A DNA stretch of 32,000 nucleotides from Candidatus Electrothrix yaqonensis (GTDB taxonomy: Bacteria; Desulfobacterota; Desulfobulbia; Desulfobulbales; Desulfobulbaceae): positions 2,010,001 through 2,042,000 of the forward strand of contig CP178758.1 of the NCBI GenBank assembly GCA_047651235.1, read 5' to 3'. The notes under the pieces were generated by a model. It made no database searches. It saw only the letters and a list, made by a program, of their open reading frames with translations, and was not told the origin of the DNA. Positions 1 to 32,000 of this stretch are shown here, piece by piece; position 1 is the first letter of the stretch, and the number at the start of each line of letters is the position of its first letter. The translations under genes and the position numbers were made by a program.

Positions 1-389
1 AGCGTCAGACACTCGTCGTCCAGATCGGCACCTTTGGTGTCTTCATAGGCATTGGCAGCACCCTCAGCGGTTGTCCGGATGGGGAATTTGAAGCGCTTGA
101 TGTTGCCGTTACGGAACTTGATTGTCCACATGATGGAATCGGAAGAACGCATCGGGTGTACCTGACCGCCCATGGGTACAAAGTCATCATAACCGCGGAC
201 AGCGATAGCGCCCTGGGGACAGATCTTGACGCAGGAGTAGCACTCCCAGCATGCATCAGGCTCCTGATTGTATGCCTTCATCTGCTCGGTATTCAGTACC
301 ATCAGATCGTTGGGGCAGATGTACATACATGCGGTCTTGTCACCACCTTTGCAACCGTCACATTTTTCCGGATTCACGTAACTTGGCAT
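1..389 (-). CDS. aprB: Adenylylsulfate (APS) reductase beta subunit, N-terminal about 129 codons; continues past the left edge
   Basis: Not in the ORF track because it is open at the window edge. ATG at 389-387 follows GAGGAGG. Translation MPSYVNPEKCDGCKGGDKTACMYICPNDLMVLNTEQMKAYNQEPDACWECYSCVKICPQGAI...IMWTIKFRNGNIKRFKFPIRTT has the two ferredoxin-type Cys clusters and the conserved AprB core. Confidence 0.9.
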   Translation of the reverse strand, partial: MPSYVNPEKCDGCKGGDKTACMYICPNDLMVLNTEQMKAYNQEPDACWECYSCVKICPQGAIAVRGYDDFVPMGGQVHPMRSSDSIMWTIKFRNGNIKRFKFPIRTTAEGAANAYEDTKGADLDDECLT

Positions 390-829
390 TTTACTACCTC
401 CTCATAGGATTTTCTTTATGACAGCGCACTCCGCCGCCACAGTAAGACAAACTTAAATTAATTTTAAAAAGGACCGAACCGGACAGCCTGTACTGTGCCG
501 CCGCAACCTCCGGCAGCAGCTATCTTTCTATTTCGCCCTTAAAATTCATCTGTCAGAACAGACCTGCTTTCTGCAGGGTGAGTCACTTAATAATTTGTTG
601 TTCAGTGAATGTCAAGAAAAAATCGTCCGCACAGGGAACAACTCCCTGTTTCCGCTCCACATCAAAAAAACTCATGGAATCTATCACAAATTAACGGAGT
701 ACCCGCATATTCCAGAAAAACCAGCTGGTCACAACCCCCAACAGTTTGAAATAAGAGGGTTCTCTGTTTCTTTTCTTCATCTTTCTTCACGCTTGCTCCG
801 TGCCTCGGATTACTCTTCTCAGATCGCCC

Positions 830-1657
830 TCATATCACCCCCTCCGGCATGGCAGGAACCGGTTTACCGCCCAGAACAAAGCCGCCGTCCAGGCGCAAAA
901 CAGAGCCGGTCATGAACTCTGCATCCCGGACCAAAAATAGCACCGCATCCGCCACCTCCTCCGGTCTGCCTGTCCGTCCGAGCAGCGTATGTTCCATCAG
1001 CTGCTTCTGCTCTGCCGGAGTGAGCAGGCCCCACCCCCGCGTGCCCGGACCGTGGCGAAGATCAATCAGGCCCAGCATGAGTTCATTCACCCTGATAGTC
1101 GGCGCCCCGATTCTTGCCCAGGTTTCAGTCAGGGAACGGACGCCCCGGTTGGCCGCAGCATAGCCGTCATTGAACAGCAGCCCTGCCGGGCCGGAGCGCC
1201 CGGTGAGCGCAGCCATCGAGGAGATATTGACCACGGCCGCCTGTTCCGCCCGGCGCAGTAGCGGAAGGCAGTGCTCGAAGACCAGCCATTTGGCATGCAG
1301 GGTGGTCTCCATTTCCAGCTGCCACTGATCCCGGTTGACCGGCCGATGGTAGCTGCCGTGCACTACGGGCATTCCGCCCCGTTCTATATTATTAATCAGG
1401 ATATGCAGTGTGCCGAATGCTTCCTCCAGCTCCCGCACCATCGCCTGCACACTGTCAGGATTGCGCAGATCGACCTGGGGCATAACATGCCCCATATTTG
1501 TGGCAGCGAATTCTGCTTCCATTTCCCGGCAGGATTCCGGCCAGTCAAACCAGGGCAGGCATAAGCGCACACCGTGGGCGGCAAGTCGGCGGGCAATGGC
1601 CCGTCCTACTCCTCGGCTGGCCCCGAGTACGACAGCGTTTTTTCCGGCAAGCTGCAT
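830..1657 (-). CDS. Short-chain dehydrogenase/reductase (SDR) family oxidoreductase
   Basis: ORF 830..1720. The internal Met at 1657 is preferred (MQLAGKNAVVLGASRGVGRAIA, preceded by GGAGAGGGAG). It has a Gly-rich Rossmann motif and an SDR-like length. Confidence 0.8.
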   Translation of the reverse strand: MQLAGKNAVVLGASRGVGRAIARRLAAHGVRLCLPWFDWPESCREMEAEFAATNMGHVMPQVDLRNPDSVQAMVRELEEAFGTLHILINNIERGGMPVVHGSYHRPVNRDQWQLEMETTLHAKWLVFEHCLPLLRRAEQAAVVNISSMAALTGRSGPAGLLFNDGYAAANRGVRSLTETWARIGAPTIRVNELMLGLIDLRHGPGTRGWGLLTPAEQKQLMEHTLLGRTGRPEEVADAVLFLVRDAEFMTGSVLRLDGGFVLGGKPVPAMPEGVI

Positions 1658-1905
1658 CTGTTCTCCCTCTCCTGTTGCATCGTTCCTTCCGCCACCGGAA
1701 GCATCAGAGCAGAAATGCAAAATTATACATAGCTAAGTCTGAAAGAATTTTTTAGTATGCTCCATCAGTAACAGTCCGTCAAGTACATCAGCGGACTGAT
1801 CAACGGATCGAAACACTGCGGTCTTAGGTAAAAGAAACATACTGAACCGCAGCAGATTCAGCCTGAACTCACCCAAGCAAAACCAAGCAAAAGGAGATTA
1901 GTCCC

Positions 1906-2355
1906 ATGAAACTGTCTATCACAACCCTGATCGGATGCTGCGCAATCCTTGCACTGGCCGGATGCCACAAACCGACGCCGTCCGACCCTTCTGATCCTTC
2001 CATATGCGGAGGGATCCAAGGCCTGTCCTGCCCGGCAGATTATTACTGCGAATACCTTCCGGAGGCAAACTGCGGCAGAGCAGATGCAACCGGTATCTGC
2101 CTCCCGACGCCGCAGGCCTGTACAGAAGAGTACAGACCTGTCTGCGGCTGCGACGGCAAGACCTACAGTAATGTCTGCATGGCGGCAATGGCCGGGATGT
2201 CTGTCGAGCGTCAGGGCGAATGCAGTACAGAACAGCAGATCTGCGGCGGCATTGCTGGACTCCAATGTCCGAAAGGAATGCAATGTGTTGATGATCCCAA
2301 TGATGACTGTGATCCCGCCAAGGGCGGCGCGGACTGCATGGGAATCTGCAGGTAA
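1906..2355 (+). CDS. Secreted lipoprotein with a central Kazal-type protease-inhibitor-like domain flanked by two Cys-rich modules
   Basis: Signal peptide with lipobox (LALAGC). The segment CTEEYRPVCGCDGKTYSNVCMAAMAGMSVERQGEC fits the Kazal pattern (Y-x-PVCG-x-DG-x-TY-x-N-x-C). It is flanked by two ICGGI-x-GL-x-CP modules. Confidence 0.8.
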   Translation: MKLSITTLIGCCAILALAGCHKPTPSDPSDPSICGGIQGLSCPADYYCEYLPEANCGRADATGICLPTPQACTEEYRPVCGCDGKTYSNVCMAAMAGMSVERQGECSTEQQICGGIAGLQCPKGMQCVDDPNDDCDPAKGGADCMGICR

Positions 2356-2374
2356 TAATTCGGCAGCAGGCAGA

Positions 2375-2400
2375 GGGCACGGCATGTCGTGCCCCTTTTT
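2375..2400 (+). terminator. Rho-independent terminator of the lipoprotein gene
   Basis: Stem gggcacg / cgtgccc (7 bp, 6-nt loop) followed by cttttt, 20 nt after the stop codon. Confidence 0.6.
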
Positions 2401-2439
2401 CCTCTGATCCTGCCTGAGGCCAAGATGAGCAAACGCAAC

Positions 2440-2589
2440 ACATCCTTGCAGCCGTCCTTTTTCCGGGCCGACAAACAGGGGCAGTTGCTGTGTACCGCCG
2501 CAGGCCGGATCACGCAGCAGCTCATACCGACCGGGGAGGTGCTGCTCGATGTTCCCGGCTTGCAGATGCAAGGGGTGCTCACTGACCAT
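2440..2589 (-). pseudogene. 3'-truncated paralogous fragment (first about 45 codons) of the gene at 3350..3982
   Basis: MVSEHPLHLQAGNIEQHLPGRYELLRDPACGGTQQLPLFVGPEKGR aligns with MTKHPLHLAVANALAETIEQHFPGQYKLLRDPAC...HLPLFVGPKKGR. DNA similarity is visible between 2440-2589 and 3820-3982. The rest of track ORF 1858..2589 is antisense to the Kazal gene. Confidence 0.6.
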
Positions 2590-3256
2590 CTGCGGGCGTT
2601 TTTAACCTCTCTTTTTCCAGCTTTTCCAGAGCCCCGGAAATTTCTTCTGCAAAGTATTTATGTATAGCATTAGAATGGTCTATGTTACCCAGAATCTGTC
2701 TGAGCTGTTCTTCATTTTTTGCTGGTTCGGAGAGGAGTCGATGAAGAACTTGCTCCCCTTGATAACCTCCCCATTGCAGGATGAAGTCCGCATCGCTACG
2801 GGTGGCCTTTGTGCGCATACTGATCACCAGACCTGTCAGCATACAGGCGAATGCCAAGGCAGAAACGGTTTTCAAACCGACTTGTGCAATTTTTGGCAAT
2901 TTTGCCCGGATTTTCGGCGTAAACCCTTTGGCGGTGGTGCTGGCTGCCAGCAGGCCAAGTAGCCCGAACGGCAATGGGCCAAATAATAAAAAACCGAAAA
3001 AATATGCTGAAAAGGCTAAGGCGATGGAGGTAACTGCATGGCCTCCCAAATTGGAGACGATGAGATAAAGCTCTTTTTCGCTGCTGGCAAGCACCATGAC
3101 TGCACAGAACCAAATAGTCATGCCGTAATACCAAACTGTGCTGTGCGGCAGTATGTGTTCAGTCTGTGCAAACCTGCACGAGGCGCAGGCCGACGCAACG
3201 GTAGGCAGGCCTAACAGACCGATGGCGATACCTGTTGCTTTTGCCGTTCTCTTCAT
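2579..3256 (-). CDS. Hypothetical integral membrane protein (about 4-5 TM) with a C-terminal soluble helical tail
   Basis: 225-aa ORF with several hydrophobic helices followed by a charged tail (EEQLRQILGNIDHSNAIHKYFAEEISGALEKLEKERL). No family recognised. Confidence 0.65.
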   Translation of the reverse strand: MKRTAKATGIAIGLLGLPTVASACASCRFAQTEHILPHSTVWYYGMTIWFCAVMVLASSEKELYLIVSNLGGHAVTSIALAFSAYFFGFLLFGPLPFGLLGLLAASTTAKGFTPKIRAKLPKIAQVGLKTVSALAFACMLTGLVISMRTKATRSDADFILQWGGYQGEQVLHRLLSEPAKNEEQLRQILGNIDHSNAIHKYFAEEISGALEKLEKERLKTPADGQ

Positions 3257-3349
3257 TTCATTTTTTGTTGATTTTGGCCCAACTGTCCATCAGGTTAATA
3301 ATAATACGGTTAACAGCTCATGGTTCCTTGGGGATATAGTCCACATTGA

Positions 3350-3982
3350 TCATAGGCAGTGATCCTTTTTTTCCCGATAGTCGAACGTTCGGACACCGGC
3401 GGTAATACCTCTCAGTTCGTCAAGAGAGGTGTCAGGAATAAATCTGTCCAGTAGCTTTCGCAACGTATCCAGTCCGTTGCTGTCATCTTTTCCCGCGACA
3501 AGGAGGAGATGATAGTCCATGATCCTTCGCAACGGTAATAGACTCTGTATTTCCCGCTCAATCAGTTGGACCTGTCCTCCTTTTCGTGAACCAGAAGCAG
3601 GAAATTTTGAGCTATCAAGAATCTGGATAAAAGAGGTTTTGTCAGCATAGGGCAGGGGGCCTTCTGGCTGCGAGTCATGGATAAAGTAGTTGGCAAGAGC
3701 TGCCTGAAGAAATTTTCCGCATATTTTGGTTGGCAGAAATCCAGATTCTTCTATTTCTATGATTGCCCTGATTTCTCCAGCGCAAAGGATGAGCAGGTCA
3801 ACACAGCACATCCGTGTTTCCCGTCCTTTCTTGGGGCCGACAAATAAGGGGAGATGTTGTTTTCCATCACAGTTTTCATCGCAGGCCGGATCACGCAACA
3901 GCTTATACTGACCAGGGAAATGCTGTTCAATGGTTTCTGCCAACGCATTAGCTACTGCAAGATGTAAGGGGTGCTTCGTCAT
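3350..3982 (-). CDS. Hypothetical protein, possible PD-(D/E)XK-like nuclease fold
   Basis: ORF 3350..4009. The Met at 3982 (MTKHPLHL) lies 2 nt after the glnS stop. The segment CVDLLILCAGEIRAIIEIEESGFLPTKICGK resembles a D...E-x-E...K nuclease core. This is tentative. Confidence 0.6.
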   Translation of the reverse strand: MTKHPLHLAVANALAETIEQHFPGQYKLLRDPACDENCDGKQHLPLFVGPKKGRETRMCCVDLLILCAGEIRAIIEIEESGFLPTKICGKFLQAALANYFIHDSQPEGPLPYADKTSFIQILDSSKFPASGSRKGGQVQLIEREIQSLLPLRRIMDYHLLLVAGKDDSNGLDTLRKLLDRFIPDTSLDELRGITAGVRTFDYREKKDHCL

Positions 3983-3984
3983 TA

Positions 3985-5673
3985 TTATTTCCCGCTTATC
4001 TTCGCCCAACTATCCCGCAGAGTGACGATACGGTTAAAGACCGGTCTGCCCGGCTGACTCTCTTTGCTGTCCAAACAAAAATAGCCCTGCCGCTCAAACT
4101 GTACCCGATCCTCCACATTCAGTTCTGCCAGTGAAGGCTCCAGGATACTGTTTCCCAGCACCTGACAGGAATCCGGGTTGATGAACTCCTTAAAGTCCTT
4201 TTCCTTATCCGCATCCGGGCTTTCCACGCTGAACAGGCGATCATAGAGGCGGACCTCTGCCGGAACGCCGTGCTTGGCAGCAACCCAATGGATGGTTCCC
4301 TTAACTTTGCGTCCGTCCGGGGCAGAACCGCCCTTAGTCTCAGGATCATAGGTACAGTGCAGCTCAACCACATCGCCGTTCTCATCCTTGATCGCTTCCT
4401 GACAAGTGATCAGATAGGCGTAGCGCAGGCGTACTTCCCGCCCCTCGCTGAGGCGGAAAAATTTTCTGGGCGCGTTCTCCATATAGTCATTCCGTTCCAC
4501 ATAGATCTCCCGGCTAAAAGGCAGGGTGCGCGTTCCCATTTCAGGATGCTGGGGATGGTTTTGCCCCTCCAGCTCCTCCTCCTGGTCTTCCGGGTAATTG
4601 GTGATCACGACCTTCAAAGGCTCAAGCACACCCATGACCCGAGGTGCATGCACATTCAGGTCATCACGCACCGAGTTTTCCAGCACGCCCATGTCGATCC
4701 AGGAATCCCGTTTTCCCACCCCGATGGTGTCGCAGAAATTACGGATGGAGGCAGGCGTGTAGCCGCGTCGCCGCAGGCCGGAGATGGTCAGCATCCGGGG
4801 GTCGTCCCAGCCGTCTACATAGTTCTCGTTGACCAGCTGCAGGAGTTTACGTTTGCTCATTACAGTGAAGTTGATGTTCAGGCGGGCAAACTCGTACTGG
4901 CGCGGGCGGCAGGGTGTTTCTAGGGTATCCAGGACCCAGTCGTAGACTGCACGGTTGTTCTCAAACTCCAGGGTGCAGATGGAATGGGTGATCTGCTCAA
5001 TCATATCGGAGAGGCAGTGGCAGAAATCGTACATCGGGTAGATGCACCATGTATCGCCAGTGCGATGGTGGTGCTTTTTCATGATCCGGTAGATGGCTGG
5101 GTCGCGCATGATCATATTGGGCGAGGCCATGTCGATTTTGGCCCGCAGGGAGCAGGTGCCCTCGGCCAGTTCGCCGTTTTTCATCTGCTCAAACAGGGAC
5201 AGATTTTCCTCCACTGAGCGGTTGCGATACGGGCTTTCCTTGCCCGGCTCGGTCAGGGTGCCCCGGTACTCGCGCATCTCGTCCGCGCTGAGATGGCAGA
5301 CATAGGCCTTGCCCATCTTGATCAGCTCAATCGCAAAGGCGTGGAGCTTATCAAAATAGTCCGAGGCGTAGTAGAGATGCTCGCCCCAGTCAAATCCTAG
5401 CCAGCGTACGTCCTTCTGGATGGCGTCCACGTATTCAGTGGATTCCTTGCTGGGGTTGGTGTCGTCAAAGCGGAGATGGCAGGTGCCATTGTTCTCCTTG
5501 GCAATGCCGAAGTTCAGACAGATGGATTTGGCATGGCCGATATGGAGGAAGCCGTTGGGTTCCGGCGGGAATCGGGTGACGATGTCGCTGTGCTTACCGG
5601 TTTTCAGATCGTCGGCAACGATCTGCCGGATGAAGTCAAGGGGTTTGGATAGGGTGTCAGGGCTGTTTGTCAT
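3985..5673 (-). CDS. glnS: Glutamine--tRNA ligase
   Basis: 562 aa with the class I HIGH (FLHIGHAKS) and KMSKS (VMSKRKL) motifs. The architecture is typical of GlnRS. Confidence 0.97.
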
Positions 5674-5674
5674 A

Positions 5675-5788
5675 TTAAAAAATGTTGGAAATAGTTATCT
5701 GGTGATGAGGATGAACCTTTATGGAGTACAAGCCTTCGGTGGGGTGCGGTTCAAGGCTGAGGAGGTTGATGATTTCGTCCGATGTCAT
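5675..5788 (-). pseudogene. Stub of a DUF985/cupin-like gene (N-terminal about 20 codons, then unrelated tail)
   Basis: MTSDEIINLLSLEPHPTEGLY... resembles the cupin_5/DUF985 N-terminus (L-x-L-x-PHPEGGYF). A second copy of the same segment lies at about 6723-6800. Confidence 0.4.
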
Positions 5789-5832
5789 TGCAAACGTTTT
5801 GTTATCCAGGCAACGCGCCATAAAAGAAACAA

Positions 5833-6720
5833 TCACGCATTATTCTCCGCCTGCAAGGCCCGGATTTCTTCCTCTGTCAGATCAGTCATGTCCGCAACGG
5901 TTCTGATATCCAATGTGCCGATACGGAGGAGCTTTTGTGCTATTTGTACAGCTTTTTTCTTTTCCCCACGTTGTTCTCCTTCCAAAACAGCGGCGGTATA
6001 CGAGGATTCAAACATGCTTGCCTGGTAATGCAGGTTTTCCCGATATCGTTCGTAGGCTCGTCGCTCATTATCAGGAAGTTTCATGATATCAAGTTCGTGC
6101 TTGGCTTTTTCCAGGCCTCTTGCCTGAAATTCCTCCTTTATCTCCTCATTTTTGAGAAAATATATCCACTCGTCCAAGGTGTCTTTGGCAATATCGTTAA
6201 AGCTGTTCACCTTGATAAGGTAGTATTCCGGAAAAATCTGATGCACTTCCTGCTTCTGATAAAGGGCCTGCTGTTTTTTTGACAGCCGAAGAACATCCTG
6301 ATTATGGATACCCAGGAAAGAGGTCGAGCCGTGATAGACATAGTCTGTTCCCTGACCGAGATCAAAATAAAGGATATTCACAGAGATAACTTTGACCACA
6401 GCAGAATAGGGATCACCTTCCTGAAGATGCTCGGTAAGGACTTTGGAGGTGCCGAAGAGAATACGCTGGAGGTAATCAAGCTCGCGGTCGTACTGCACTT
6501 CGATGATCATCAGTTCATCTTGCTGGTTCCTGACCTTCAGATCCACCCTGTTGAACTTGTCCCGATGTTCTTCCTGATTGCCTTCGCTCTCAAGGATTTC
6601 CAGGATATGGATATCCTCTTTCAGGAGTTCGCTGAGAAAACCTTCCAGGATGTCGAAGTTTGCCTTGCTTCGCAGGAGCTTTTTCATGGCCCAGTCAAAG
6701 CTGATGAGTTTTCGTGCCAT
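5833..6720 (-). CDS. Rpn-family recombination-promoting nuclease / PD-(D/E)XK putative transposase
   Basis: 295 aa. The N-terminus ISFDWAMKKLLRSKANFDILEGFLSELL and the core VDLKVRNQQDELMIIEVQ (D...E-x-Q) match the PDDEXK_2/Rpn family as I recall it. The C-terminal HTH-like tail is LDIRTVADMTDLTEEEIRAL. Confidence 0.8.
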   Translation of the reverse strand: MARKLISFDWAMKKLLRSKANFDILEGFLSELLKEDIHILEILESEGNQEEHRDKFNRVDLKVRNQQDELMIIEVQYDRELDYLQRILFGTSKVLTEHLQEGDPYSAVVKVISVNILYFDLGQGTDYVYHGSTSFLGIHNQDVLRLSKKQQALYQKQEVHQIFPEYYLIKVNSFNDIAKDTLDEWIYFLKNEEIKEEFQARGLEKAKHELDIMKLPDNERRAYERYRENLHYQASMFESSYTAAVLEGEQRGEKKKAVQIAQKLLRIGTLDIRTVADMTDLTEEEIRALQAENNA

Positions 6721-6777
6721 AGTTACCGGTAGTATTCGTGGGTTCTGCGGAAATAGCCGCCTTCGGCAGGGTGGGGA

Positions 6778-6849
6778 TCAAGGCTGAGGAAGGCATTCCT
6801 CGGCGCGTTGCATACGGTGCAGCACCAAGTCCTTCTTCCATTCCGTCAC
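6778..6849 (-). pseudogene. HEPN partner stub (23 codons) left downstream of the MNT gene
   Basis: The GTG overlaps the MNT stop as GTGA, the same junction as at 29284. VTEWKKDLVLHRMQRAEECL resembles HEPN N-termini, then hits a stop. It partly overlaps, in another frame, a cupin-like reading FLSLDPHPAEGGYFRRTHEYYR (6723-6800). Confidence 0.4.
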
Positions 6850-7160
6850 AGTCTGACTGCTTCCTGCAGAACCTGCCGGTGGAAGGGCATAACCTGAAAG
6901 ATACCACTGTTCCACTCCTCACGATTCCACACGATTGAGGAAATGATCTCCCCGGACTCCCATTCTATTTCGTAGAGCCTGTGCCGGATTCGGTCCTTGC
7001 GTTCATCGCTGACATGACCGGGAACCAGAATAAGTAAATCCCAGTCTGACTCCCGGACGGCATCCTGACGGGCGCGTGAACCGTACAGCAGGGTCTCGGC
7101 ATCAGGTTCCAGTTCCAGAACAGCCTGTTTTATCTGATCAAGGAGCTTGTTACCGTTCAT
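6846..7160 (-). CDS. Minimal nucleotidyltransferase (MNT, antitoxin-type), apparently orphaned
   Basis: 104 aa with the Pol-beta NTase signature LLYGSRARQDAVRESDWDLLILV. Confidence 0.85.
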   Translation of the reverse strand: MNGNKLLDQIKQAVLELEPDAETLLYGSRARQDAVRESDWDLLILVPGHVSDERKDRIRHRLYEIEWESGEIISSIVWNREEWNSGIFQVMPFHRQVLQEAVRL

Positions 7161-7199
7161 AATATCTGCCTTTCAACATTGCACCGGAGCGACTTGTCA

Positions 7200-7349
7200 T
7201 GATGCGCATTGCGAACCTTTTCGGTGTATCCTGCACGGCTCCGGGTAAGAGAACGCCGTCTTCTGCTAAGGTGCCATTGTAATCACAGACAATGGTGGCA
7301 AGGGTGAGGGTGCCGAAATCAGGGGTTCCTTCAGGTGCTTAACGGTCAT
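7200..7349 (-). pseudogene. Frameshifted N-terminal remnant of a HAD-type (soluble P-type ATPase-like) hydrolase
   Basis: MTVKHLKEP, then in another frame PDFGTLTLATIVCDYNGTLAEDGVLLPGAVQD. The DYNGTLA motif is HAD motif I. The sequence is truncated before the MNT gene. Confidence 0.35.
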
Positions 7350-7374
7350 GCAGGGTGCGCACCTTTGCAGTTGG

Positions 7375-8466
7375 TTAATAGGCCATCATATCGTCCATCA
7401 TAGCGTCATCCATTGAATACTCATCATTTGTATTGTAATCTATAGCTATTATAAATGATGTTGCTTTTTTTCTTTTTTGTGACTCCATTTCTTTTATTGC
7501 TTTGTCCTGCAATAATGCAATTAACTGGTTTTTATCAATATCGTTATTGTTAAAATAACATATAAAATTCCCACGGCTGGGAACATCTAATTCTTCTGTA
7601 TTTTCAAGTTCAAAATAAATAAATATTACTCTCGGTTTTATCTTGAATGACTTAGAAGTCGCCTCTAATATAGCATACTCGACCTTGGAAAACTGTTCGT
7701 TTCTTAATTCATCAATATTAAGATAAAAAGTAACCAAATTAATATAATTTTTGCTCCAACCTCTGTAACCGATATATGAATCCCATCCGTATTTTTCTTC
7801 AATTATTTTCTGAGCAGATTCTATTTGTTGGGTTATTTCTTCATCTTCTTGAAAAAAATGAGAGCACAATTGAGAAAAATCTCTGTTTTTTATAGCCGTC
7901 ACAACTTGACTGACTATGTCTTGAGCAACTTGGGGAGAGGAAATAAAAAGTAACGAAACTATTGATCCGATAAATATTACCGGCAGAAAAAAGTTGGCAA
8001 TTAGCGACTTGAACCAGCTAATCTGATAAACGGCCTTCACAGCAATCAACGAAAGTAGCAGTCCGTATAGACTCATTAGTAGGAAGAGATATCCTACTAA
8101 AGGGGTGACCTGGGGCGATAACATAACAAGTCCGCTGATAATGCCGAGGGGAGCGGTATAAGCTGCTGTTACAAAAAGTAGTTGCTTATATGTTCCCGTA
8201 CCTCTTAAACAACGGGCTATCAGATTGATTATAAAGACATATATCGCTGTACATACCAGAGAGATAATACTCACAAAGGGGGCACATATGAGAGAGTCAG
8301 GTAACGAACCGATCAGTCCACCCATAAAAATCCACTTATATGCCCTGTTGCCGCTGACTGTGGAATCATTTTTTAGTTCTGCAAATGTTTTCACTGAGGG
8401 ATGCGTCACAGCTTGTTTCCAAGCCTCTTGCCATGTGTATGTTTTAGACTCAAGTTTATCAGTCAT
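7375..8466 (-). CDS. Hypothetical membrane protein: N-terminal Yip1-like 5-TM domain plus a C-terminal acidic soluble domain
   Basis: 363-aa ORF. It is visibly much more AT-rich than the flanking DNA. The Yip1-like assignment is from topology and the N-terminal pattern only. Confidence 0.6.
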   Translation of the reverse strand: MTDKLESKTYTWQEAWKQAVTHPSVKTFAELKNDSTVSGNRAYKWIFMGGLIGSLPDSLICAPFVSIISLVCTAIYVFIINLIARCLRGTGTYKQLLFVTAAYTAPLGIISGLVMLSPQVTPLVGYLFLLMSLYGLLLSLIAVKAVYQISWFKSLIANFFLPVIFIGSIVSLLFISSPQVAQDIVSQVVTAIKNRDFSQLCSHFFQEDEEITQQIESAQKIIEEKYGWDSYIGYRGWSKNYINLVTFYLNIDELRNEQFSKVEYAILEATSKSFKIKPRVIFIYFELENTEELDVPSRGNFICYFNNNDIDKNQLIALLQDKAIKEMESQKRKKATSFIIAIDYNTNDEYSMDDAMMDDMMAY

Positions 8467-8572
8467 AAGCAGTTCTTATTAAATCTATTCTATTTTCTGC
8501 TGTCAGGAGCAGTTCACAGGATCAATAAGTGAAATCCTTCAACGCTGGCAATCGTAAAGAGTCAGTAATTTT

Positions 8573-8809
8573 TCACTTATACCCCCCAACCCTCACATCC
8601 AGCACATCCACCAACCGCCCGTAATACTGATCCCGCACCAGGTCCAGCAGGGCGGCATAATCGGCCACGTTGACGGTGAGGTTGCTGACCGCTGATCCGG
8701 CAAAGCCCGGCAGGGTGTATTCGCCGTCCGCCGTGACGGTCACCGTCTCACCCGCAGGCCCGAAGGCTTCACACCAACTCCCAATCCTTAAACACCGGCT
8801 GATACCCAC
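8573..8809 (-). CDS. Hypothetical small ORF or fragment downstream of the thiH-tail remnant
   Basis: GC-rich reading TVTVTADGEYTLPGFAGSAVSNLTVNVADYAALLDLVRDQYYGRLVDVLDV. The annotated start lies inside the repeat, so the true start is unknown. Confidence 0.3.
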   Translation of the reverse strand: MGISRCLRIGSWCEAFGPAGETVTVTADGEYTLPGFAGSAVSNLTVNVADYAALLDLVRDQYYGRLVDVLDVRVGGYK

Positions 8810-8824
8810 TCTACCGGATTATCT
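8768..8824 (-). repeat. Duplicate of the last about 17 codons of thiH (direct repeat of 9026-9083)
   Basis: 45 nt are identical (ttcacaccaactcccaatccttaaacaccggctgatacccactct), and about 10 more match with 2 mismatches. It reads EIIR*SGYQPVFKDWELV* against thiH DMIRESGYQPVFKDWELV*. Confidence 0.85.
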
Positions 8825-8835
8825 CGATCTTGGAA

Positions 8836-9042
8836 TCAATCCTCATTTTTTCGCAATGCCATTGCCTTTTGACTAATTTCCTCAATGCTGCCCTCTTCTT
8901 CATCCAGTTCCCCTCGCCACTTTGTGTAGTCAAAGGGTTCCTGCTGAATCAAGGCAGCCAAACGCTCGGCGTTGAAATATCTCAACAAGCTGGAAAGAAA
9001 GCTGAACAGTTTCAAACGCCACCCTTTCACACCAACTCCCAA
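8836..9042 (-). CDS. Small hypothetical ORF lying between the two thiH-tail repeats
   Basis: 68-aa track ORF with a TTG start inside the thiH tail. The acidic C-terminal half is PFDYTKWRGELDEEEGSIEEISQKAMALRK. No SD or family recognised. Confidence 0.3.
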   Translation of the reverse strand: MGVGVKGWRLKLFSFLSSLLRYFNAERLAALIQQEPFDYTKWRGELDEEEGSIEEISQKAMALRKNED

Positions 9043-10136
9043 TCCTTAAACACCGGCTGATACCCACTCTCCCGGATCATATCCGCCACCTCATCCACGC
9101 TACGGTCATCAGTGACCTCAAACTGCACCGTGGCGTCAGCATGATTTTTCAACGAATATTCCCCTACCCCCGTCTTGGATCCGGAAGAGAAGCGGGTCGC
9201 GCCGAGATGAACCAGTCGGTCGCGGAAGGCAGCTGATTCGCGGGTTGAAATGGTGATGCCCAGCCGGGGCATGAAGAGCCGCCAGGCCAGCATGAACTGG
9301 ACAAAATCAATATCGGAAAGAATGTTTTTTGGTTCAATGATCCCCTTGGCCTTGGTCATTCGGGGCAGGGAGAGGGAAATCTCCACATCCGGGAATTCTT
9401 GCTCCAGCCAGCGGGCATGGAGCGCAGCCATACATGCCTCCCTGCGCGGTTCCCCCAGGCCGAACAGGGTGCCGATATTCAGGGCCCGGAAGCCTGCCCG
9501 TGCCCCGCGTTCCGGGGTCAGCAGGCGGTACTCGTAATCCGCCTTTCTGCCGCGCGGATGCACCTCTTTATAGATATTCCGATCATAGACCTCCTGGTAC
9601 ACGGTGAGTGAATCGGCTCCGGCCCGGCACAGCACCCGGTAGTCCTCCTCATCCATCGGGAAAATTTCCAGGGCAATGGATGAAAAGTATTTTTTCATCA
9701 CAGCGACTGCTGCTTCCAGATAGGATATCGGGGTCTTGGCCGGGGCTTCGCCGGTGAGGATCAGGATGTGGCGGATACCGGTGGCAGCAATGGCGGCAGC
9801 CTCCCGTTCGATTTCTTCGATGCTCAACTTGGTGCGGGGGAAATCCACGCCTGCATTGAAGCCGCAATAGGTGCAGAGATTGGAACAGTAGTCGGAAATA
9901 TAGAGGGGCGCGTACAGGCTGATGATATTGCCGAAATGCTGGCGGGTGAGCCGCTGAGCCTTGCGGGCCATTTCTTCGAGGAAATTGCGGGCTGCTTCAG
10001 AAAGCAGGTTCAGCAGGTCGCGCTGGTCCAGTTCCTCCCGCTGCAGAGAGTTGCGCACGTCCGCCGGGGTGACAGATTGAAAATATCCTTCAAAATCAAA
10101 ATTATCCAGTTCCAGAACGCGGTGCATAAAGGACAT
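9027..10136 (-). CDS. thiH: 2-iminoacetate synthase (tyrosine lyase), radical SAM
   Basis: 369 aa with the CSNLCTYCGF radical-SAM cluster motif. It lies downstream of thiS-thiG. Confidence 0.93.
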   Translation of the reverse strand: MSFMHRVLELDNFDFEGYFQSVTPADVRNSLQREELDQRDLLNLLSEAARNFLEEMARKAQRLTRQHFGNIISLYAPLYISDYCSNLCTYCGFNAGVDFPRTKLSIEEIEREAAAIAATGIRHILILTGEAPAKTPISYLEAAVAVMKKYFSSIALEIFPMDEEDYRVLCRAGADSLTVYQEVYDRNIYKEVHPRGRKADYEYRLLTPERGARAGFRALNIGTLFGLGEPRREACMAALHARWLEQEFPDVEISLSLPRMTKAKGIIEPKNILSDIDFVQFMLAWRLFMPRLGITISTRESAAFRDRLVHLGATRFSSGSKTGVGEYSLKNHADATVQFEVTDDRSVDEVADMIRESGYQPVFKDWELV

Positions 10137-10137
10137 G

Positions 10138-10935
10138 TCAGTTCCTCAGGAAACCGGTCAAAGGAGAAGATGCATCGGCGTATTCCTTTTCCTCGGCCAG
10201 CTGGGCCAGCCGGGCCATTCTGCCAGCCTGCACAGCCAGGGCAAAGGCCTTTCCGGCTACAACCGGATCATGACTGGTGGCAATGGCTGTGTTGACCAAA
10301 ACCGCATCTGCGCCCATCTCCATAGCCTCAGCCGCTTGGGACGGCCTGCCGATTCCGGCATCCACCACCACAGGCAGCTTGCTGACCTCAATGATCCGTT
10401 TGATCATCGGCTTCATCTCCAGGCCCCGGTTGGTACCGATGGGCGCGCCCAGCGGCATGACCGCAGCAGCCCCGGCATCGTGGAGCTGCTTGGTCACGGT
10501 GATGTCCGGCATCATATAGGGCAGGACGATAAAGCCCTCCTTGGCCAGAATCTCCGTGGCCCTGAGCGTACCTGCGTTATCCGGCAGCAGGTACTTCATG
10601 TCCGTGATCACCTCAATCTTGATAAAATCGCCGCAGCCTGCTTCGCGGGCAATCCGGGCGATGCGCACCGCTTCCTCGGCGGTTCTGGCCCCGGAAGTAT
10701 TGGGCAGAATGCGCACCGATTTGGGGATGTAGTGGAGGATATCCTTTTCCTTTGCTTTAGGATCCACCCGACGCAGAGCCACCGTGATCAGTTCCGAGCC
10801 GCTGGCCTCCAGCATAGGCGCGATGATCTCCCGTGAGGCAAACTTGCCGGTGCCGGTGAGCAGACGGCTGGCAAAGGGCACGTCGCCGAAGTACAGGGTA
10901 TCATCTGCCGGTTCAGGTTCAATATGCTTGGACAT
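10138..10935 (-). CDS. thiG: Thiazole synthase
   Basis: 265 aa with ThiG hallmarks ([51 protein letters not shown]). Confidence 0.95.
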
Positions 10936-11133
10936 TCATCCTCCTCCTACAAAACTGAGCAGCTCGACCGTGTCGCCCTCGTGCAGGGGCATCTGCTGCC
11001 AGTCTTCTTTTTTAATCAGCTGAAAATTGACCTCCGCAATCACGGCATCTGGATTAAAGCCTTTTTCCAAAACCATCTCGTGCAGGGTCCGGCCTGCTGT
11101 TGCTGTTTTCTCGCCGTTCAGCGTAATATGCAT
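10936..11133 (-). CDS. thiS: Sulfur carrier protein ThiS
   Basis: 65 aa starting at the internal Met of ORF 10936..11253 (MHITLNGE...) and ending in the canonical GG. It abuts the thiG start. Confidence 0.85.
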   Translation of the reverse strand: MHITLNGEKTATAGRTLHEMVLEKGFNPDAVIAEVNFQLIKKEDWQQMPLHEGDTVELLSFVGGG

Positions 11134-11269
11134 GATAATTGAAGAAACAAATTTTTTCAGTAACGAAAAAAGCTGAGTACTGAGTATGAAGAGCCTGACC
11201 GGGACTGCGCGAGACCGCAGCCTGCGGCAGAGCAGAGGAGGAGCAAGAAACAAAAGGGAACTCCTGCGG

Positions 11270-11370
11270 AGCGTTTATCACTGTTCCTACGACGGCATGA
11301 TCCGTATCAGGTTCCAAGGGTTGGAGCGGCTGCTCCTCTCAGCTCATACAAAAAGCACCCCCAGTGAAAC
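11270..11370 (-). promoter_or_regulatory. TPP (THI-box) riboswitch upstream of thiSGH
   Basis: The minus strand reads cactgggggtgctttttgtatgagCTGAGAggagcagccgctccaACCCTTgGAACCTGATacGGATcATGCCgtcgtAGGaacag. This matches the conserved GGGGUGC / CUGAGA / ACCCUU-GAACCUGAU-GGAU-AUGCC-AGG elements. Confidence 0.85.
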
Positions 11371-11552
11371 ACAGATCAATGTCTACCTGATTTCTTCGTG
11401 GGTTGTCAATGTAAATCAGGGGCGAGGCGGCAGGTGGAATATTTGACGGGTGAGGTTGTTCAGTTATGCTTCCGACCTCCTTTTTCAAAATTATTTCTTC
11501 ACTTTTCCCATAGAGGACGAATCTTTTCCGTCATTCGGTTGAAAATATCAGT

Positions 11553-11614
11553 ATCCGCAGCAGAGTCAGCGTGACCGAATCCCCGACCTTGTATTTCTCC
11601 TCCTCATCCCGCAG
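11553..11614 (-). repeat. Remnant copy of the htrA 3' region (PDZ-domain end), direct repeat of 12649-12711
   Basis: It reads LRDEEEKYKVGDSVTLTLLR against htrA LRDEVEKYQVGESVTLTLLR. About 62 nt align with one indel and several mismatches. Confidence 0.65.
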
Positions 11615-11697
11615 TGACAGGAAACCTATCTTTCAATTGTCGGCCGGAAGGTGTTATTACCCGAAGAACCCAGCCTGTTGTTGCTATCCTGACTGAG

Positions 11698-12594
11698 TCA
11701 TCTGCAGTACATTGAGAGTTTTTCCTCCTCATTGATCTCAACCGAAAGAAAGCCTGTAGTTTCTTCGGGCACACCGTCTCCGGTACAACCCGGCTCGCTG
11801 ATGGAATACGTTGCGGTACCGTTCCTGAAGGTCCAAATGCGATGAACACAGGGCCAAGTACCTTGAAACTCCATCGCATCGCAGTTTGCGTTGATCGTCA
11901 AATCCGGAGGGAACGACAAGGCTTTCGGAACGTTCCAAACCCTGTATCGATAGCTGCATGAACTGTCTGTATTGTCTGTATCGACAACGATCCGATACTT
12001 CGGAGTACGACAAACGAAATCGATAAGCCGTTCATCATTATGTTTTGCTTGCTGTTTGTCAGTCTGTAAATTTACGGTGCTGATGTAGTAGCTCAGGTGA
12101 TCATCAACTACCTCCGGTTTAACCCAGAGATCTCCCCTCATCCCATACATTACTCCTTGAGCACTGCATGAAATATGTTTCGTGTTGAGCACGGCCGTTC
12201 GTATGTATCGAGGAAAGATCTCGCTGAATCGATCCTGAAGTGCCTCCGGATCAAGAATTGTTATCGCACCGCGACCTGGTCCGCTCACTCGAAGGGGAAA
12301 CCTGGTAAGGAGTGCGACCTGTGTGACATCTCGGGCGGTGAGCGCAAGCCGCAACTCAGAATCGAACCTCCTGAGTTCTCCGGAATCCTGACCCTCAAGC
12401 CATCGTATATCGCAATCGTCAACGACAGATGAATTTTCTTTCGGTATTCGTGGAGATGGGGCGGTGTCAGCCCGCACCGGTGCTGCGGTCACGAAAAGCA
12501 GCATACAGGTTATCAGAATAAGACTTTGAATGGAGCCTAAAAGAGACATGTTATTGTAATCTCCAACAAATAGTTTGATAAATTTTTTACTCAT
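11698..12594 (-). CDS. Hypothetical exported protein (signal peptide, Cys-containing, no recognised family)
   Basis: 298 aa. AGGAGGGG lies 6 nt upstream of the ATG and directly follows the htrA stop. The hydrophobic leader is ...LILITCMLLFVTAAPVRADTAP. Confidence 0.7.
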   Translation of the reverse strand: MSKKFIKLFVGDYNNMSLLGSIQSLILITCMLLFVTAAPVRADTAPSPRIPKENSSVVDDCDIRWLEGQDSGELRRFDSELRLALTARDVTQVALLTRFPLRVSGPGRGAITILDPEALQDRFSEIFPRYIRTAVLNTKHISCSAQGVMYGMRGDLWVKPEVVDDHLSYYISTVNLQTDKQQAKHNDERLIDFVCRTPKYRIVVDTDNTDSSCSYRYRVWNVPKALSFPPDLTINANCDAMEFQGTWPCVHRIWTFRNGTATYSISEPGCTGDGVPEETTGFLSVEINEEEKLSMYCR

Positions 12595-12606
12595 AATTTT
12601 CCCCTC

Positions 12607-13725
12607 CTATATCGCCTCCAGCACCACAGCCACCTCAACCTGCCGATTATCCCGCAACAGGGTCAGTGTGACTGACTCCCCGACCTGGTATTTCTCCACT
12701 TCATCCCGCAGTTTGTTGTAGTCCGCAATCCGGACGCCGTTCACGGCCAGAATAATATCCCCGAGGATCAGGCCGCCCCGGACCTGCTGCGTGCCGCGCA
12801 GCCTGGCTTTATCCGCTGATGAGCCTGACTCCACCCGCAGAACCAGCACGCCCTCCAGGCCCAGTTCCCTGACCAGCCGCTCATTGGCTACGCTGATCCC
12901 CAAGCCGGGCCGGAACATTTTACCGTGCCGGATAATCTGCGGCACCACCCGGTTGACCTCATGCACGGGCACGGCAAATCCCACCCCGGAATTTGCCCCG
13001 GAGGGGCTGAAAATCATGGTGTTAACCCCGATCAGCCGTCCGGCGCTGTCCAGCAGCGGGCCGCCGGAATTGCCCGGATTAATGGCCGCATCGGTCTGAA
13101 TCACGTTGTGGATGGTACGGTTGGTCACGGATTTGATCTCCCGTCCCAAGGCACTGACCACGCCGGTGGTCAGGGTCTGGTCCAGACCGAAGGGATTGCC
13201 GATGGCAAAAACCTTCTGGCCCACCTGCAGGCCATCCGATTCACCGATCATGATGGGACGCAGTTTGTCTGCAGGCGCGGAAATCTGCAATACCGCCAGA
13301 TCACGGTCCGGGGCAGCACCGACCAGCGCAGCCTTCCAGGTGGTGTGATCAGCCAGTGTGACCTCAATCCGGTTGGCGTCGGCAATGACGTGGAAGTTAG
13401 TGACTATCCGTCCTTCTTGGTCCCAGATAAAGCCGGAACCGGTGCCTTTGGGGATTTCATACAGATTCAGGGTAAACAGGTTCCGCTGCACCTCGATGGT
13501 GGTGATGTACACAACGGAAGGGGAAACCTCCCGGAACACGGCAATGGTGTTCTTTTCATCATCAGCCAAGTCACCCCGTGCCGTGACAGGTCGGGGGGCC
13601 GCGTTCTGCTCAAGGCGGTCGATTTCCGGGTTCAGGGTATGAAAAACGAGATAAAAGAAGGCGAGGAGAATCAGCAGCAGGGCAACAGGATTACCGCTGC
13701 GGAAGGGCGAACGGAATGCGCGCAT
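12607..13725 (-). CDS. htrA: HtrA/DegP-family periplasmic serine protease with one PDZ domain
   Basis: 372 aa with an N-terminal TM/signal and the catalytic triad context TNFHV ... DLAVL ... GNSGGPLLD. A PDZ-like C-terminus is present. Confidence 0.93.
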   Translation of the reverse strand: MRAFRSPFRSGNPVALLLILLAFFYLVFHTLNPEIDRLEQNAAPRPVTARGDLADDEKNTIAVFREVSPSVVYITTIEVQRNLFTLNLYEIPKGTGSGFIWDQEGRIVTNFHVIADANRIEVTLADHTTWKAALVGAAPDRDLAVLQISAPADKLRPIMIGESDGLQVGQKVFAIGNPFGLDQTLTTGVVSALGREIKSVTNRTIHNVIQTDAAINPGNSGGPLLDSAGRLIGVNTMIFSPSGANSGVGFAVPVHEVNRVVPQIIRHGKMFRPGLGISVANERLVRELGLEGVLVLRVESGSSADKARLRGTQQVRGGLILGDIILAVNGVRIADYNKLRDEVEKYQVGESVTLTLLRDNRQVEVAVVLEAI

Positions 13726-13743
13726 ATTCAGATATTCAGATAT

Positions 13744-15126
13744 TCAGATATTGAGCAGATATTTTGCAGTGGAAAAATAAAGAGTTATACCGAGCACATC
13801 GATTGAGGTGGTAATAAACGGCCCAGTGGCAATGGCTGCATCCACATGAAAACGTTTCAGGAGCATGGGGATGATTGTGCCCAGACTGGCCGCCATGACC
13901 ATGACTGCACACACGGAAAGCCCGACGACCACGCCGAGATAGGCCGGTGAGCTGTACTGAAATGAGGCCATGATACCGAGCAGCAGACCGAAAATAACCC
14001 CCAGAGCCGTGCCGACCAGGGTCTCCCGGCCGACGATATGGAAAAACTGGGGCATGTTGACCCGGCCCGTGGCCATACCGCGCACCACGATGGTGCTGGA
14101 CTGGGTAGCAATATTGCCGCCCATCCCGGCGATGATCGGCATAAAGGAGGCCAGGGCCAGAACTTTCTGCAGCTCCTGCTGAAATCCGTTGATGATGAAC
14201 ATAGCTGCAACCCCGCCGATCCAGGAGGCAAAAAGCCAGGGGGCACGCAGGATGATTTTCTGGTGTAGCGGCTTGAGCAGAATTTCATTGTCCTTACCTG
14301 CCCCGGCCATCTGGAGAAAATCTTCCGTGGCCTCTTCCCGGATAACATCGATCACGTCATCCACCGTAACAATCCCGACCAGTTTGAAGGTGGCGTCAAC
14401 CACCGGAAGGGCCAGCAGGTTGTATTGGGAAACGACATGCGCCACCTCACTCTGATCCGTATCCGTGGTCACAGAAATCACCCTGGGGTTCATAATATTT
14501 TTCAGCTGCCGATGCATGGGATGGAGCAGCAGTTCCCGCAGGGAAAGGACACCGGTCAGCAGGCCGTCGCCGTGGGTAATATAAAGATAAAAGACCATTT
14601 CCTTATCTTCACTGCGTTTCTGCACCTTACTGATCGCCTCTTCCACGGTCAGTTTCTCATCCAGGTACATAAAATCCGGTGACATGATGCCGCCTGCTGT
14701 TTCCGGATCATATTTGAGCAGTTCCTCAAGCTCGTGACGGTCTTCCCGCTCCATGTGGGTCCGGACAGCAGCGGCAAGCTCATCAGGAATTATCTCCAGC
14801 AGATCAGCTGCATCATCCGGAGCCATTTTGCTGATCACGTCGGCCATAAAGATAGGCGTCAGGTCTTCCGTCAGCTCCACAATAATAGAGTCATCCAGCT
14901 CGCTGAAGAAATCCGCCACCAGATCCGTATTGGCGATGATCTCAAAGATTTTTTTTCGGTCAGCCGGGGGGAGAGAGCGGAACACCCAGGCCAGATCGGC
15001 CGGGTGGGTTTTCTGGATCAGTTTCAGCAGGTTTTCCGTTGCCCCTTTGCGCTGCAGGCGGCGCAGAGTATCCAGCAGCACCTTCCCTTCAAAGCCGATC
15101 ATTTCTCGTTTTGCTGTTTTCTGCAC
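13744..15126 (-). CDS. mgtE: Magnesium transporter MgtE
   Basis: 460 aa with an MgtE N-domain, a CBS pair and a 5-TM C-terminal domain (PWLFASWIGG ... IAGMGGNIATQSSTIVVRG). Confidence 0.95.
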   Translation of the reverse strand: MQKTAKREMIGFEGKVLLDTLRRLQRKGATENLLKLIQKTHPADLAWVFRSLPPADRKKIFEIIANTDLVADFFSELDDSIIVELTEDLTPIFMADVISKMAPDDAADLLEIIPDELAAAVRTHMEREDRHELEELLKYDPETAGGIMSPDFMYLDEKLTVEEAISKVQKRSEDKEMVFYLYITHGDGLLTGVLSLRELLLHPMHRQLKNIMNPRVISVTTDTDQSEVAHVVSQYNLLALPVVDATFKLVGIVTVDDVIDVIREEATEDFLQMAGAGKDNEILLKPLHQKIILRAPWLFASWIGGVAAMFIINGFQQELQKVLALASFMPIIAGMGGNIATQSSTIVVRGMATGRVNMPQFFHIVGRETLVGTALGVIFGLLLGIMASFQYSSPAYLGVVVGLSVCAVMVMAASLGTIIPMLLKRFHVDAAIATGPFITTSIDVLGITLYFSTAKYLLNI

Positions 15127-15222
15127 GGAAAACTCCTCAAGACAGTTCTCAGTTCTGCTGCCTACTTTTATTCGTTCCTATTTTATTGCTGCATCGGAAT
15201 ATTGCTGTAACTGATCTTTCCT

Positions 15223-16030
15223 TCAGCTGAGCCTGACTATCTCCTGAAGGATTTGCTCAATAACTTCAGTATTGTAAATTTTCTTCTTTTTTCCGTTTCC
15301 TTTGATGGAATACACGAAAAACACCTTGCCGCCAAATTTCTTTGTGAACCGCTCGTGATTTCGGCGGTGCATTTCGAGTCATTGATATTTATTGACAGAC
15401 TGACCGGAGGTAACAGGTTTTATCTGAATGCCGATATAGTTTGAATTGATCTGAATGTAGAAATCAACACCGTAGTGCTCAGTCATAGCTAAGTTTTAGG
15501 ATTGCTATCTCCAAATAAGATACGAATATTAAACGAGTGCGACATGTTCAACCCTAAATTTTAGGCTTTACAAAGCAGTAGGTTCTGTCCCATTCATCCG
15601 GGGCAGGTTCTATTTCCCGGTTCAGAATGGATTCAAGCTGCCCGTAGACAGTGTCAATTTCTGCCCGGTATCCTTCATAGGTCCGGTTAAGCACCAGATT
15701 GTAGGCATAGTCGATACATTCCTCTTCGGATATCGCATTAAGTTCGCTGCGGATGACTTCGGATATTTTGATGTACAGGGTCTGACTAAGTCCTGTTATG
15801 TATTCCTTCGTAATTCTGAGACCTTCTTTTTTCTTCTGTCGGGCATTGCTGAAGTAAAAAGTCTCCCACTCCGCAAAACTGCCCGGAGCACAAGCCCGTA
15901 TCAGTTCAGATGTGGGGCCTACGCTGTATGCTTTGTTCAGCCCCCATCGGTTCATGCCGTAATTCAACAGAGTTTCCCGCCTGAATTTCAGATTTCGCCC
16001 CTCTGCACCGGAGATCCATTCTTTCTTCAT
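15223..16030 (-). pseudogene. Disrupted type II restriction endonuclease-like gene (cognate of the adjacent methyltransferase)
   Basis: The N-terminal piece is ORF 15554..16030, whose start overlaps the MTase stop. The C-terminal piece at 15223..15486 reads MTEHYGVDFYIQINSNYIGIQIKPVTSGQSVNKYQ*LEMHRRNHERFTKKFGGKVFFVYS. It has a D...Q-I-K (PD-(D/E)XK-type) core and an in-frame TGA at 15379-15381. All frames are closed between the two pieces. It is possibly MjaI-like, but that family call is from memory only. Confidence 0.55.
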
Positions 16031-17315
16031 TCTTGTCTCAAACGGAGAAATTTCTGTTTGTTTTTGTACTCGGTCTGCTCGTCAACAAAAACCAGTCCGT
16101 TTTTGATCAGATGGGCATTCAGAAAGGTTCTGTTTTTCAGGTATAAATAGCAGAGGAGGTTGTTGTCTTTATCGTGTTTGTCCCGGTCGAACCGCATGTA
16201 CACCTTCTGGTTTTTTGTTTTCCTCTGCAGAAATGCAACCGCATCCTGATTGCAGGCTGCGTCTTCTTTTATACCGATCAGCCGGACTGTCAGGCCGTTA
16301 CCGAGCTGAACAAGTTCCGGAGTAAGGACTGTTTTCACACTGTGATACTCTTCTCTTTGGCCGGAATCCCTGTTGATTTTTGAACCGAACTGCAGTTTTT
16401 CCGGATCGATTTTTTTATCAAACGCGTGAGGGTCTTTGAAAACATACGGGAGCCTGCTGATTTCCTCGGCAAAATCAACATCTAACTTGCCCTGTTCAGT
16501 AAACTCGTATTCCGCCCCCAATATTTCCACCTGATTGATCTGGAGCTTCTTTTTAATAAAGGGTATAAATTCAGCATTTATTTCATAGCCGACTGAATTT
16601 CTGCCGTTATTCTTTGCCGCCAGGGTTGTTGTGCCGCTGCCGAGGAACGGATCAAGGACAGTATCACCGACAAAGGAGAACATCTTGATCAGTCTTTTCG
16701 GTAGCTCTTCCGGAAACATGGCAATATGGCCGTCCTGCTTTGCCCCACGAAAATTCCAATGCCCGGCAAAGTACTCCTTCCATTCCTCCTTGGTCATTTT
16801 GGATAATTCTTTTATCTCTTTGGTCGCCTTTTTCGGGGTACCGAGCTTCTTGAAAAGGAGAATAAATTCATAATCAATAGAGAGAATACCATTGCGGGGA
16901 TGAGGAAAACTGCCCATGATGCTGGCCCCGCCTGTGGTATTAGTGGTTGTTTTTTTTGCCATATCACCGCCCCCATGTAGTCAAATCCGATGCTCTCACA
17001 GAACTTGATGATTTCCGTCCGGATCGGAATGACTTTATAGCGGCCGTAATAGACCGAACGGGCGAACTGATCCCCGATATTGATACAGAGCCTGCAGCCG
17101 TTATCGAGCACCCTGTGACATTCATTCCAGACAAGATTCAACGGGTTGATATAGCTTTCGTAGCTGTCATTGAAGCCTATCTGCTCCTCTGTGCCGTAAT
17201 CCTTCAGCTGCCAGTACGGCGGTGAGGTGATGACAAGATGAACGGACTTGTCGTTCAGTTCGTTCATTTTTCTGCTGTCGCCGCAGATAATCGTATGGCG
17301 TGTTGTCGTGTTCAT
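16027..17315 (-). pseudogene. Beta-class N4-C/N6-A DNA methyltransferase with a C-terminal SNase-like domain, split by a frameshift in an A8 tract
   Basis: ORF 16812..17315 carries motif IV (VITSPPYWQLKDY). ORF 16027..16962 carries motif I (DPFLGSGTTTLAA). The two join as ...GAVIWQKK/TTTNTTGGASIMGSF across the T8 run at 16950-16957. The C-terminal 130 aa (LTVRLIGIKEDAA...CYLYLKNRTFLNAHLIKNGLVFV) look thermonuclease-like. Confidence 0.8.
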
Positions 17316-17338
17316 GTAATCTGTGATTTTTTGTTTTT

Positions 17339-17539
17339 TCAGTCCAGCAGCCCGCTTCTCTGCCCGATAAAACAGAGGAGAAAGCCGATTCCCATTGCCA
17401 GTATCCCCATAACCCGCAGGCTGCCCGGATGCATCTCAGTGAGCTGCTTCAGCCAGCGCTGCATGGCCTCCGGCGAGGCGACATAGGGAACTCCTTCCAA
17501 TATAAGCACCAGTCCGATCAGAGTAATGAGCGTTTTCAT
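17339..17539 (-). CDS. DUF2065-family small membrane protein
   Basis: 66 aa with two TM helices. The pattern LILEGVPYVASPEAMQRWLKQL...LRVMGILAMGIG fits the DUF2065 pattern. Confidence 0.7.
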   Translation of the reverse strand: MKTLITLIGLVLILEGVPYVASPEAMQRWLKQLTEMHPGSLRVMGILAMGIGFLLCFIGQRSGLLD

Positions 17540-17593
17540 GATATAATCAGCCTACCAAATGAAATAAACTGTTGCAATCGTCATACAAACATA

Positions 17594-17623
17594 TTGACAA
17601 TGCACAGTAAAAAAAAGTAATCT
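17594..17623 (+). promoter_or_regulatory. Candidate sigma70-type promoter for purM
   Basis: TTGACA (17594-17599), an 18-nt spacer, then TAATCT (17618-17623). Sequence match only. Confidence 0.3.
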
Positions 17624-17731
17624 TATGCGGTTATCCGGCAGCCGAAACCGCAGGGAGGACAAATTCTCCAGCCCGGACAGGCAGATATCAGGGATACGGC
17701 TGCCTTTATTTTTTACCTGCAGACAGAACCA

Positions 17732-18793
17732 ATGACAGCACCTGAAACAGCAGCGTCAAAATACAGCGAAGCCGGTGTTGATATCGACAAGGGCAACGCC
17801 TTTGTCTCCCGCATCAAAGACATCGTTGCAGCCACCCACAGCCGCACGGTTCTTGATAATATCGGCGGATTTTCCGGCCTGTTCAGCATCGGCAATGCCA
17901 ACTGTAAAGATCCGGTCCTGATCGCCTCAACAGACGGTGTGGGCACTAAACTAAAAATAGCCCAACTTTGCAATAAGCACGACACGATCGGAATCGATCT
18001 CGTGGCAATGTGTGTGAACGACATCGTGGTCAGCGGAGCAAAGCCTTTATTTTTTCTGGATTATTTCTCCTCCTCCTCGCTTGATCTGGATGTGGCCACA
18101 GATGTGGTCAGAGGCATTGCCGAGGGCTGCAAACAGGCTGACTGTTCCCTGATCGGCGGGGAAACTGCCGAGATGCCCGGTCTGTATCAGCCCGGTGATT
18201 ACGATCTGGCCGGTTTCTCGGTGGGTATTGCCGAGCGCGATAAAATCATCGACGGCAGCGAGGTCCGGGTAGGCAATAGAATTATCGGACTGGCTTCCTC
18301 CGGGCTGCATTCCAACGGCTATTCCTTGGTCCGCAAAATCTTCTTTGAAGAACTTGGACTGACTGTGGATGATGAGGTCGAGGCGTTAGGCTGCACAGTG
18401 GGGGAAGAGTTGATCAGACCCACACGAATTTATGTGCAGAGCATTGTCCGGGGGCTGCGGAATTTCCGTATCAGCGCTCTGATTCACAATACCGGCGGTG
18501 GTTTCTGGGATAATATTCCCCGCGTCCTGCCCAAGGGCTGTCAGGCCGTGATTGAGAAAACAAGCTGGGAACGACCGAAAATTTTTGACTTTCTCCAAGA
18601 TAAAGGCGAGATTCCGGAAGCGGAAATGTACCGGACGTTTAATATGGGCATCGGCATGATGGCTGTCCTGCCGGATGATGATGTGGATTTTGCCCTGCAG
18701 CATTTTACAGCAATGGGCGAACAGCCCTTTGTGATCGGAGAAATCCGGCGCAGCAACAGCGGTCCGGCGGTAAGCATACCCGGACTCGATTAG
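17732..18793 (+). CDS. purM: Phosphoribosylformylglycinamidine cyclo-ligase (AIR synthetase)
   Basis: 353 aa. SKYSEAGVDIDKGN, DGVGTKLKIA and GGETAEMPG are typical PurM motifs. Confidence 0.97.
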   Translation: MTAPETAASKYSEAGVDIDKGNAFVSRIKDIVAATHSRTVLDNIGGFSGLFSIGNANCKDPVLIASTDGVGTKLKIAQLCNKHDTIGIDLVAMCVNDIVVSGAKPLFFLDYFSSSSLDLDVATDVVRGIAEGCKQADCSLIGGETAEMPGLYQPGDYDLAGFSVGIAERDKIIDGSEVRVGNRIIGLASSGLHSNGYSLVRKIFFEELGLTVDDEVEALGCTVGEELIRPTRIYVQSIVRGLRNFRISALIHNTGGGFWDNIPRVLPKGCQAVIEKTSWERPKIFDFLQDKGEIPEAEMYRTFNMGIGMMAVLPDDDVDFALQHFTAMGEQPFVIGEIRRSNSGPAVSIPGLD

Positions 18794-18817
18794 TTTCTTT
18801 CGCTGCACGGCAGGTTC

Positions 18818-19339
18818 TCAGAGATCTCGGAGAGCTGCGCAGTCTGCTGTTCCGCCCTTGAGCTTATAGAGCCCGTGGGTAAGGGCGGGCAGCACCACTT
18901 CAATATTTTCTTTTGCCGCCTTTGCACTGCCCGGCAGATTGATCATCAGGCTCTGGCCACGGATTCCGGCAATCCCCCGTGACCAGACCGCATTCCGGGT
19001 CTTGGCAAAACTCGCCTGCCGCATGGCCTCCCCGATGCCGGGTATCTCCAGCTCAATGACCCTGCGGGTGGCCTCCGGTGTCCGGTCGCTCGGTGACACC
19101 CCGGTCCCGCCTGTGGTGACGATCAGATCAATCTTCCGGTCATCTACCCACTCAATCAGGGTGGACTCAATCAGTTCCTGCTGATCCGGGATAATCGTAT
19201 ATACCTTGACCGTGAACCCCTGCGCTGTCAGGAGATCCCGGAGCAGAGGGCCGGAAGTATCCTGCCGCTTTCCGGCAGCCCCTTTATCGCTGATGGTCAG
19301 GACACCGCAGGTATATAATTTTGTGTCTGTGTTGTGCAT
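18818..19339 (-). CDS. mog: MogA/MoaB-family molybdenum cofactor biosynthesis protein
   Basis: ORF 18818..19366. The Met at 19339 is preferred because it avoids overlap with trmFO. GVLTISDKGA ... DLIVTTGGTGVSPSDRTPEAT is the MoCF_biosynth signature. Confidence 0.85.
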   Translation of the reverse strand: MHNTDTKLYTCGVLTISDKGAAGKRQDTSGPLLRDLLTAQGFTVKVYTIIPDQQELIESTLIEWVDDRKIDLIVTTGGTGVSPSDRTPEATRRVIELEIPGIGEAMRQASFAKTRNAVWSRGIAGIRGQSLMINLPGSAKAAKENIEVVLPALTHGLYKLKGGTADCAALRDL

Positions 19340-19362
19340 TGTACCTGTTACGTTTAGCCGGA

Positions 19363-20670
19363 TCAAATTTCCTTCCGCCAGTCCTCCAGCAGGTGCAGAG
19401 CCTGCTCTGCTCTGTATCTGCCCCGGTCCCGTTTGCGCATTTTTTTCTCCAGCAGCGGAAAAAGGCCGAAGTTGACATTGGACGGCTGAAAATGCGCCGG
19501 ATCAGATTGGGTCAGATGACGGATCAGCGCGCCATGAGCCGTTGTCAGAGGCGGCAGGTTTATCGATTTGTCGGTAAGGAATCGGGCTGCGTTGATGCCT
19601 GCCAGCAGGCCCATCGCCGCAGATTCCACATACCCCTCCACGCCGGAAAGCTGGCCAGCCAGAAACAGACCGGGCCGTTTTTTCATCTGCAGGGTGCTAT
19701 CCAAGAGTTCGGGAGCGCAGATAAAGGTGTTGCGGTGGATGGAACCGAGGCGGACAAATTCAGCCTGTTCCAAACCGGGAATGGTGCGGAAGACCCGTTT
19801 CTGCTCCGAATAAGTGAGCTTGGTCTGAAAACCCACCAGATTATACATGCTGCCCTGCCGGTTTTCCGCCCGCAGCTGGACCACTGCATAAGGTCTTGCC
19901 CCGGTTTCCGGATGATCCAGCCCGACCGGCTTCATCGGCCCGAAACGCAGCGTCTCCGGTCCCCGTTCACACATTACTTCAATCGGCAGACAGCCCTCAA
20001 AATACTTCGCCTTTTCAAAGGATTTCAACGGCACCGTCTGTGCGTCCTGCAGCAGGGCAATAAAGGCTGCGTACTGCGCCTCGGTCATAGGGCAGTTCAG
20101 ATAATCACCCGGCGTTTCGTCATCCCAGCGGGATTTCCGATAAATGATGTCCATGTTCAGCGAATCCGCTGCAACAATCGGGGCAATGGCATCGTAAAAA
20201 GCAAGATGCTTTTCCCCGGTAAACTCCAGCAGAGCAGCGGTTAGAGCCTCGGAGGTCAGCGGCCCGGTGGCGAGAATGACCGGTGTGTCCGGTCCGGGCA
20301 GGGCGGTCACTTCCTCCCGGAAAATGGTGATGCGGGGATGTTCCGCTATCGTTTTGGTGATCACGGCGGCAAACTGTTCCCGGTCCACGGCCAGAGCCGT
20401 TCCGGCAGGCACGGCAGTGCTATCCGCCGCCCGCATGATCAGCGAGTCCAACCGCCGCATTTCTTCCTTGAGTAGGCCCACTGCTGAGTCCACCGCGTTG
20501 GAGCGCAGGGAGTTGGAGCAGACCAGCTCACCCAGCAGTTCTGATTCATGGGCCGGGCTGAACCGGATCGGTTTCATTTCGTACAGCTCAACAGCGCAGC
20601 CGCGTTCCGCTGCTTGCCAAGCTGCTTCGCAACCGGCCAGCCCGCCGCCGATAATTTGTATTTTCTTCAT
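19363..20670 (-). CDS. trmFO: Methylenetetrahydrofolate--tRNA-(uracil54-C5)-methyltransferase (FAD/folate dependent)
   Basis: 435 aa with an N-terminal FAD fold ([19 protein letters not shown]) and an overall Gid/TrmFO pattern. Confidence 0.93.
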
Positions 20671-20984
20671 ATGTTAAATAAAAGCTGAACGAGAAAACTT
20701 CTGCACGGCCAAAACGATAATGGCCTTTGTCATGCCGCCACAGAAACATCGCTCCATTAATATGACTGATAATTTCCGAGAGGAGGGTAACTGCTGTTCC
20801 CGTTGAGACGCCATGAAACGACTCATAAAAATGCTCTGCTTCCGCTCCGGCATCTCACCGGTGCTCCGGACTTTCCGGACCGACTGGCAGACCGCCTGCT
20901 GTCCGGCGGTTGCGCCGTTCTGAAAATTATCAGAGTATTCTACGCATCTCCAGAACCTGGCTGACCTTTTGTGTAGCGGCAGTC

Positions 20985-21138
20985 AATCTCAAAAAAACAC
21001 CAGCAGATATACCGTAGCAAGGGCGATATGCATTGCCGCAAAGGGTAAGGCTTTGCGAACAAAACCGCCGAAGGACAGTTTGAGCTTGTGTTTATGAATA
21101 ATGGTGACAGCAACCAGGGTTGAAGCACTGCCGATGGG
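20985..21138 (-). pseudogene. Detached duplicate of the last about 50 codons of the permease gene (direct repeat of 21487-21640)
   Basis: 154 nt are roughly 90 percent identical by eye. It translates PIGSASTLVAVTIIHKHKLKLSFGGFVRKALPFAAMHIALATVYLLVFF*, against ...AALHITLATVYVLVFF* for the attached copy. Most differences are synonymous. Confidence 0.85.
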
Positions 21139-21155
21139 GGACTGTCGAGCAGTTC

Positions 21156-21413
21156 CTACGCAACTGCCCTTTCCCTTTTCGCTTTATTCTGTTGATTCCT
21201 TTTCGTGACAACGTACAAATTTTCTACCTTTGTCCTCGCCCAAGGTGTTTTTCGGAGGAATTTAAGGCTGGAATTCAACGTGGGATTATTAACAAAACAT
21301 CGTATCTTTGTCCAGCTTCCCAGTTTTTCCCAGCCGTAGCAATCAACAAGGAAATTGACGATGTCCTTTAAGGTTACACCGTGCAACGGGTCGTTCGGTT
21401 GTTCTTCACTCAT
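21156..21413 (-). CDS. VF530/DUF2132-family small putative DNA-binding protein
   Basis: 85 aa. [25 protein letters not shown]...[20 protein letters not shown] matches the family signature as I recall it. Confidence 0.75.
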
Positions 21414-21490
21414 AAGTCGGGCTGTTATTGTCTCAGGAAAAAGGAGTAGGGCTATGTGTCAGCCAATGATAATGTTTTTCTTTGTAAATC

Positions 21491-22867
21491 TCAAAAAAAC
21501 ACAAGCACATAGACCGTGGCAAGGGTGATATGCAGTGCCGCAAAGGGCAAAGCTTTGCGAACAAAACCTCCGAAGGACAGTTTGAGCTTGTGTTTGTGAA
21601 TAATGGTGACAGCAACTAGAGTGGAGGCACTGCCGATGGGCGTGAGGTTGCCGCCGAGGTTGGCGCCGAAGATCACGGACCACCAGAGCGGTGAGTCAGC
21701 TGCGGTTCCCTGGGCAGCAAGGATCTTGCCGAGCATGGCGGCCAGCGGAATATTATCCGTCACACTGCTGAAGGCAGCGGACGAGAAGAGCAGCGCACCG
21801 ATCCCGAAACGACTTTCCTCTTCACCGATAATTCGGGTGATGCCCTGGCCGATCAGTTCCAGCACCCCGGCGTATTCCAGCATATGGATCACCACAAACA
21901 GGGCCATGAAAAAGCCGATCAGGTCCCAGTCAACCGCTTTATAAAATTGGTCCACCTCATGCTTGAAGCGGATCAGCATGATGAGGGCAAAGGTCAGGGC
22001 CACGTAGCCCATGCCCAGACTGCTGACCACCGGCAGAACAGAGGTGGTGGCAATCACCAGAATGAACGCGCCCAGCATAATCGCACCGAACCAGAAGAAT
22101 CCCTGGCTCTCAATGCCGTCGTTCTCATCGAACCCGGCAACATGCTGCTTGGCTGCGGCGATCTCCTCGGCATCGCTCAGCTTCCTAATCCTGAAGAGAC
22201 GGGCACCCAGCCAGATGGTGGCACAGGTGGCCACGAGCACGTAGGGACTGGCCTTGAGGAAAAAGGTCATAAAGCTGATACCGGCGGTGGTGCCGATAAT
22301 GATATTGGGCACCGAACTGATCAGGGTGAGCAGGCCGCCGATATTGGTGAGTAGTCCCTCAATCAGCAGAAAGCCCAGCAACTGCTCTTCCCGCTGCAAC
22401 CGCTTCAGGGAGACTGCGGACAGGGAACCGACAATGATCATGGCGGTCACGTTGTTCAGCACGGCAGAAAACACCACGGTCATGATCCCGTAGTACCAGA
22501 GCAGCTTCAGGGGATCACCGCAGGAGAGCTTGGTGAGTTTAATGGCAATCCAGGTGAACAGACCGGAGCGGGAGGTCACATCGACAAAGATACTGGAGCC
22601 GATAATGATGGCGATCACGCCCCAGTCAATGGCTTCAATATACACCGGCATGTTGAGCGTATGCCCATTCGGCAGGGTAATCGGGCCAAAGGGCAGCAGG
22701 CCCAGTGCCCCGTCCAGCAGCAACAGAGCTGCGGCAAACAGGCCAACGATCAGGGATTTTTTGGCGTGTATCTTTTCTTCCAGTGCCAGAGAGACGATCA
22801 GCAGGACAAGAACACCGGTAAAAAAAATGGTGGTGCCATGCGAGGCATGGGTAACGGCATGTTCCAT
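21491..22867 (-). CDS. ArsB/NhaD-superfamily (SLC13-like) ion/anion permease
   Basis: 458 aa and polytopic (about 11-12 TM). It has the duplicated hairpin-type motifs NNVTAMIIV and GGNLTPIGSASTLV. Confidence 0.75.
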   Translation of the reverse strand: MEHAVTHASHGTTIFFTGVLVLLIVSLALEEKIHAKKSLIVGLFAAALLLLDGALGLLPFGPITLPNGHTLNMPVYIEAIDWGVIAIIIGSSIFVDVTSRSGLFTWIAIKLTKLSCGDPLKLLWYYGIMTVVFSAVLNNVTAMIIVGSLSAVSLKRLQREEQLLGFLLIEGLLTNIGGLLTLISSVPNIIIGTTAGISFMTFFLKASPYVLVATCATIWLGARLFRIRKLSDAEEIAAAKQHVAGFDENDGIESQGFFWFGAIMLGAFILVIATTSVLPVVSSLGMGYVALTFALIMLIRFKHEVDQFYKAVDWDLIGFFMALFVVIHMLEYAGVLELIGQGITRIIGEEESRFGIGALLFSSAAFSSVTDNIPLAAMLGKILAAQGTAADSPLWWSVIFGANLGGNLTPIGSASTLVAVTIIHKHKLKLSFGGFVRKALPFAALHITLATVYVLVFF

Positions 22868-22869
22868 GA

Positions 22870-23721
22870 TTACAGCATCAGCAGAGGGAGTTGGCGTAAT
22901 TCAACCGCCAGGGGATAAGCCAGCCCGTGCATGGCCAGCTGCTCGTCATCCTTGGTATTCATGACCAGCAGGTTGACCGCATGCGACTCTATTGCCTGTT
23001 GATATTCCGTCAGATGATGCCCAAAACTGACCAGCGGGTGGACCTTGAGGGACAGCCCCTGGGCCTCAAGAACCTCCTGGCAAGAGCTGGTGTAATGAAT
23101 GGGGTCCTCAAGCAACTGGTGCGCTATCCGCTCCCTGGCCTCATCCGTATCAATGCTGGGTATCTTGGAAATGGCATTGATGTAGCGCTCAAAGACCGCC
23201 TTGTCCTCAATATGCGCCAGATAGAGATCACCATACGGTGCCACAAAACTAACCGCATGGTTGACCAGCGCATGATTGTTTGCCAGCTGATCCGTAATTG
23301 CCATGACCACCTTGATTTCCCGGAGGACATCGGCATTGGCATAGCCTGCCTCTGGGTGCGGCATGACCAGTACCGGCGCAGCGGTTCGCTGGAGTAGCAC
23401 ATCCAAGTGTTCGCCCAGGCTGTGCCGGTATTTCCAGGCCCTGCTGTGCAGATTCCGATAGGTGCAAATCAGGTCAGGGCGGCGGGCGGTCACTTTTTCG
23501 AGCAGTTCAGTGGTGGTGCGGAACTCTTCTCCATGCACCAGCTCAACTTCTGCTTTCTTGAGATTGGCCGCATAATCCAGCGTCTGCCGGACAAACGCCT
23601 GGCTCCGGGCGGCGTCAGCATCCGTGACGAACAGCACACGGGGAAATGCCACGGCCTCGTACTCAAAGGCATCATGCGCCGCTGCCCGGAAGACACTTTC
23701 AAATTGATCTATTTGGGTCAT
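22870..23721 (-). CDS. Tandem universal-stress-protein-like protein
   Basis: 283 aa in two USP-like halves ending APVLVMPH and NLLVMNTKDD...LPLLML. The classical ATP-binding Gly motif is not evident. It is adjacent to the permease, with a 2-nt gap. Confidence 0.5.
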   Translation of the reverse strand: MTQIDQFESVFRAAAHDAFEYEAVAFPRVLFVTDADAARSQAFVRQTLDYAANLKKAEVELVHGEEFRTTTELLEKVTARRPDLICTYRNLHSRAWKYRHSLGEHLDVLLQRTAAPVLVMPHPEAGYANADVLREIKVVMAITDQLANNHALVNHAVSFVAPYGDLYLAHIEDKAVFERYINAISKIPSIDTDEARERIAHQLLEDPIHYTSSCQEVLEAQGLSLKVHPLVSFGHHLTEYQQAIESHAVNLLVMNTKDDEQLAMHGLAYPLAVELRQLPLLML

Positions 23722-23958
23722 TTGGTCACCGTAGTACTGTGAGGATAAGCAGGATGGCTTGCCCTCTCAGCAGACAGGGTTCAGAGAGTAATAGCTTCAC
23801 AGCTATTAGTAACAGGAATGAAATCGTTCTGTCAACAAACGCTTGCAGCGATCCATTATAGGTTGGTCGCAGCACCCGGCCTGTCCTTATCCTTCTTGCT
23901 CTTTCCTCCGCAATAGGGTATCTCATTGGAGATAATGATGAATCATTCTGGGTCGTAC

Positions 23959-24058
23959 GCCCCAGGGTTGAAACTATGTTCGGTGCGTCCCTCCGGGACG
24001 GCGGTTCTCCATTGTCCCTGAGGGACAAACGATAATAGCCCCGTGATTTATCGCGGGG
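23959..24058 (+). repeat. Hairpin-rich about 100-bp repeat, copy 1 (partner at 26238-26337)
   Basis: ccagggttgaaa...gtccctccgggacgg...ttgtccctgagggacaa...cgataatagccccgtgatttatcgcgggg aligns with the copy downstream of the STAND gene. The last 29 nt are identical. Confidence 0.75.
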
Positions 24059-24099
24059 GAACGTGTTGGTGGTTTTTGAAAGAGGAGCAGGAGGCAGTG

Positions 24100-26087
24100 A
24101 TGAAGGATAACAGGTTCGACAACAAAGACGGCGGAGACCAGAACATTGCCCAGGGGGATAGGGCTGTGAGCAAGGTCACCCAGACAAGCATCGGCAGTAA
24201 CAACGCCTCTACCGGCACAGGCGATATCAACATAACAAACAAGAACTATCTGCCCGCCGAAGCGGTGCCCTCCTCCATCCTTCCCAGCGAAGACTCCATC
24301 TTCCTCCACCGGGAGGAAGAACTATCCTGGCTGGACAACCACCTGCACCCGGACAAGGTGGTCGCCATCTGCGCACCAGGGGGCATGGGCAAGACCGCGC
24401 TGGCAGCCCGTGCTTTGGGTATCAGGGCTGAGGCTGATTTGGAGCAACAGGTTGCTGCGGCTCTAGGCAGTAAGCAGGCATTGCTGGTTCTGGACGGGGC
24501 TGAGGAGGCTGACGACCTGGATGCTGTGCTGCGTCTGCGCGGGACCTGCGGGGTGCTCATCACCACAAGGAAGCGGACCGACTGCGGACCCTTGCGCCTG
24601 GATCTACCACCCCTGCCTGAAGATCAGGCGGAAGAGGTGTTGCAGGCCTACAGCCAAGTGACCGGGGAGAAGGAGGCCATCCAAGGCATTGAGAAGATAC
24701 TGGGTGGCTGGCCCGTGGCCCTGCGTATTGCTGGTCATTATCTGCACAGTACCGGGGAGCCTGCGGCAGACTACCTGCGCTGGCTGAAGAAGCGGCCTTT
24801 CAGGAAGCTGCGGACTGGTGGCGAGCATCAGAAAGACAACGCGGCTCTGCTGCTGGAACGCAGTGTGGAGCAGGTGAGCGCGGATGCAGTCCTGGTGCTG
24901 CGGCTGGCCGGGGTGCTGGCCTTTGCGCCTATCAGCCTTATGTCGGTGATGTTTGTTTTGTCGACAGATGGTGAAGATCAGGAGGAGCTTGAGCTGCGCA
25001 GCATGGAGGCCGTGAATGAGCTGGTCAATTACGGGCTGCTGGAACGCCGGAAGGAGGGCCTGCATATCGGCCATGCCCTGATCCATGAGTATGCTGCTGG
25101 GCAGTTGGTTTTGGGGAAAGAGGAGCTGGGGCGGGTTGCTGCTTTTTATATTGATTGGTGCAAGGAACAGAGTGCTGCCGGGGTACCGGGCTATGTCCGC
25201 CTGGATGGGGAACGGGTGCATTGCCTGCGGTTGATTGGGGCCTGTTTGGAGAGGGAGTTGTGGAGGGAGGTGAAAGGGTTGGTCGGGGAGATGTGGGAGT
25301 ACCTTGACCGACAGGGCCATTGGACAGAGCAACTGGCTGCCGTAGAGATGCGCCTGACTGCGGCCCGGCAGGCAGGCGACCGCCAAGATGAGGCAATTTG
25401 CCTGAATAACCTGGGCTACACCTGTTGGCGGCGCGGGGAGCAGGAACAGGCCCTGCGCTGGTATGAACAATGCCTGCCCATACGCCGCGAGCTGGGCGAC
25501 CGGAAGAATGAGGGTGTAACCCTTAACAATATTGCTGTAATTTATTGGCAGCAAGGCAAATATGATGAGTGCTTGGAACAATGTAAGCAGAGTTTAAGCA
25601 TCCACCGAGAGATTGGCAACCGGAGGGAAGAAGGCGTAACCCTGAATAATATTGGCAGGGCTTATAAGACACAAGGCTATAATGAGAAAGCATTGCAGTA
25701 TTATGAACAGTGTCTGCCTATCGCACAAGAAGTTGGCGATAAGATCGGGGAAGGGATAACCCTGAATAACATTGCTGGCATCTATACCGTGCGCAAGGCA
25801 ACCATGCTATGAGTTTGAAGTATCTTAAACAAACATCAGGAATATACCAAGAGATTAGTGACAGGGCCGGAGAGTTACTAACATACTGGAACATCGGCCT
25901 CACTTATGAAGACATGGGCGATCTTGCCGAGGCAGAGAAATACATTACTCAGGCTATACAGATTGCTAAGGCCATTAGCCATCCTGAATTAATGACATAC
26001 CTTAAGGGGTTGGCAGCGGTACAGGCAAAGAGACGGGGGATGTATGGACAATTCCCTTTAAGTGCCCGTAGTGATGACTACCTATAG
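24100..26087 (+). pseudogene. STAND NTPase: NB-ARC-like P-loop domain plus TPR array, with a frameshifted 3' end
   Basis: The Met at 24100 follows AGGAGCAGGAGG. It has Walker A (APGGMGKTALA), Walker B (ALLVLDGAEE) and a GxP-like motif (GGWPVALRIAGHYL). There are 5 or more TPRs (LNNLGYTCW..., LNNIAVIYW..., LNNIGRAYK..., LNNIAGIY). The frame breaks at about 25783-25787 (atctataccgt) and the TPR reading YRAQGNHAMSLKYLKQ... continues in ORF 25809..26087. Confidence 0.8.
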
Positions 26088-26237
26088 TGATTTAGTGTGG
26101 AATCAGGTCGCATGGCATTTCGTCATCACCGTGTAGGGGCAAGCATGCCGTGTCCCTACGGAAATCCTCGCCCCCCCCACCACCTAAGGCGGTTCGCAAA
26201 CCGCCCGTGGCGTTTCCGGCATTCCACACAGGAGGCC

Positions 26238-26337
26238 CAGGGTTAAAAGGGCTCTATTCGCTTCGTCCTTTTGGGACGGCTTCCCTTGTCCCGTAGGGAC
26301 ATCCGATAATAGCCCCGTGATTTATCGCGGGGCGAGG
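26238..26337 (+). repeat. Hairpin-rich about 100-bp repeat, copy 2
   Basis: See 23959-24058. The two copies bracket the STAND NTPase gene in direct orientation. Confidence 0.75.
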
Positions 26338-26487
26338 CATGGTGGTTATCCGTCATCCCACACAGGGTGTTACCCTGTGCTGGTTAAATATAACCCCTTC
26401 GGGGTATGGTGCGTCGGCCTTTCTGCCGAAAGGGCTATATTTAGCCAGCCCGGTGCAACGCGCCGGGTGGTGTCCCTCCCTCCCCCG

Positions 26488-26574
26488 GTATGACTAGGCT
26501 CATACGCTCCGTATGACGAGGCTCATACCAGCCCATATGACTAGGCTCATACGCTCTGTATGACGGGGGTCATG
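26488..26574 (+). repeat. Tandem 23-25-bp repeat (about 3.7 units), each unit containing TATGA-N6-TCATA
   Basis: The units are gtatgactaggctcatacgctcc / gtatgacgaggctcataccagccca / tatgactaggctcatacgctct / gtatgacgggggtcatg. Confidence 0.85.
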
Positions 26575-26607
26575 TTTCCCTTCCCCACTGCTGATTCACT
26601 CGGTACC

Positions 26608-26844
26608 AGCATGCTGACTCAGGCCGAAACAGTGGCTCGAAATGTTCCGAAATGGATCAGCGAGGCCGGATTCACAGCCCTTTCTGTCGGCCCCGGTCAT
26701 GCCCAGCTTGCCGGGGAATGGGAAATGTCGCACCGTGACCCCTTTGACCGAATGCTTGCGGCCCAGGCAAAGCTGGAAAATATCGTTCTGGCAAGCGTTG
26801 ACAAAGAATTGAGACGATTCCCTGTTCAAATCATGAGGAAATAA
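26608..26844 (+). pseudogene. C-terminal half of a COG3744-type PIN toxin gene, copy 1
   Basis: VPKWISEAGFTALSVGPGHAQLAGEWEMSHRDPFDRMLAAQAKLENIVLASVDKEL carries the HRDPFDR-L-AQA motif. The N-terminal DTH/SxWE half is absent. A 77-codon ORF from the ATG at 26611 is possible. Confidence 0.65.
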
Positions 26845-26965
26845 AGGGGGAGGGGCCAGCATAATGTTTCCGGGAGAGCAGGCTTGGAGTTCGGCGCATG
26901 CTTCGGTATAAAAAGGATCGAAAACCGTGTGCGGCGAGGCGTCTGCAGAAGGGGCAGGATGCGAG

Positions 26966-27385
26966 TTATACATCAAAGGGGTTAATGAGGGGCAATGCTG
27001 CAATATCTTTAAAGTCTTTGGTGTTACGTGTTGCCAGGCTGAACCCGTTGGATACGGCGACGGAAGCAATCTGGGCGTCTTCCACGCTCATTGTTATGCC
27101 TTTTTTACGAGTATCGGCAATAAGTTCTGCATAGATAGAAGCCTCAGTTGCCCCGAAGGCCAGGCAGCGGTCAGAAAAATTACTGAATACCTCTTGGGCT
27201 GCGGCCAACAAGGATTGCTTTTTTCTGCTTTCCGGCAGGAGAGTAATACCGAGTTCAATCTCTGCCTTGGTGATAGCGCAGATAAAAAGGTCGGTGACGA
27301 TTTGCTGATCCAGCCAGGAGATAACCCGCTTATCTGGAGACGGGCGCATGGGTTCCGAGAGGATATTGGTGTCAAGAAGGATCAT
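26966..27385 (-). CDS. vapC: PIN-domain toxin VapC (FitB-like)
   Basis: 139 aa with MILLDTNIL, acidic residues in the expected positions (AEIE, VEDAQIA) and TRNTKDF. It overlaps the upstream antitoxin by 4 nt. Confidence 0.9.
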   Translation of the reverse strand: MILLDTNILSEPMRPSPDKRVISWLDQQIVTDLFICAITKAEIELGITLLPESRKKQSLLAAAQEVFSNFSDRCLAFGATEASIYAELIADTRKKGITMSVEDAQIASVAVSNGFSLATRNTKDFKDIAALPLINPFDV

Positions 27386-27630
27386 TCCTCATCAGCCTGC
27401 AAATCAAGGGAACGGGGAGCAGAGTGAACAGGGGCTATATCAATTCCGCCGATGGGGTTAAACTTTTGTTGAATAAGTGTACCTAATCCTTTTTTTGTAG
27501 CAGGTTGGAGAATTGCGGCCCGCAAAATCCTTCTGGCTTCCTCTTCCATTGAACAGGCATGACGGGCAGCCTGCATTCGCAGGCCCTTTTTCACGGCAGG
27601 ATCAAGGTTTCGAATGGTAAGACTCGGCAT
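27382..27630 (-). CDS. vapB: Ribbon-helix-helix antitoxin VapB (FitA/StbC-like)
   Basis: Internal Met of ORF 27382..27708. MPSLTIRNLDPAVKKGLRMQAARHACSMEEEARRILR is the typical RHH N-terminus. Confidence 0.8.
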   Translation of the reverse strand: MPSLTIRNLDPAVKKGLRMQAARHACSMEEEARRILRAAILQPATKKGLGTLIQQKFNPIGGIDIAPVHSAPRSLDLQADEE

Positions 27631-27680
27631 CAGAACACTCCATAGGTTGATGTGGTTGAAAAAACGTTGATGTGCGTTTA

Positions 27681-27800
27681 TTATAGGGAATGCATGCATT
27701 GCATGCAAGGGATAATGCGCAGCCGCAGTTCGTTTTCCGTCTCATTTAAGGCAAGGAGGATGTCGGCGGGGAAGTCTACAGATATTGATTGCGTATTCAT
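27681..27800 (-). pseudogene. N-terminal stub of a UPF0175-family antitoxin
   Basis: GGAGG lies 9 nt before the ATG at 27800. MNTQSISVDFPADILLALNETENELRLRI matches UPF0175 N-termini, then the reading degenerates (IPCMQCMHSL*). Confidence 0.5.
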
Positions 27801-27837
27801 TATGTTATTAACCTCCAAAGCTCCTTTTGTTTTATTC

Positions 27838-27973
27838 CCTTACAATTACATCATTCTCAGTATATTCAATTCTTCCCGGAATCTCAACGGCTCCGGTTCA
27901 GCGAATTGAAAATTCACCTGATGAAAAATAACCCTGCTTCCTGATACGCATATTTTCCTGTAGCGGCTCTTTG
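27838..27973 (+). repeat. Leader repeat, copy 1 (partner 31238-31350), here fused to MNT pseudogene copy 1
   Basis: cccttacaat..attctcagtatattcaatt..caacgg..gattga..cctgatga.. aligns over about 125 nt at roughly 75-80 percent identity by eye. Confidence 0.7.
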
Positions 27974-28275
27974 ATGATCCGCATCTGCCTGCGGGAAGAA
28001 GTACATCGTCTGCTTCCTGATGCGAAAGTAATTCTGCACGGTTCCCGTGTCCGCCAATGCAACCCGGCAGGATTCTGACTGGGATTTTTTGATCATCGCT
28101 GATCATCCGTTGGACAGAGAGATCATAACAAAGCTGAAGGATGGGCTGTATGACATTGAGTTGGAAAATGATGAGGTGGGTGAGCAGCATTATACGGAGC
28201 AGGCAGGAGTGGTCTTCGCCTGCATACGATGCCTTGCTGTTCAAAAAGGCGGTGGAGAAAGAGGGTGTAGTGAAA
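27974..28275 (+). pseudogene. MNT nucleotidyltransferase pseudogene, copy 1 (altered 5' end, two frameshifts)
   Basis: MIRICLREEVHRLLPDAKVILHGSRVRQ, then a shift at cgccaat (about 28051-28056) to ANATRQDSDWDFLIIADH... A second shift comes from an extra g in gaggtgggtgagc (about 28176-28180). Confidence 0.75.
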
Positions 28276-28292
28276 CTTGGTGCGTCCCCTAT

Positions 28293-28661
28293 TTAATCAT
28301 CGAGAAATCGGTCTTCATTTCGGAATGCTGTTCTGTAAATGAACTCCAAAACTTCTTTCAGAGAGATTGCACCGCTTTCAACTATCTTTTCGCTGTCGAT
28401 ATGCTTATGGTGCGGAAATGTTGCGAGATGTTTATGATGCGGTGCATTGTCCCAGCGGGCGAGCATGGTTCCCTCTTCACTCTGCCAGTGAAATGAGTAA
28501 TTGCGCTCTGACGCATCCACATACTCTCTAACAAACAAGACGGATTTGTCAACAAAGATTATTTTGATCTTTCGGTAAAATCCGTCTGACCATCTTCTGT
28601 ATTCCTGAATTTCATATCCTTCTATCCAATCTGACTCGTCAAGCAATCTCGAAATTTCCAT
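28293..28661 (-). CDS. DUF6516-like protein (I recall some databases calling this family a TumE-type TA toxin)
   Basis: The Met at 28661 (MEISRLLDESDW) overlaps the upstream gene by 23 nt. The conserved-looking core is YSFHWQSEEGTMLARWDNAPHHKHLATFPHHKH. The family name is from memory. Confidence 0.55.
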   Translation of the reverse strand: MEISRLLDESDWIEGYEIQEYRRWSDGFYRKIKIIFVDKSVLFVREYVDASERNYSFHWQSEEGTMLARWDNAPHHKHLATFPHHKHIDSEKIVESGAISLKEVLEFIYRTAFRNEDRFLDD

Positions 28662-28926
28662 GCCTGACCTCTTCAATCTTGACGGACAATTCGTCAAATA
28701 TTTTTACCTGCGATTTCCATTCAATGTAATCGTCCCATCGGGAAAAGTCTTCCTGTTCGGCATGTTCAACCTGCTCTTTGAATTCATTCCACGGTTGCTT
28801 GTATTTCTGTTCAAAGAGCCGTATTTTTTCGCGTACTGTATGCAGAGCGGCATGGTATTCCATCAGAAGCCATTCCGCGATTTCCTGTCTGTACACTGTA
28901 ACCATGACGTTCTTCTCCGGTTTCAT
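28639..28926 (-). CDS. Small acidic helical protein, putative antitoxin-like partner of the DUF6516-like gene
   Basis: MKPEKNVMVTVYRQEIAEWLLMEYHAALHTVREKIRLFEQKYKQPWNEFKEQVEHAEQEDFSRWDDYIEWKSQVKIFDEL. An alternative start is at 28950. The 5' part of track ORF 28639..29106 is antisense to MNT copy 2 and was discarded. Confidence 0.5.
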   Translation of the reverse strand: MKPEKNVMVTVYRQEIAEWLLMEYHAALHTVREKIRLFEQKYKQPWNEFKEQVEHAEQEDFSRWDDYIEWKSQVKIFDELSVKIEEVRHGNFEIA

Positions 28927-28956
28927 CTTATATGTGGGGCATTTTTCCATATTCTT

Positions 28957-29287
28957 ATGGTAACTTATTTGGTTAATCAGGTCAAGAACCTGCATCAGGT
29001 GCGGGAGGAAGTACATCGTCTGCTTCCTGATGCGAAAGTAATTCTGCACGGTTCCCGTGCCCGCCAATGCAGCCCGGCAGGACTCTGACTGGGATTTTTT
29101 GATCATTGCTGATCATCCGCCGGGCAGAGAGATCATAACAAAGCTGAAGGGTGGGGTGTATGATATTGAACTGGAAAATGATGAGGTGGTGAGCAGTATT
29201 ATACGGAGCAGGCAGGAGTGGTCTTCGCCTGCATACGATGCGTTGCCGTTCAAAAAGGCAGTGGAGAGAGAGGGCGTAGAGCTGTGA
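28957..29287 (+). pseudogene. MNT nucleotidyltransferase pseudogene, copy 2 (full length, single frameshift)
   Basis: MVTYLVNQVKNLHQVREEVHRLLPDAKVILHGSRAR, then a shift at cgccaat (29051-29057), then ANAARQDSDWDFLIIADHPPGREIITKLKGGVYDIELENDEVVSSIIRSRQEWSSPAYDALPFKKAVEREGVEL*. Removing one C gives a spacing identical to the intact MNT at 6846..7160. Confidence 0.75.
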
Positions 29288-29334
29288 ACCGCAAGGAAGA
29301 CATAATCCTCTACTGGCTTGAACATACTGGATAA
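29284..29334 (+). pseudogene. HEPN partner stub (16 codons) after MNT copy 2
   Basis: GTGA start/stop overlap. VNRKEDIILYWLEHTG* resembles a HEPN N-terminus (..YW.EKA..D) and then terminates. Confidence 0.45.
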
Positions 29335-29374
29335 ATCTCAGCCCGTCTTAACGCTATGGAGCACGCTGTACTTT

Positions 29375-29671
29375 TTAATTTCTGCGACCTGACAACGCCC
29401 GCAACACAGCTTTCGGTTCCTTTGCCACAACATTCAGCAGTACACGCGCCGGACCTCGCGGAGTGCGGTCACCCCGTTCCCAGTGGCGAAGTGTCCCCAA
29501 GCTGATACCGAATGCGGAAGCGAATTCCGCCTGGGTCATTCCTATATGCTGACGAACCGCCTTCACATCCGGCTGTGTAACCTCATGCACAACAGCCTTT
29601 ATCGGTTTTCCTTTCGCAAAATCAATAGATTCACGTAGTCCTTGCTGAATACTCTCAAATGCGCTGCTCAT
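29375..29671 (-). CDS. XRE-family HTH antitoxin
   Basis: Met at 29671 (MSSAFESIQQGLRESIDFAKGK...). The HTH is IGMTQAEFASAFGISLGTLRHWERGDRTPRGPARVLL. It starts 1 nt after the toxin stop. Confidence 0.8.
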   Translation of the reverse strand: MSSAFESIQQGLRESIDFAKGKPIKAVVHEVTQPDVKAVRQHIGMTQAEFASAFGISLGTLRHWERGDRTPRGPARVLLNVVAKEPKAVLRALSGRRN

Positions 29672-29672
29672 C

Positions 29673-30038
29673 TCACGCCCCTCTTTGTTTACTTCCATAT
29701 GTCGCCAGCAGTTCTTCGGTTAATTTGGCCAGCATGTTCCGCTCCGCTTTGCTGATGTTCGCCTTTTCGGATTTTCCGAACAAAGTCAGCAGAAACAACG
29801 GGTATTGCTCACTGTGAAAATAGTAGATGACCCGGACACTGCTGCTTTTTCCCGTGCCTTCGCGTTTCCAGCGCAGTTTCCGAATACCGCCTGTACCCTG
29901 AAGGAGTACACCTGCCTCTGGATTGGCTGCAAGATATCGGATCAGATTTTCCCGCTCCGGGGTACGCAGCAATTTTTCCGCACGTCGGATAAATTCCGGG
30001 AGTTCGACTACTGTGTTCATAGGGATATTGTAATCCAT
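29673..30038 (-). CDS. RelE/ParE-superfamily (HigB-like) toxin
   Basis: GGIRKLRWKREGTGKSSSVRVIYYFHSEQYPLFLLTLFGKSEKANISKAERNML is the typical toxin core. An alternative start is at 30020. Confidence 0.8.
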   Translation of the reverse strand: MDYNIPMNTVVELPEFIRRAEKLLRTPERENLIRYLAANPEAGVLLQGTGGIRKLRWKREGTGKSSSVRVIYYFHSEQYPLFLLTLFGKSEKANISKAERNMLAKLTEELLATYGSKQRGA

Positions 30039-30134
30039 TGGATTACTCTTGACAAGAGGGGGAGGTGCCTTGGCGTAAAAAAGGTCAGTGAGAGGAACGC
30101 GGCGTTATGTCGATTTTCCCGCCGTGACCTCTCT

Positions 30135-30362
30135 TTCTGCACGGTTCCCGTGTCCGCCAATGCAACCCGGCAGGACTCTGATTGGGATTTTCTGATCATT
30201 GCTTATCATCCGTTGGACAGAGAGATCATAACAAAGCTGAAGGATGGGCTGTATGATATTGAACTGGAAAGTAATGAGGTGGTGAGCAGTATTATACAGA
30301 GTAGGCAGGAGTGGTCTTCGCCTGAATACGATGCGTTGCCGTTCAAGAAGGCGGTGGAGAGA
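30135..30362 (+). pseudogene. MNT nucleotidyltransferase pseudogene, copy 3 (truncated at both ends)
   Basis: It starts at ttctgcacggttcccgtgtccgccaatgc, which contains the same frameshift context. It reads ANATRQDSDWDFLIIAYHPLDREIITKLKDGLYDIELESNEVVSSIIQSRQEWSSPEYDALPFKKAVE. Confidence 0.7.
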
Positions 30363-30376
30363 AATTTATCTTGTAT

Positions 30377-30685
30377 TCAGGAATCCTGGATCAGAATTCC
30401 GTTTTTCATTATTTCTTTCAGAAAACCGCCTTGATCATGTTTCGTTTCGAGAAGAACCGGTTCAATTCTGTCGTCCACTTCTCTCCTGATCTTCCAGAGC
30501 AGCGGTCTTGTGGAAAAATAATCTCCCTCCATTTCATCAACTATTATGGCGACATCTACATCGCTGTCTTCCCGTTGAGTTCCCCGCGCATAAGAGCCGA
30601 ACAGCATCATTTTATCAAATGCCATATATTGTGACAGGAGACGCTTGTATTGTACCAGTTTTCTTATAACCTCTTCTTTATCCAT
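30377..30685 (-). CDS. Minimal nucleotidyltransferase (MNT) of an intact HEPN/MNT pair
   Basis: 102 aa with MLFGSYARGTQREDSDVDVAIIV. It overlaps the upstream HEPN gene by 22 nt. Confidence 0.85.
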   Translation of the reverse strand: MDKEEVIRKLVQYKRLLSQYMAFDKMMLFGSYARGTQREDSDVDVAIIVDEMEGDYFSTRPLLWKIRREVDDRIEPVLLETKHDQGGFLKEIMKNGILIQDS

Positions 30686-31071
30686 TGTTGCAGTTCCTTT
30701 GCATTTTCAAGTATCTCTTTACAGCGTTCTTCCGTTAAACTTCTCATCAGCTGCTCTTTGTACGTCGGGTATCTGCACTCAATATTCATCGGTTCGAGCA
30801 TGTCGATAAAAAGTTTCTGGTTCTCTGAAAAAGTATCATAAATTTCCGCTTTCTTTGCGAGGTAAGACAAACTGTGGGAAAAAGGGGCCGGTTTGCCGTT
30901 GCCTTTCACGTAGCAGGCCTTGAGTATCTTTTCAACGGACTGGTGGGCCATGAAGCCGACATAGAGATACCGCTTACTCTTCAGCATAGCTTGGGCTGTT
31001 TCAATATCATATTCTGATAATTCAACCCAGTATTGTACTTGATCAGTCATCTCATTATAACATTTCTTCAT
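30664..31071 (-). CDS. HEPN-domain protein
   Basis: 135 aa. YWVELSEYDIETAQAMLKSKRYLYVGFMAHQSVEKILKA ... HSL ... ECRYP is typical of a HEPN four-helix domain. Confidence 0.85.
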   Translation of the reverse strand: MKKCYNEMTDQVQYWVELSEYDIETAQAMLKSKRYLYVGFMAHQSVEKILKACYVKGNGKPAPFSHSLSYLAKKAEIYDTFSENQKLFIDMLEPMNIECRYPTYKEQLMRSLTEERCKEILENAKELQQWIKKRL

Positions 31072-31129
31072 GAGTAATGGGGTCGTCGGACTGAGTTTTC
31101 CCTTCTGCGGAAAATTTCTTTTTTTGTTT

Positions 31130-31236
31130 TATAGCTGGAGCAGTATAAACTGAATACAGGATCAGCTATCTGAAAGGCGTGAAGGCAAAACTTATGCCTC
31201 TTGTGGGCATATTCAAATTATGTTGCTCCAGCTATA
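31130..31236. repeat. 13-bp perfect inverted repeat with an 81-nt spacer, upstream of the HEPN/MNT operon
   Basis: tatagctggagca (31130-31142) and tgctccagctata (31224-31236). Confidence 0.6.
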
Positions 31237-31237
31237 T

Positions 31238-31350
31238 CCCCTTACAATCGTATTATTCTCAGTATATTCAATTTTTCACGAAATTTCAACGGTTACAGTT
31301 TAGTGGATTGAGCATTTGCCTGATGAGGTGCTTTTGTTCCGCAGACGCAA
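31238..31350 (+). repeat. Leader repeat, copy 2, here fused to PIN half-gene copy 2
   Basis: See 27838-27973. Confidence 0.7.
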
Positions 31351-31559
31351 CCGAAGAAAAGACGGCTCGAAGTGTTCCGAAATAAATCAGCGAGGTCGGG
31401 TTCACCGCCCTTCCTGTCGGTCCTGATCATGCTCGGCCTGCCGGGGAATGGGAAACGGAGCACCGCGATTCTTTTGATCGGATGCCTGCGGCGCAGGCGA
31501 AACTGGAAAATGTCGTTCCCGCAGGCGTTGACAAAGAATTGAGGCGATTTCCTGTGTAG
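31350..31559 (+). pseudogene. C-terminal half of a COG3744-type PIN toxin gene, copy 2 (with an in-frame stop)
   Basis: SVPK*ISEVGFTALPVGPDHARPAGEWETEHRDSFDRMPAAQAKLENVVPAGVDKELRRFPV*, with TAA at 31383-31385. DNA similarity to copy 1 continues past the stop to about 31690 (versus about 26905). Confidence 0.6.
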
Positions 31560-31818
31560 ATTATGAGGGAATAAATGAGGGCAACAGGCGGGTGGCCGAT
31601 GCCCGGTACAATGCGTTATGGGTTGTGCAAGGTTTCCGGGGAGTGGGGCTTGATAGCGGCACATGGCTCGGTATGATGAGGGGGGAATGTGTAAGCAGGA
31701 AAGGTGATCTGACCCCGGTTTATGCTACGCTTGTATTCTGCTTGTTTTTTTGAATCCGATACGGTAATTTATTTAAGTTTATTAACCCAATTTATAAAAT
31801 TTATCCATTTTGAACACC

Positions 31819-32000
31819 ATGTCACTAGAAAAACAGATAAGATTAGGAAGTGCTGTCCTGATAATAGACGACAATCGTATTCTGCTGGGCAAACGTAATA
31901 AGGAACCAGAGTTTGGCAAGTGGGTTTTACCGGGAGGGAAGATTGAATTCGGTGAAACCCACGAACAAGCTGCTATACGGGAAGCCAAAGAAGAATTGGG
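31819..32000 (+). CDS. NUDIX hydrolase, N-terminal part; continues past the right edge
   Basis: Not in the ORF track because it is open at the window edge. MSLEKQIRLGSAVLIIDDNRILLGKRNKEPEFGKWVLPGGKIEFGETHEQAAIREAKEELG contains the Nudix box G-x5-E-x7-REA-x-EE-x-G. Confidence 0.85.
   Translation, partial: MSLEKQIRLGSAVLIIDDNRILLGKRNKEPEFGKWVLPGGKIEFGETHEQAAIREAKEEL

Follow-up and report, generated by a model that had tools for sequence, protein, structure and literature searches.

Accessory genes between divergent copies of core gene ends in Candidatus Electrothrix: possible scars of homology-anchored recombination

Integrase islands in gene 3' ends and CIMEs (ICESt1/CIME) are bounded by attL and attR sites derived from the 3' end of the target gene, and the copy borne by the element restores that gene. 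CIMEs are integrase-less and are mobilised in trans. Insertion with long target duplication is a footprint described for restriction-modification (RM) genes (Nobusato et al. 2000; Furuta et al. 2010, PMC2853133). According to the sections of the latter report that deal with these insertions, the insert is flanked by direct repeats of variable length (>30 bp) that are single-copy sequence in genomes with no insert and often overlap a gene 3' end, the insert has no mobility gene, the hosts are mostly naturally competent or transformable bacteria, and the mechanism is called unknown. Displacement by homology-facilitated illegitimate recombination (HFIR) leaves orphaned 3' ends in T6SS, Rhs, and CDI effector arrays (PMC5361080). 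The microcin H47 island is small and recombinase-less and excises via short direct repeats (PMC3191183, PMC5426353), and Rpn/YhgA promotes RecA-independent transfer (PMC5350276). The footprint analyzed here is thus one that those sections of PMC2853133 already describe for RM genes. Our main new result concerns the differences between paired copies, almost all of which are synonymous.

In the window, a 32,000-nt stretch of Candidatus Electrothrix yaqonensis contig CP178758.1, a first-pass annotation had claimed four loci with accessory genes bracketed by imperfect direct repeats. Repeat pairs were found at all four loci, at essentially the coordinates given earlier. The ungapped scores of the permease pair (157 nt, 90% identical), the thiH pair (58 nt, 95%), the htrA pair (64 nt, 87%, one indel), and the cupin pair (32 nt, 88%) were 239, 101, 82, and 44, respectively, compared to maxima of 24 to 30 when region 5000-22500 was simulated 30 times with a first-order Markov model. 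No other direct repeat in this region exceeded the null. All genes at the four loci are on the minus strand. The thiH (369 aa), htrA (372 aa), and CitMHS permease (458 aa) genes are full length with complete domains, and their second copies lie downstream of the cargo, as had been proposed; also as proposed, no cargo contains a classical recombinase gene.

Two of the structures persisted on reassembly: Logan assemblies made independently from two sequencing runs contained permease-VF530-tail-trmFO and htrA-x298-tail-thiS with 100% identity. If strain or species variants had been chimerically joined in metagenome assemblies, allele-like synonymous differences such as those described below would be expected from co-assembled relatives, and Logan contigs do end within the thiH repeat. 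However, besides the two reassembled loci, the YB6 contig from which the window comes is 3.74 Mb long, the closed E. laxa chromosome and MAGs of unrelated studies show the same architecture, a JGI contig of another species carries an orthologous thiH insertion, and a graph chimera would not give the order tail-cargo-tail. We consider an artefact extremely improbable.

Some details differ from the first-pass annotation: the displaced htrA copy comes from inside the gene and not from its very end, the displaced thiH tail has an in-frame stop, and the copies at the cupin locus belong to no intact gene. The proximal permease tail (21484..21640) takes in the final 50 codons plus the stop codon and 7 nt more, and lies within a CitMHS/SLC13 permease gene (21491-22867) whose product has the same length as orthologues P0001 and P0002. 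The displaced tail (20982..21138) retains an open frame with a stop codon at the homologous position, and the copies have 15 differences, in 11 synonymous and 3 conservative nonsynonymous codons. The cargo between them (21139..21483; GC, 41-45%) consists of a VF530 (DUF2132) gene (21156-21413; Pfam PF09905, E = 1.4e-31) and about 70 nt of its own upstream region; homology to other Electrothrix VF530 loci covers the ORF and the upstream region and stops at the stop codon. VF530 is a conserved Electrothrix gene usually placed between a histidine kinase (HisKA) gene and kdtA, indicating that the cargoes are not all foreign.

At the htrA locus, the proximal segment (12648..12712) covers codons ~338-358 inside intact htrA (12607-13725). 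The displaced fragment (11552..11615) covers the same codons with both ends cut off, so that the final 13 htrA codons are missing, and has a 1-nt deletion. The two copies are 5 synonymous and 3 nonsynonymous changes apart. Identity of the displaced fragment is 53/61 to the proximal copy and 51-53/61 to the tails of other species, and its K and D residues agree with the consensus of other species. The cargo (11616..12606) encodes a predicted exported protein of 298 aa (11698-12594), the gene for which starts 12 nt past the htrA stop codon and has its own ribosome-binding site. This protein is an ORFan: a Pfam search gave no match, and the sole match among 5.8e9 proteins was an identical protein of Ca. 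Electrothrix sp. YB6.

At the thiH locus, the proximal tail (9026..9083; last 18 codons, stop codon, and 1 nt) lies within intact thiH (9027-10136), and the displaced tail (8768..8825) has 3 differences, all nonsynonymous, one of them an in-frame stop; the 3' 45 nt of the copies are identical. Within each genome, both in the window and in L091, a JGI metagenome contig of a second species, the copies share lineage-specific variants. The nonsynonymous-only differences and the shared lineage variants in two species indicate that this insertion is old and that its copies have undergone decay in place and gene conversion. The cargo is a 200-nt insert (8826..9025) with the 3' part of a small antitoxin-like gene, the 5' end of which is gone via an ~95-nt deletion; L091 has an orthologous longer insert with an intact 64-aa ORF. 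In L101, a homologue of this cargo follows a PIN-domain gene downstream of thiH, with no duplication.

The cupin locus is genuine but is made of rearranged remnants and is no clean case. A Cupin_5 (DUF985) N-terminal remnant (6727..6790, repeat 6759-6790) of aa ~6-30, reading LSLDPHPAEGGYFRRTHEYYR and then a stop (E = 0.0087, profile positions 7-23), is fused with a 21-codon HEPN remnant and ends 5 nt ahead of the start codon of the cargo, an Rpn-type PD-(D/E)XK nuclease ("transposase") gene (5833..6720; 295 aa; PDDEXK_2, E = 1.1e-25). The second remnant (5675..5790, repeat 5732-5763; Cupin_5 E = 0.079), immediately upstream of glnS, has aa 1-19 and then unrelated sequence. The order is therefore permuted, the segment of aa ~6-30 preceding the Rpn gene and that of aa 1-19 following it, neither in an intact gene; a spliced reconstruction matched Cupin_5 with an E of 6e-5. 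In L091, a 91%-identical orthologue of the Rpn gene is found downstream of thiH.

Recurrence at the same gene ends was borne out in other Electrothrix genomes for htrA, an HI0933-like flavoprotein gene, and thiH. The htrA-end architecture occurs in three species with three different cargoes (YB6, S24.Bin023, and E. laxa). The repeat is 202 nt in S24.Bin023, where the cargo is an AAA_14 ATPase gene on the opposite strand, and 54 nt in the closed E. laxa genome; L003, L004, L006, and L048 have empty htrA sites. The flavoprotein gene end carries the structure in two species, with a 131-nt repeat and a trypsin-PDZ cargo in L004 and an 81-nt repeat in L006, and the site is empty in L005. Among all instances, repeats span 32 to 202 nt, cargoes lie in both orientations, and duplicated 5' heads and permuted arrangements are also present. 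The cargoes are compact whole genes with boundaries 0-100 nt from the ORF and a GC content of 41-50%, compared to 55-63% for core genes. No flanking repeat was found at the RM system at 15.2-17.3 kb in the window or at the CM_2 gene insertion in E. communis. Non-cable Desulfobulbales have similar repeats at lower density. Rpn-family nuclease genes are present among these cable-bacterium loci, and Electrothrix loci L170-L172 include a comEC gene.

We compared the two copies of each pair codon by codon. Pooled differences comprised 50 synonymous and 17 nonsynonymous changes (pN/pS 0.11, binomial p = 2e-17), with synonymous:nonsynonymous counts of 11:3 for the permease, 16:0 for L004, 8:1-2 for L006, 6-7:4 for L002, 5:3 for the window htrA, and 4:2 for L005. 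The pS between copies was 0.12-0.51, which is the between-species level. Differences span the whole repeat, to the stop codon (TAA/TAG in L002) and past it (+7 nt, permease), indicating that each copy is one allele throughout. The displaced htrA tail of L005 has an in-frame 6-nt (2-codon) deletion and retains its stop codon. The mostly synonymous differences, their spread over the whole repeat, and the in-frame deletion suggest that the paired copies are functional alleles of different lineages, united by recombination. The proposal that each cargo comes with a second copy of the adjacent gene end gained support in this form, the second copy having evolved independently under purifying selection. 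Two displaced copies resemble the resident allele. That of L004 matches sister-species tails at 123/131 and 122/131 positions, versus 115/131 for its own partner, and in the window permease pair the displaced copy has 2 unique changes, compared to 8 in the proximal copy. In L006 and L005, the outlier is the displaced copy, not the proximal one. On the cargo side, homology ends right after the stop codon, where orthologues of different species also stop aligning, as expected if the donor had a different downstream neighbour.

These comparisons bear on in-place long target-site duplication, by staggered cuts or replication error, after which the copies drift or the functional gene later receives the allele of a relative. 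Insertion with long target duplication, as given in the relevant sections of PMC2853133, was originally conceived in these terms. It would fit the thiH pair, which acts like an old duplicate decaying in place, and the permease pair, in which the displaced tail clusters with the proximal copy versus E. communis and a JGI relative (informative sites 7:0). However, drift of a non-functional copy predicts about 3 nonsynonymous changes per synonymous change on its branch, contrary to the pooled ratio and above all to L004, and it does not account for the in-frame indel or for an L004 displaced copy nearer to sister species than to its partner. With later replacement, the cargo-proximal edge of the functional tail should match the displaced copy, but differences reach the stop codon and beyond. 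In-place duplication thus appears very unlikely and, from the alignments, largely refuted for most pairs; the pN/pS likewise largely rules out ordinary tandem duplication for most pairs.

No shared core motif, inverted repeat, or attC-like hairpin was found at the junctions, and in about 10 instances no integrase, transposase, or other recombinase was found either within the structure or beside it. The upstream repeat edge differs among events at the same gene, lying at -200, -106, and -54 nt in htrA and at -131 and -81 nt in the flavoprotein gene. These results argue against a single dedicated trans-acting enzyme. Neither the systematic enzyme nor the circular intermediates that the first-pass annotation had invoked found support; there is no common junction motif or hairpin and boundaries and repeat lengths vary. 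Site-specific integration of integrase-less miniature islands (CIME-like or satellite), whose attP includes a replacement gene 3' end and whose tyrosine or serine recombinase acts in trans, would leave the same classical footprint of an intact gene with an element-borne tail, cargo, and displaced native tail. An element-borne tail under purifying selection fits the pN/pS, and the repeated use of the same genes in different species, the compact cassette-like whole-gene cargoes, and the run of 7-14 identical nt with which the copies begin at their upstream edge would also be accounted for. However, such an identical run is the chance expectation at ~10% divergence, and the would-be crossover core is the very edge that varies. 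The missing recombinase and motif, the existence of 5' heads and permuted arrangements, and the size of several cargoes, 0.2-0.4 kb, also make this explanation unlikely.

We favor, with modest confidence, the reading that the structures are scars of homology-anchored recombination that inserted accessory genes beside core genes. The donor would be a diverged Electrothrix lineage having the same core gene with another neighbour gene after it. Incoming DNA would pair with the resident chromosome via the core gene and bring its own gene-end allele and the cargo, and its far end would be joined to the resident gene internally, from a few tens of nt to 200 nt short of that gene's end, either illegitimately (HFIR-like) or via a tail copy already in the donor. 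The product would be a core gene with an intact tail of one allele, then the cargo, the displaced tail of the other allele, and resident downstream DNA; a mirror-image event at gene starts would give duplicated 5' heads. The displaced end could then serve as a short homology arm, allowing cargo loss, conversion between copies, and cargo spread by ordinary homologous recombination, and an element-encoded recombinase would be unnecessary. We found no donor genome in which core gene and cargo have exactly this arrangement, and we therefore infer the anchor and illegitimate join that make up the one-sided step, as well as the transfer direction and the mode of DNA entry. Sliding-window comparisons of htrA, the flavoprotein gene, and the permease revealed no clear imported tract upstream of the repeat.

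The outlier displaced copies of L006 and L005 indicate that polarity is not uniform, and homology-anchored import needs for them a donor already with the bracketed structure or a Campbell-type event. The latter is at the core of the strict earlier model, in which circles of cargo plus gene end, formed by recombination between repeats, re-integrate by a single crossover at the same gene of another cell, so that the gene end is a recombinase-free attachment site. This yields the exact architecture and two alleles per genome, and it covers the foreign displaced copies and the permuted or terminally redundant arrangements (the cupin locus and the L005 r/r' repeat), which are not simply explained by homology-anchored import. 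The lineage-specific variants shared by thiH copies in two genomes also imply that repeats recombine with each other. However, a single crossover should produce two-part mosaic copies, whereas the observed differences are evenly spread over the repeat; 32-64 nt is a borderline length of homology for RecA-dependent integration, and the origin of the first cassette is left unexplained. We regard this model as improbable. Homology-anchored import itself needs the added assumption that long repeats are quickly lost, as repeats do not exceed 202 nt, and compact whole-gene cargoes, not predicted by random breakpoints, could reflect selection.

Compared with CIME-like islands, the structures have no nearby integrase and no constant crossover position, their cargoes are far smaller, and 5' heads are duplicated too. 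They resemble the microcin H47 island and Rpn-promoted transfer in flanking-repeat mobility or deletion with no site-specific recombinase of their own, and Rpn-family genes are present here; unlike in Rpn/YhgA-promoted transfer (PMC5350276), the Rpn gene in this window is the cargo itself. With insertion with long target duplication, as presented in the relevant sections of PMC2853133, they share variable-length repeats around an insert, single-copy sequence in empty genomes, and the lack of a mobility gene. The cargoes there are RM systems, whereas here they are VF530, an ORFan, toxin-antitoxin remnants, an ATPase, a protease, and an Rpn nuclease, and the sole RM insertion in this window lacks a flanking repeat. 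Repeats in those sections are mostly 93-100% identical, compared to 87-95% here with allele-type synonymous divergence, an aspect absent from that part of the analysis. In the effector arrays of PMC5361080, the variable part is the toxic C terminus of a polymorphic toxin gene plus an immunity gene, whereas here a conserved protein end of housekeeping genes (htrA, thiH, and the flavoprotein gene) is followed by unrelated neighbouring cargo. As in those arrays, incoming DNA is anchored by a conserved stretch, the functional position passes to the new module, the former 3' end survives farther downstream as a scar, and alleles found together in a genome trace to different strains and not to a duplication. 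In our best reading, the structures are counterparts of insertion with long target duplication and of HFIR-type displacement.

All four pairs of direct repeats that the first-pass annotation had claimed at the ends of core genes were recovered where it had placed them, with repeat lengths of 157, 64, 58, and 32 nt. Their ungapped scores were 239 for the permease pair, 101 for thiH, 82 for htrA, and 44 for the cupin pair, compared to maxima of 24 to 30 in 30 first-order Markov simulations of region 5000-22500. Beyond the four pairs, zero direct repeats in this region exceeded the Markov null. The core genes thiH (9027-10136, followed in the listed order by thiG and thiS), htrA (12607-13725), and the CitMHS permease gene (21491-22867), all on the minus strand, are full length, and a second copy of the gene end lies beyond each cargo. 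The same strand also carries glnS (3985-5673, identified by Pfam), mgtE (13744-15126, 88 to 91% identical to its orthologues in other Electrothrix genomes), and trmFO (19363-20670). Two of the loci were recovered at 100% identity in independent Logan assemblies from two sequencing runs; the Logan contigs were broken inside the thiH repeat, as expected from the 45 nt that its two copies have in common.

The cupin/Rpn locus has a real repeat but is not a clean bracketed case. The Rpn-type PD-(D/E)XK nuclease gene (5833-6720, minus strand, identified by Pfam) lies between two short N-terminal Cupin_5 remnants (Pfam E = 0.0087 and 0.079; 6e-5 for a spliced reconstruction), and the cupin order is permuted, with amino acids ~6 to 30 upstream of the Rpn gene and amino acids 1 to 19 downstream. 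Directly after the MNT nucleotidyltransferase gene (6846-7160, minus strand, also from Pfam), we observed 21 N-terminal codons left over from a HEPN gene (VTEWKKDLVLHRMQRAEECL, 6778-6848), an assignment made by eye, with no Pfam match for the 23-aa peptide. The HEPN remnant and the MNT gene appear to be a broken MNT/HEPN pair, severed at the cupin-remnant junction.

We aligned the window with 80 loci centered on mgtE, and the same architecture was present in other cable-bacterium genomes. The 3' end of htrA is doubled around different cargoes in three genomes: in YB6, the genome of the window (64-nt repeat), in Desulfobulbaceae S24.Bin023 (L002; 202 nt, 95% identical, around an oppositely oriented AAA_14/DUF4143 ATPase gene), and in the closed chromosome of E. 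laxa (L005; ~54 nt around three unknown ORFs in a 1.7-kb insert). This site is empty in the related loci L003, L004, L006, and L048. Some 5.5 kb farther along, an HI0933-like flavoprotein gene has a doubled end in L004 (131 nt, around a trypsin-PDZ protease gene) and in L006 (81 nt, around a 113-aa unknown); this site is empty in E. laxa. For the permease, the contigs of E. communis and of a JGI relative carry one tail only. The DNA downstream of the window loci is not syntenic with that of the empty-site genomes, which limits the empty-site comparison.

In L091, a metagenome contig of a different species whose thiH is 87% identical, the thiH insertion and its displaced tail have an orthologous counterpart. 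The 64-aa cargo ORF is intact there; in YB6, its 5' part is gone. In a more distant relative (L101), the homologue of this small gene comes after a PIN-domain gene on the downstream side of thiH, without a duplication, which makes a decayed toxin-antitoxin module the most likely identity of the thiH cargo. Between thiH and the PIN-domain gene, L101 also contains a ~23-nt unit (CGTGATACGTATCATGACGCTGC-like) repeated in tandem ~5 times (positions 4050-4220). The metagenome contig additionally shows the mirror image of the tail repeats: the 5' head of an Rpn gene is doubled (37 nt; 5999-6035 and 6900-6937) around two small ORFs of 110 and 143 aa without a Pfam match, and the truncated Rpn head retains the upstream context found in the window. 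A nested repeat is present inside the htrA insert of E. laxa (49 nt, 92%; 12809-12857 and 14178-14229), where the 5' head of a 171-aa ORF recurs just ahead of the displaced htrA tail. This arrangement is terminally redundant or permuted, as at the cupin/Rpn locus.

A uniform self-comparison of all loci gave ~1 gene-end repeat per 20 to 25 kb in cable-bacterium DNA and ~1 per 150 kb in other Desulfobulbales (cases in L028, L060, L109, L120, and L134). Both densities are approximate and biased, the window having been chosen for this feature and the loci being grouped around a single hotspot. The direct repeats of the non-cable loci L028 (2248-2466 and 5180-5398) and L060 (9160-9454 and 11956-12260) overlap a gene end, are 220 to 308 nt long and 86 to 89% identical, and lie ~2.5 to 3 kb apart. 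The phenomenon is thus not confined to cable bacteria.

We additionally compared the two copies of each pair codon by codon. The ratios of synonymous to nonsynonymous differences were 11:3 for the window permease, 16:0 and 8:1-2 for the flavoprotein genes of L004 and L006, and 6-7:4, 5:3, and 4:2 for htrA of L002, the window, and E. laxa, respectively. The thiH pair of the window differed at 0:3, with one of the three being a stop codon. Pooled over the pairs, there were 50 synonymous differences at 176 sites and 17 nonsynonymous differences at 529 sites (pN/pS, 0.11; binomial p = 2e-17), and pS ranged from 0.12 to 0.51, which is comparable to the between-species divergence of Electrothrix. 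The displaced htrA tail of E. laxa has an in-frame deletion of two codons and keeps its stop codon. Differences run along the entire repeat, including the stop codon (TAA/TAG in L002), and in the permease copies they extend into the 7 nt past it. The mostly synonymous differences, the in-frame deletion, and the spread over the whole repeat indicate that the two copies are alleles that diverged in separate lineages, each as a working gene end, before they were brought together.

The affinities of the copies bear on which of them is resident. The displaced flavoprotein-gene copy of L004 matches the tails of sister species at 123/131 and 122/131 positions, versus 115/131 for its own partner. The window permease copies form a group that excludes E. 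communis and the JGI relative (seven informative sites to zero), and eight unique changes fall in the functional copy and two in the displaced copy. The displaced htrA copy of the window carries consensus residues and matches its partner at 53/61 positions, placing the partner as far away as the tails of other species. For these three pairs, where the counts are small, the differences fit a displaced copy that is the resident allele and a functional tail that came with the cargo. In E. laxa and L006, the outlier is the displaced copy, and the polarity is therefore not uniform. A target or tandem duplication that drifted in place is excluded by the pN/pS of 0.11, the in-frame indel, and the affinity of the L004 copy, with the thiH pair as the exception. 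Duplication followed by partial allelic replacement is argued against as well, because the cargo-proximal edge would have stayed identical. The thiH pair is common to two species, and within each genome its copies share lineage-specific variants, indicating gene conversion between the copies, plus decay; this pair is old.

The inserts are 0.2 to 1.9 kb in size, with a GC content of 41 to 50% in the cargoes versus 55 to 63% in the core genes. The cargoes are compact whole genes with boundaries 0 to 100 nt from the ORF. The ORFan at the htrA locus, x298 (11698-12594, minus strand; 298 aa, predicted to be exported), starts 12 nt past the htrA stop codon, has its own ribosome-binding site, and had no homologue but itself among 5.8 billion proteins. 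VF530 (21156-21413, minus strand), the cargo at the permease locus, is conserved among close relatives at 82 to 91% identity and is not foreign. In another Electrothrix species, it lies between a histidine kinase (HisKA) gene and kdtA-comEC, and the YB6 insert comprises the ORF and ~70 nt upstream, terminating at the stop codon. Two genes downstream of VF530, a comEC gene (DUF4131-Competence-Lactamase_B) is present in three related loci (L170, 6999-9284; L171, 3479-6148; L172, 3230-5926). The presence of comEC in these Electrothrix genomes is a hint of possible DNA uptake by cable bacteria.

Insertions without bracketing repeats were also found. A restriction-modification (RM) system is inserted at 15200-17331, between mgtE and a divergently transcribed selD-like gene. 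Its genes, at 15554-17315 on the minus strand, encode an MjaI-like endonuclease (15554-16030) and an N6/N4 methyltransferase, the latter split between two overlapping ORFs (16027-16962, with an SNase domain, and 16812-17315). A check for a flanking direct repeat at this insertion found none, and six other Electrothrix genomes are without the insertion. In closed E. communis (L086), the permease and thioredoxin-like genes are separated by a chorismate mutase (CM_2) gene (11378-11820), with 433 nt in place of the 55 nt of the JGI relative and the tail duplication absent. The same E. communis locus carries Rpn-type PDDEXK_2 and PDDEXK_9 genes 7 to 9 kb upstream. The Yip1-domain gene of the window (7375-8466, minus strand) has a GC content of 30 to 42% versus a genome average of 51%, and is missing from the otherwise syntenic metagenome contig L091 (thiH to Rpn). 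It was probably acquired recently from a foreign source, and a flanking repeat was not detected around it. The three-copy repeat of the toxin-antitoxin island (27990-28270, 29000-29279, and 30135-30362; 230 to 280 nt, 92 to 93% identical) consists of fragments or paralogues of an MNT (NTP_transf_2) nucleotidyltransferase gene on the plus strand, interleaved with minus-strand TumE-like, RelE/HTH, and MNT/HEPN modules. These repeats are distinct from the gene-end repeats.

Pfam searches of the window ORFs examined and of the related inserts found no integrase, transposase, or reverse transcriptase (RT) in or beside the inserts, in agreement with the earlier observation that the elements encode no recombinase. 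The only nuclease-type gene among the inserts is the Rpn PD-(D/E)XK gene, itself the cargo at the cupin/Rpn locus. By inspection, no k-mer or motif that could serve as a common att core was shared at eight junction pairs, and no hairpin was consistent across the cargo ends. The upstream edge of the repeat varies at one and the same gene (-200, -106, and -54 nt for htrA; -131 and -81 nt for the flavoprotein gene). On the cargo side, the homology stops just past the stop codon, where orthologues of different species also cease to align. The systematic trans-acting mechanism that had been suggested for these loci found no support as a single mechanism. An integrase encoded elsewhere in the genome and acting in trans on integrase-less derivatives of integrative elements (CIME) is a less likely explanation, with the variable boundaries and the lack of a recombinase in or beside the inserts counting against it. 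An integron cassette was rejected, as there was no attC-like hairpin at the cargo ends and no integrase was found, and so was a diversity-generating retroelement, since the substitutions are of all types and not adenine specific and an RT domain is absent from the scanned ORFs. Sliding-window identity upstream of the repeats (HI0933-like gene, htrA, and usp-permease) gave only weak, nondecisive mosaicism, and no clear donor tract ran upstream of a repeat. A search for a donor arrangement yielded a plausible unduplicated counterpart only for the thiH cargo, in L101.

The best-supported explanation is recombination with the DNA of diverged relatives, anchored in the core gene. An incoming segment would bring its own allele of the gene end together with the donor's following gene, and its far end would join within the resident gene a short distance before the end, so that the resident gene end would survive as a scar. 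The displaced end could then act as a right-hand homology arm, which would let the cargo reach lineages with other downstream synteny and would also allow deletion and gene conversion. Secondary events of this kind, or the Campbell-type integration of circular molecules, may account for the cases in which the polarity is reversed or the order permuted. From the integration scenario of the first-pass annotation, the acquisition of a second gene-end copy by recombination, with no recombinase encoded by the element, is retained, while one trans-acting mechanism and circular intermediates are unsupported. It is conceivable, if rather unlikely, that cable bacteria possess a recombinase-free cassette system in which core-gene ends (heads or tails) serve as portable homology arms. 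If so, compact single-gene units would excise, spread among Electrothrix lineages, and reinsert at the same core gene whatever the downstream synteny, perhaps with help from DNA uptake and the abundant Rpn-type PD-(D/E)XK nucleases. Such a system would be a lineage-wide, homology-addressed analogue of the integron, and the sharp, gene-sized boundaries of cargoes such as VF530 would reflect mechanism and not selection only.

How accessory genes enter bacterial chromosomes without mobile-element machinery is poorly understood, and where long target duplications come from has been an open question since 2000. That the flanking copies in this lineage are two alleles from different lineages, and not duplicates made by the insertion, points to recombination with diverged relatives as their source. 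To our knowledge, no cable bacterium is yet in pure culture. With scars at ~1 per 20 to 25 kb in the loci examined and at recurrent hotspots, cable bacteria are therefore a good natural study system. For annotation, displaced gene ends are pseudogene fragments and should not be called genes; short-read assemblies break at them.

The footprint that the proposed import yields has been named insertion with long target duplication, which has been reported for RM systems, mostly in naturally competent bacteria, with a mechanism lacking (PMC2853133). Compared to the description of Furuta et al. (2010), the repeats here are likewise longer than 30 bp (32 to 202 nt), the sequence is single copy in genomes without the insert, and the inserts are shorter than 20 kb and carry no mobility gene, the Rpn gene of the cupin/Rpn locus aside. 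The cargo differs, as no bracketed cargo is an RM system. Integrative islands and CIME have an integrase in or beside the element and a constant crossover core per target gene; here, no integrase was found in the window ORFs examined or in the related inserts, and the upstream edges vary. Integron cassettes end in an attC inverted repeat and depend on an intI/attI platform; no consistent hairpin and no integrase were found here. A published account of toxin-antitoxin acquisition does not mention flanking duplications. The proposed import shares the logic of homology-facilitated illegitimate recombination, an explanation put forward for the orphaned 3' ends of T6SS and Rhs arrays (PMC5361080). 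That process would leave a homologous anchor on one side and a donor-type allele next to the foreign DNA. The allelic differences over the whole copy fit this, as do the resident-like displaced copies of the L004 flavoprotein gene, the permease, and the window htrA, but no clear donor tract extends upstream of the repeats, and the polarity is reversed in E. laxa and L006. The phenomenon belongs to a known but poorly understood class, to which these loci newly add cargoes other than RM systems, a high density with recurrent hotspots in cable bacteria, and evidence that the flanking copies are alleles and not duplicates.

Follow-up and report, generated by a model that had tools for sequence, protein, structure and literature searches.

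A probable NLR-like STAND pseudogene between eroded REP-type elements in the cable bacterium Candidatus Electrothrix yaqonensis

The locus and its features

The window, a stretch of 32,000 nucleotides from Candidatus Electrothrix yaqonensis, contains a STAND gene on the margin of a toxin-antitoxin island, beside a divergent Usp-like gene. A short hairpin-rich repeat lies on either side of the STAND gene, and its coding sequence is divided between two open reading frames. The features of the locus, with positions counted from the first letter of the window, are as follows.

22870–23721, minus strand: Usp-like gene, divergent, upstream of the STAND gene
23722–23958, no strand: intergenic region between the Usp-like gene and the STAND gene, matching syntenic E. 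aestuarii at about 88% as far as GATAATGATGAATCATTCTG
23961–24058, plus strand: left REP/REPIN-type element (nhmmer E 7e-27); its right half, 24013–24058 on the minus strand, scores 26.3 bits against Acido-Lenti-1
24100–25812 (alternative start 24043), plus strand: ORF1 of the probable STAND pseudogene, 570 aa, from the open reading frame list and profile matches
24100–24240, plus strand: N-terminal G/N/Q-rich modules A (MKDNRFDNKDGGDQNIAQGDRAVSK, 24100–24174) and B (VTQTSIGSNNASTGTGDINITN, 24175–24240), conserved family motifs of BASS-like composition
24397–24413, plus strand: junction, at about 24405, of a 102-nt (34-aa) in-frame deletion, from comparison with homologous protein and DNA
25783–25784, plus strand: 2-nt TA duplication (ATC-TA-TA-CCG) causing a frameshift, from comparison with the DNA of the closest homolog
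25785–26087 (listed as an open reading frame at 25809–26087), plus strand: C-terminal TPR units of the same gene in another frame (ORF2; TPR_12, 61.8 bits)
26133–26205, plus strand: other REP-like hairpins in the 3' intergenic region, the GTAG-footed GTAGGGGCAAGCATGCCGTGTCCCTAC (26133–26159) and GGCGGTTCGCAAACCGCC (26188–26205)
26236–26332, plus strand: right REP/REPIN-type element (nhmmer E 3e-22); its right half, 26287–26332 on the minus strand, scores 31.1 bits against Acido-Lenti-1

ORF1 encodes a protein with 100% identity to one of 570 aa that is annotated as “tetratricopeptide repeat protein” in Ca. Electrothrix sp. YB6, an organism with a second paralog of the family (P0018). The ORF1 protein is laid out as an N-terminal motif, a damaged NB-ARC NTPase, a helical/winged-helix region, and TPRs. 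The P-loop (GxxxxGKT/S; APGGMGKT at 24373–24396), Walker B (hhhhDD/E; ALLVLDGAEE at 24478–24507), and GxP (GGWPVAL at 24703–24723) motifs occur in the expected order, all within ORF1, and matches to TPR_12 and TPR_10 are strong in both frames, with TPR_12 at 95 bits in ORF1 and 62 bits in ORF2. The NB-ARC profile (PF00931) scores 19.5 bits for ORF1, below the Pfam cutoff of 23.5, and is matched over profile positions 85–143 only; the intact paralog L055 reaches 34.2 bits over positions 11–236. In NCBIfam the top match is FxSxx_TPR at 116 bits, far under its cutoff of 300, and PADLOC matches the window gene to a generic TPR model but to none of its Avs models. A preliminary description of this DNA, made by reading its letters, had proposed an NB-ARC/TPR STAND gene with a P-loop, Walker B, GxP, and a TPR array, which the motifs, TPRs, and homologs bear out. 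The window gene is a damaged member of the NB-ARC STAND family, to which its intact relatives belong.

The NB-ARC/TPR family of cable bacteria

The gene is one copy from a large cable-bacterial family of NLR-like NB-ARC/TPR proteins. Homologs number 359 matches, with the named ones nearly all from Electrothrix or Electronema and several paralogs in each genome. L055 was considered as an ortholog of the window gene and ruled out, being a 60%-identical paralog in a different genomic context. For the homolog P0002, an AF2 model (pLDDT 82) finds its best structural match in the STAND-TPR protein 6MFV (E 3e-17), followed by Avs3, Apaf-1, CED-4, and the plant resistosomes (ZAR1/NRC). The family is built like PH0952 (PDB 6MFV), Apaf-1/CED-4, plant NLR resistosomes, and Avs3, with a P-loop/Walker B/GxP core leading into helical domains and a C-terminal TPR sensor. 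Unlike STANDs of the PH0952, Apaf-1, and Avs3 type, the window copy lacks β2/α2 and falls under the NB-ARC cutoff. It also lacks the CARD, TIR, or nuclease effector of known NLR-like STANDs, having a short G/N/Q-rich motif instead.

Lesions of the window gene

Between GKT and ALLVLD there are 27 residues in the window gene and 34 more in each of the 11 aligned homologs, all of which retain the residues that are absent here. A spacing this short occurs in no other family member among the 120 matches listed. In an intact homolog, the segment that the window gene has lost is flanked by an 8-nt direct repeat, GCCCGTGC, and the 102-nt loss from the NTPase core is most likely a microhomology-mediated deletion. 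Mapped on the P0002 model, the deletion takes out the end of α1, strand β2 (residues 126–130), and helix α2 (137–147). Among the residues removed are F122, P123, D124, and F131, which are invariant among 50 family members, and several that are near-invariant. The short distance from Walker A to Walker B, pointed out in the preliminary description as an oddity, is real, but it is a 34-aa deletion specific to this copy and not a compact variant of the fold.

The second lesion is the TA duplication, which lies outside any homopolymer. Frame 1 reads ...NNIAGIY across the site, and frame 3 goes on as RAQGNHAMSLKYL..., so that the last TPRs are split off, as had been suggested for a frameshift near 25785. 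The third lesion is the loss of the ancestral stop codon, which is TAG in the homolog and TAT in the window at about 26043–26045, extending the reading frame by 14 codons. Because it combines the 34-aa deletion, the frameshift, and the lost stop codon, the window gene is probably a decaying, non-functional pseudogene. Family members L021 and L066 are interrupted as well.

The same observations can be read as a functional, unusually compact STAND NTPase, in which case the frameshift would be an artefact of sequencing or assembly, or programmed frameshifting would bypass it. In favour of this, the deletion keeps the reading frame, and ORF1 retains considerable length and carries a protein annotation. 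Within the window, the assembly has at least one other frameshift, this one linked to a homopolymer (an A8 run in a methylase), and the frameshift at 25783–25784 could in principle be an assembly error too. However, a compact enzyme would have to work without β2, α2, and four residues invariant in 50 relatives, and it would be the only one of its kind among the 120 matches. A TA duplication is not a homopolymer error, the stop codon is lost in addition, and both flanking elements are eroded as well. A working compact NTPase is thus very improbable, and decay is the reading followed below.

The N-terminal motif and its small membrane partners

The N-terminus is unusual in composition. Residues 1–47 contain 15% N, compared to 3% in the rest of the protein, together with 13% G and 8.5% I and neither L nor P; V and Q are not enriched and K is not depleted. 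There is no transmembrane helix in this part of the window protein, and Pfam, NCBIfam, and PADLOC identify no effector or adaptor domain in it. A full-library phmmer search with residues 1–67 yields four family fragments and three weak, spurious-looking matches, none of them a known domain. The equivalent residues 1–67 of P0002 have a pLDDT below 50 in the AF2 model and thus no confident structure. The preliminary description had called the N-terminus low-complexity and found no effector in it. Its composition is indeed biased, and Pfam, NCBIfam, PADLOC, phmmer, and AF2 show no recognisable globular effector, but the sequence is a conserved family motif and not random low complexity.

In intact relatives, the module is also found at the end of an adjacent small transmembrane protein, encoded by the upstream gene, and the type of module agrees within the pair. 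Pairs of effector and NLR are B–B in L019, L041, and L066 and C–C in L062 and L064 (14/17 identical). The match of the L064 pair is kept in spite of seven synonymous codon differences, against three non-synonymous ones. The effectors are 98–112 aa long with one hydrophobic, predicted transmembrane helix, and a search of them finds no Pfam or NCBIfam match and no Bell/HeLo-like globular domain. Two modules are present in each effector, while its NLR has either one or two. There are also all-in-one paralogs, where a transmembrane helix is fused to the N-terminus of the NLR itself. The N-terminus of the window protein therefore appears to be a conserved signalling-type motif that is common to small transmembrane proteins. 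The window holds no adjacent effector gene with a matching C-terminal motif; upstream of the STAND gene is the REP element, and beyond it the divergent Usp gene.

From their sequences, the intact relatives look like systems of BASS/HET-s amyloid signalling, that is, amyloid-type cell-death switches. Fungal HET-S/NWD2 is an amyloid signalling system associated with an NLR. Bacterial counterparts are the Bell/BASS pairs (Dyrka et al. 2020, bioRxiv 10.1101/2020.01.06.895854) and Bab/Agp of E. coli (bioRxiv 10.1101/2024.11.07.622273). BASS motifs are defined as stretches of ~25 aa at the NLR N-terminus, rich in N/G/Q/V/I and poor in P/L. Like Bell/BASS, HET-S/NWD2, and Bab/Agp, the cable-bacterial family has a 20–25-aa motif, rich in N/G/Q/I/V and poor in P/L, at the N-terminus of an NB-ARC/TPR protein, and its host is multicellular. 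As in the amyloid NLR pairs, the protein encoded by the neighbouring upstream gene ends in the same motif, and fusions exist. The family differs from Bell/BASS and HET-S/NWD2 in its effector, which is only ~100 aa with a single predicted transmembrane helix and no globular domain, and the window copy differs from amyloid NLR pairs in being broken and lacking an adjacent effector gene.

An amyloid-type mechanism is what we infer for the family. In intact relatives, sensing by the TPRs would cause the NB-ARC domain to oligomerise, and oligomerisation would gather the N-terminal motifs. The clustered motifs may then template the matching motif on the small single-pass membrane protein, or act on a transmembrane helix fused at the N-terminus, with membrane damage or cell death as the probable outcome.

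The flanking repeats

Direct copies of a multi-hairpin element of ~100 bp had been described on both sides of the gene, and they are present at 23961–24058 and 26236–26332. The two repeats are 81% identical over the aligned stretch, and their last 28 nt are the same; none of 100 shuffles equalled this match. Their predicted folding is more stable than that of shuffled sequences (z = −3.8 and −2.7). The 32-kb window has no further copy. Each repeat is an inverted pair of two-hairpin units that have an ATAG foot at the 5' side, and the full element of 105 nt aligns with its own reverse complement. Across the element copies, hairpin 1 shows covariation. This hairpin is incomplete in both repeats of the window, having lost its 3' arm in the left element and being partly deleted in the right one. 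Hairpins of the form GTAGGGGC...CCCTAC, similar to those 3' of the window gene, follow other paralogs too.

A ribozyme or a known RNA family was considered for the repeats, and within the window Rfam gives only sub-threshold matches to Acido-Lenti-1. Both copies are below the gathering score of RF01687, which is 37 bits; in Electrothrix, locus L019 exceeds it with 43 bits, and other copies score 25–35 bits. Acido-Lenti-1 (RF01687) was described as an sRNA motif of Acidobacteria and Lentisphaerae (Weinberg et al. 2010, PMC2864571). It has the same two-hairpin plan as the element, with an 8-bp stem, GCUA and a ~12-nt linker, and a 5-bp stem. Unlike Acido-Lenti-1 as described, the element is found in Desulfobulbaceae, on either strand, in inverted pairs, and beside Y1 transposases. 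The finding of Acido-Lenti-1 units on both strands, inverted and next to such transposases, points to a REP that acts at the level of DNA.

The REP identity of the repeats follows from their distribution and neighbours. The 20-nt hairpin of the element (the 20-mer) is found exactly at 55 loci in many phyla, compared to about one expected by chance in our estimate. Among 66 copies, 52 have a 5' foot of ATAG (36), AGAG (10), GTAG (4), or CTAG (2). In Acidobacteria, copies of the hairpin form inverted pairs, which in Pyrinomonadaceae are about 105 nt apart. Genes for IS200-like Y1_Tnp transposases lie within ~300 nt of the element in four loci, L040 (94 bits), L013 (88 bits), L004, and L039 of E. 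aarhusensis (67 bits). The last of these genes is bracketed by element copies at 2805–2856 and 3336–3387. No Y1 transposase gene is present among the window ORFs scanned. The complete E. laxa genome has seven loci with the exact 20-mer, a modest number for a REP.

REP, BIME, and REPIN elements are associated with RAYT (TnpA_REP) Y1 transposases (PMC3116915, PMC3337134, PMC6006769). The canonical REP foot is GT[AG]G, and REPs are usually species-specific (PMC6006769). Like REPs and REPINs, the element consists of short G+C-rich hairpins with a conserved 5' tetranucleotide, is intergenic and multicopy, forms inverted doublets, and flanks Y1_Tnp genes. It differs from them by its foot, ATAG rather than GT[AG]G, by its two hairpins per unit, by a 20-mer that is common to very distant phyla, and by modest numbers of exact copies. 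Because the hairpin spans many phyla and Y1 transposase genes stand beside it in four loci, the repeats of the window are identified as ordinary REP/REPIN-type intergenic elements, now eroded. A RAYT-like Y1 transposase presumably spreads them.

Synteny and mobility

The bracketing of the gene had suggested that it arrived, or moves, as a unit. In its explicit form, this would be a mobile cassette of the gene and two direct repeats, either integron-like (attC-type) or delimited by repeats and able to excise and insert in one piece. The arrangement of element, gene, and element does occur in four contexts, the window, L055 (60% amino acid identity), L056/P0002, and L061/P0011 (with half elements), and close homologs are found in different genomic contexts. 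L056 is the most cassette-like of these loci. There, as in integron cassettes, ~100-bp imperfect palindromes in the same orientation punctuate small co-oriented genes, including toxin-antitoxin pairs, in the manner of an array.

The L056 copies, six in 6 kb, occupy six successive intergenic gaps and part neighbours that are unrelated to the family. At six unselected paralogs the element is absent from two (L059 and L060), and several paralogs carry only the upstream copy. In E. aestuarii, a family gene occupies the syntenic locus beside the same Usp gene, together with a remnant of the 5' end of the window gene, and alignment shows that this locus has no left element, which is hence an indel between the two genomes. 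A cassette moving whole fits poorly with any of these. Neither the scanned ORFs of the window nor the genes listed for L056 include an integrase; the copies are adjoined by Y1 transposases, not integrases. As we read them, the ends of the element have no attC core sites (RYYYAAC/GTTRRRY, the R''/R' sites), and the fold is one of several separate hairpins, not the single bulged hairpin of attC. The attC interpretation was rejected on these grounds, and a plasmid or phage origin was dropped, as the 2.5-kb unit has no match in plasmids or phages. A mobile cassette is accordingly a very doubtful explanation, and the proposal that the gene travels as a unit is not supported. Instead, the elements occupy gaps between genes across the variable regions of Electrothrix without depending on the gene, and the STAND gene itself appears to occupy an ancestral slot next to the Usp-like gene.

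Position of the element next to family genes

The element may also be viewed not as a selfish REP but mainly as a cis-acting RNA or DNA regulatory module of the gene family, a role compatible with a REP origin. Such a module would act as a 5' leader or an intercistronic structure, on translation, mRNA stability, or termination, all of which are known to be affected by REPs (PMC6006769). Nine of the 16 full copies, as retrieved by the 20-mer, lie 1–25 nt upstream of family start codons, and L019, L041, L065, and L066 have a copy in the same intercistronic place, where it separates the gene for the small transmembrane protein from that for the NLR. Copies are ~90% alike, next to proteins that are just 50–60% identical. 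On the other side, copies stand between unrelated genes in L056 and also near purL-like and other genes, C–C type pairs have a different hairpin in the gap, and two paralogs do without the element. In the window, no promoter-like site is predicted upstream of the element, and a promoter and terminator scan near it gives nothing above shuffled expectation. A family-specific 5' leader is weakened by the copies between unrelated genes and the element-free paralogs. Regulation as the main role is therefore unlikely, while the positions of the copies leave room for some functional link between element and family genes.

Implications

It is likely that the locus is a decaying copy of an NLR-like STAND gene with three lesions, flanked by eroded REP-type elements that are independent of it. 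A pseudogene between REP elements carries little weight alone; its analysis removes the false lead of a compact STAND on a mobile unit. The locus itself is ordinary, and what is modestly novel is the signalling of the family and the REP identity of Acido-Lenti-1. The tie of Acido-Lenti-1 to Y1 transposases suggests a REP family that crosses phyla rather than an sRNA, which would affect annotation.

Cable bacteria are multicellular filaments, centimetres in length. To our knowledge, how they handle infected or damaged cells is not known, and amyloid-type NLR signalling has so far been described in fungi, Actinobacteria, Cyanobacteria, and one E. coli system. As a tentative picture, possible though somewhat short of even odds, cable bacteria would maintain a fast-turnover NLR repertoire that signals by amyloid-like templating onto a ~100-aa, single-TM effector, sometimes fused in cis, as a switch for cell death or the sacrifice of a compartment within the filament. 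On this view, the dead genes of the repertoire would include that of the window, and the Acido-Lenti-1 REP would have been co-opted as an intercistronic or 5' spacer. With its matched motif pairs and minimal membrane effectors, the family would add the Desulfobulbaceae to the groups known for amyloid-type NLR signalling, and it supplies a very small effector for experiments.

A decaying NLR-like gene

The window gene belongs to a known kind, the NLR-like NB-ARC/TPR genes, and is decaying, with eroded REP-type elements at its flanks. The P-loop, Walker B, GxP and TPR motifs of the preliminary description are all in place, with strong TPR matches in both ORFs (Pfam). A protein search with the 570-residue product of ORF 24100-25812 gave 359 relatives, the named ones nearly all from Electrothrix or Electronema, and one identical entry, annotated "tetratricopeptide repeat protein" and encoded on a 3.74-Mb contig of Candidatus Electrothrix sp. 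YB6. Each genome carries several paralogs, typically of 650-750 aa, with NB-ARC and TPR_12/TPR_10 domains. Upstream of the gene is a housekeeping block (GlnRS, a thiamine operon with a TPP riboswitch, HtrA, MgtE, TrmFO, a CitMHS transporter, and a Usp-like gene), and downstream is a toxin-antitoxin island (PIN/FitA, TumE, RelE/Xre, and HEPN/MNT).

Features of the window gene and of loci upstream of it
24373-24396, +, P-loop
24478-24507, +, Walker B
24703-24723, +, GxP
11266-11372, -, TPP riboswitch (77 bits), upstream of the thiS-thiG-thiH operon
10936-11253, 10138-10935, 9027-10136, thiS-thiG-thiH operon
16027-17315, -, split N6/N4 DNA methylase, two overlapping ORFs (Pfam positions 1-89 and 85-221), adjoining an MjaI-like restriction endonuclease (15554-16030)

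The gene had been proposed as an unusual STAND unit, but its oddities are lesions: a deletion, a frameshift, and a lost stop. The short Walker A-B spacing is real, though not a variant architecture. Among 11 aligned homologs, the window protein alone lacks 34 residues between the P-loop helix and Walker B (ALRSLPADRFPDPIIFHTFYHKPATAQALQTIAR in P0002, the closest homolog). At the DNA level (81% nt identity to P0002), this is a clean 102-nt deletion bounded by an 8-nt direct repeat, GCCCGTGC, a signature of slippage or illegitimate recombination. Four residues that never vary among 50 family members (F122, P123, D124, and F131) fall in the lost segment. An AlphaFold model of P0002 (mean pLDDT 82) places in it the end of alpha1, strand beta2, and helix alpha2 of the NTPase core. 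Owing to this loss, the window protein scores 19.5 bits with Pfam NB-ARC, under the cutoff of 23.5, which an intact paralog passes at 34.2 bits.

The frame break reported near the 3' end is also present. Compared with P0002 DNA, it is a TA duplication at 25783-25784 and no homopolymer slip, with the frame changing between ...NNIAGIY and RAQGNHAMSLKYL.... The stop codon, usually TAG in the family, is TAT here and adds 14 codons. Given three independent lesions, a pseudogene is the simplest reading. Homopolymer errors in the assembly may occur, since a DNA methylase in another part of the window breaks at an A8 run; the deletion and the TA duplication are of another type. The methylase frame change coincides with this run (near 16950-16960), and its cause is phase variation, decay, or an assembly error in the homopolymer. 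Two other family members are interrupted, one by an in-frame stop (L021:3660-5627) and one by a frameshift (L066:993-2974), which suggests that pseudogenization is frequent in the family.

N-terminal modules

The N-terminus had been described as low-complexity and without a recognizable effector domain. The second part holds (no Pfam or NCBIfam match), but the region is not random: in 120 relatives, what precedes the conserved linker and P-loop combines a small set of recurring modules, each 18-25 aa long. The window protein has module A followed by B, a stretch rich in N, G, and I and devoid of P and L. A hydrophobic helix precedes the modules in ~13 of 100 relatives. A sequence search of 1.8 billion representatives detected no relatives of the motif outside the family, and AlphaFold gave no confident structure for it. 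Two proteins (L006:1648-2979 and L033:4677-6134) join a module-A N-terminus to a coiled coil and TPRs with no NB-ARC NTPase; both also have the REP element upstream.

Recurring N-terminal modules
A, NxFxNKGGxQNIAQGDxAIGKQVN
B, VxQxVxGxGNIxSGxGDVHV
C, IGIIGDxAxVEGGIHFHNH
D, G/A/V-rich

The flanking repeats

Direct hairpin-rich repeats do bracket the gene, at 23961-24058 and 26236-26332. The window contains no other copies; the two are 81% identical over the aligned stretch, share an identical terminal 28-mer, and fold better than shuffled controls. The full Electrothrix element (~105 nt) consists of hairpin 1 (CCCAGGGTTGAAACCCTGGG), CTAT and a linker, GTCCCTCCGGGAC, a spacer, GTCCCGGAGGGAC, a linker and ATAG, and hairpin 4 (CCCCGTGATTTATCGCGGGG). 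It is a quasi-palindrome that matches its own reverse strand, and both window copies have partly lost hairpin 1.

A scan of species-representative genomes for the 20-mer hairpin found 55 exact loci in Electrothrix, Planctomycetota, Acidobacteriota, Bacteroidota, Chloroflexota, Cloacimonadota, and others. Acidobacteriota copies are inverted pairs ~105 nt apart, and 52 of 66 copies have a 5' foot of ATAG, AGAG, GTAG, or CTAG. At four loci retrieved by the hairpin alone, an IS200-like Y1 transposase gene lies within ~300 nt; the ATAG-footed hairpin CCCCGTGATTTATCGCGGGG stands beside it (L040:2458-3085, L013:1351-1986, L004:868-1308, and L039:2805-3387, from Cloacimonadota, Balneolaceae, and E. 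aarhusensis). In E. aarhusensis, element copies flank the transposase gene. Tetranucleotide-footed hairpins, inverted doublets, intergenic dispersal, and Y1 transposase flanking define REP/BIME/REPIN sequences (PMC6006769), and on these four traits we assign the repeat to the REP/REPIN type, with a non-canonical foot.

Each half of the element matches Acido-Lenti-1 (RF01687), an orphan Rfam motif described as an sRNA (PMC2864571). The window copies reach 26-31 bits; a related copy reaches 43, above the gathering score of 37. Acido-Lenti-1 is probably a REP family rather than an sRNA; as a transposase-associated REP common to several phyla, it is a modestly novel by-product.

Does the gene move with its repeats?

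The preliminary description held that the gene arrived or moves as a unit with its repeats. Three paralogs elsewhere (in L055, P0002 in L056, and P0011 in L061) do show an element-gene-element arrangement, yet in L056 the element, in the same orientation, also sits between unrelated genes, namely five further small genes and toxin-antitoxin pairs. Six consecutive intergenic gaps there are occupied, all in gene orientation. Several paralogs have only the upstream copy, and copies are absent from two unselected paralogs that follow Uma2 genes. Searches of plasmid and phage collections gave no match to the 2.5-kb unit. P0002 itself lies in a defense island (L056:1-18070) with CBASS-like SMODS and E1/E2, AAA_15/RloB, XisH/XisI, ParE, and PIN/FitA.

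Synteny with E. aestuarii is the decisive test against movement as a unit. There, beyond the orthologous Usp-CitMHS pair (88% aa identity), come a small transmembrane-motif gene and then the NLR P0109, in divergent orientation. Over the 240 nt of intergenic DNA nearest Usp, the two loci align at ~88% up to GATAATGATGAATCATTCTG, after which the window has ~125 extra nt, mostly REP element, that E. aestuarii lacks. The alignment picks up again at the start codon, where an 18-codon relic (MNNRFKSKDGDRNNARGD*) of a window-type module-A 5' end persists in E. aestuarii. On this comparison, the slot beside Usp already held a family gene in the common ancestor, and the REP copy is an independent indel. 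Movement as a repeat-bounded unit is thus not supported.

The element often lies 1-25 nt upstream of family start codons, and its intercistronic position is conserved in B-type operons. REPs have known roles in mRNA stability, termination, or translation (PMC6006769), and the position is compatible with co-option for such a role.

The window holds further repeats. The 38-nt unit probably represents a further REP-like family; a similar TATGACGAGGCTCATAC comes after the right-hand element in L055.

Other repeats and the adjoining PIN ORF
26489-26573, 38-nt palindromic unit, two tandem copies, TATGACTAGGCTCATACGCTCCGTATGACGAGGCTCAT
26560-26844, truncated PIN-domain ORF (Pfam PIN positions 55-118 only), just after the right repeat; shares 217-nt repeat D2 (82% identity) with 31364-31580 in the toxin-antitoxin island
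27833-27924 and 31235-31326, 92-nt repeat
28032-28259, 29042-29269, 30135-30362, 228-nt direct repeat inside the island, three copies, 68-93% identity, ~1 kb spacing

Transmembrane partners and proposed amyloid-type signaling

Several genomes encode the helix and modules in a small gene of their own, immediately upstream of the NLR gene; the last module of its product then matches the first module of the NLR. These transmembrane proteins with G/N/Q modules fall into 17 clusters, all from Electrothrix or Desulfobulbus sp. US2. The C-C modules of L064 are identical at 14 of 17 residues with 7 synonymous vs only 3 non-synonymous codon differences, so selection maintains the match and it does not stem from recent duplication. 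Uma2-family (putative endonuclease) genes directly precede two STAND paralogs, overlapping them or 12 nt away (L059:3433-4017 before P0031, L060:3530-3988 before P0023), and are a possible alternative partner or effector.

Two-gene units, a ~100-aa transmembrane/module protein then NB-ARC/TPR
L062:7339-9788, E. aestuarii, C-C
L064:3501-5929, Electrothrix sp. Rat3, C-C
L066:544-2974, B-B
L041:4961-7408, B-B
L019, B-B

These units resemble the NLR-associated bacterial amyloid signaling motifs of Dyrka et al. (bioRxiv 10.1101/2020.01.06.895854) in position, adjacency, pseudo-repeats, and all-in-one variants, and cable bacteria are multicellular like the hosts of those cases. The cable-bacterial effector differs in being minimal, ~100 aa with one transmembrane helix and no Bell domain, and it matches nothing in Pfam or NCBIfam. 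A literature search found no paper tying cable bacteria to such NB-ARC or TPR proteins, and a broader query with NLR or amyloid terms gave nothing relevant among its top matches. The amyloid-type mechanism, which we infer, would not concern the window copy, as that copy is broken and also has no adjacent effector gene. For the family, the gene pairs point to a likely and modestly novel amyloid-type system of NLRs and minimal transmembrane effectors, expanded in cable bacteria.

Follow-up and report, generated by a model that had tools for sequence, protein, structure and literature searches.

A dead MNT antitoxin gene as a possible shared scaffold for the swapping of toxin-antitoxin modules in Candidatus Electrothrix

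The window analysed here is a stretch of 32,000 nucleotides (contig CP178758.1, positions 2,010,001 to 2,042,000) of Candidatus Electrothrix sp. YB6 (YB6), which contains between 26.5 and 31.7 kb a block of toxin-antitoxin (TA) genes and gene remnants. Four TA pairs on the minus strand (VapBC, TumE with its partner, RelE/XRE and HEPN/MNT), all confirmed by profile search, alternate with three plus-strand copies of a single MNT (minimal nucleotidyltransferase) pseudogene, and the block also holds decayed PIN fragments, a UPF0175 stub and a HEPN stub (Table 1). The modules were typed by Pfam/NCBIfam profile search, and repeat pairs in the window were obtained from a blastn self-comparison and a repeat search.

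Table 1. Genes, gene remnants and repeats of the YB6 block (positions are those of the window)
Feature	Position	Strand	Remarks
Tandem units	26489..26573	.	3-4 x 23-nt, small palindrome in each (TATGACNAGGCTCATA)
R_A, PIN (VapC-type) 3' half + ~20 nt downstream	26609..26867	+	ORF retained; Pfam PIN positions 55-118 of 120
VapC toxin, intact	26966..27385	-	PIN PF01850, E 5e-12; VapC models
VapB antitoxin, FitA-like RHH (ribbon-helix-helix), intact	27382..27630	-	PF22513, E 5e-18
UPF0175 antitoxin stub, N-terminal part only	27681..27818	-	Identity to intact UPF0175 genes
R_B, native UPF0175 upstream region	27833..27924	-	Sigma-70-like promoter 27887-27859, TTGAGA-17-TATACT
PIN 5' fragment, codons 2-26, frameshifted	27923..27997	+	Same PIN gene as R_A; 92% identity to L071 199-273
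MNT pseudogene C1	27990..28272	+	Shared +1 C frameshift, private extra G; 3' end is variant tail TGAAACTTGGTGCGTCCCCTATTTA
TumE (DUF6516) toxin, intact	28293..28697	-	PF20126, E 3.5e-24; TumE model
TumE partner, 95 aa, presumed antitoxin	28639..28926	-	Kept together with TumE in CP130629
Outward promoter (putative) + 5'UTR segment ('type II' 5' end of repeat)	28938..28989	-	TTGACC-17-TACCAT match
MNT pseudogene C2	28957..29287	+	Most complete copy; shared +1 C frameshift
HEPN stub	29284..29334	+	16 first codons of original HEPN partner, then stop; start overlaps MNT stop
XRE/NadS-type HTH antitoxin, intact	29375..29698	-	HTH_3, E 1e-8; NadS, E 5e-15
RelE-family toxin, intact	29673..30038	-	PF06296, E 2e-8; own promoter-like site 30055-30027
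MNT pseudogene C3	30135..30362	+	Truncated both ends; shared +1 C frameshift; left end at hot spot TTCTGCACGG
MNT antitoxin, intact	30377..30685	-	PF18765, E 2e-13; PF01909, E 3e-11; MntA
HEPN toxin, intact	30664..31071	-	PF05168, E 1.3e-24
Imperfect inverted repeat	31130..31236	.	27-nt arms, 53-nt loop, 85% complementary
R_B', second UPF0175 upstream copy	31235..31326	-	Same promoter-like site, 31289-31261
R_A', decayed second PIN 3' half	31364..31588	+	In-frame stops

A preliminary description of the locus, made from sequence alone, had recognised four minus-strand two-gene TA modules alternating with plus-strand copies of one MNT pseudogene, and both claims held. The modules match TA families on profile search with the exception of the 95-aa TumE partner, for which no significant Pfam/NCBIfam family match was found, and the pseudogene copies share 92-93% identity and a frameshift. 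The stop codon of vapB overlaps the start of vapC. The RelE gene lies in sequence 89% identical to positions 3817-4499 of the related locus L043, with differences skewed to the third codon position, and the intact MNT gene is a distant paralogue of the dead MNT repeat.

C1 and C2 are 92.9% identical in the blastn self-comparison (27990-28270 against 29000-29279) and C3 is 92.1-92.5% identical to both, with E-values for the MNT copies of 1e-90 to 1e-117. The extra C common to all three breaks the frame just past the GSRxR motif. With the frameshift corrected, C2 translates to a protein that shares 85-90% identity with the intact MNT proteins (115 aa) of other Electrothrix. In L043 the full gene, of which the repeat is the 3' two-thirds, exists intact along with its HEPN partner; the HEPN stub aligns with the start of the intact HEPN gene there, and its junction with XRE/RelE is identical in locus L058. 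The putative promoter segment at the 'type II' 5' end is fused to the start codon of the gene on its left. In YB6, CP130629, GW3-4, E. aestuarii and L056 this segment adjoins the start codon of an antitoxin gene, which is either the TumE partner or the VapB that belongs to a 150-aa PIN; these two genes are unrelated.

The PIN 3' halves R_A and R_A' are 82.5% identical (26634-26845 against 31364-31575). The claim that a half PIN gene repeat brackets the block held, but the repeat is shorter than had been claimed (~26634-26855 and ~31364-31588), and the claim could be extended in that the missing 5' end was located at 27923-27997, where a three-way junction alignment shows it fused to C1 at an 8-nt microhomology (TGCGGGAA). 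R_A shares 87% identity with an intact PIN gene, that of L071 (358-613). In R_A' an internal deletion joins PIN upstream sequence to the PIN 3' half, with L071 positions 95-127 corresponding to window 31334-31366 and 383-599 to 31364-31580. The UPF0175 and HEPN stubs were likewise upheld by alignment to intact genes, that of HEPN in L043 and those of UPF0175 in L039 (positions 4926-5043) and L043, with which window 27714-27831 shares 92% and 91% identity respectively. R_B, which adjoins the UPF0175 stub in L058 too, is 79% identical over 92 nt to R_B' (27833-27924 against 31235-31326). The 23-nt tandem units lie at the block's left edge, against the truncated PIN gene (three matches against 0.04 expected), and, among the genomes compared, are present in YB6 only. 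The 27-nt inverted repeat lies between the HEPN start and R_B' and has no copy in the other loci compared.

The repeats of YB6 are not an assembly artefact, since the unique-to-repeat junctions are 100% identical to independent short-read contigs of SRR31704081, which themselves end inside the repeats, and the same array architecture is found in three other closed genomes.

Comparison with related genomes showed that the arrangement is not fixed and that cargo varies between repeat copies. Arrays with the frameshifted MNT repeat and different cargo occur in three or more further Electrothrix species and in metagenomes from sediment: the E. aestuarii array carries HepT/MNT, DUF3368/UPF0175, three PIN/VapB pairs and Fic, that of GW3-4 carries HigBA and a minus-strand MNT gene, that of CP130629 carries TumE/TumA and Fic, and the metagenome contigs hold more cargo types. 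All three YB6 copies have the +1 C frameshift, and so do 12-13 of the 15 'type II' copies, which come from four genomes and several metagenomes; intact 115-aa MNT genes lack it. Window 28035-29168, comprising C1, TumE, its partner and the 5' part of C2, corresponds to CP130629 9947-11032 with both junctions the same. The RelE/XRE unit is seen again in L043 and L058, and the PIN150/VapB unit occurs twice within one E. aestuarii array and once more in L056; where units are common to YB6 and its relatives, their neighbours differ. The cargo shows an orientation bias, with some 16 of 20 neighbour types on the opposite strand, which calls for selection or a directional mechanism. At the loci examined nearly all MNT copies are in TA/defence arrays and have the same orientation relative to neighbouring copies. 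The USP-adjacent chromosomal site, occupied in YB6 by a STAND-like NB-ARC/TPR gene and the TA array, holds Hachiman in E. laxa and AbiH in E. aarhusensis and is thus a variable defence hot spot.

Pairwise identity of the MNT copies is mostly 90-93.5% within and between species alike, apart from one decayed E. aestuarii copy (AEST_a, 81.5-88.4%), and the YB6 copies (92-92.5% to each other) are no closer to one another than to those of other species. Housekeeping DNA of YB6 and E. aestuarii, by comparison, is 75.6% identical over 4.5 kb, and the highest amino-acid identity of PurM in the database is no more than 83%, YB6's own excepted. Among the dead copies the three codon positions vary evenly (21/22/24 sites), whereas the consensus of these copies differs from the intact gene at 7/3/14 sites; the dead copies therefore drift without coding constraint. 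In 15 copies with 31 parsimony-informative sites all four gametes are present in 41% of site pairs, which makes the repeat a recombining, mosaic family. These data bear on the notion of a static graveyard, in which an old local MNT-HEPN tandem duplication in the YB6 lineage was followed by separate insertions and decay, with roleless repeats and no ongoing exchange. The many stubs, frameshifts and truncated genes and the differing ends of the three YB6 copies would agree with it. It is nevertheless very unlikely given the lack of any closer kinship among the YB6 copies, their mosaicism, and the occurrence of the frameshifted repeat and of whole units with identical junctions, including cargo of 98.5% identity, in species with ~76% identical housekeeping DNA; the PurM values show that the compared genomes are not near-identical strains.

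The cargo in question is the TumE/TumA cassette, which is 98.5% identical across species while its flanking repeats are ~90-92% identical, the switch sitting exactly at the edges of MNT homology. Neither flank of the unit has a donor-like tract beside the cargo. A simple crossover within the repeat would usually leave such a tract, which counts against that model; gene conversion limited to the repeats would yield such a sharp switch and needs no enzyme.

The ends of the repeat copies cluster. Of about 14 copies that are 5'-truncated and independently flanked, seven begin inside a 16-nt stretch, where the left end of the MNT element has a small hairpin (GCACGG-TTC-CCGTGC). On the right, at least nine copies out of about 20 finish no more than ~12 nt from the MNT stop; both tests used windows picked after seeing the data. 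The left hot spot is also, in L039, the exact position of a MITE that has a 9-bp target duplication. Roughly half of the truncated copies have their ends elsewhere (29096-29152). The clustering is tighter than plain homologous recombination or random illegitimate joins predict and remains unexplained.

The preliminary statement that the window has no integrase, IS or tRNA held in part. There is no tRNA in the window and no integrase among its ORFs tested, but a PD-(D/E)XK 'transposase' gene (Rpn-like, PDDEXK_2) lies at 5833-6720, 20 kb from the block. That no IS or recombinase is in sight is true of the immediate locus only: PDDEXK_2 genes are found in or beside the arrays of L040, L043, L070 and probably L058 (by sequence resemblance only), and related arrays also contain IS elements. 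No tyrosine or serine recombinase was found within 10 kb of four related arrays and no dif-like site (E. coli-type consensus) in the window. The claim that the spacers are not attC-type held, with no R''/R' pair (RYYYAAC ... GTTRRRY) at 50-160 nt on either strand of 26-32 kb.

One alternative is a dedicated activity, specific to a site or a structure, that would move cassettes by acting where the MNT element has defined ends (the left hairpin, and the MNT stop/HEPN start on the right), its enzyme supplied in trans, for example by Rpn-like PD-(D/E)XK nucleases or by a HUH or other enzyme encoded elsewhere. In its favour are the clustering of both ends though flanks differ, the identity switch at the element edges, the uniform orientation, the PDDEXK_2 genes of the window and related arrays, and the L039 MITE. 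It is considered unlikely: neither a motif common to the cargo-side flanks nor target-site duplications were found, the inverted match between the two ends is weak and judged by eye only, and the truncated copies that end elsewhere and the lack of attC or dif-like sites argue against it. The repeat also lacks significant single-stranded DNA structure (z -1.2 and -2.0), the PIN-to-C1 junction is plainly microhomology-mediated, and repeat-confined gene conversion accounts for the identity switch.

Less likely still is a non-autonomous transposable element (MITE-like or an IS200/605-type miniature) that inserts between TA modules. Its discrete size of ~255-350 nt, many copies, clustered ends, star-like identity pattern and subterminal left hairpin would suit such an element. 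However, no convincing terminal inverted repeats or target-site duplications were seen at the junctions (by eye, no formal scan), the near-confinement, at the loci examined, to TA/defence arrays in constant orientation speaks against it, the copies are mosaic and not independent descendants of a master copy, and the repeat is clearly part of a gene that is intact with its HEPN partner in L043. A chromosomal integron, or an integrase-less attC cluster (CALIN), is suggested by the short co-oriented cassettes, many of them TA, with a conserved repeat between them. It is all but excluded: 26-32 kb contains no R''/R' pair, no integrase was found among the tested ORFs of the window or up to 10 kb from four related arrays, and the repeat is a gene remnant without attC-like folding.

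The favoured reading, to which a probability of about 0.6 is given, is that the block is one case of a genus-wide, integrase-free modular TA/defence array shuffled via dead-MNT repeats. It is proposed that an MNT antitoxin gene lost its HEPN partner, then gained the +1 frameshift and was then copied many times, some versions bringing a 52-nt outward promoter and 5'UTR that may drive the module on their left. Because the copies are ~230-350 nt long and ~90-93% identical, they would supply dispersed direct homology, and RecA-type homologous recombination and gene conversion, with copies in the same array or in DNA of other strains and species, would duplicate, delete, reorder and replace modules. 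New cargo-repeat junctions would arise through rare illegitimate joins at microhomology, with gene stubs as leftovers. The repeats, the shared frameshift, the varied cargo, the shared units with new neighbours, the mosaic copies and one microhomology junction are shown. Homologous recombination as the moving force is inferred from the mosaic copies and shuffled units and has not been observed directly; no structural variants or circles were observed. Against this reading stand the clustered repeat ends, the missing donor-like tracts beside TumE/TumA and the orientation bias of the cargo. Within these limits the earlier proposal of a repeat-mediated hotspot of module swapping is supported, none of its three refuting conditions having been fulfilled. 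The dead-MNT repeat thus seems to be a shared scaffold for TA module swapping without a dedicated recombinase.

The likeness of the YB6 array to known systems is drawn here from general knowledge. Integron arrays and CALINs also consist of short co-oriented cassettes, often TA, with a conserved repeat and cargo that varies among relatives, and such arrays can lack an adjacent integrase. The YB6 repeat, in contrast, is a 230-350-nt dead gene fragment and not a folded attC of 60-140 nt, core-site pairs are missing and no IntI was found, cassette ends are clustered and not precise, and expression is inferred to come from per-unit promoters instead of a single Pc. IS26 translocatable units and pseudo-compound transposons share the alternation of repeat and cargo and grow or shuffle by units of one repeat and one cargo that recombine with another copy, a RecA-dependent route included. 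Unlike IS26, the YB6 repeat has no transposase or terminal inverted repeats, its copies are 7-10% diverged and mosaic, and its cargo consists of chromosomal TA/defence genes and not of resistance genes.

In the orphan toxin-immunity modules downstream of rhs and cdiA genes, fragments of a conserved gene precede successive modules and provide homology for swaps, and stubs and dead fragments are typical as in YB6. There the fragment is part of the toxin gene and recombination re-arms a large main gene, whereas in YB6 it derives from an antitoxin gene that is dead, unrelated and on the other strand, and each module is complete and self-sufficient. The pdif (XerC/XerD) modules of Acinetobacter plasmids are similar in that TA and other small modules move between short conserved sites by means of a recombinase whose gene lies elsewhere, so that none is in sight; in YB6, however, no dif-like site was found in the window, and the repeats are ten times longer and in direct orientation. 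Defence and TA islands at hot spots resemble the USP-adjacent site, which carries different systems in each species. What distinguishes YB6 from ordinary defence islands is its organisation by an internal repeat scaffold common to different species and different chromosomal sites.

The repeat on which the block of Candidatus Electrothrix YB6 is built corresponds to the 3' two-thirds of an MNT gene, and its three plus-strand copies (C1, C2 and C3), already recognised in the preliminary description, are confirmed by self-comparison. All three share an extra C just 3' of the GSRxR-coding motif, to which C1 adds a second, private frameshift; with the extra C removed, the translation is 85-90% identical to intact 115-aa nucleotidyltransferases of other Electrothrix. 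The extra C is found in 12-13 of the 15 'type II' copies from all sources (those with a 52-nt promoter/5'UTR-type segment at the 5' end) and is absent from intact genes, which implies that one dead copy was propagated. The dead-copy consensus differs from the intact gene by 7/3/14 changes over the three codon positions; variable sites among the dead copies are spread evenly (21/22/24), and coding constraint therefore ended with the frameshift. The same evenness rules out that the 76-aa ORF remaining after the frameshift is under selection as a coding sequence. A role as structured DNA or RNA is likewise unsupported, as single-stranded DNA fold z-scores (-1.2 and -2.0) are not significant and Rfam finds nothing within the array. 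The 52-nt segment holds a minus-strand promoter-like match (TTGACC-17-TACCAT) and, in different units, lies directly against the start codons of two antitoxin genes unrelated to each other, so that the repeat seems to supply an outward promoter and leader; this remains a possibility, with promoter activity inferred.

Toxin-antitoxin (TA) modules were defined as two small adjacent or overlapping genes with products above curated toxin and antitoxin family thresholds. VapBC, TumE, RelE/XRE and HEPN/MNT satisfy the criterion for type II/VII systems as far as family matches go, the partner of TumE having no family match in the profile search; toxicity and neutralisation are inferred. All four modules lie on the minus strand, and cassettes are co-oriented likewise in three related loci (L038, L039 and CP130629). 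The elements listed in the preliminary description (repeats, four modules and stubs) are all present. Its claim of two-gene minus-strand TA modules held for all four pairs, and its UPF0175 and HEPN stubs are true remnants with intact counterparts in other loci. The claim that neither tRNA nor integrase is present also held, with no tRNA in the window and no integrase among the scanned ORFs. The claimed absence of IS elements must be qualified by a PD-(D/E)XK 'transposase' (Rpn-like, PF12784) gene 20 kb away, which directly adjoins a small MNT gene, also on the minus strand. The bracketing half PIN gene was only partly borne out: the repeat is shorter than claimed, and the missing 5' end of the gene was found fused to copy C1. 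The direct repeats of the block are nested, with PIN halves outermost, then UPF0175 upstream segments and MNT copies innermost, and several segments reappear in other orders in two related loci (L058 and L071). An imperfect inverted repeat, of which no copy was found in the other loci compared, is situated between the start codon of HEPN and the second UPF0175 promoter segment.

Coordinates and profile scores of features in the window and in the compared loci
Feature	Position	Strand	Remark
Dead-MNT copy C1	27990-28270	plus	C1-C3 92-93% identical
Dead-MNT copy C2	29000-29279	plus	
Dead-MNT copy C3	30135-30362	plus	
ORF left after frameshift	29057-29287		76 aa
Promoter/5'UTR-type segment	28938-28989		52 nt
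PIN 3' half, two copies	26634-26845; 31364-31575		82.5% identical (self-comparison)
PIN 5' end	27923-27997		codons 2-26
92-nt segment, two copies	27833-27924; 31235-31326		79% identical (self-comparison)
Inverted repeat	31130-31236		27 nt, 53-nt loop
VapBC: PIN		minus	Pfam 46.9 bits (cut-off 23.6)
VapBC: FitA-like RHH		minus	Pfam 65.3 bits (cut-off 27)
TumE		minus	Pfam 85 bits (cut-off 23.4)
RelE/XRE: RelE		minus	Pfam 34.7 bits (cut-off 27)
RelE/XRE: HTH_3 (HTH_3-NadS antitoxin)		minus	Pfam 35.5 bits (cut-off 23)
HEPN/MNT: HEPN		minus	Pfam 87 bits (cut-off 22)
HEPN/MNT: Polbeta (MNT)		minus	Pfam 50.9 bits (cut-off 26.9)
Unit collinear with CP130629	28035-29168		CP130629 9947-11032
TumE cassette	28273-28989		
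TumE deletion in CP130629	28549-28594		L046 10204-10467
PD-(D/E)XK 'transposase'	5833-6720	minus	
Small MNT gene	6846-7160		
MjaI-type restriction-modification genes	15554-17315	minus	methylase ORFs 16027-16962 and 16812-17315
CitMHS-matching fragment	20988-21138		same gene part as ~21490-21640
NB-ARC/TPR gene	23760-26090		two ORFs
Double-hairpin copies	24013-24058; 26287-26332	minus	exact repeat 24030-24058 = 26304-26332
GC-rich intergenic stretch	26090-26590		
MITE in L039	7003-7226		224 nt
Flanks of L047 and L046	L047 413-3227; L046 1627-5802		
Defence genes beyond USP	L003 6459-9870; L005 9104-9967		E. laxa; E. aarhusensis

Arrays on the same repeat occur in other Electrothrix. E. aestuarii (CP159373) has six to seven copies alternating with minus-strand HepT/MNT, DUF3368/UPF0175, three PIN/VapB pairs and a Fic module, Electrothrix GW3-4 (CP147990) has two that flank HigB/HigA and adjoin a minus-strand MNT gene, and CP130629 has two that flank TumE/TumA, followed by Fic and PIN/VapB. 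On sediment metagenome contigs the neighbours are a subtilase, another PIN pair, PDDEXK_2, an IS630 element and a deoxynucleoside kinase with a dCTP-deaminase-like gene. For the genomes and contigs compared, the repeat is genus-wide in Electrothrix arrays and surrounds changing cargo, and the chromosomal contexts of the arrays differ between species. An ancestor-like state is seen in an E. aarhusensis-type contig (L043), where an operon of intact MNT (115 aa) and HEPN (129 aa) adjoins UPF0175, VapBC and PDDEXK_2 genes and a RelE/HTH module; in sister strains HEPN is deleted and a 29-codon stub remains. No tyrosine or serine recombinase was found among the genes called within 10 kb of four related arrays.

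Some units appear to move as blocks. A stretch that runs from the 3' part of C1 through TumE, its partner and the promoter segment into the 5' part of C2 is collinear with CP130629; both of its cargo-repeat junctions are identical in the two genomes, and its neighbours differ on both sides. The cassette itself is 98.5% identical (10 mismatches over 671 nt, with 2 of 195 third codon positions changed), as against 91.6% and 89.9% for its MNT-proper flanks (Fisher 5e-9), and the identity switches fall right at the edges of the MNT homology, which is attributed to gene conversion that would act only inside the homologous tract. The RelE/XRE unit recurs in L043 at 89%, with differences biased towards third positions (17/8/47), and in L058 with the same HEPN-stub junction, and a PIN150/VapB unit is present twice in the E. 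aestuarii array and again in another related locus (L056).

Two further observations concern CP130629. Its TumE gene carries a 46-nt deletion relative to YB6 in a cassette that is otherwise ~99% identical, and the toxin was therefore inactivated recently. CP130629 (L046) and a strain sharing its TumE/Fic array at 98% (L047) differ on both flanks, with an OLD-TOPRIM and UvrD-helicase pair in one and a 1391-aa protein in the other, and the right flanks diverge ~100 nt upstream of the Fic module. The pair is Gabija-like by its domains only, without a defence-system profile.

Identity among the copies is star-like: 92.0-92.5% within YB6, 90.7-92.9% when YB6 is compared with GW3-4, and as high as 93.5% when it is compared with E. 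aestuarii, where one decayed copy is lower (81.5-88.4%). Housekeeping DNA of YB6 and E. aestuarii is 75.6% identical over 4.5 kb (one species pair), and no other PurM in the database exceeds 83% identity to that of YB6; species distance was judged by this database-wide ceiling and not by comparison with CP130629, whose AIRS gene is HypE-like, not PurM. Since neutral drift under vertical descent cannot hold 92% identity while the core stands at ~76%, the copies must have, through horizontal exchange, a common ancestry younger than the species. The alternative that they arose by lineage-specific tandem duplication is rejected because the YB6 copies are no closer to each other than to those of other species, and also because the three end differently. 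The copies are mosaic, with all four gametes at 41% of site pairs among 31 informative sites, and together with the shared units that have different neighbours this meets the criteria of a recombining family, the events themselves not having been observed directly.

The most economical account is recombination and conversion between the dead-MNT copies, and an integrase-free array shuffled in this way is favoured over other readings with a probability of about 0.6. It is proposed that the copies act as dispersed direct homology, and that exchange between them by homologous recombination and gene conversion, both inside an array and with DNA acquired from other Electrothrix, would duplicate, delete, reorder and replace the intervening modules, conversion maintaining the copies as a mosaic pool. 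New junctions would arise by illegitimate joining, with which many stubs are consistent; at the PIN-to-C1 junction there is an 8-nt microhomology (TGCGGGAA) inside a patchy match of 14 out of 19. The nested direct repeats may reflect successive recombination among a limited vocabulary of segments. Swapping by recombination between repeats, as suggested in the preliminary description, is in this sense supported as an interpretation; the mechanism is still inferred, no recombination event having been observed. Three outcomes named there as refuting it were not met. An assembly artefact is rejected, as independent short-read contigs (SRR31704081) reproduce the unique-to-repeat junctions at 100% identity and end inside the repeats, which are therefore genomic; a fixed arrangement in relatives is not seen, the same repeat bracketing different cargo in other Electrothrix; and the minus-strand pairs do match TA families.

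The recombination account leaves the clustering of repeat ends and an orientation bias unexplained. On the left, of ~14 copies that are truncated at the 5' end and have independent flanks, 7 start inside a 16-nt interval at the small hairpin TTCTGCACGGTTCCCGTG, and on the right at least nine copies with different downstream flanks stop within ~12 nt of the MNT stop/HEPN start (binomial values of 3e-6 and 3e-8, both post hoc); among 20 distinct 3'-end neighbours, ~16 are encoded on the opposite strand. These patterns could stem from breakage stimulated by the hairpin, from selection for loss of the HEPN toxin and from avoidance of read-through, and a nuclease or recombinase acting in trans at the clustered ends is not excluded. 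Rpn-like PDDEXK_2 genes are recurrent residents of related arrays (L040, L043 and L070). In one related locus (L039) an MNT copy is interrupted by a MITE that has perfect terminal inverted repeats of 14 nt (GGGTGCGGCTCTTC) and is flanked by a target duplication of 9 bp (AAAGTAATT); its insertion point coincides exactly with the left hot spot, at which many of the truncated copies start. Neither TATGAC repeats nor the MITE inverted repeat is vocabulary common to the arrays compared. A bolder reading sees here an undescribed cassette system of cable bacteria, in which a domesticated dead-MNT element, marked by a hairpin on its left, ending on its right at the former MNT/HEPN boundary and equipped with an outward promoter, would serve as docking site and expression platform for TA and defence cassettes. 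These would move precisely, and also from one species to another, by means of a nuclease or recombinase supplied in trans, for which the Rpn-like PD-(D/E)XK proteins of the arrays are candidates, making the system a functional analogue of the integron assembled from different parts. The clustered ends leave a chance for a truly new cassette-capture system, which is nevertheless considered unlikely.

The array stands in a variable part of the chromosome. To its left are ordinary genes, namely HtrA, MgtE, an MjaI-type restriction-modification pair, PurM, a MoCF_biosynth-type molybdenum-cofactor gene (MogA/MoaB-like), a probable TrmFO, a CitMHS transporter and a tandem USP. DNA similarity to E. 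laxa, E. marina and E. aarhusensis ends with the USP gene at ~23.75 kb, beyond which YB6 has an NB-ARC/TPR (STAND-like) gene and then the block, E. laxa has Hachiman (HamA/HamB, with HamB split in two) and E. aarhusensis has AbiH. With different defence genes in each species the site is therefore a variable defence hot spot; next to USP in these three relatives no homologues of array parts were found, only other defence genes.

Several side observations belong to this setting. The GC-rich stretch before the block has many short hairpins (fold z-score -6.8 against shuffles), ends in three to four TATGACNAGGCTCATA units found only in the YB6 genome, stands in place of the PIN gene 5' half and has no Rfam match except a sub-threshold hairpin motif. 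Two 46-nt double-hairpin copies in direct orientation stand on either side of the NB-ARC/TPR gene, with 29 nt repeated exactly. Their resemblance to Rfam Acido-Lenti-1 (26 and 31 bits) stays short of the gathering score of 37; they may be a REP-like element or the ends of an insertion. Above threshold, Rfam finds only a TPP riboswitch in the window. The MjaI-type endonuclease gene is accompanied by an N6/N4 DNA methylase split into overlapping ORFs, the larger fused to a staphylococcal-nuclease domain, and a 150-nt stretch matches part of the relatives' CitMHS gene and is likely a small duplicated piece of a gene end, downstream of the transporter gene.

It has long been puzzling how TA and small defence modules of the chromosome can move when no mobile element is recognisable, and YB6 and its relatives offer a concrete and testable case: a dead gene fragment at ~90-93% identity across species with core DNA at ~76% (one pair measured) brackets changing modules, of which at least one cassette hardly differs between species. 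Should the repeats be recombination handles, they would show how neutral gene debris can become infrastructure for gene exchange and would provide a marker by which such arrays could be recognised in metagenomes; should the clustered ends be the target of a dedicated enzyme, a new cassette-capture system would be at hand. Cable bacteria, which grow as long multicellular filaments in sediments rich in phages, appear to maintain a common TA/defence repertoire with fast turnover. A full-text literature search returned no description of TA arrays or integrons in cable bacteria.

Integrons and CALINs are marked by attC sites (R''-L''...L'-R' imperfect palindromes of 50-150 nt) between cassettes, and a complete integron has an intI tyrosine recombinase with attI and Pc at one end. 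The YB6 locus resembles them in its co-oriented cassettes of one or few genes each; membership is rejected, as a core-pair scan without covariance model found no RYYYAAC...GTTRRRY pairs at 50-160 nt on either strand of 26-32 kb, the repeat shows no attC-like folding, and no integrase occurs in the regions searched. In pdif modules each unit is flanked by 28-30-nt XerC-spacer-XerD sites; these are rejected since no dif-like site with at least 9/11 XerD-arm and 6/11 XerC-arm matches exists in the window, an approximate search given that the native Electrothrix dif is unknown. IS26-type arrays are built on an insertion sequence, which carries a transposase gene and is bounded by terminal inverted repeats; here the repeat is an MNT gene fragment without transposase, and by eye, with no formal scan, neither inverted termini nor target-site duplications are visible at the MNT-copy junctions. 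A MITE or other miniature transposable element would be marked by terminal inverted repeats, target-site duplication and dispersed single-copy insertions; of these the junctions show, by eye, no duplication, and the two repeat ends only a weak, gapped inverted match (10/12). In its working the locus comes closest to integron arrays and IS26 translocatable-unit arrays, being a member of neither, and shares with rhs/cdiA orphan toxin-immunity arrays, to which it does not belong, the use of gene fragments as recombination handles. What is known is the kind of system, a modular TA/defence island with cassette turnover; what is new is its scaffold, a propagated dead antitoxin gene that is shared across species and possibly brings a promoter.

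Follow-up and report, generated by a model that had tools for sequence, protein, structure and literature searches.

A frameshifted antitoxin pseudogene recurs as a direct repeat between toxin-antitoxin cassettes of cable bacteria

Results

Three frameshifted MNT copies in a toxin-antitoxin island

In MNT-HEPN toxin-antitoxin (TA) modules, the antitoxin is a minimal nucleotidyltransferase (MNT). Here, we analyzed a 32-kb stretch of the genome of the cable bacterium Ca. Electrothrix sp. YB6 (hereafter, the window), in which three direct copies of a single repeat family, detected by repeat search at 28032-28259, 29042-29269 and 30135-30362, are interspersed with TA genes (Table 1). The repeat is a frameshifted MNT pseudogene, which we denote MNT*. 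The limits of the copies in gapped alignment are those in Table 1, with copy 2 extending to 29334 when a 16-codon HEPN stub is included; copies 1 and 3 are, respectively, 92.9% and 92.5% identical to copy 2.

Table 1. Features of the MNT* array and its surroundings in the window
Feature	Coordinates	Strand	Evidence and remarks
Intact distant MNT paralog	6846..7160	-	Sequence comparison, Pfam; spacing reference of the original prediction
VapC (PIN)	26966..27385	-	PF01850; immediately left of the array
FitA-like RHH antitoxin	27382..27708	-	PF22513; pairs with VapC 26966-27385
PIN (VapC-type) gene, 5' fragment	27923..27997	+	Fused to copy 1 at 7-nt microhomology TGCGGGA
MNT* copy 1	27990..28270	+	Pseudogene, codons ~4-96 of the MNT core; shared extra C and private extra G
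REP-like singlet (AGTGAAACTTGGTGCGTCCCCTATTTAA)	28269..28296	+	Placed exactly between the copy 1 end and the stop codon of TumE
TumE-family toxin, cassette 1 (between copies 1 and 2)	28293..28697	-	PF20126, E 3.5e-24
TumE partner, putative antitoxin	28639..28905	-	ORF; start inferred from sequence at 28905, GGAG Shine-Dalgarno
5' extension common to repeat copies in other genomes	28920..28956	+	Sequence comparison
MNT* copy 2	28957..29287	+	Full length, ATG to stop; sole lesion is the shared extra C
HEPN stub, 16 codons (VNRKEDIILYWLEHTG*)	29284..29334	+	Aligns to the HEPN start 3' of intact MNT genes
XRE/NadS-like antitoxin, cassette 2	29375-29698	-	PF01381, E 1.1e-8; NF041265, E 4.6e-15
RelE-family toxin, cassette 2	29673-30038	-	PF06296, E 2.3e-8
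MNT* copy 3	30132..30362	+	Codons 18-93, both ends cut; shared extra C
MNT, intact but different from MNT*, cassette 3	30377-30685	-	PF18765/PF01909
HEPN, cassette 3	30664-31071	-	PF05168

Three-frame translation shows, for each copy, LHGSR(V/A)RQC... and, in the +1 frame relative to it, ANA(A/T)RQDSDWDFLII.... As the original prediction held, all three copies carry the same one-nucleotide frameshift: an extra C (CGC-C-AAT) splits the MNT/NTP_transf_2 frame at 28054/55, 29064/65 and 30157/58, after codon 25, in the stretch that separates the GS motif from the catalytic DxD. At this position there is a CC dinucleotide rather than the C-run that had been suspected. Deletion of one C from copy 2 restores a 109-aa protein that matches PF18765 (E 4.8e-7) and PF01909 (NTP_transf_2; E 4.5e-10), the latter over residues 14-67, which include the shift site, with GS and DxD at the spacing of the family and, in agreement with the prediction, GSRAR-6 aa-SDWD spaced as in the intact paralog at 6846-7160. 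The second frameshift claimed for copy 1 is due to one additional G within the GGG run (28178-28180), absent from every other copy. Copy 3 has indeed lost both ends, codons 1-17 and 94-98; the truncation of copy 1, which lacks the first ~3 aligned codons and a native start, had gone unnoticed. Thus, none of the three copies retains an uninterrupted whole-domain reading frame, and the HEPN partner is reduced to the stub behind copy 2, with nothing left of it behind copies 1 and 3. The 76-aa +1-frame remainder of copy 2 (29057-29287) is nevertheless an annotated protein in GenBank (P0027, 100% identity).

The surrounding cassettes have close counterparts in other cable bacteria. The VapC/FitA-like block (26966..27708) is 90% identical to locus L018 of E. 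marina, and the adjacent PIN fragment is 93% identical to an intact PIN gene at the same locus (L018 3545-3619), with the matching 3' part found in the window at 26609-26850. Cassette 2 (29375..30038) is 88% identical to L004 6195-6933, a segment that lies ~0.9 kb past an intact MNT gene with its HEPN frame, and cassette 3 (30377..31071) is 92-94% identical to L018, L020 and L025. The putative partner of TumE matches no Pfam family at the cut-off. A promoter-like TTGACC-17-TACCAT, by consensus match only, lies on the minus strand (28985->28957) facing the TumE operon, in the segment formed by the extension at 28920-28956 together with 28957-28985. In the full-text literature on cable bacteria and toxin-antitoxin, we found no published description of this island, and the paper on the YB6 genome mentions no toxins, pseudogenes or transposases (PMC12093952).

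An old lesion shared by Electrothrix and Electronema

The extra C is present in 15 of the 18 related copies that cover the site, from ten assemblies including the window; 12 of these copies come from the nine other assemblies. The carriers are E. aarhusensis, E. gigas, E. marina, E. laxa, Electrothrix GW3-4, two uncultured Electrothrix MAGs and Electronema KV, so that the freshwater genus Electronema is included, and several of the assemblies, MAGs among them, are Illumina-only. Intact genes in relatives, which the original prediction had proposed to look for, encode 115 aa and read CGC-AAT. Given the extra C in independent assemblies and CGC-AAT in the intact relatives, the lesion is real and old rather than a consensus error, and the same one-base insertion in three diverged copies is no chance coincidence. 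The three repeat-clade copies without the extra C have other defects; they indicate that conversion or reversion occurs, so that the lesion is an imperfect marker of the clade. Products of 76-107 aa in the +1 frame are called many times in public data.

In the phylogenetic tree, the repeat copies all fall into one clade, whose sister is an intact Electronema gene; this topology points to a single and old origin of the repeat. Rather than grouping together, the window copies are each paired with one from a different species. The spread of the repeat therefore did not take place within this genome, and in situ tandem duplication within YB6 was rejected, given that the copies are not each other's closest relatives and the intervening cassettes are unrelated. 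In E. aarhusensis, intact in-frame orthologs exist alongside broken copies (L002 versus L006 and L027). A HEPN frame lies 3' of MNT in L003-L005, where it was traced over part of its length, and in L008. Some sequences show short tracts suggestive of gene conversion between an intact gene and a repeat copy: in L006, the extra C stands next to an intact-type GAA codon, and L027 and L011 (L011_1317) have the intact-type GTTCGC with no extra C.

Interspecies identity is 88-94% for the copies and the cassettes. The best ANI of YB6 to any cable bacterium is 77.8% (PMC12093952), and this disparity points to horizontal exchange. Taken together, these sequence comparisons indicate that MNT* is a family-wide, horizontally exchanged pseudogene repeat, with a lesion common to Electrothrix and Electronema. 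Constraint at the DNA level could, in principle, produce the same cross-species identity; however, the identity of the neighboring ordinary cassette genes is equally elevated, so that transfer suffices and no constraint on the repeat needs to be invoked.

Nearly neutral decay of the copies

The MNT* copies are dead, decaying and evolving almost neutrally. None of the 21 repeat-clade copies in genome loci has an intact full-length ORF. Most have acquired further stops, indels (1-10 nt, throughout) or truncations, some of these private, and the extra C is the only defect in, for example, copy 2 of the window and both copies of L008. Additional lesions nested within the clade are common to species: a 10-nt deletion at codon 37 (L009 and L020), a 1-nt deletion at codon 9 (L025 and L041) and a 1-nt insertion at codon 54 (L011 and L027). 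Pooled dN/dS is 0.36 for the repeat copies versus 0.10 for the intact genes. Private substitutions of the repeat copies comprise 34 synonymous, 57 non-synonymous and 2 stop changes (codon positions 28:25:40), compared with 42 synonymous and 27 non-synonymous in the intact genes (Fisher p=0.003). Against a neutral expectation of 27-29% synonymous, 38% of the private substitutions 3' of the shift are synonymous (p about 0.02-0.05). We attribute this excess, as well as a dN/dS of 0.36 rather than 1, to conversion from intact paralogs and unsampled polymorphism; weak residual constraint on the 76-aa remainder may also contribute. On this evidence, the copies are not expected to be translated into a working protein.

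Architecture of the arrays and their junctions

Direct MNT* repeats spaced 0.85-1.7 kb apart occur in at least nine genomes (the window, L008, L009, L010, L011, L020, L025, L031 and L041), with TumE, RelE/XRE, PIN/VapBC, HigB, Fic, HI1420-type antidote and MNT/HEPN genes between the copies. The orientation of repeat relative to cassette is constant in nearly all intervals, the cassette usually being on the opposite strand. Truncation points vary, such that only ~60 nt (q191-251) are kept in all copies. In every adjacent pair, the right copy begins upstream of the end of the left copy in gene coordinates; this overlap identifies the copies as true duplications, and fragmentation of a single gene by insertions was discarded as their source. 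Specific junctions recur in different genomes: for example, the window shares q323|REP with L027 and L031, and q299|Fic|q191-251 is common to L010 and L025. In E. marina, the same flanks (VapBC ... MNT/HEPN) enclose a single MNT* copy; one simple crossover in the YB6 array could not have produced this locus, because the copy ends differ.

REP singlets are located at 8 MNT*/HEPN* breakpoints, and one is inserted within a HEPN stub. The junction motif is 22-28 nt long (consensus AAACGTGGTCTGTCCCCTATTT). In seven metagenomic loci (e.g., L052 and L080), it is found inverted at both ends, 2-36 nt away, of a gene for a ~240-aa protein of the PF01797 (Y1_Tnp) family, and about one quarter of the more than 120 motif stretches in metagenomes have an inverted partner within 45 nt. 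In both respects, the motif resembles the REP/REPIN elements associated with RAYT (Y1 HUH) genes; unlike those systems, the cable-bacteria loci show only diverged singlets, mostly in one orientation, and no RAYT gene was found in the cable-bacteria sequence examined (the window and the loci). A search against Rfam returned no match other than an unrelated group II intron. One exact match in a viral contig, next to an integrase fragment, had suggested a phage att site, an interpretation superseded by the REP/RAYT result. A dedicated dif-like or attC-like cassette site was dismissed in view of the REP behavior and the highly varied metagenomic flanks and base composition. The best reading is that REP elements and microhomology mark illegitimate joins.

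Discussion

We consider it probable, at roughly three chances in four, that MNT* is an old MNT pseudogene that has been copied and exchanged as DNA and that provides passive homology for the recombinational insertion of cassettes. Under this scenario, one MNT gene gained a one-nucleotide insertion after codon 25 and turned into a pseudogene that persists as a 230-370-bp direct repeat in a horizontally exchanged TA island, where each interval between copies contains a different, self-contained TA cassette. The arrays would grow and shuffle by RecA-type recombination inside the repeat: a crossover between two flanking copies would free a circle consisting of a partial MNT* and one cassette, and a single crossover of this circle with any MNT* copy would re-insert the cassette, recreating both junctions and leaving two overlapping copies. 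Illegitimate recombination, at microhomology and beside REP elements, would account for the truncations and for how each new cassette was joined initially. We infer the circle and the single crossover from the anatomy of the arrays, and the repeats are probably passive rather than selected; recombination of this kind is the most likely mechanism, even if the ~92% identity between copies, which lowers RecA efficiency, counts against it. The original prediction that the unit was copied as DNA after inactivation thus holds insofar as the lesion predates the copying and the copies are non-coding relics; however, a shared lesion is no strict proof of this order of events, given the visible conversion tracts.

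These tracts, in L006, L027 and L011_1317, are what would be expected had functional MNT paralogs been duplicated before the death of the gene, with a frameshift that arose once and then spread among them by gene conversion, and a dN/dS of 0.36 would fit divergence that was partly accrued while the copies were functional. Such concerted evolution appears unlikely, however, because most copies have lost one or both ends, with cut points that never gave a complete gene, HEPN partners survive only as stubs and several further lesions are common to species; moreover, a disabling lesion that spreads through functional antitoxin genes would unleash the toxins. Slightly lower still is the probability we assign to selection for a non-coding function of the repeat, be it a divergent promoter or operator, an RNA antisense to intact MNT mRNA or an integron-like site for a site-specific recombinase. 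The cross-species identity of 90-94% versus ANI of at most 78%, the near-constant orientation relative to the cassettes, and the 5' extension of five copies with the promoter-like TTGACC-17-TACCAT directed towards the adjacent cassette would all be compatible with such a function, but the varied truncations leave only the ~60-nt common core, indels are tolerated throughout, no recombinase gene was found among the large ORFs of the window or the listed ORFs of the loci, and the neighboring ordinary genes are just as similar between species. Structured RNA or structural DNA was rejected because copy 2, folded on both strands, gave z of -1.5 and -0.6, no better than shuffles. Of the structural or recombinational role originally proposed, a passive homology tract therefore remains plausible, whereas an RNA fold receives no signal and nothing shows selection.

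Production of full-length MNT from the copies by programmed +1 ribosomal frameshifting or another form of recoding, which had already been ranked as the less likely alternative, can be considered very improbable. A lesion at exactly one site in many genomes, the absence of any other defect from, for example, window copy 2 and the two L008 copies, and the slight downstream synonymous excess are the features that favor recoding. In shifts of the prfB type, the tRNA of the P-site codon can re-pair in +1 and the next codon is a stop or a hungry one; an SD-like stimulator often lies upstream. By contrast, the sequence here, CGU-GYC-CGC-CAA-UGC, offers no slippery site, the CGC or GCC P-site tRNA being unable to re-pair in the +1 frame, and has neither a stop or rare codon at the site nor an SD-like stimulator upstream. 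Furthermore, most copies contain extra frameshifts, stops, the 10-nt deletion or truncations, so the frames are not kept open, private substitutions are near neutral, unlike those of the intact genes, and intact in-frame orthologs coexist with broken copies in E. aarhusensis. The probability that the extra C is a systematic consensus error is negligible. The YB6 assembly was built from ONT R10 reads, followed by a single Racon and a single Pilon round, and its authors reported polishing difficulties (PMC12093952), but the site is no homopolymer, the insertion appears in independent assemblies of other species and genera, several of which (contigs with SPAdes or MEGAHIT names; E. aarhusensis MCF) are Illumina-only, and the 76-aa remainder is called by gene callers in ENA, JGI and NCBI data.

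Recognition of MNT* has immediate consequences for annotation: the 76-aa "nucleotidyltransferase domain-containing proteins" of YB6 and many other cable-bacteria genomes are remainders of a pseudogene, not antitoxins. To our knowledge, cable bacteria have neither been obtained in pure culture nor made accessible by a genetic system. A pseudogene repeat that is 90-94% identical in species that are less than 78% identical genome-wide is a clear marker of recent DNA exchange, and the repeat-bracketed arrays provide a concrete, testable case of accumulation and shuffling of TA cassettes without a dedicated recombinase. If the recombination model is true, it describes a simple route by which defense and addiction modules assemble into islands; if false, the locus is an ordinary decaying TA island.

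After frame repair, the repeat itself resembles the MntA/HepT (type VII) system, with the NTP_transf_2/Polbeta domain, GS...DxD and a GTGA overlap to the HEPN start, and the relatives retain intact 115-aa orthologs followed by a HEPN frame; unlike that system, the copies here are frameshifted, truncated, multiplied and near-neutral, with HEPN present only as a 16-codon stub. In orphan cdiA-CT/cdiI and Rhs arrays, too, fragments of one conserved gene precede variable toxin/immunity modules and provide homology for exchange. There, however, recombination can reactivate the fragment, which is joined in frame to the toxin domain, whereas the modules here form separate operons, located on the opposite strand, and the repeat is defective.

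Chromosomal integron arrays often carry TA cassettes. Like those arrays, the MNT* islands consist of co-oriented, self-contained cassettes of ~1 kb, many of them TA modules, with a recurring separator and a content that varies between related genomes. Unlike in integrons, a pseudogene of 230-370 bp takes the place of the 60-140-bp attC hairpin as separator, and the cassettes have their own promoters. No IntI or other recombinase was detected among the large ORFs of the window (Pfam), in L041 or in the ORF lists of L008, L010 and L025, the array ends lying beyond, and the repeat search found no inverted repeats at cassette boundaries. It is possible, although we advance this idea only tentatively, that MNT* copies serve as portable homology arms of a recombinase-free, integron-like pool of TA and defense cassettes that crosses species and genera after DNA uptake, with circles of a partial MNT* and one cassette passing from array to array through homologous recombination of the host.

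Finally, arrays formed by IS26 translocatable units or other circles inserted by single crossover offer a parallel for the mechanism. The MNT* repeat differs from IS26 in that it encodes no recombinase, so that host homologous recombination would be required, and in that its copies are only ~92% identical and variably truncated. In both cases, nonetheless, direct repeats alternate with unrelated cargo, neighboring copies overlap, as in Campbell-type insertion, and the same cargo-plus-junction units recur across genomes.

Status of the repeat

The frameshifted repeat, hereafter MNT*, is best viewed as a pseudogene repeat of long standing that circulates horizontally and brackets toxin-antitoxin (TA) cassettes in cable bacteria; the parent family, MNT (minimal nucleotidyltransferase), supplies the antitoxin half of MNT-HEPN TA modules. 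The literature searched yielded no earlier description of such a repeat. Within the window, a repeat search recovered one family of three direct copies (Table), with copies 1 and 3 being 92.9% and 92.5% identical, respectively, to copy 2 (blastn). Translation of each in three frames gives LHGSR(V/A)RQC and, shifted to +1, ANA(A/T)RQDSDWDFLII; removal of one C from copy 2 yields a 109-aa protein that matches PF01909 (NTP_transf_2; residues 14–67, E 4.5e-10), across the shift site, as well as PF18765. Thus, alignment, translation and the domain match bear out the original prediction of a 1-nt frameshift common to all three copies, including the restoration by a one-C deletion of the GSRAR-6 aa-SDWD spacing of the intact paralog, a second frameshift private to copy 1 (an extra G) and the loss of both ends of copy 3; copy 1 also lacks the start. 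This core claim is correct and, alone, ordinary; what adds interest beyond dead copies is its family-wide occurrence, its arrays of cassettes and the evidence of between-species exchange.

A consensus error at a C-run had been considered as an alternative, and the closed genome of the window's source, the cable bacterium Ca. Electrothrix yaqonensis YB6, does rest on ONT R10 reads polished with Racon and Pilon (PMC12093952). However, the site is a CC dinucleotide rather than a homopolymer, and the identical insertion recurs in 12 more copies spread over nine other assemblies, among them several built from Illumina reads alone (E. aarhusensis, E. gigas, E. marina, E. laxa, Electrothrix GW3-4, two uncultured Electrothrix MAGs and the freshwater Electronema KV). 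The intact orthologs sought in relatives exist as 115-aa genes in Electrothrix, Electronema and other Desulfobulbaceae, and read CGC-AATGAA, i.e., GSRVRNEARQDSDWD. Together, these observations exclude the error. Recoding, the other alternative, was already regarded as less likely and is rejected here: tRNA re-pairing is impossible at CGU-GYC-CGC-CAA, the shift site has neither a stop nor a Shine-Dalgarno-like stimulator, and any product would be lost to the additional lesions. Of the 21 repeat-clade copies in the genome loci, none retains an intact full-length open reading frame (ORF). The extra C is present in 15 of the 18 copies that cover codon 25, the other three being 5′-truncated or differently frameshifted, and many copies carry further private stops, 1–3-nt indels or truncations. 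Some secondary lesions are common to pairs of lineages: E. gigas and E. marina share a 10-nt deletion, E. laxa and GW3-4 both lack one nucleotide at codon 9, and E. aarhusensis has, like another Electrothrix, gained one at codon 54.

Pooled dN/dS (Nei-Gojobori) is 0.36 for the frameshifted copies versus 0.10 for the intact genes. Substitutions private to one copy, which should best reflect change since the copying, comprise 34 synonymous, 57 non-synonymous and 2 stop changes in the repeat clade (codon positions 28:25:40), against 42 synonymous and 27 non-synonymous in the intact genes (Fisher p=0.003), with 27–29% synonymous expected under neutrality. The small synonymous excess left downstream of the shift (p about 0.02–0.05) is ascribed to gene conversion from intact paralogs, as hinted by mixed copies: one from E. 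aarhusensis (L006) in which the extra C adjoins an intact-type GAA codon, and two, L027 (also E. aarhusensis) and L011_1317, which lack the extra C and have the intact-type GTTCGC. MNT* is an MNT-family derivative that fails the requirements of its family, that is, an intact frame, a HEPN partner and purifying selection. RNA folding gave no structural signal in the repeat.

In the +1 frame, copy 2 yields a 76-aa product (29057–29287) that is 100% identical to an annotated Ca. Electrothrix sp. YB6 protein, and homologous +1-frame ORFs elsewhere (e.g., P0032, P0036, P0056, P0058) are annotated publicly as 76–107-aa “nucleotidyltransferase domain-containing” or hypothetical proteins; such annotations of frameshift remainders are likely erroneous. 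In Electronema KV (L008 5001–5727), a frameshifted copy precedes an apparently intact HEPN toxin frame that extends as far as the locus does; an active toxin here would have to rely on a different MNT, acting in trans, for its neutralisation.

Cassette arrays and their junctions

The window repeats lie 1.0–1.1 kb apart and alternate with TA operons that are self-contained and lie on the opposite strand. The same design is found in L008, L009, L010, L011, L020, L025 (E. laxa, with five MNT* copies within 10 kb), L031 and L041 (GW3-4), where the intervals hold PIN/VapBC, HigB, Fic, an HI1420-type antidote, MNT/HEPN and others. In E. marina, the outer flanks (VapBC and MNT/HEPN) are the same and a single MNT* copy lies between them. 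Such arrays might be read as genes split by insertion; however, in all adjacent pairs, the right copy starts, in MNT coordinates, upstream of the end of the left copy, so the fragments are overlapping duplicates, which rules out split halves.

Table. Features of the window and REP sites in other loci
Feature	Position	Remarks
MNT* copy 1	27990-28270	Limits from gapped alignment and blastn; extra C 28054/55; extra G 28178-28180
MNT* copy 2	28957-29287	Limits as for copy 1; 16-codon HEPN stub follows to 29334; extra C 29064/65
MNT* copy 3	30132-30362	Limits as for copy 1; extra C 30157/58
VapBC	26966-27708	Opposite strand to repeats; left of copy 1
TumE and partner	28293-28905	Opposite strand; between copies 1 and 2
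RelE-like and XRE/NadS-like	29375-30038	Opposite strand; between copy 2 with HEPN stub and copy 3
Intact MNT (different from repeat) and HEPN	30377-31071	Opposite strand; right of copy 3
REP motif, window	28269-28296, 31696-31723	
REP motif, other loci	L009 5304; L010 4452, 7004(-); L011 1684; L018 (E. marina) 4982; L027 263; L025 3965/6238/9800; L003 944/2863/6721; L004 6114/7700	
PIN 5′ fragment	27923-27997	75 nt
PIN 3′ part	26609-26850	Left of VapBC
Second PIN 3′ remnant	31334-31680	80% identical; right end of island
92-nt direct repeat	27833-27924, 31235-31326	79% identity
32-nt direct repeat	5732-5763, 6759-6790	88% identity
PD-(D/E)XK “transposase” gene	5833-6720	PDDEXK_2, Rpn/YhgA-like
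Intact MNT paralog	6846-7160	
51-nt direct repeat	24008-24058, 26282-26332	90% identity
Split TPR/NB-ARC-like (STAND-type) gene pair	24043-26087	
157-nt direct repeat	20982-21138, 21484-21640	90% identity; intergenic
58-nt direct repeat	8768-8825, 9026-9083	95% identity; intergenic
Type II restriction-modification pair	15554-16962	

Many breakpoints of TA gene remnants carry a 22–28-nt motif that is a REP element with the consensus AAACGTGGTCTGTCCCCTATTT. In cable bacteria, its copies are diverged singlets. The identification follows from its metagenomic distribution: the consensus is abundant in contigs that differ widely in flanks and base composition, inverted doublets are frequent, and at seven loci the motif flanks, in inverted orientation, a Y1_Tnp (RAYT-type) gene. 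Eight copies occur within 1.3 kb in one locus (L097), and in L010 an 826-aa ORF of unknown function lies between two inverted REP-type motifs (4452–7004), directly right of an MNT*/HEPN stub. One singlet lies inside a HEPN stub of E. laxa, marking the stub sequence as non-coding. Particular junctions are conserved between genomes, for example that of codon 96 with REP, which the window shares with L027 and L031, and q299|Fic|q191-251, found in L010 and L025. In L004, the RelE/XRE cassette is found ~0.9 kb past an intact MNT gene with its HEPN reading frame, so the adjacency of copy 2 and RelE/XRE is an old neighbourhood from which most of HEPN was lost.

The 92-nt repeat lies upstream of the minus-strand VapB and HEPN/MNT operons of the window and of a HEPN/MNT cassette in E. 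laxa (L025 4787–4849); both window copies have a promoter-like TTGAxA-17-TATACT on the minus strand. The 5′ extension common to copy 2 and four copies elsewhere has a promoter-like site (28985→28957 in the window), by consensus match only, facing the adjacent cassette.

Other repeats also occur in the window. The 32-nt pair brackets the PD-(D/E)XK gene, which adjoins the intact MNT paralog; in E. aarhusensis and E. laxa (L002, L003), intact MNT-HEPN is likewise followed by a PDDEXK_2-like gene. The 51-nt repeats, at the two ends of the STAND-type pair, both end in the hairpin CCCCGTGATTTATCGCGGGG. The restriction-modification pair (MjaI-like endonuclease, N6/N4 methylase fused to an SNase-like domain) occupies a low-GC stretch with housekeeping genes on either side.

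Age and horizontal spread

A neighbour-joining tree places all repeat copies in a single clade, sister to an intact Electronema gene, without grouping the three window copies. Copy 1 has as its partner an E. marina copy that likewise adjoins VapBC, copy 2 a second E. marina copy having the same 5′ extension, and copy 3 those of E. aarhusensis and other genomes. The copying thus long predates the YB6 lineage or took place elsewhere; the shared lesion supports the proposed spread after gene death, with this change of time or place. Repeat copies are 88–94% identical between species, the VapBC cassette is 90% identical to that of E. marina, the MNT/HEPN cassette (minus strand) 92–94% to those of E. 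marina and E. laxa, and RelE/XRE 88% to that of a Desulfobulbaceae MAG. Given that the best genome-wide ANI of YB6 to any cable bacterium is 77.8% (PMC12093952), 88–94% identity of nearly neutral sequence points to recent horizontal exchange of island segments.

Possible mechanism and comparison with known systems

The overlapping direct repeats, the unrelated cargo between them and the conserved cargo-plus-junction units suggest that crossover between two flanking copies would release a circle with a partial MNT* and one cassette, and that single-crossover (Campbell-type) insertion of such circles would place overlapping direct repeats around unrelated cargo. Illegitimate recombination would be required for a cassette to become attached in the first place, and for the many truncations. 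An explicit illegitimate join links the PIN 5′ fragment with copy 1 through a 7-nt microhomology (TGCGGGA); the PIN (VapC-type) gene is intact in E. marina (L018 3541–3939) and broken in the window.

No integrase was seen near the arrays among the large ORFs of the window and the ORFs listed for the loci, and an integron reading fails on the features that could be tested. Unlike IS26 translocatable units, MNT* arrays lack an element-encoded recombinase, but the proposed logic of circle formation and single-crossover insertion is the same.
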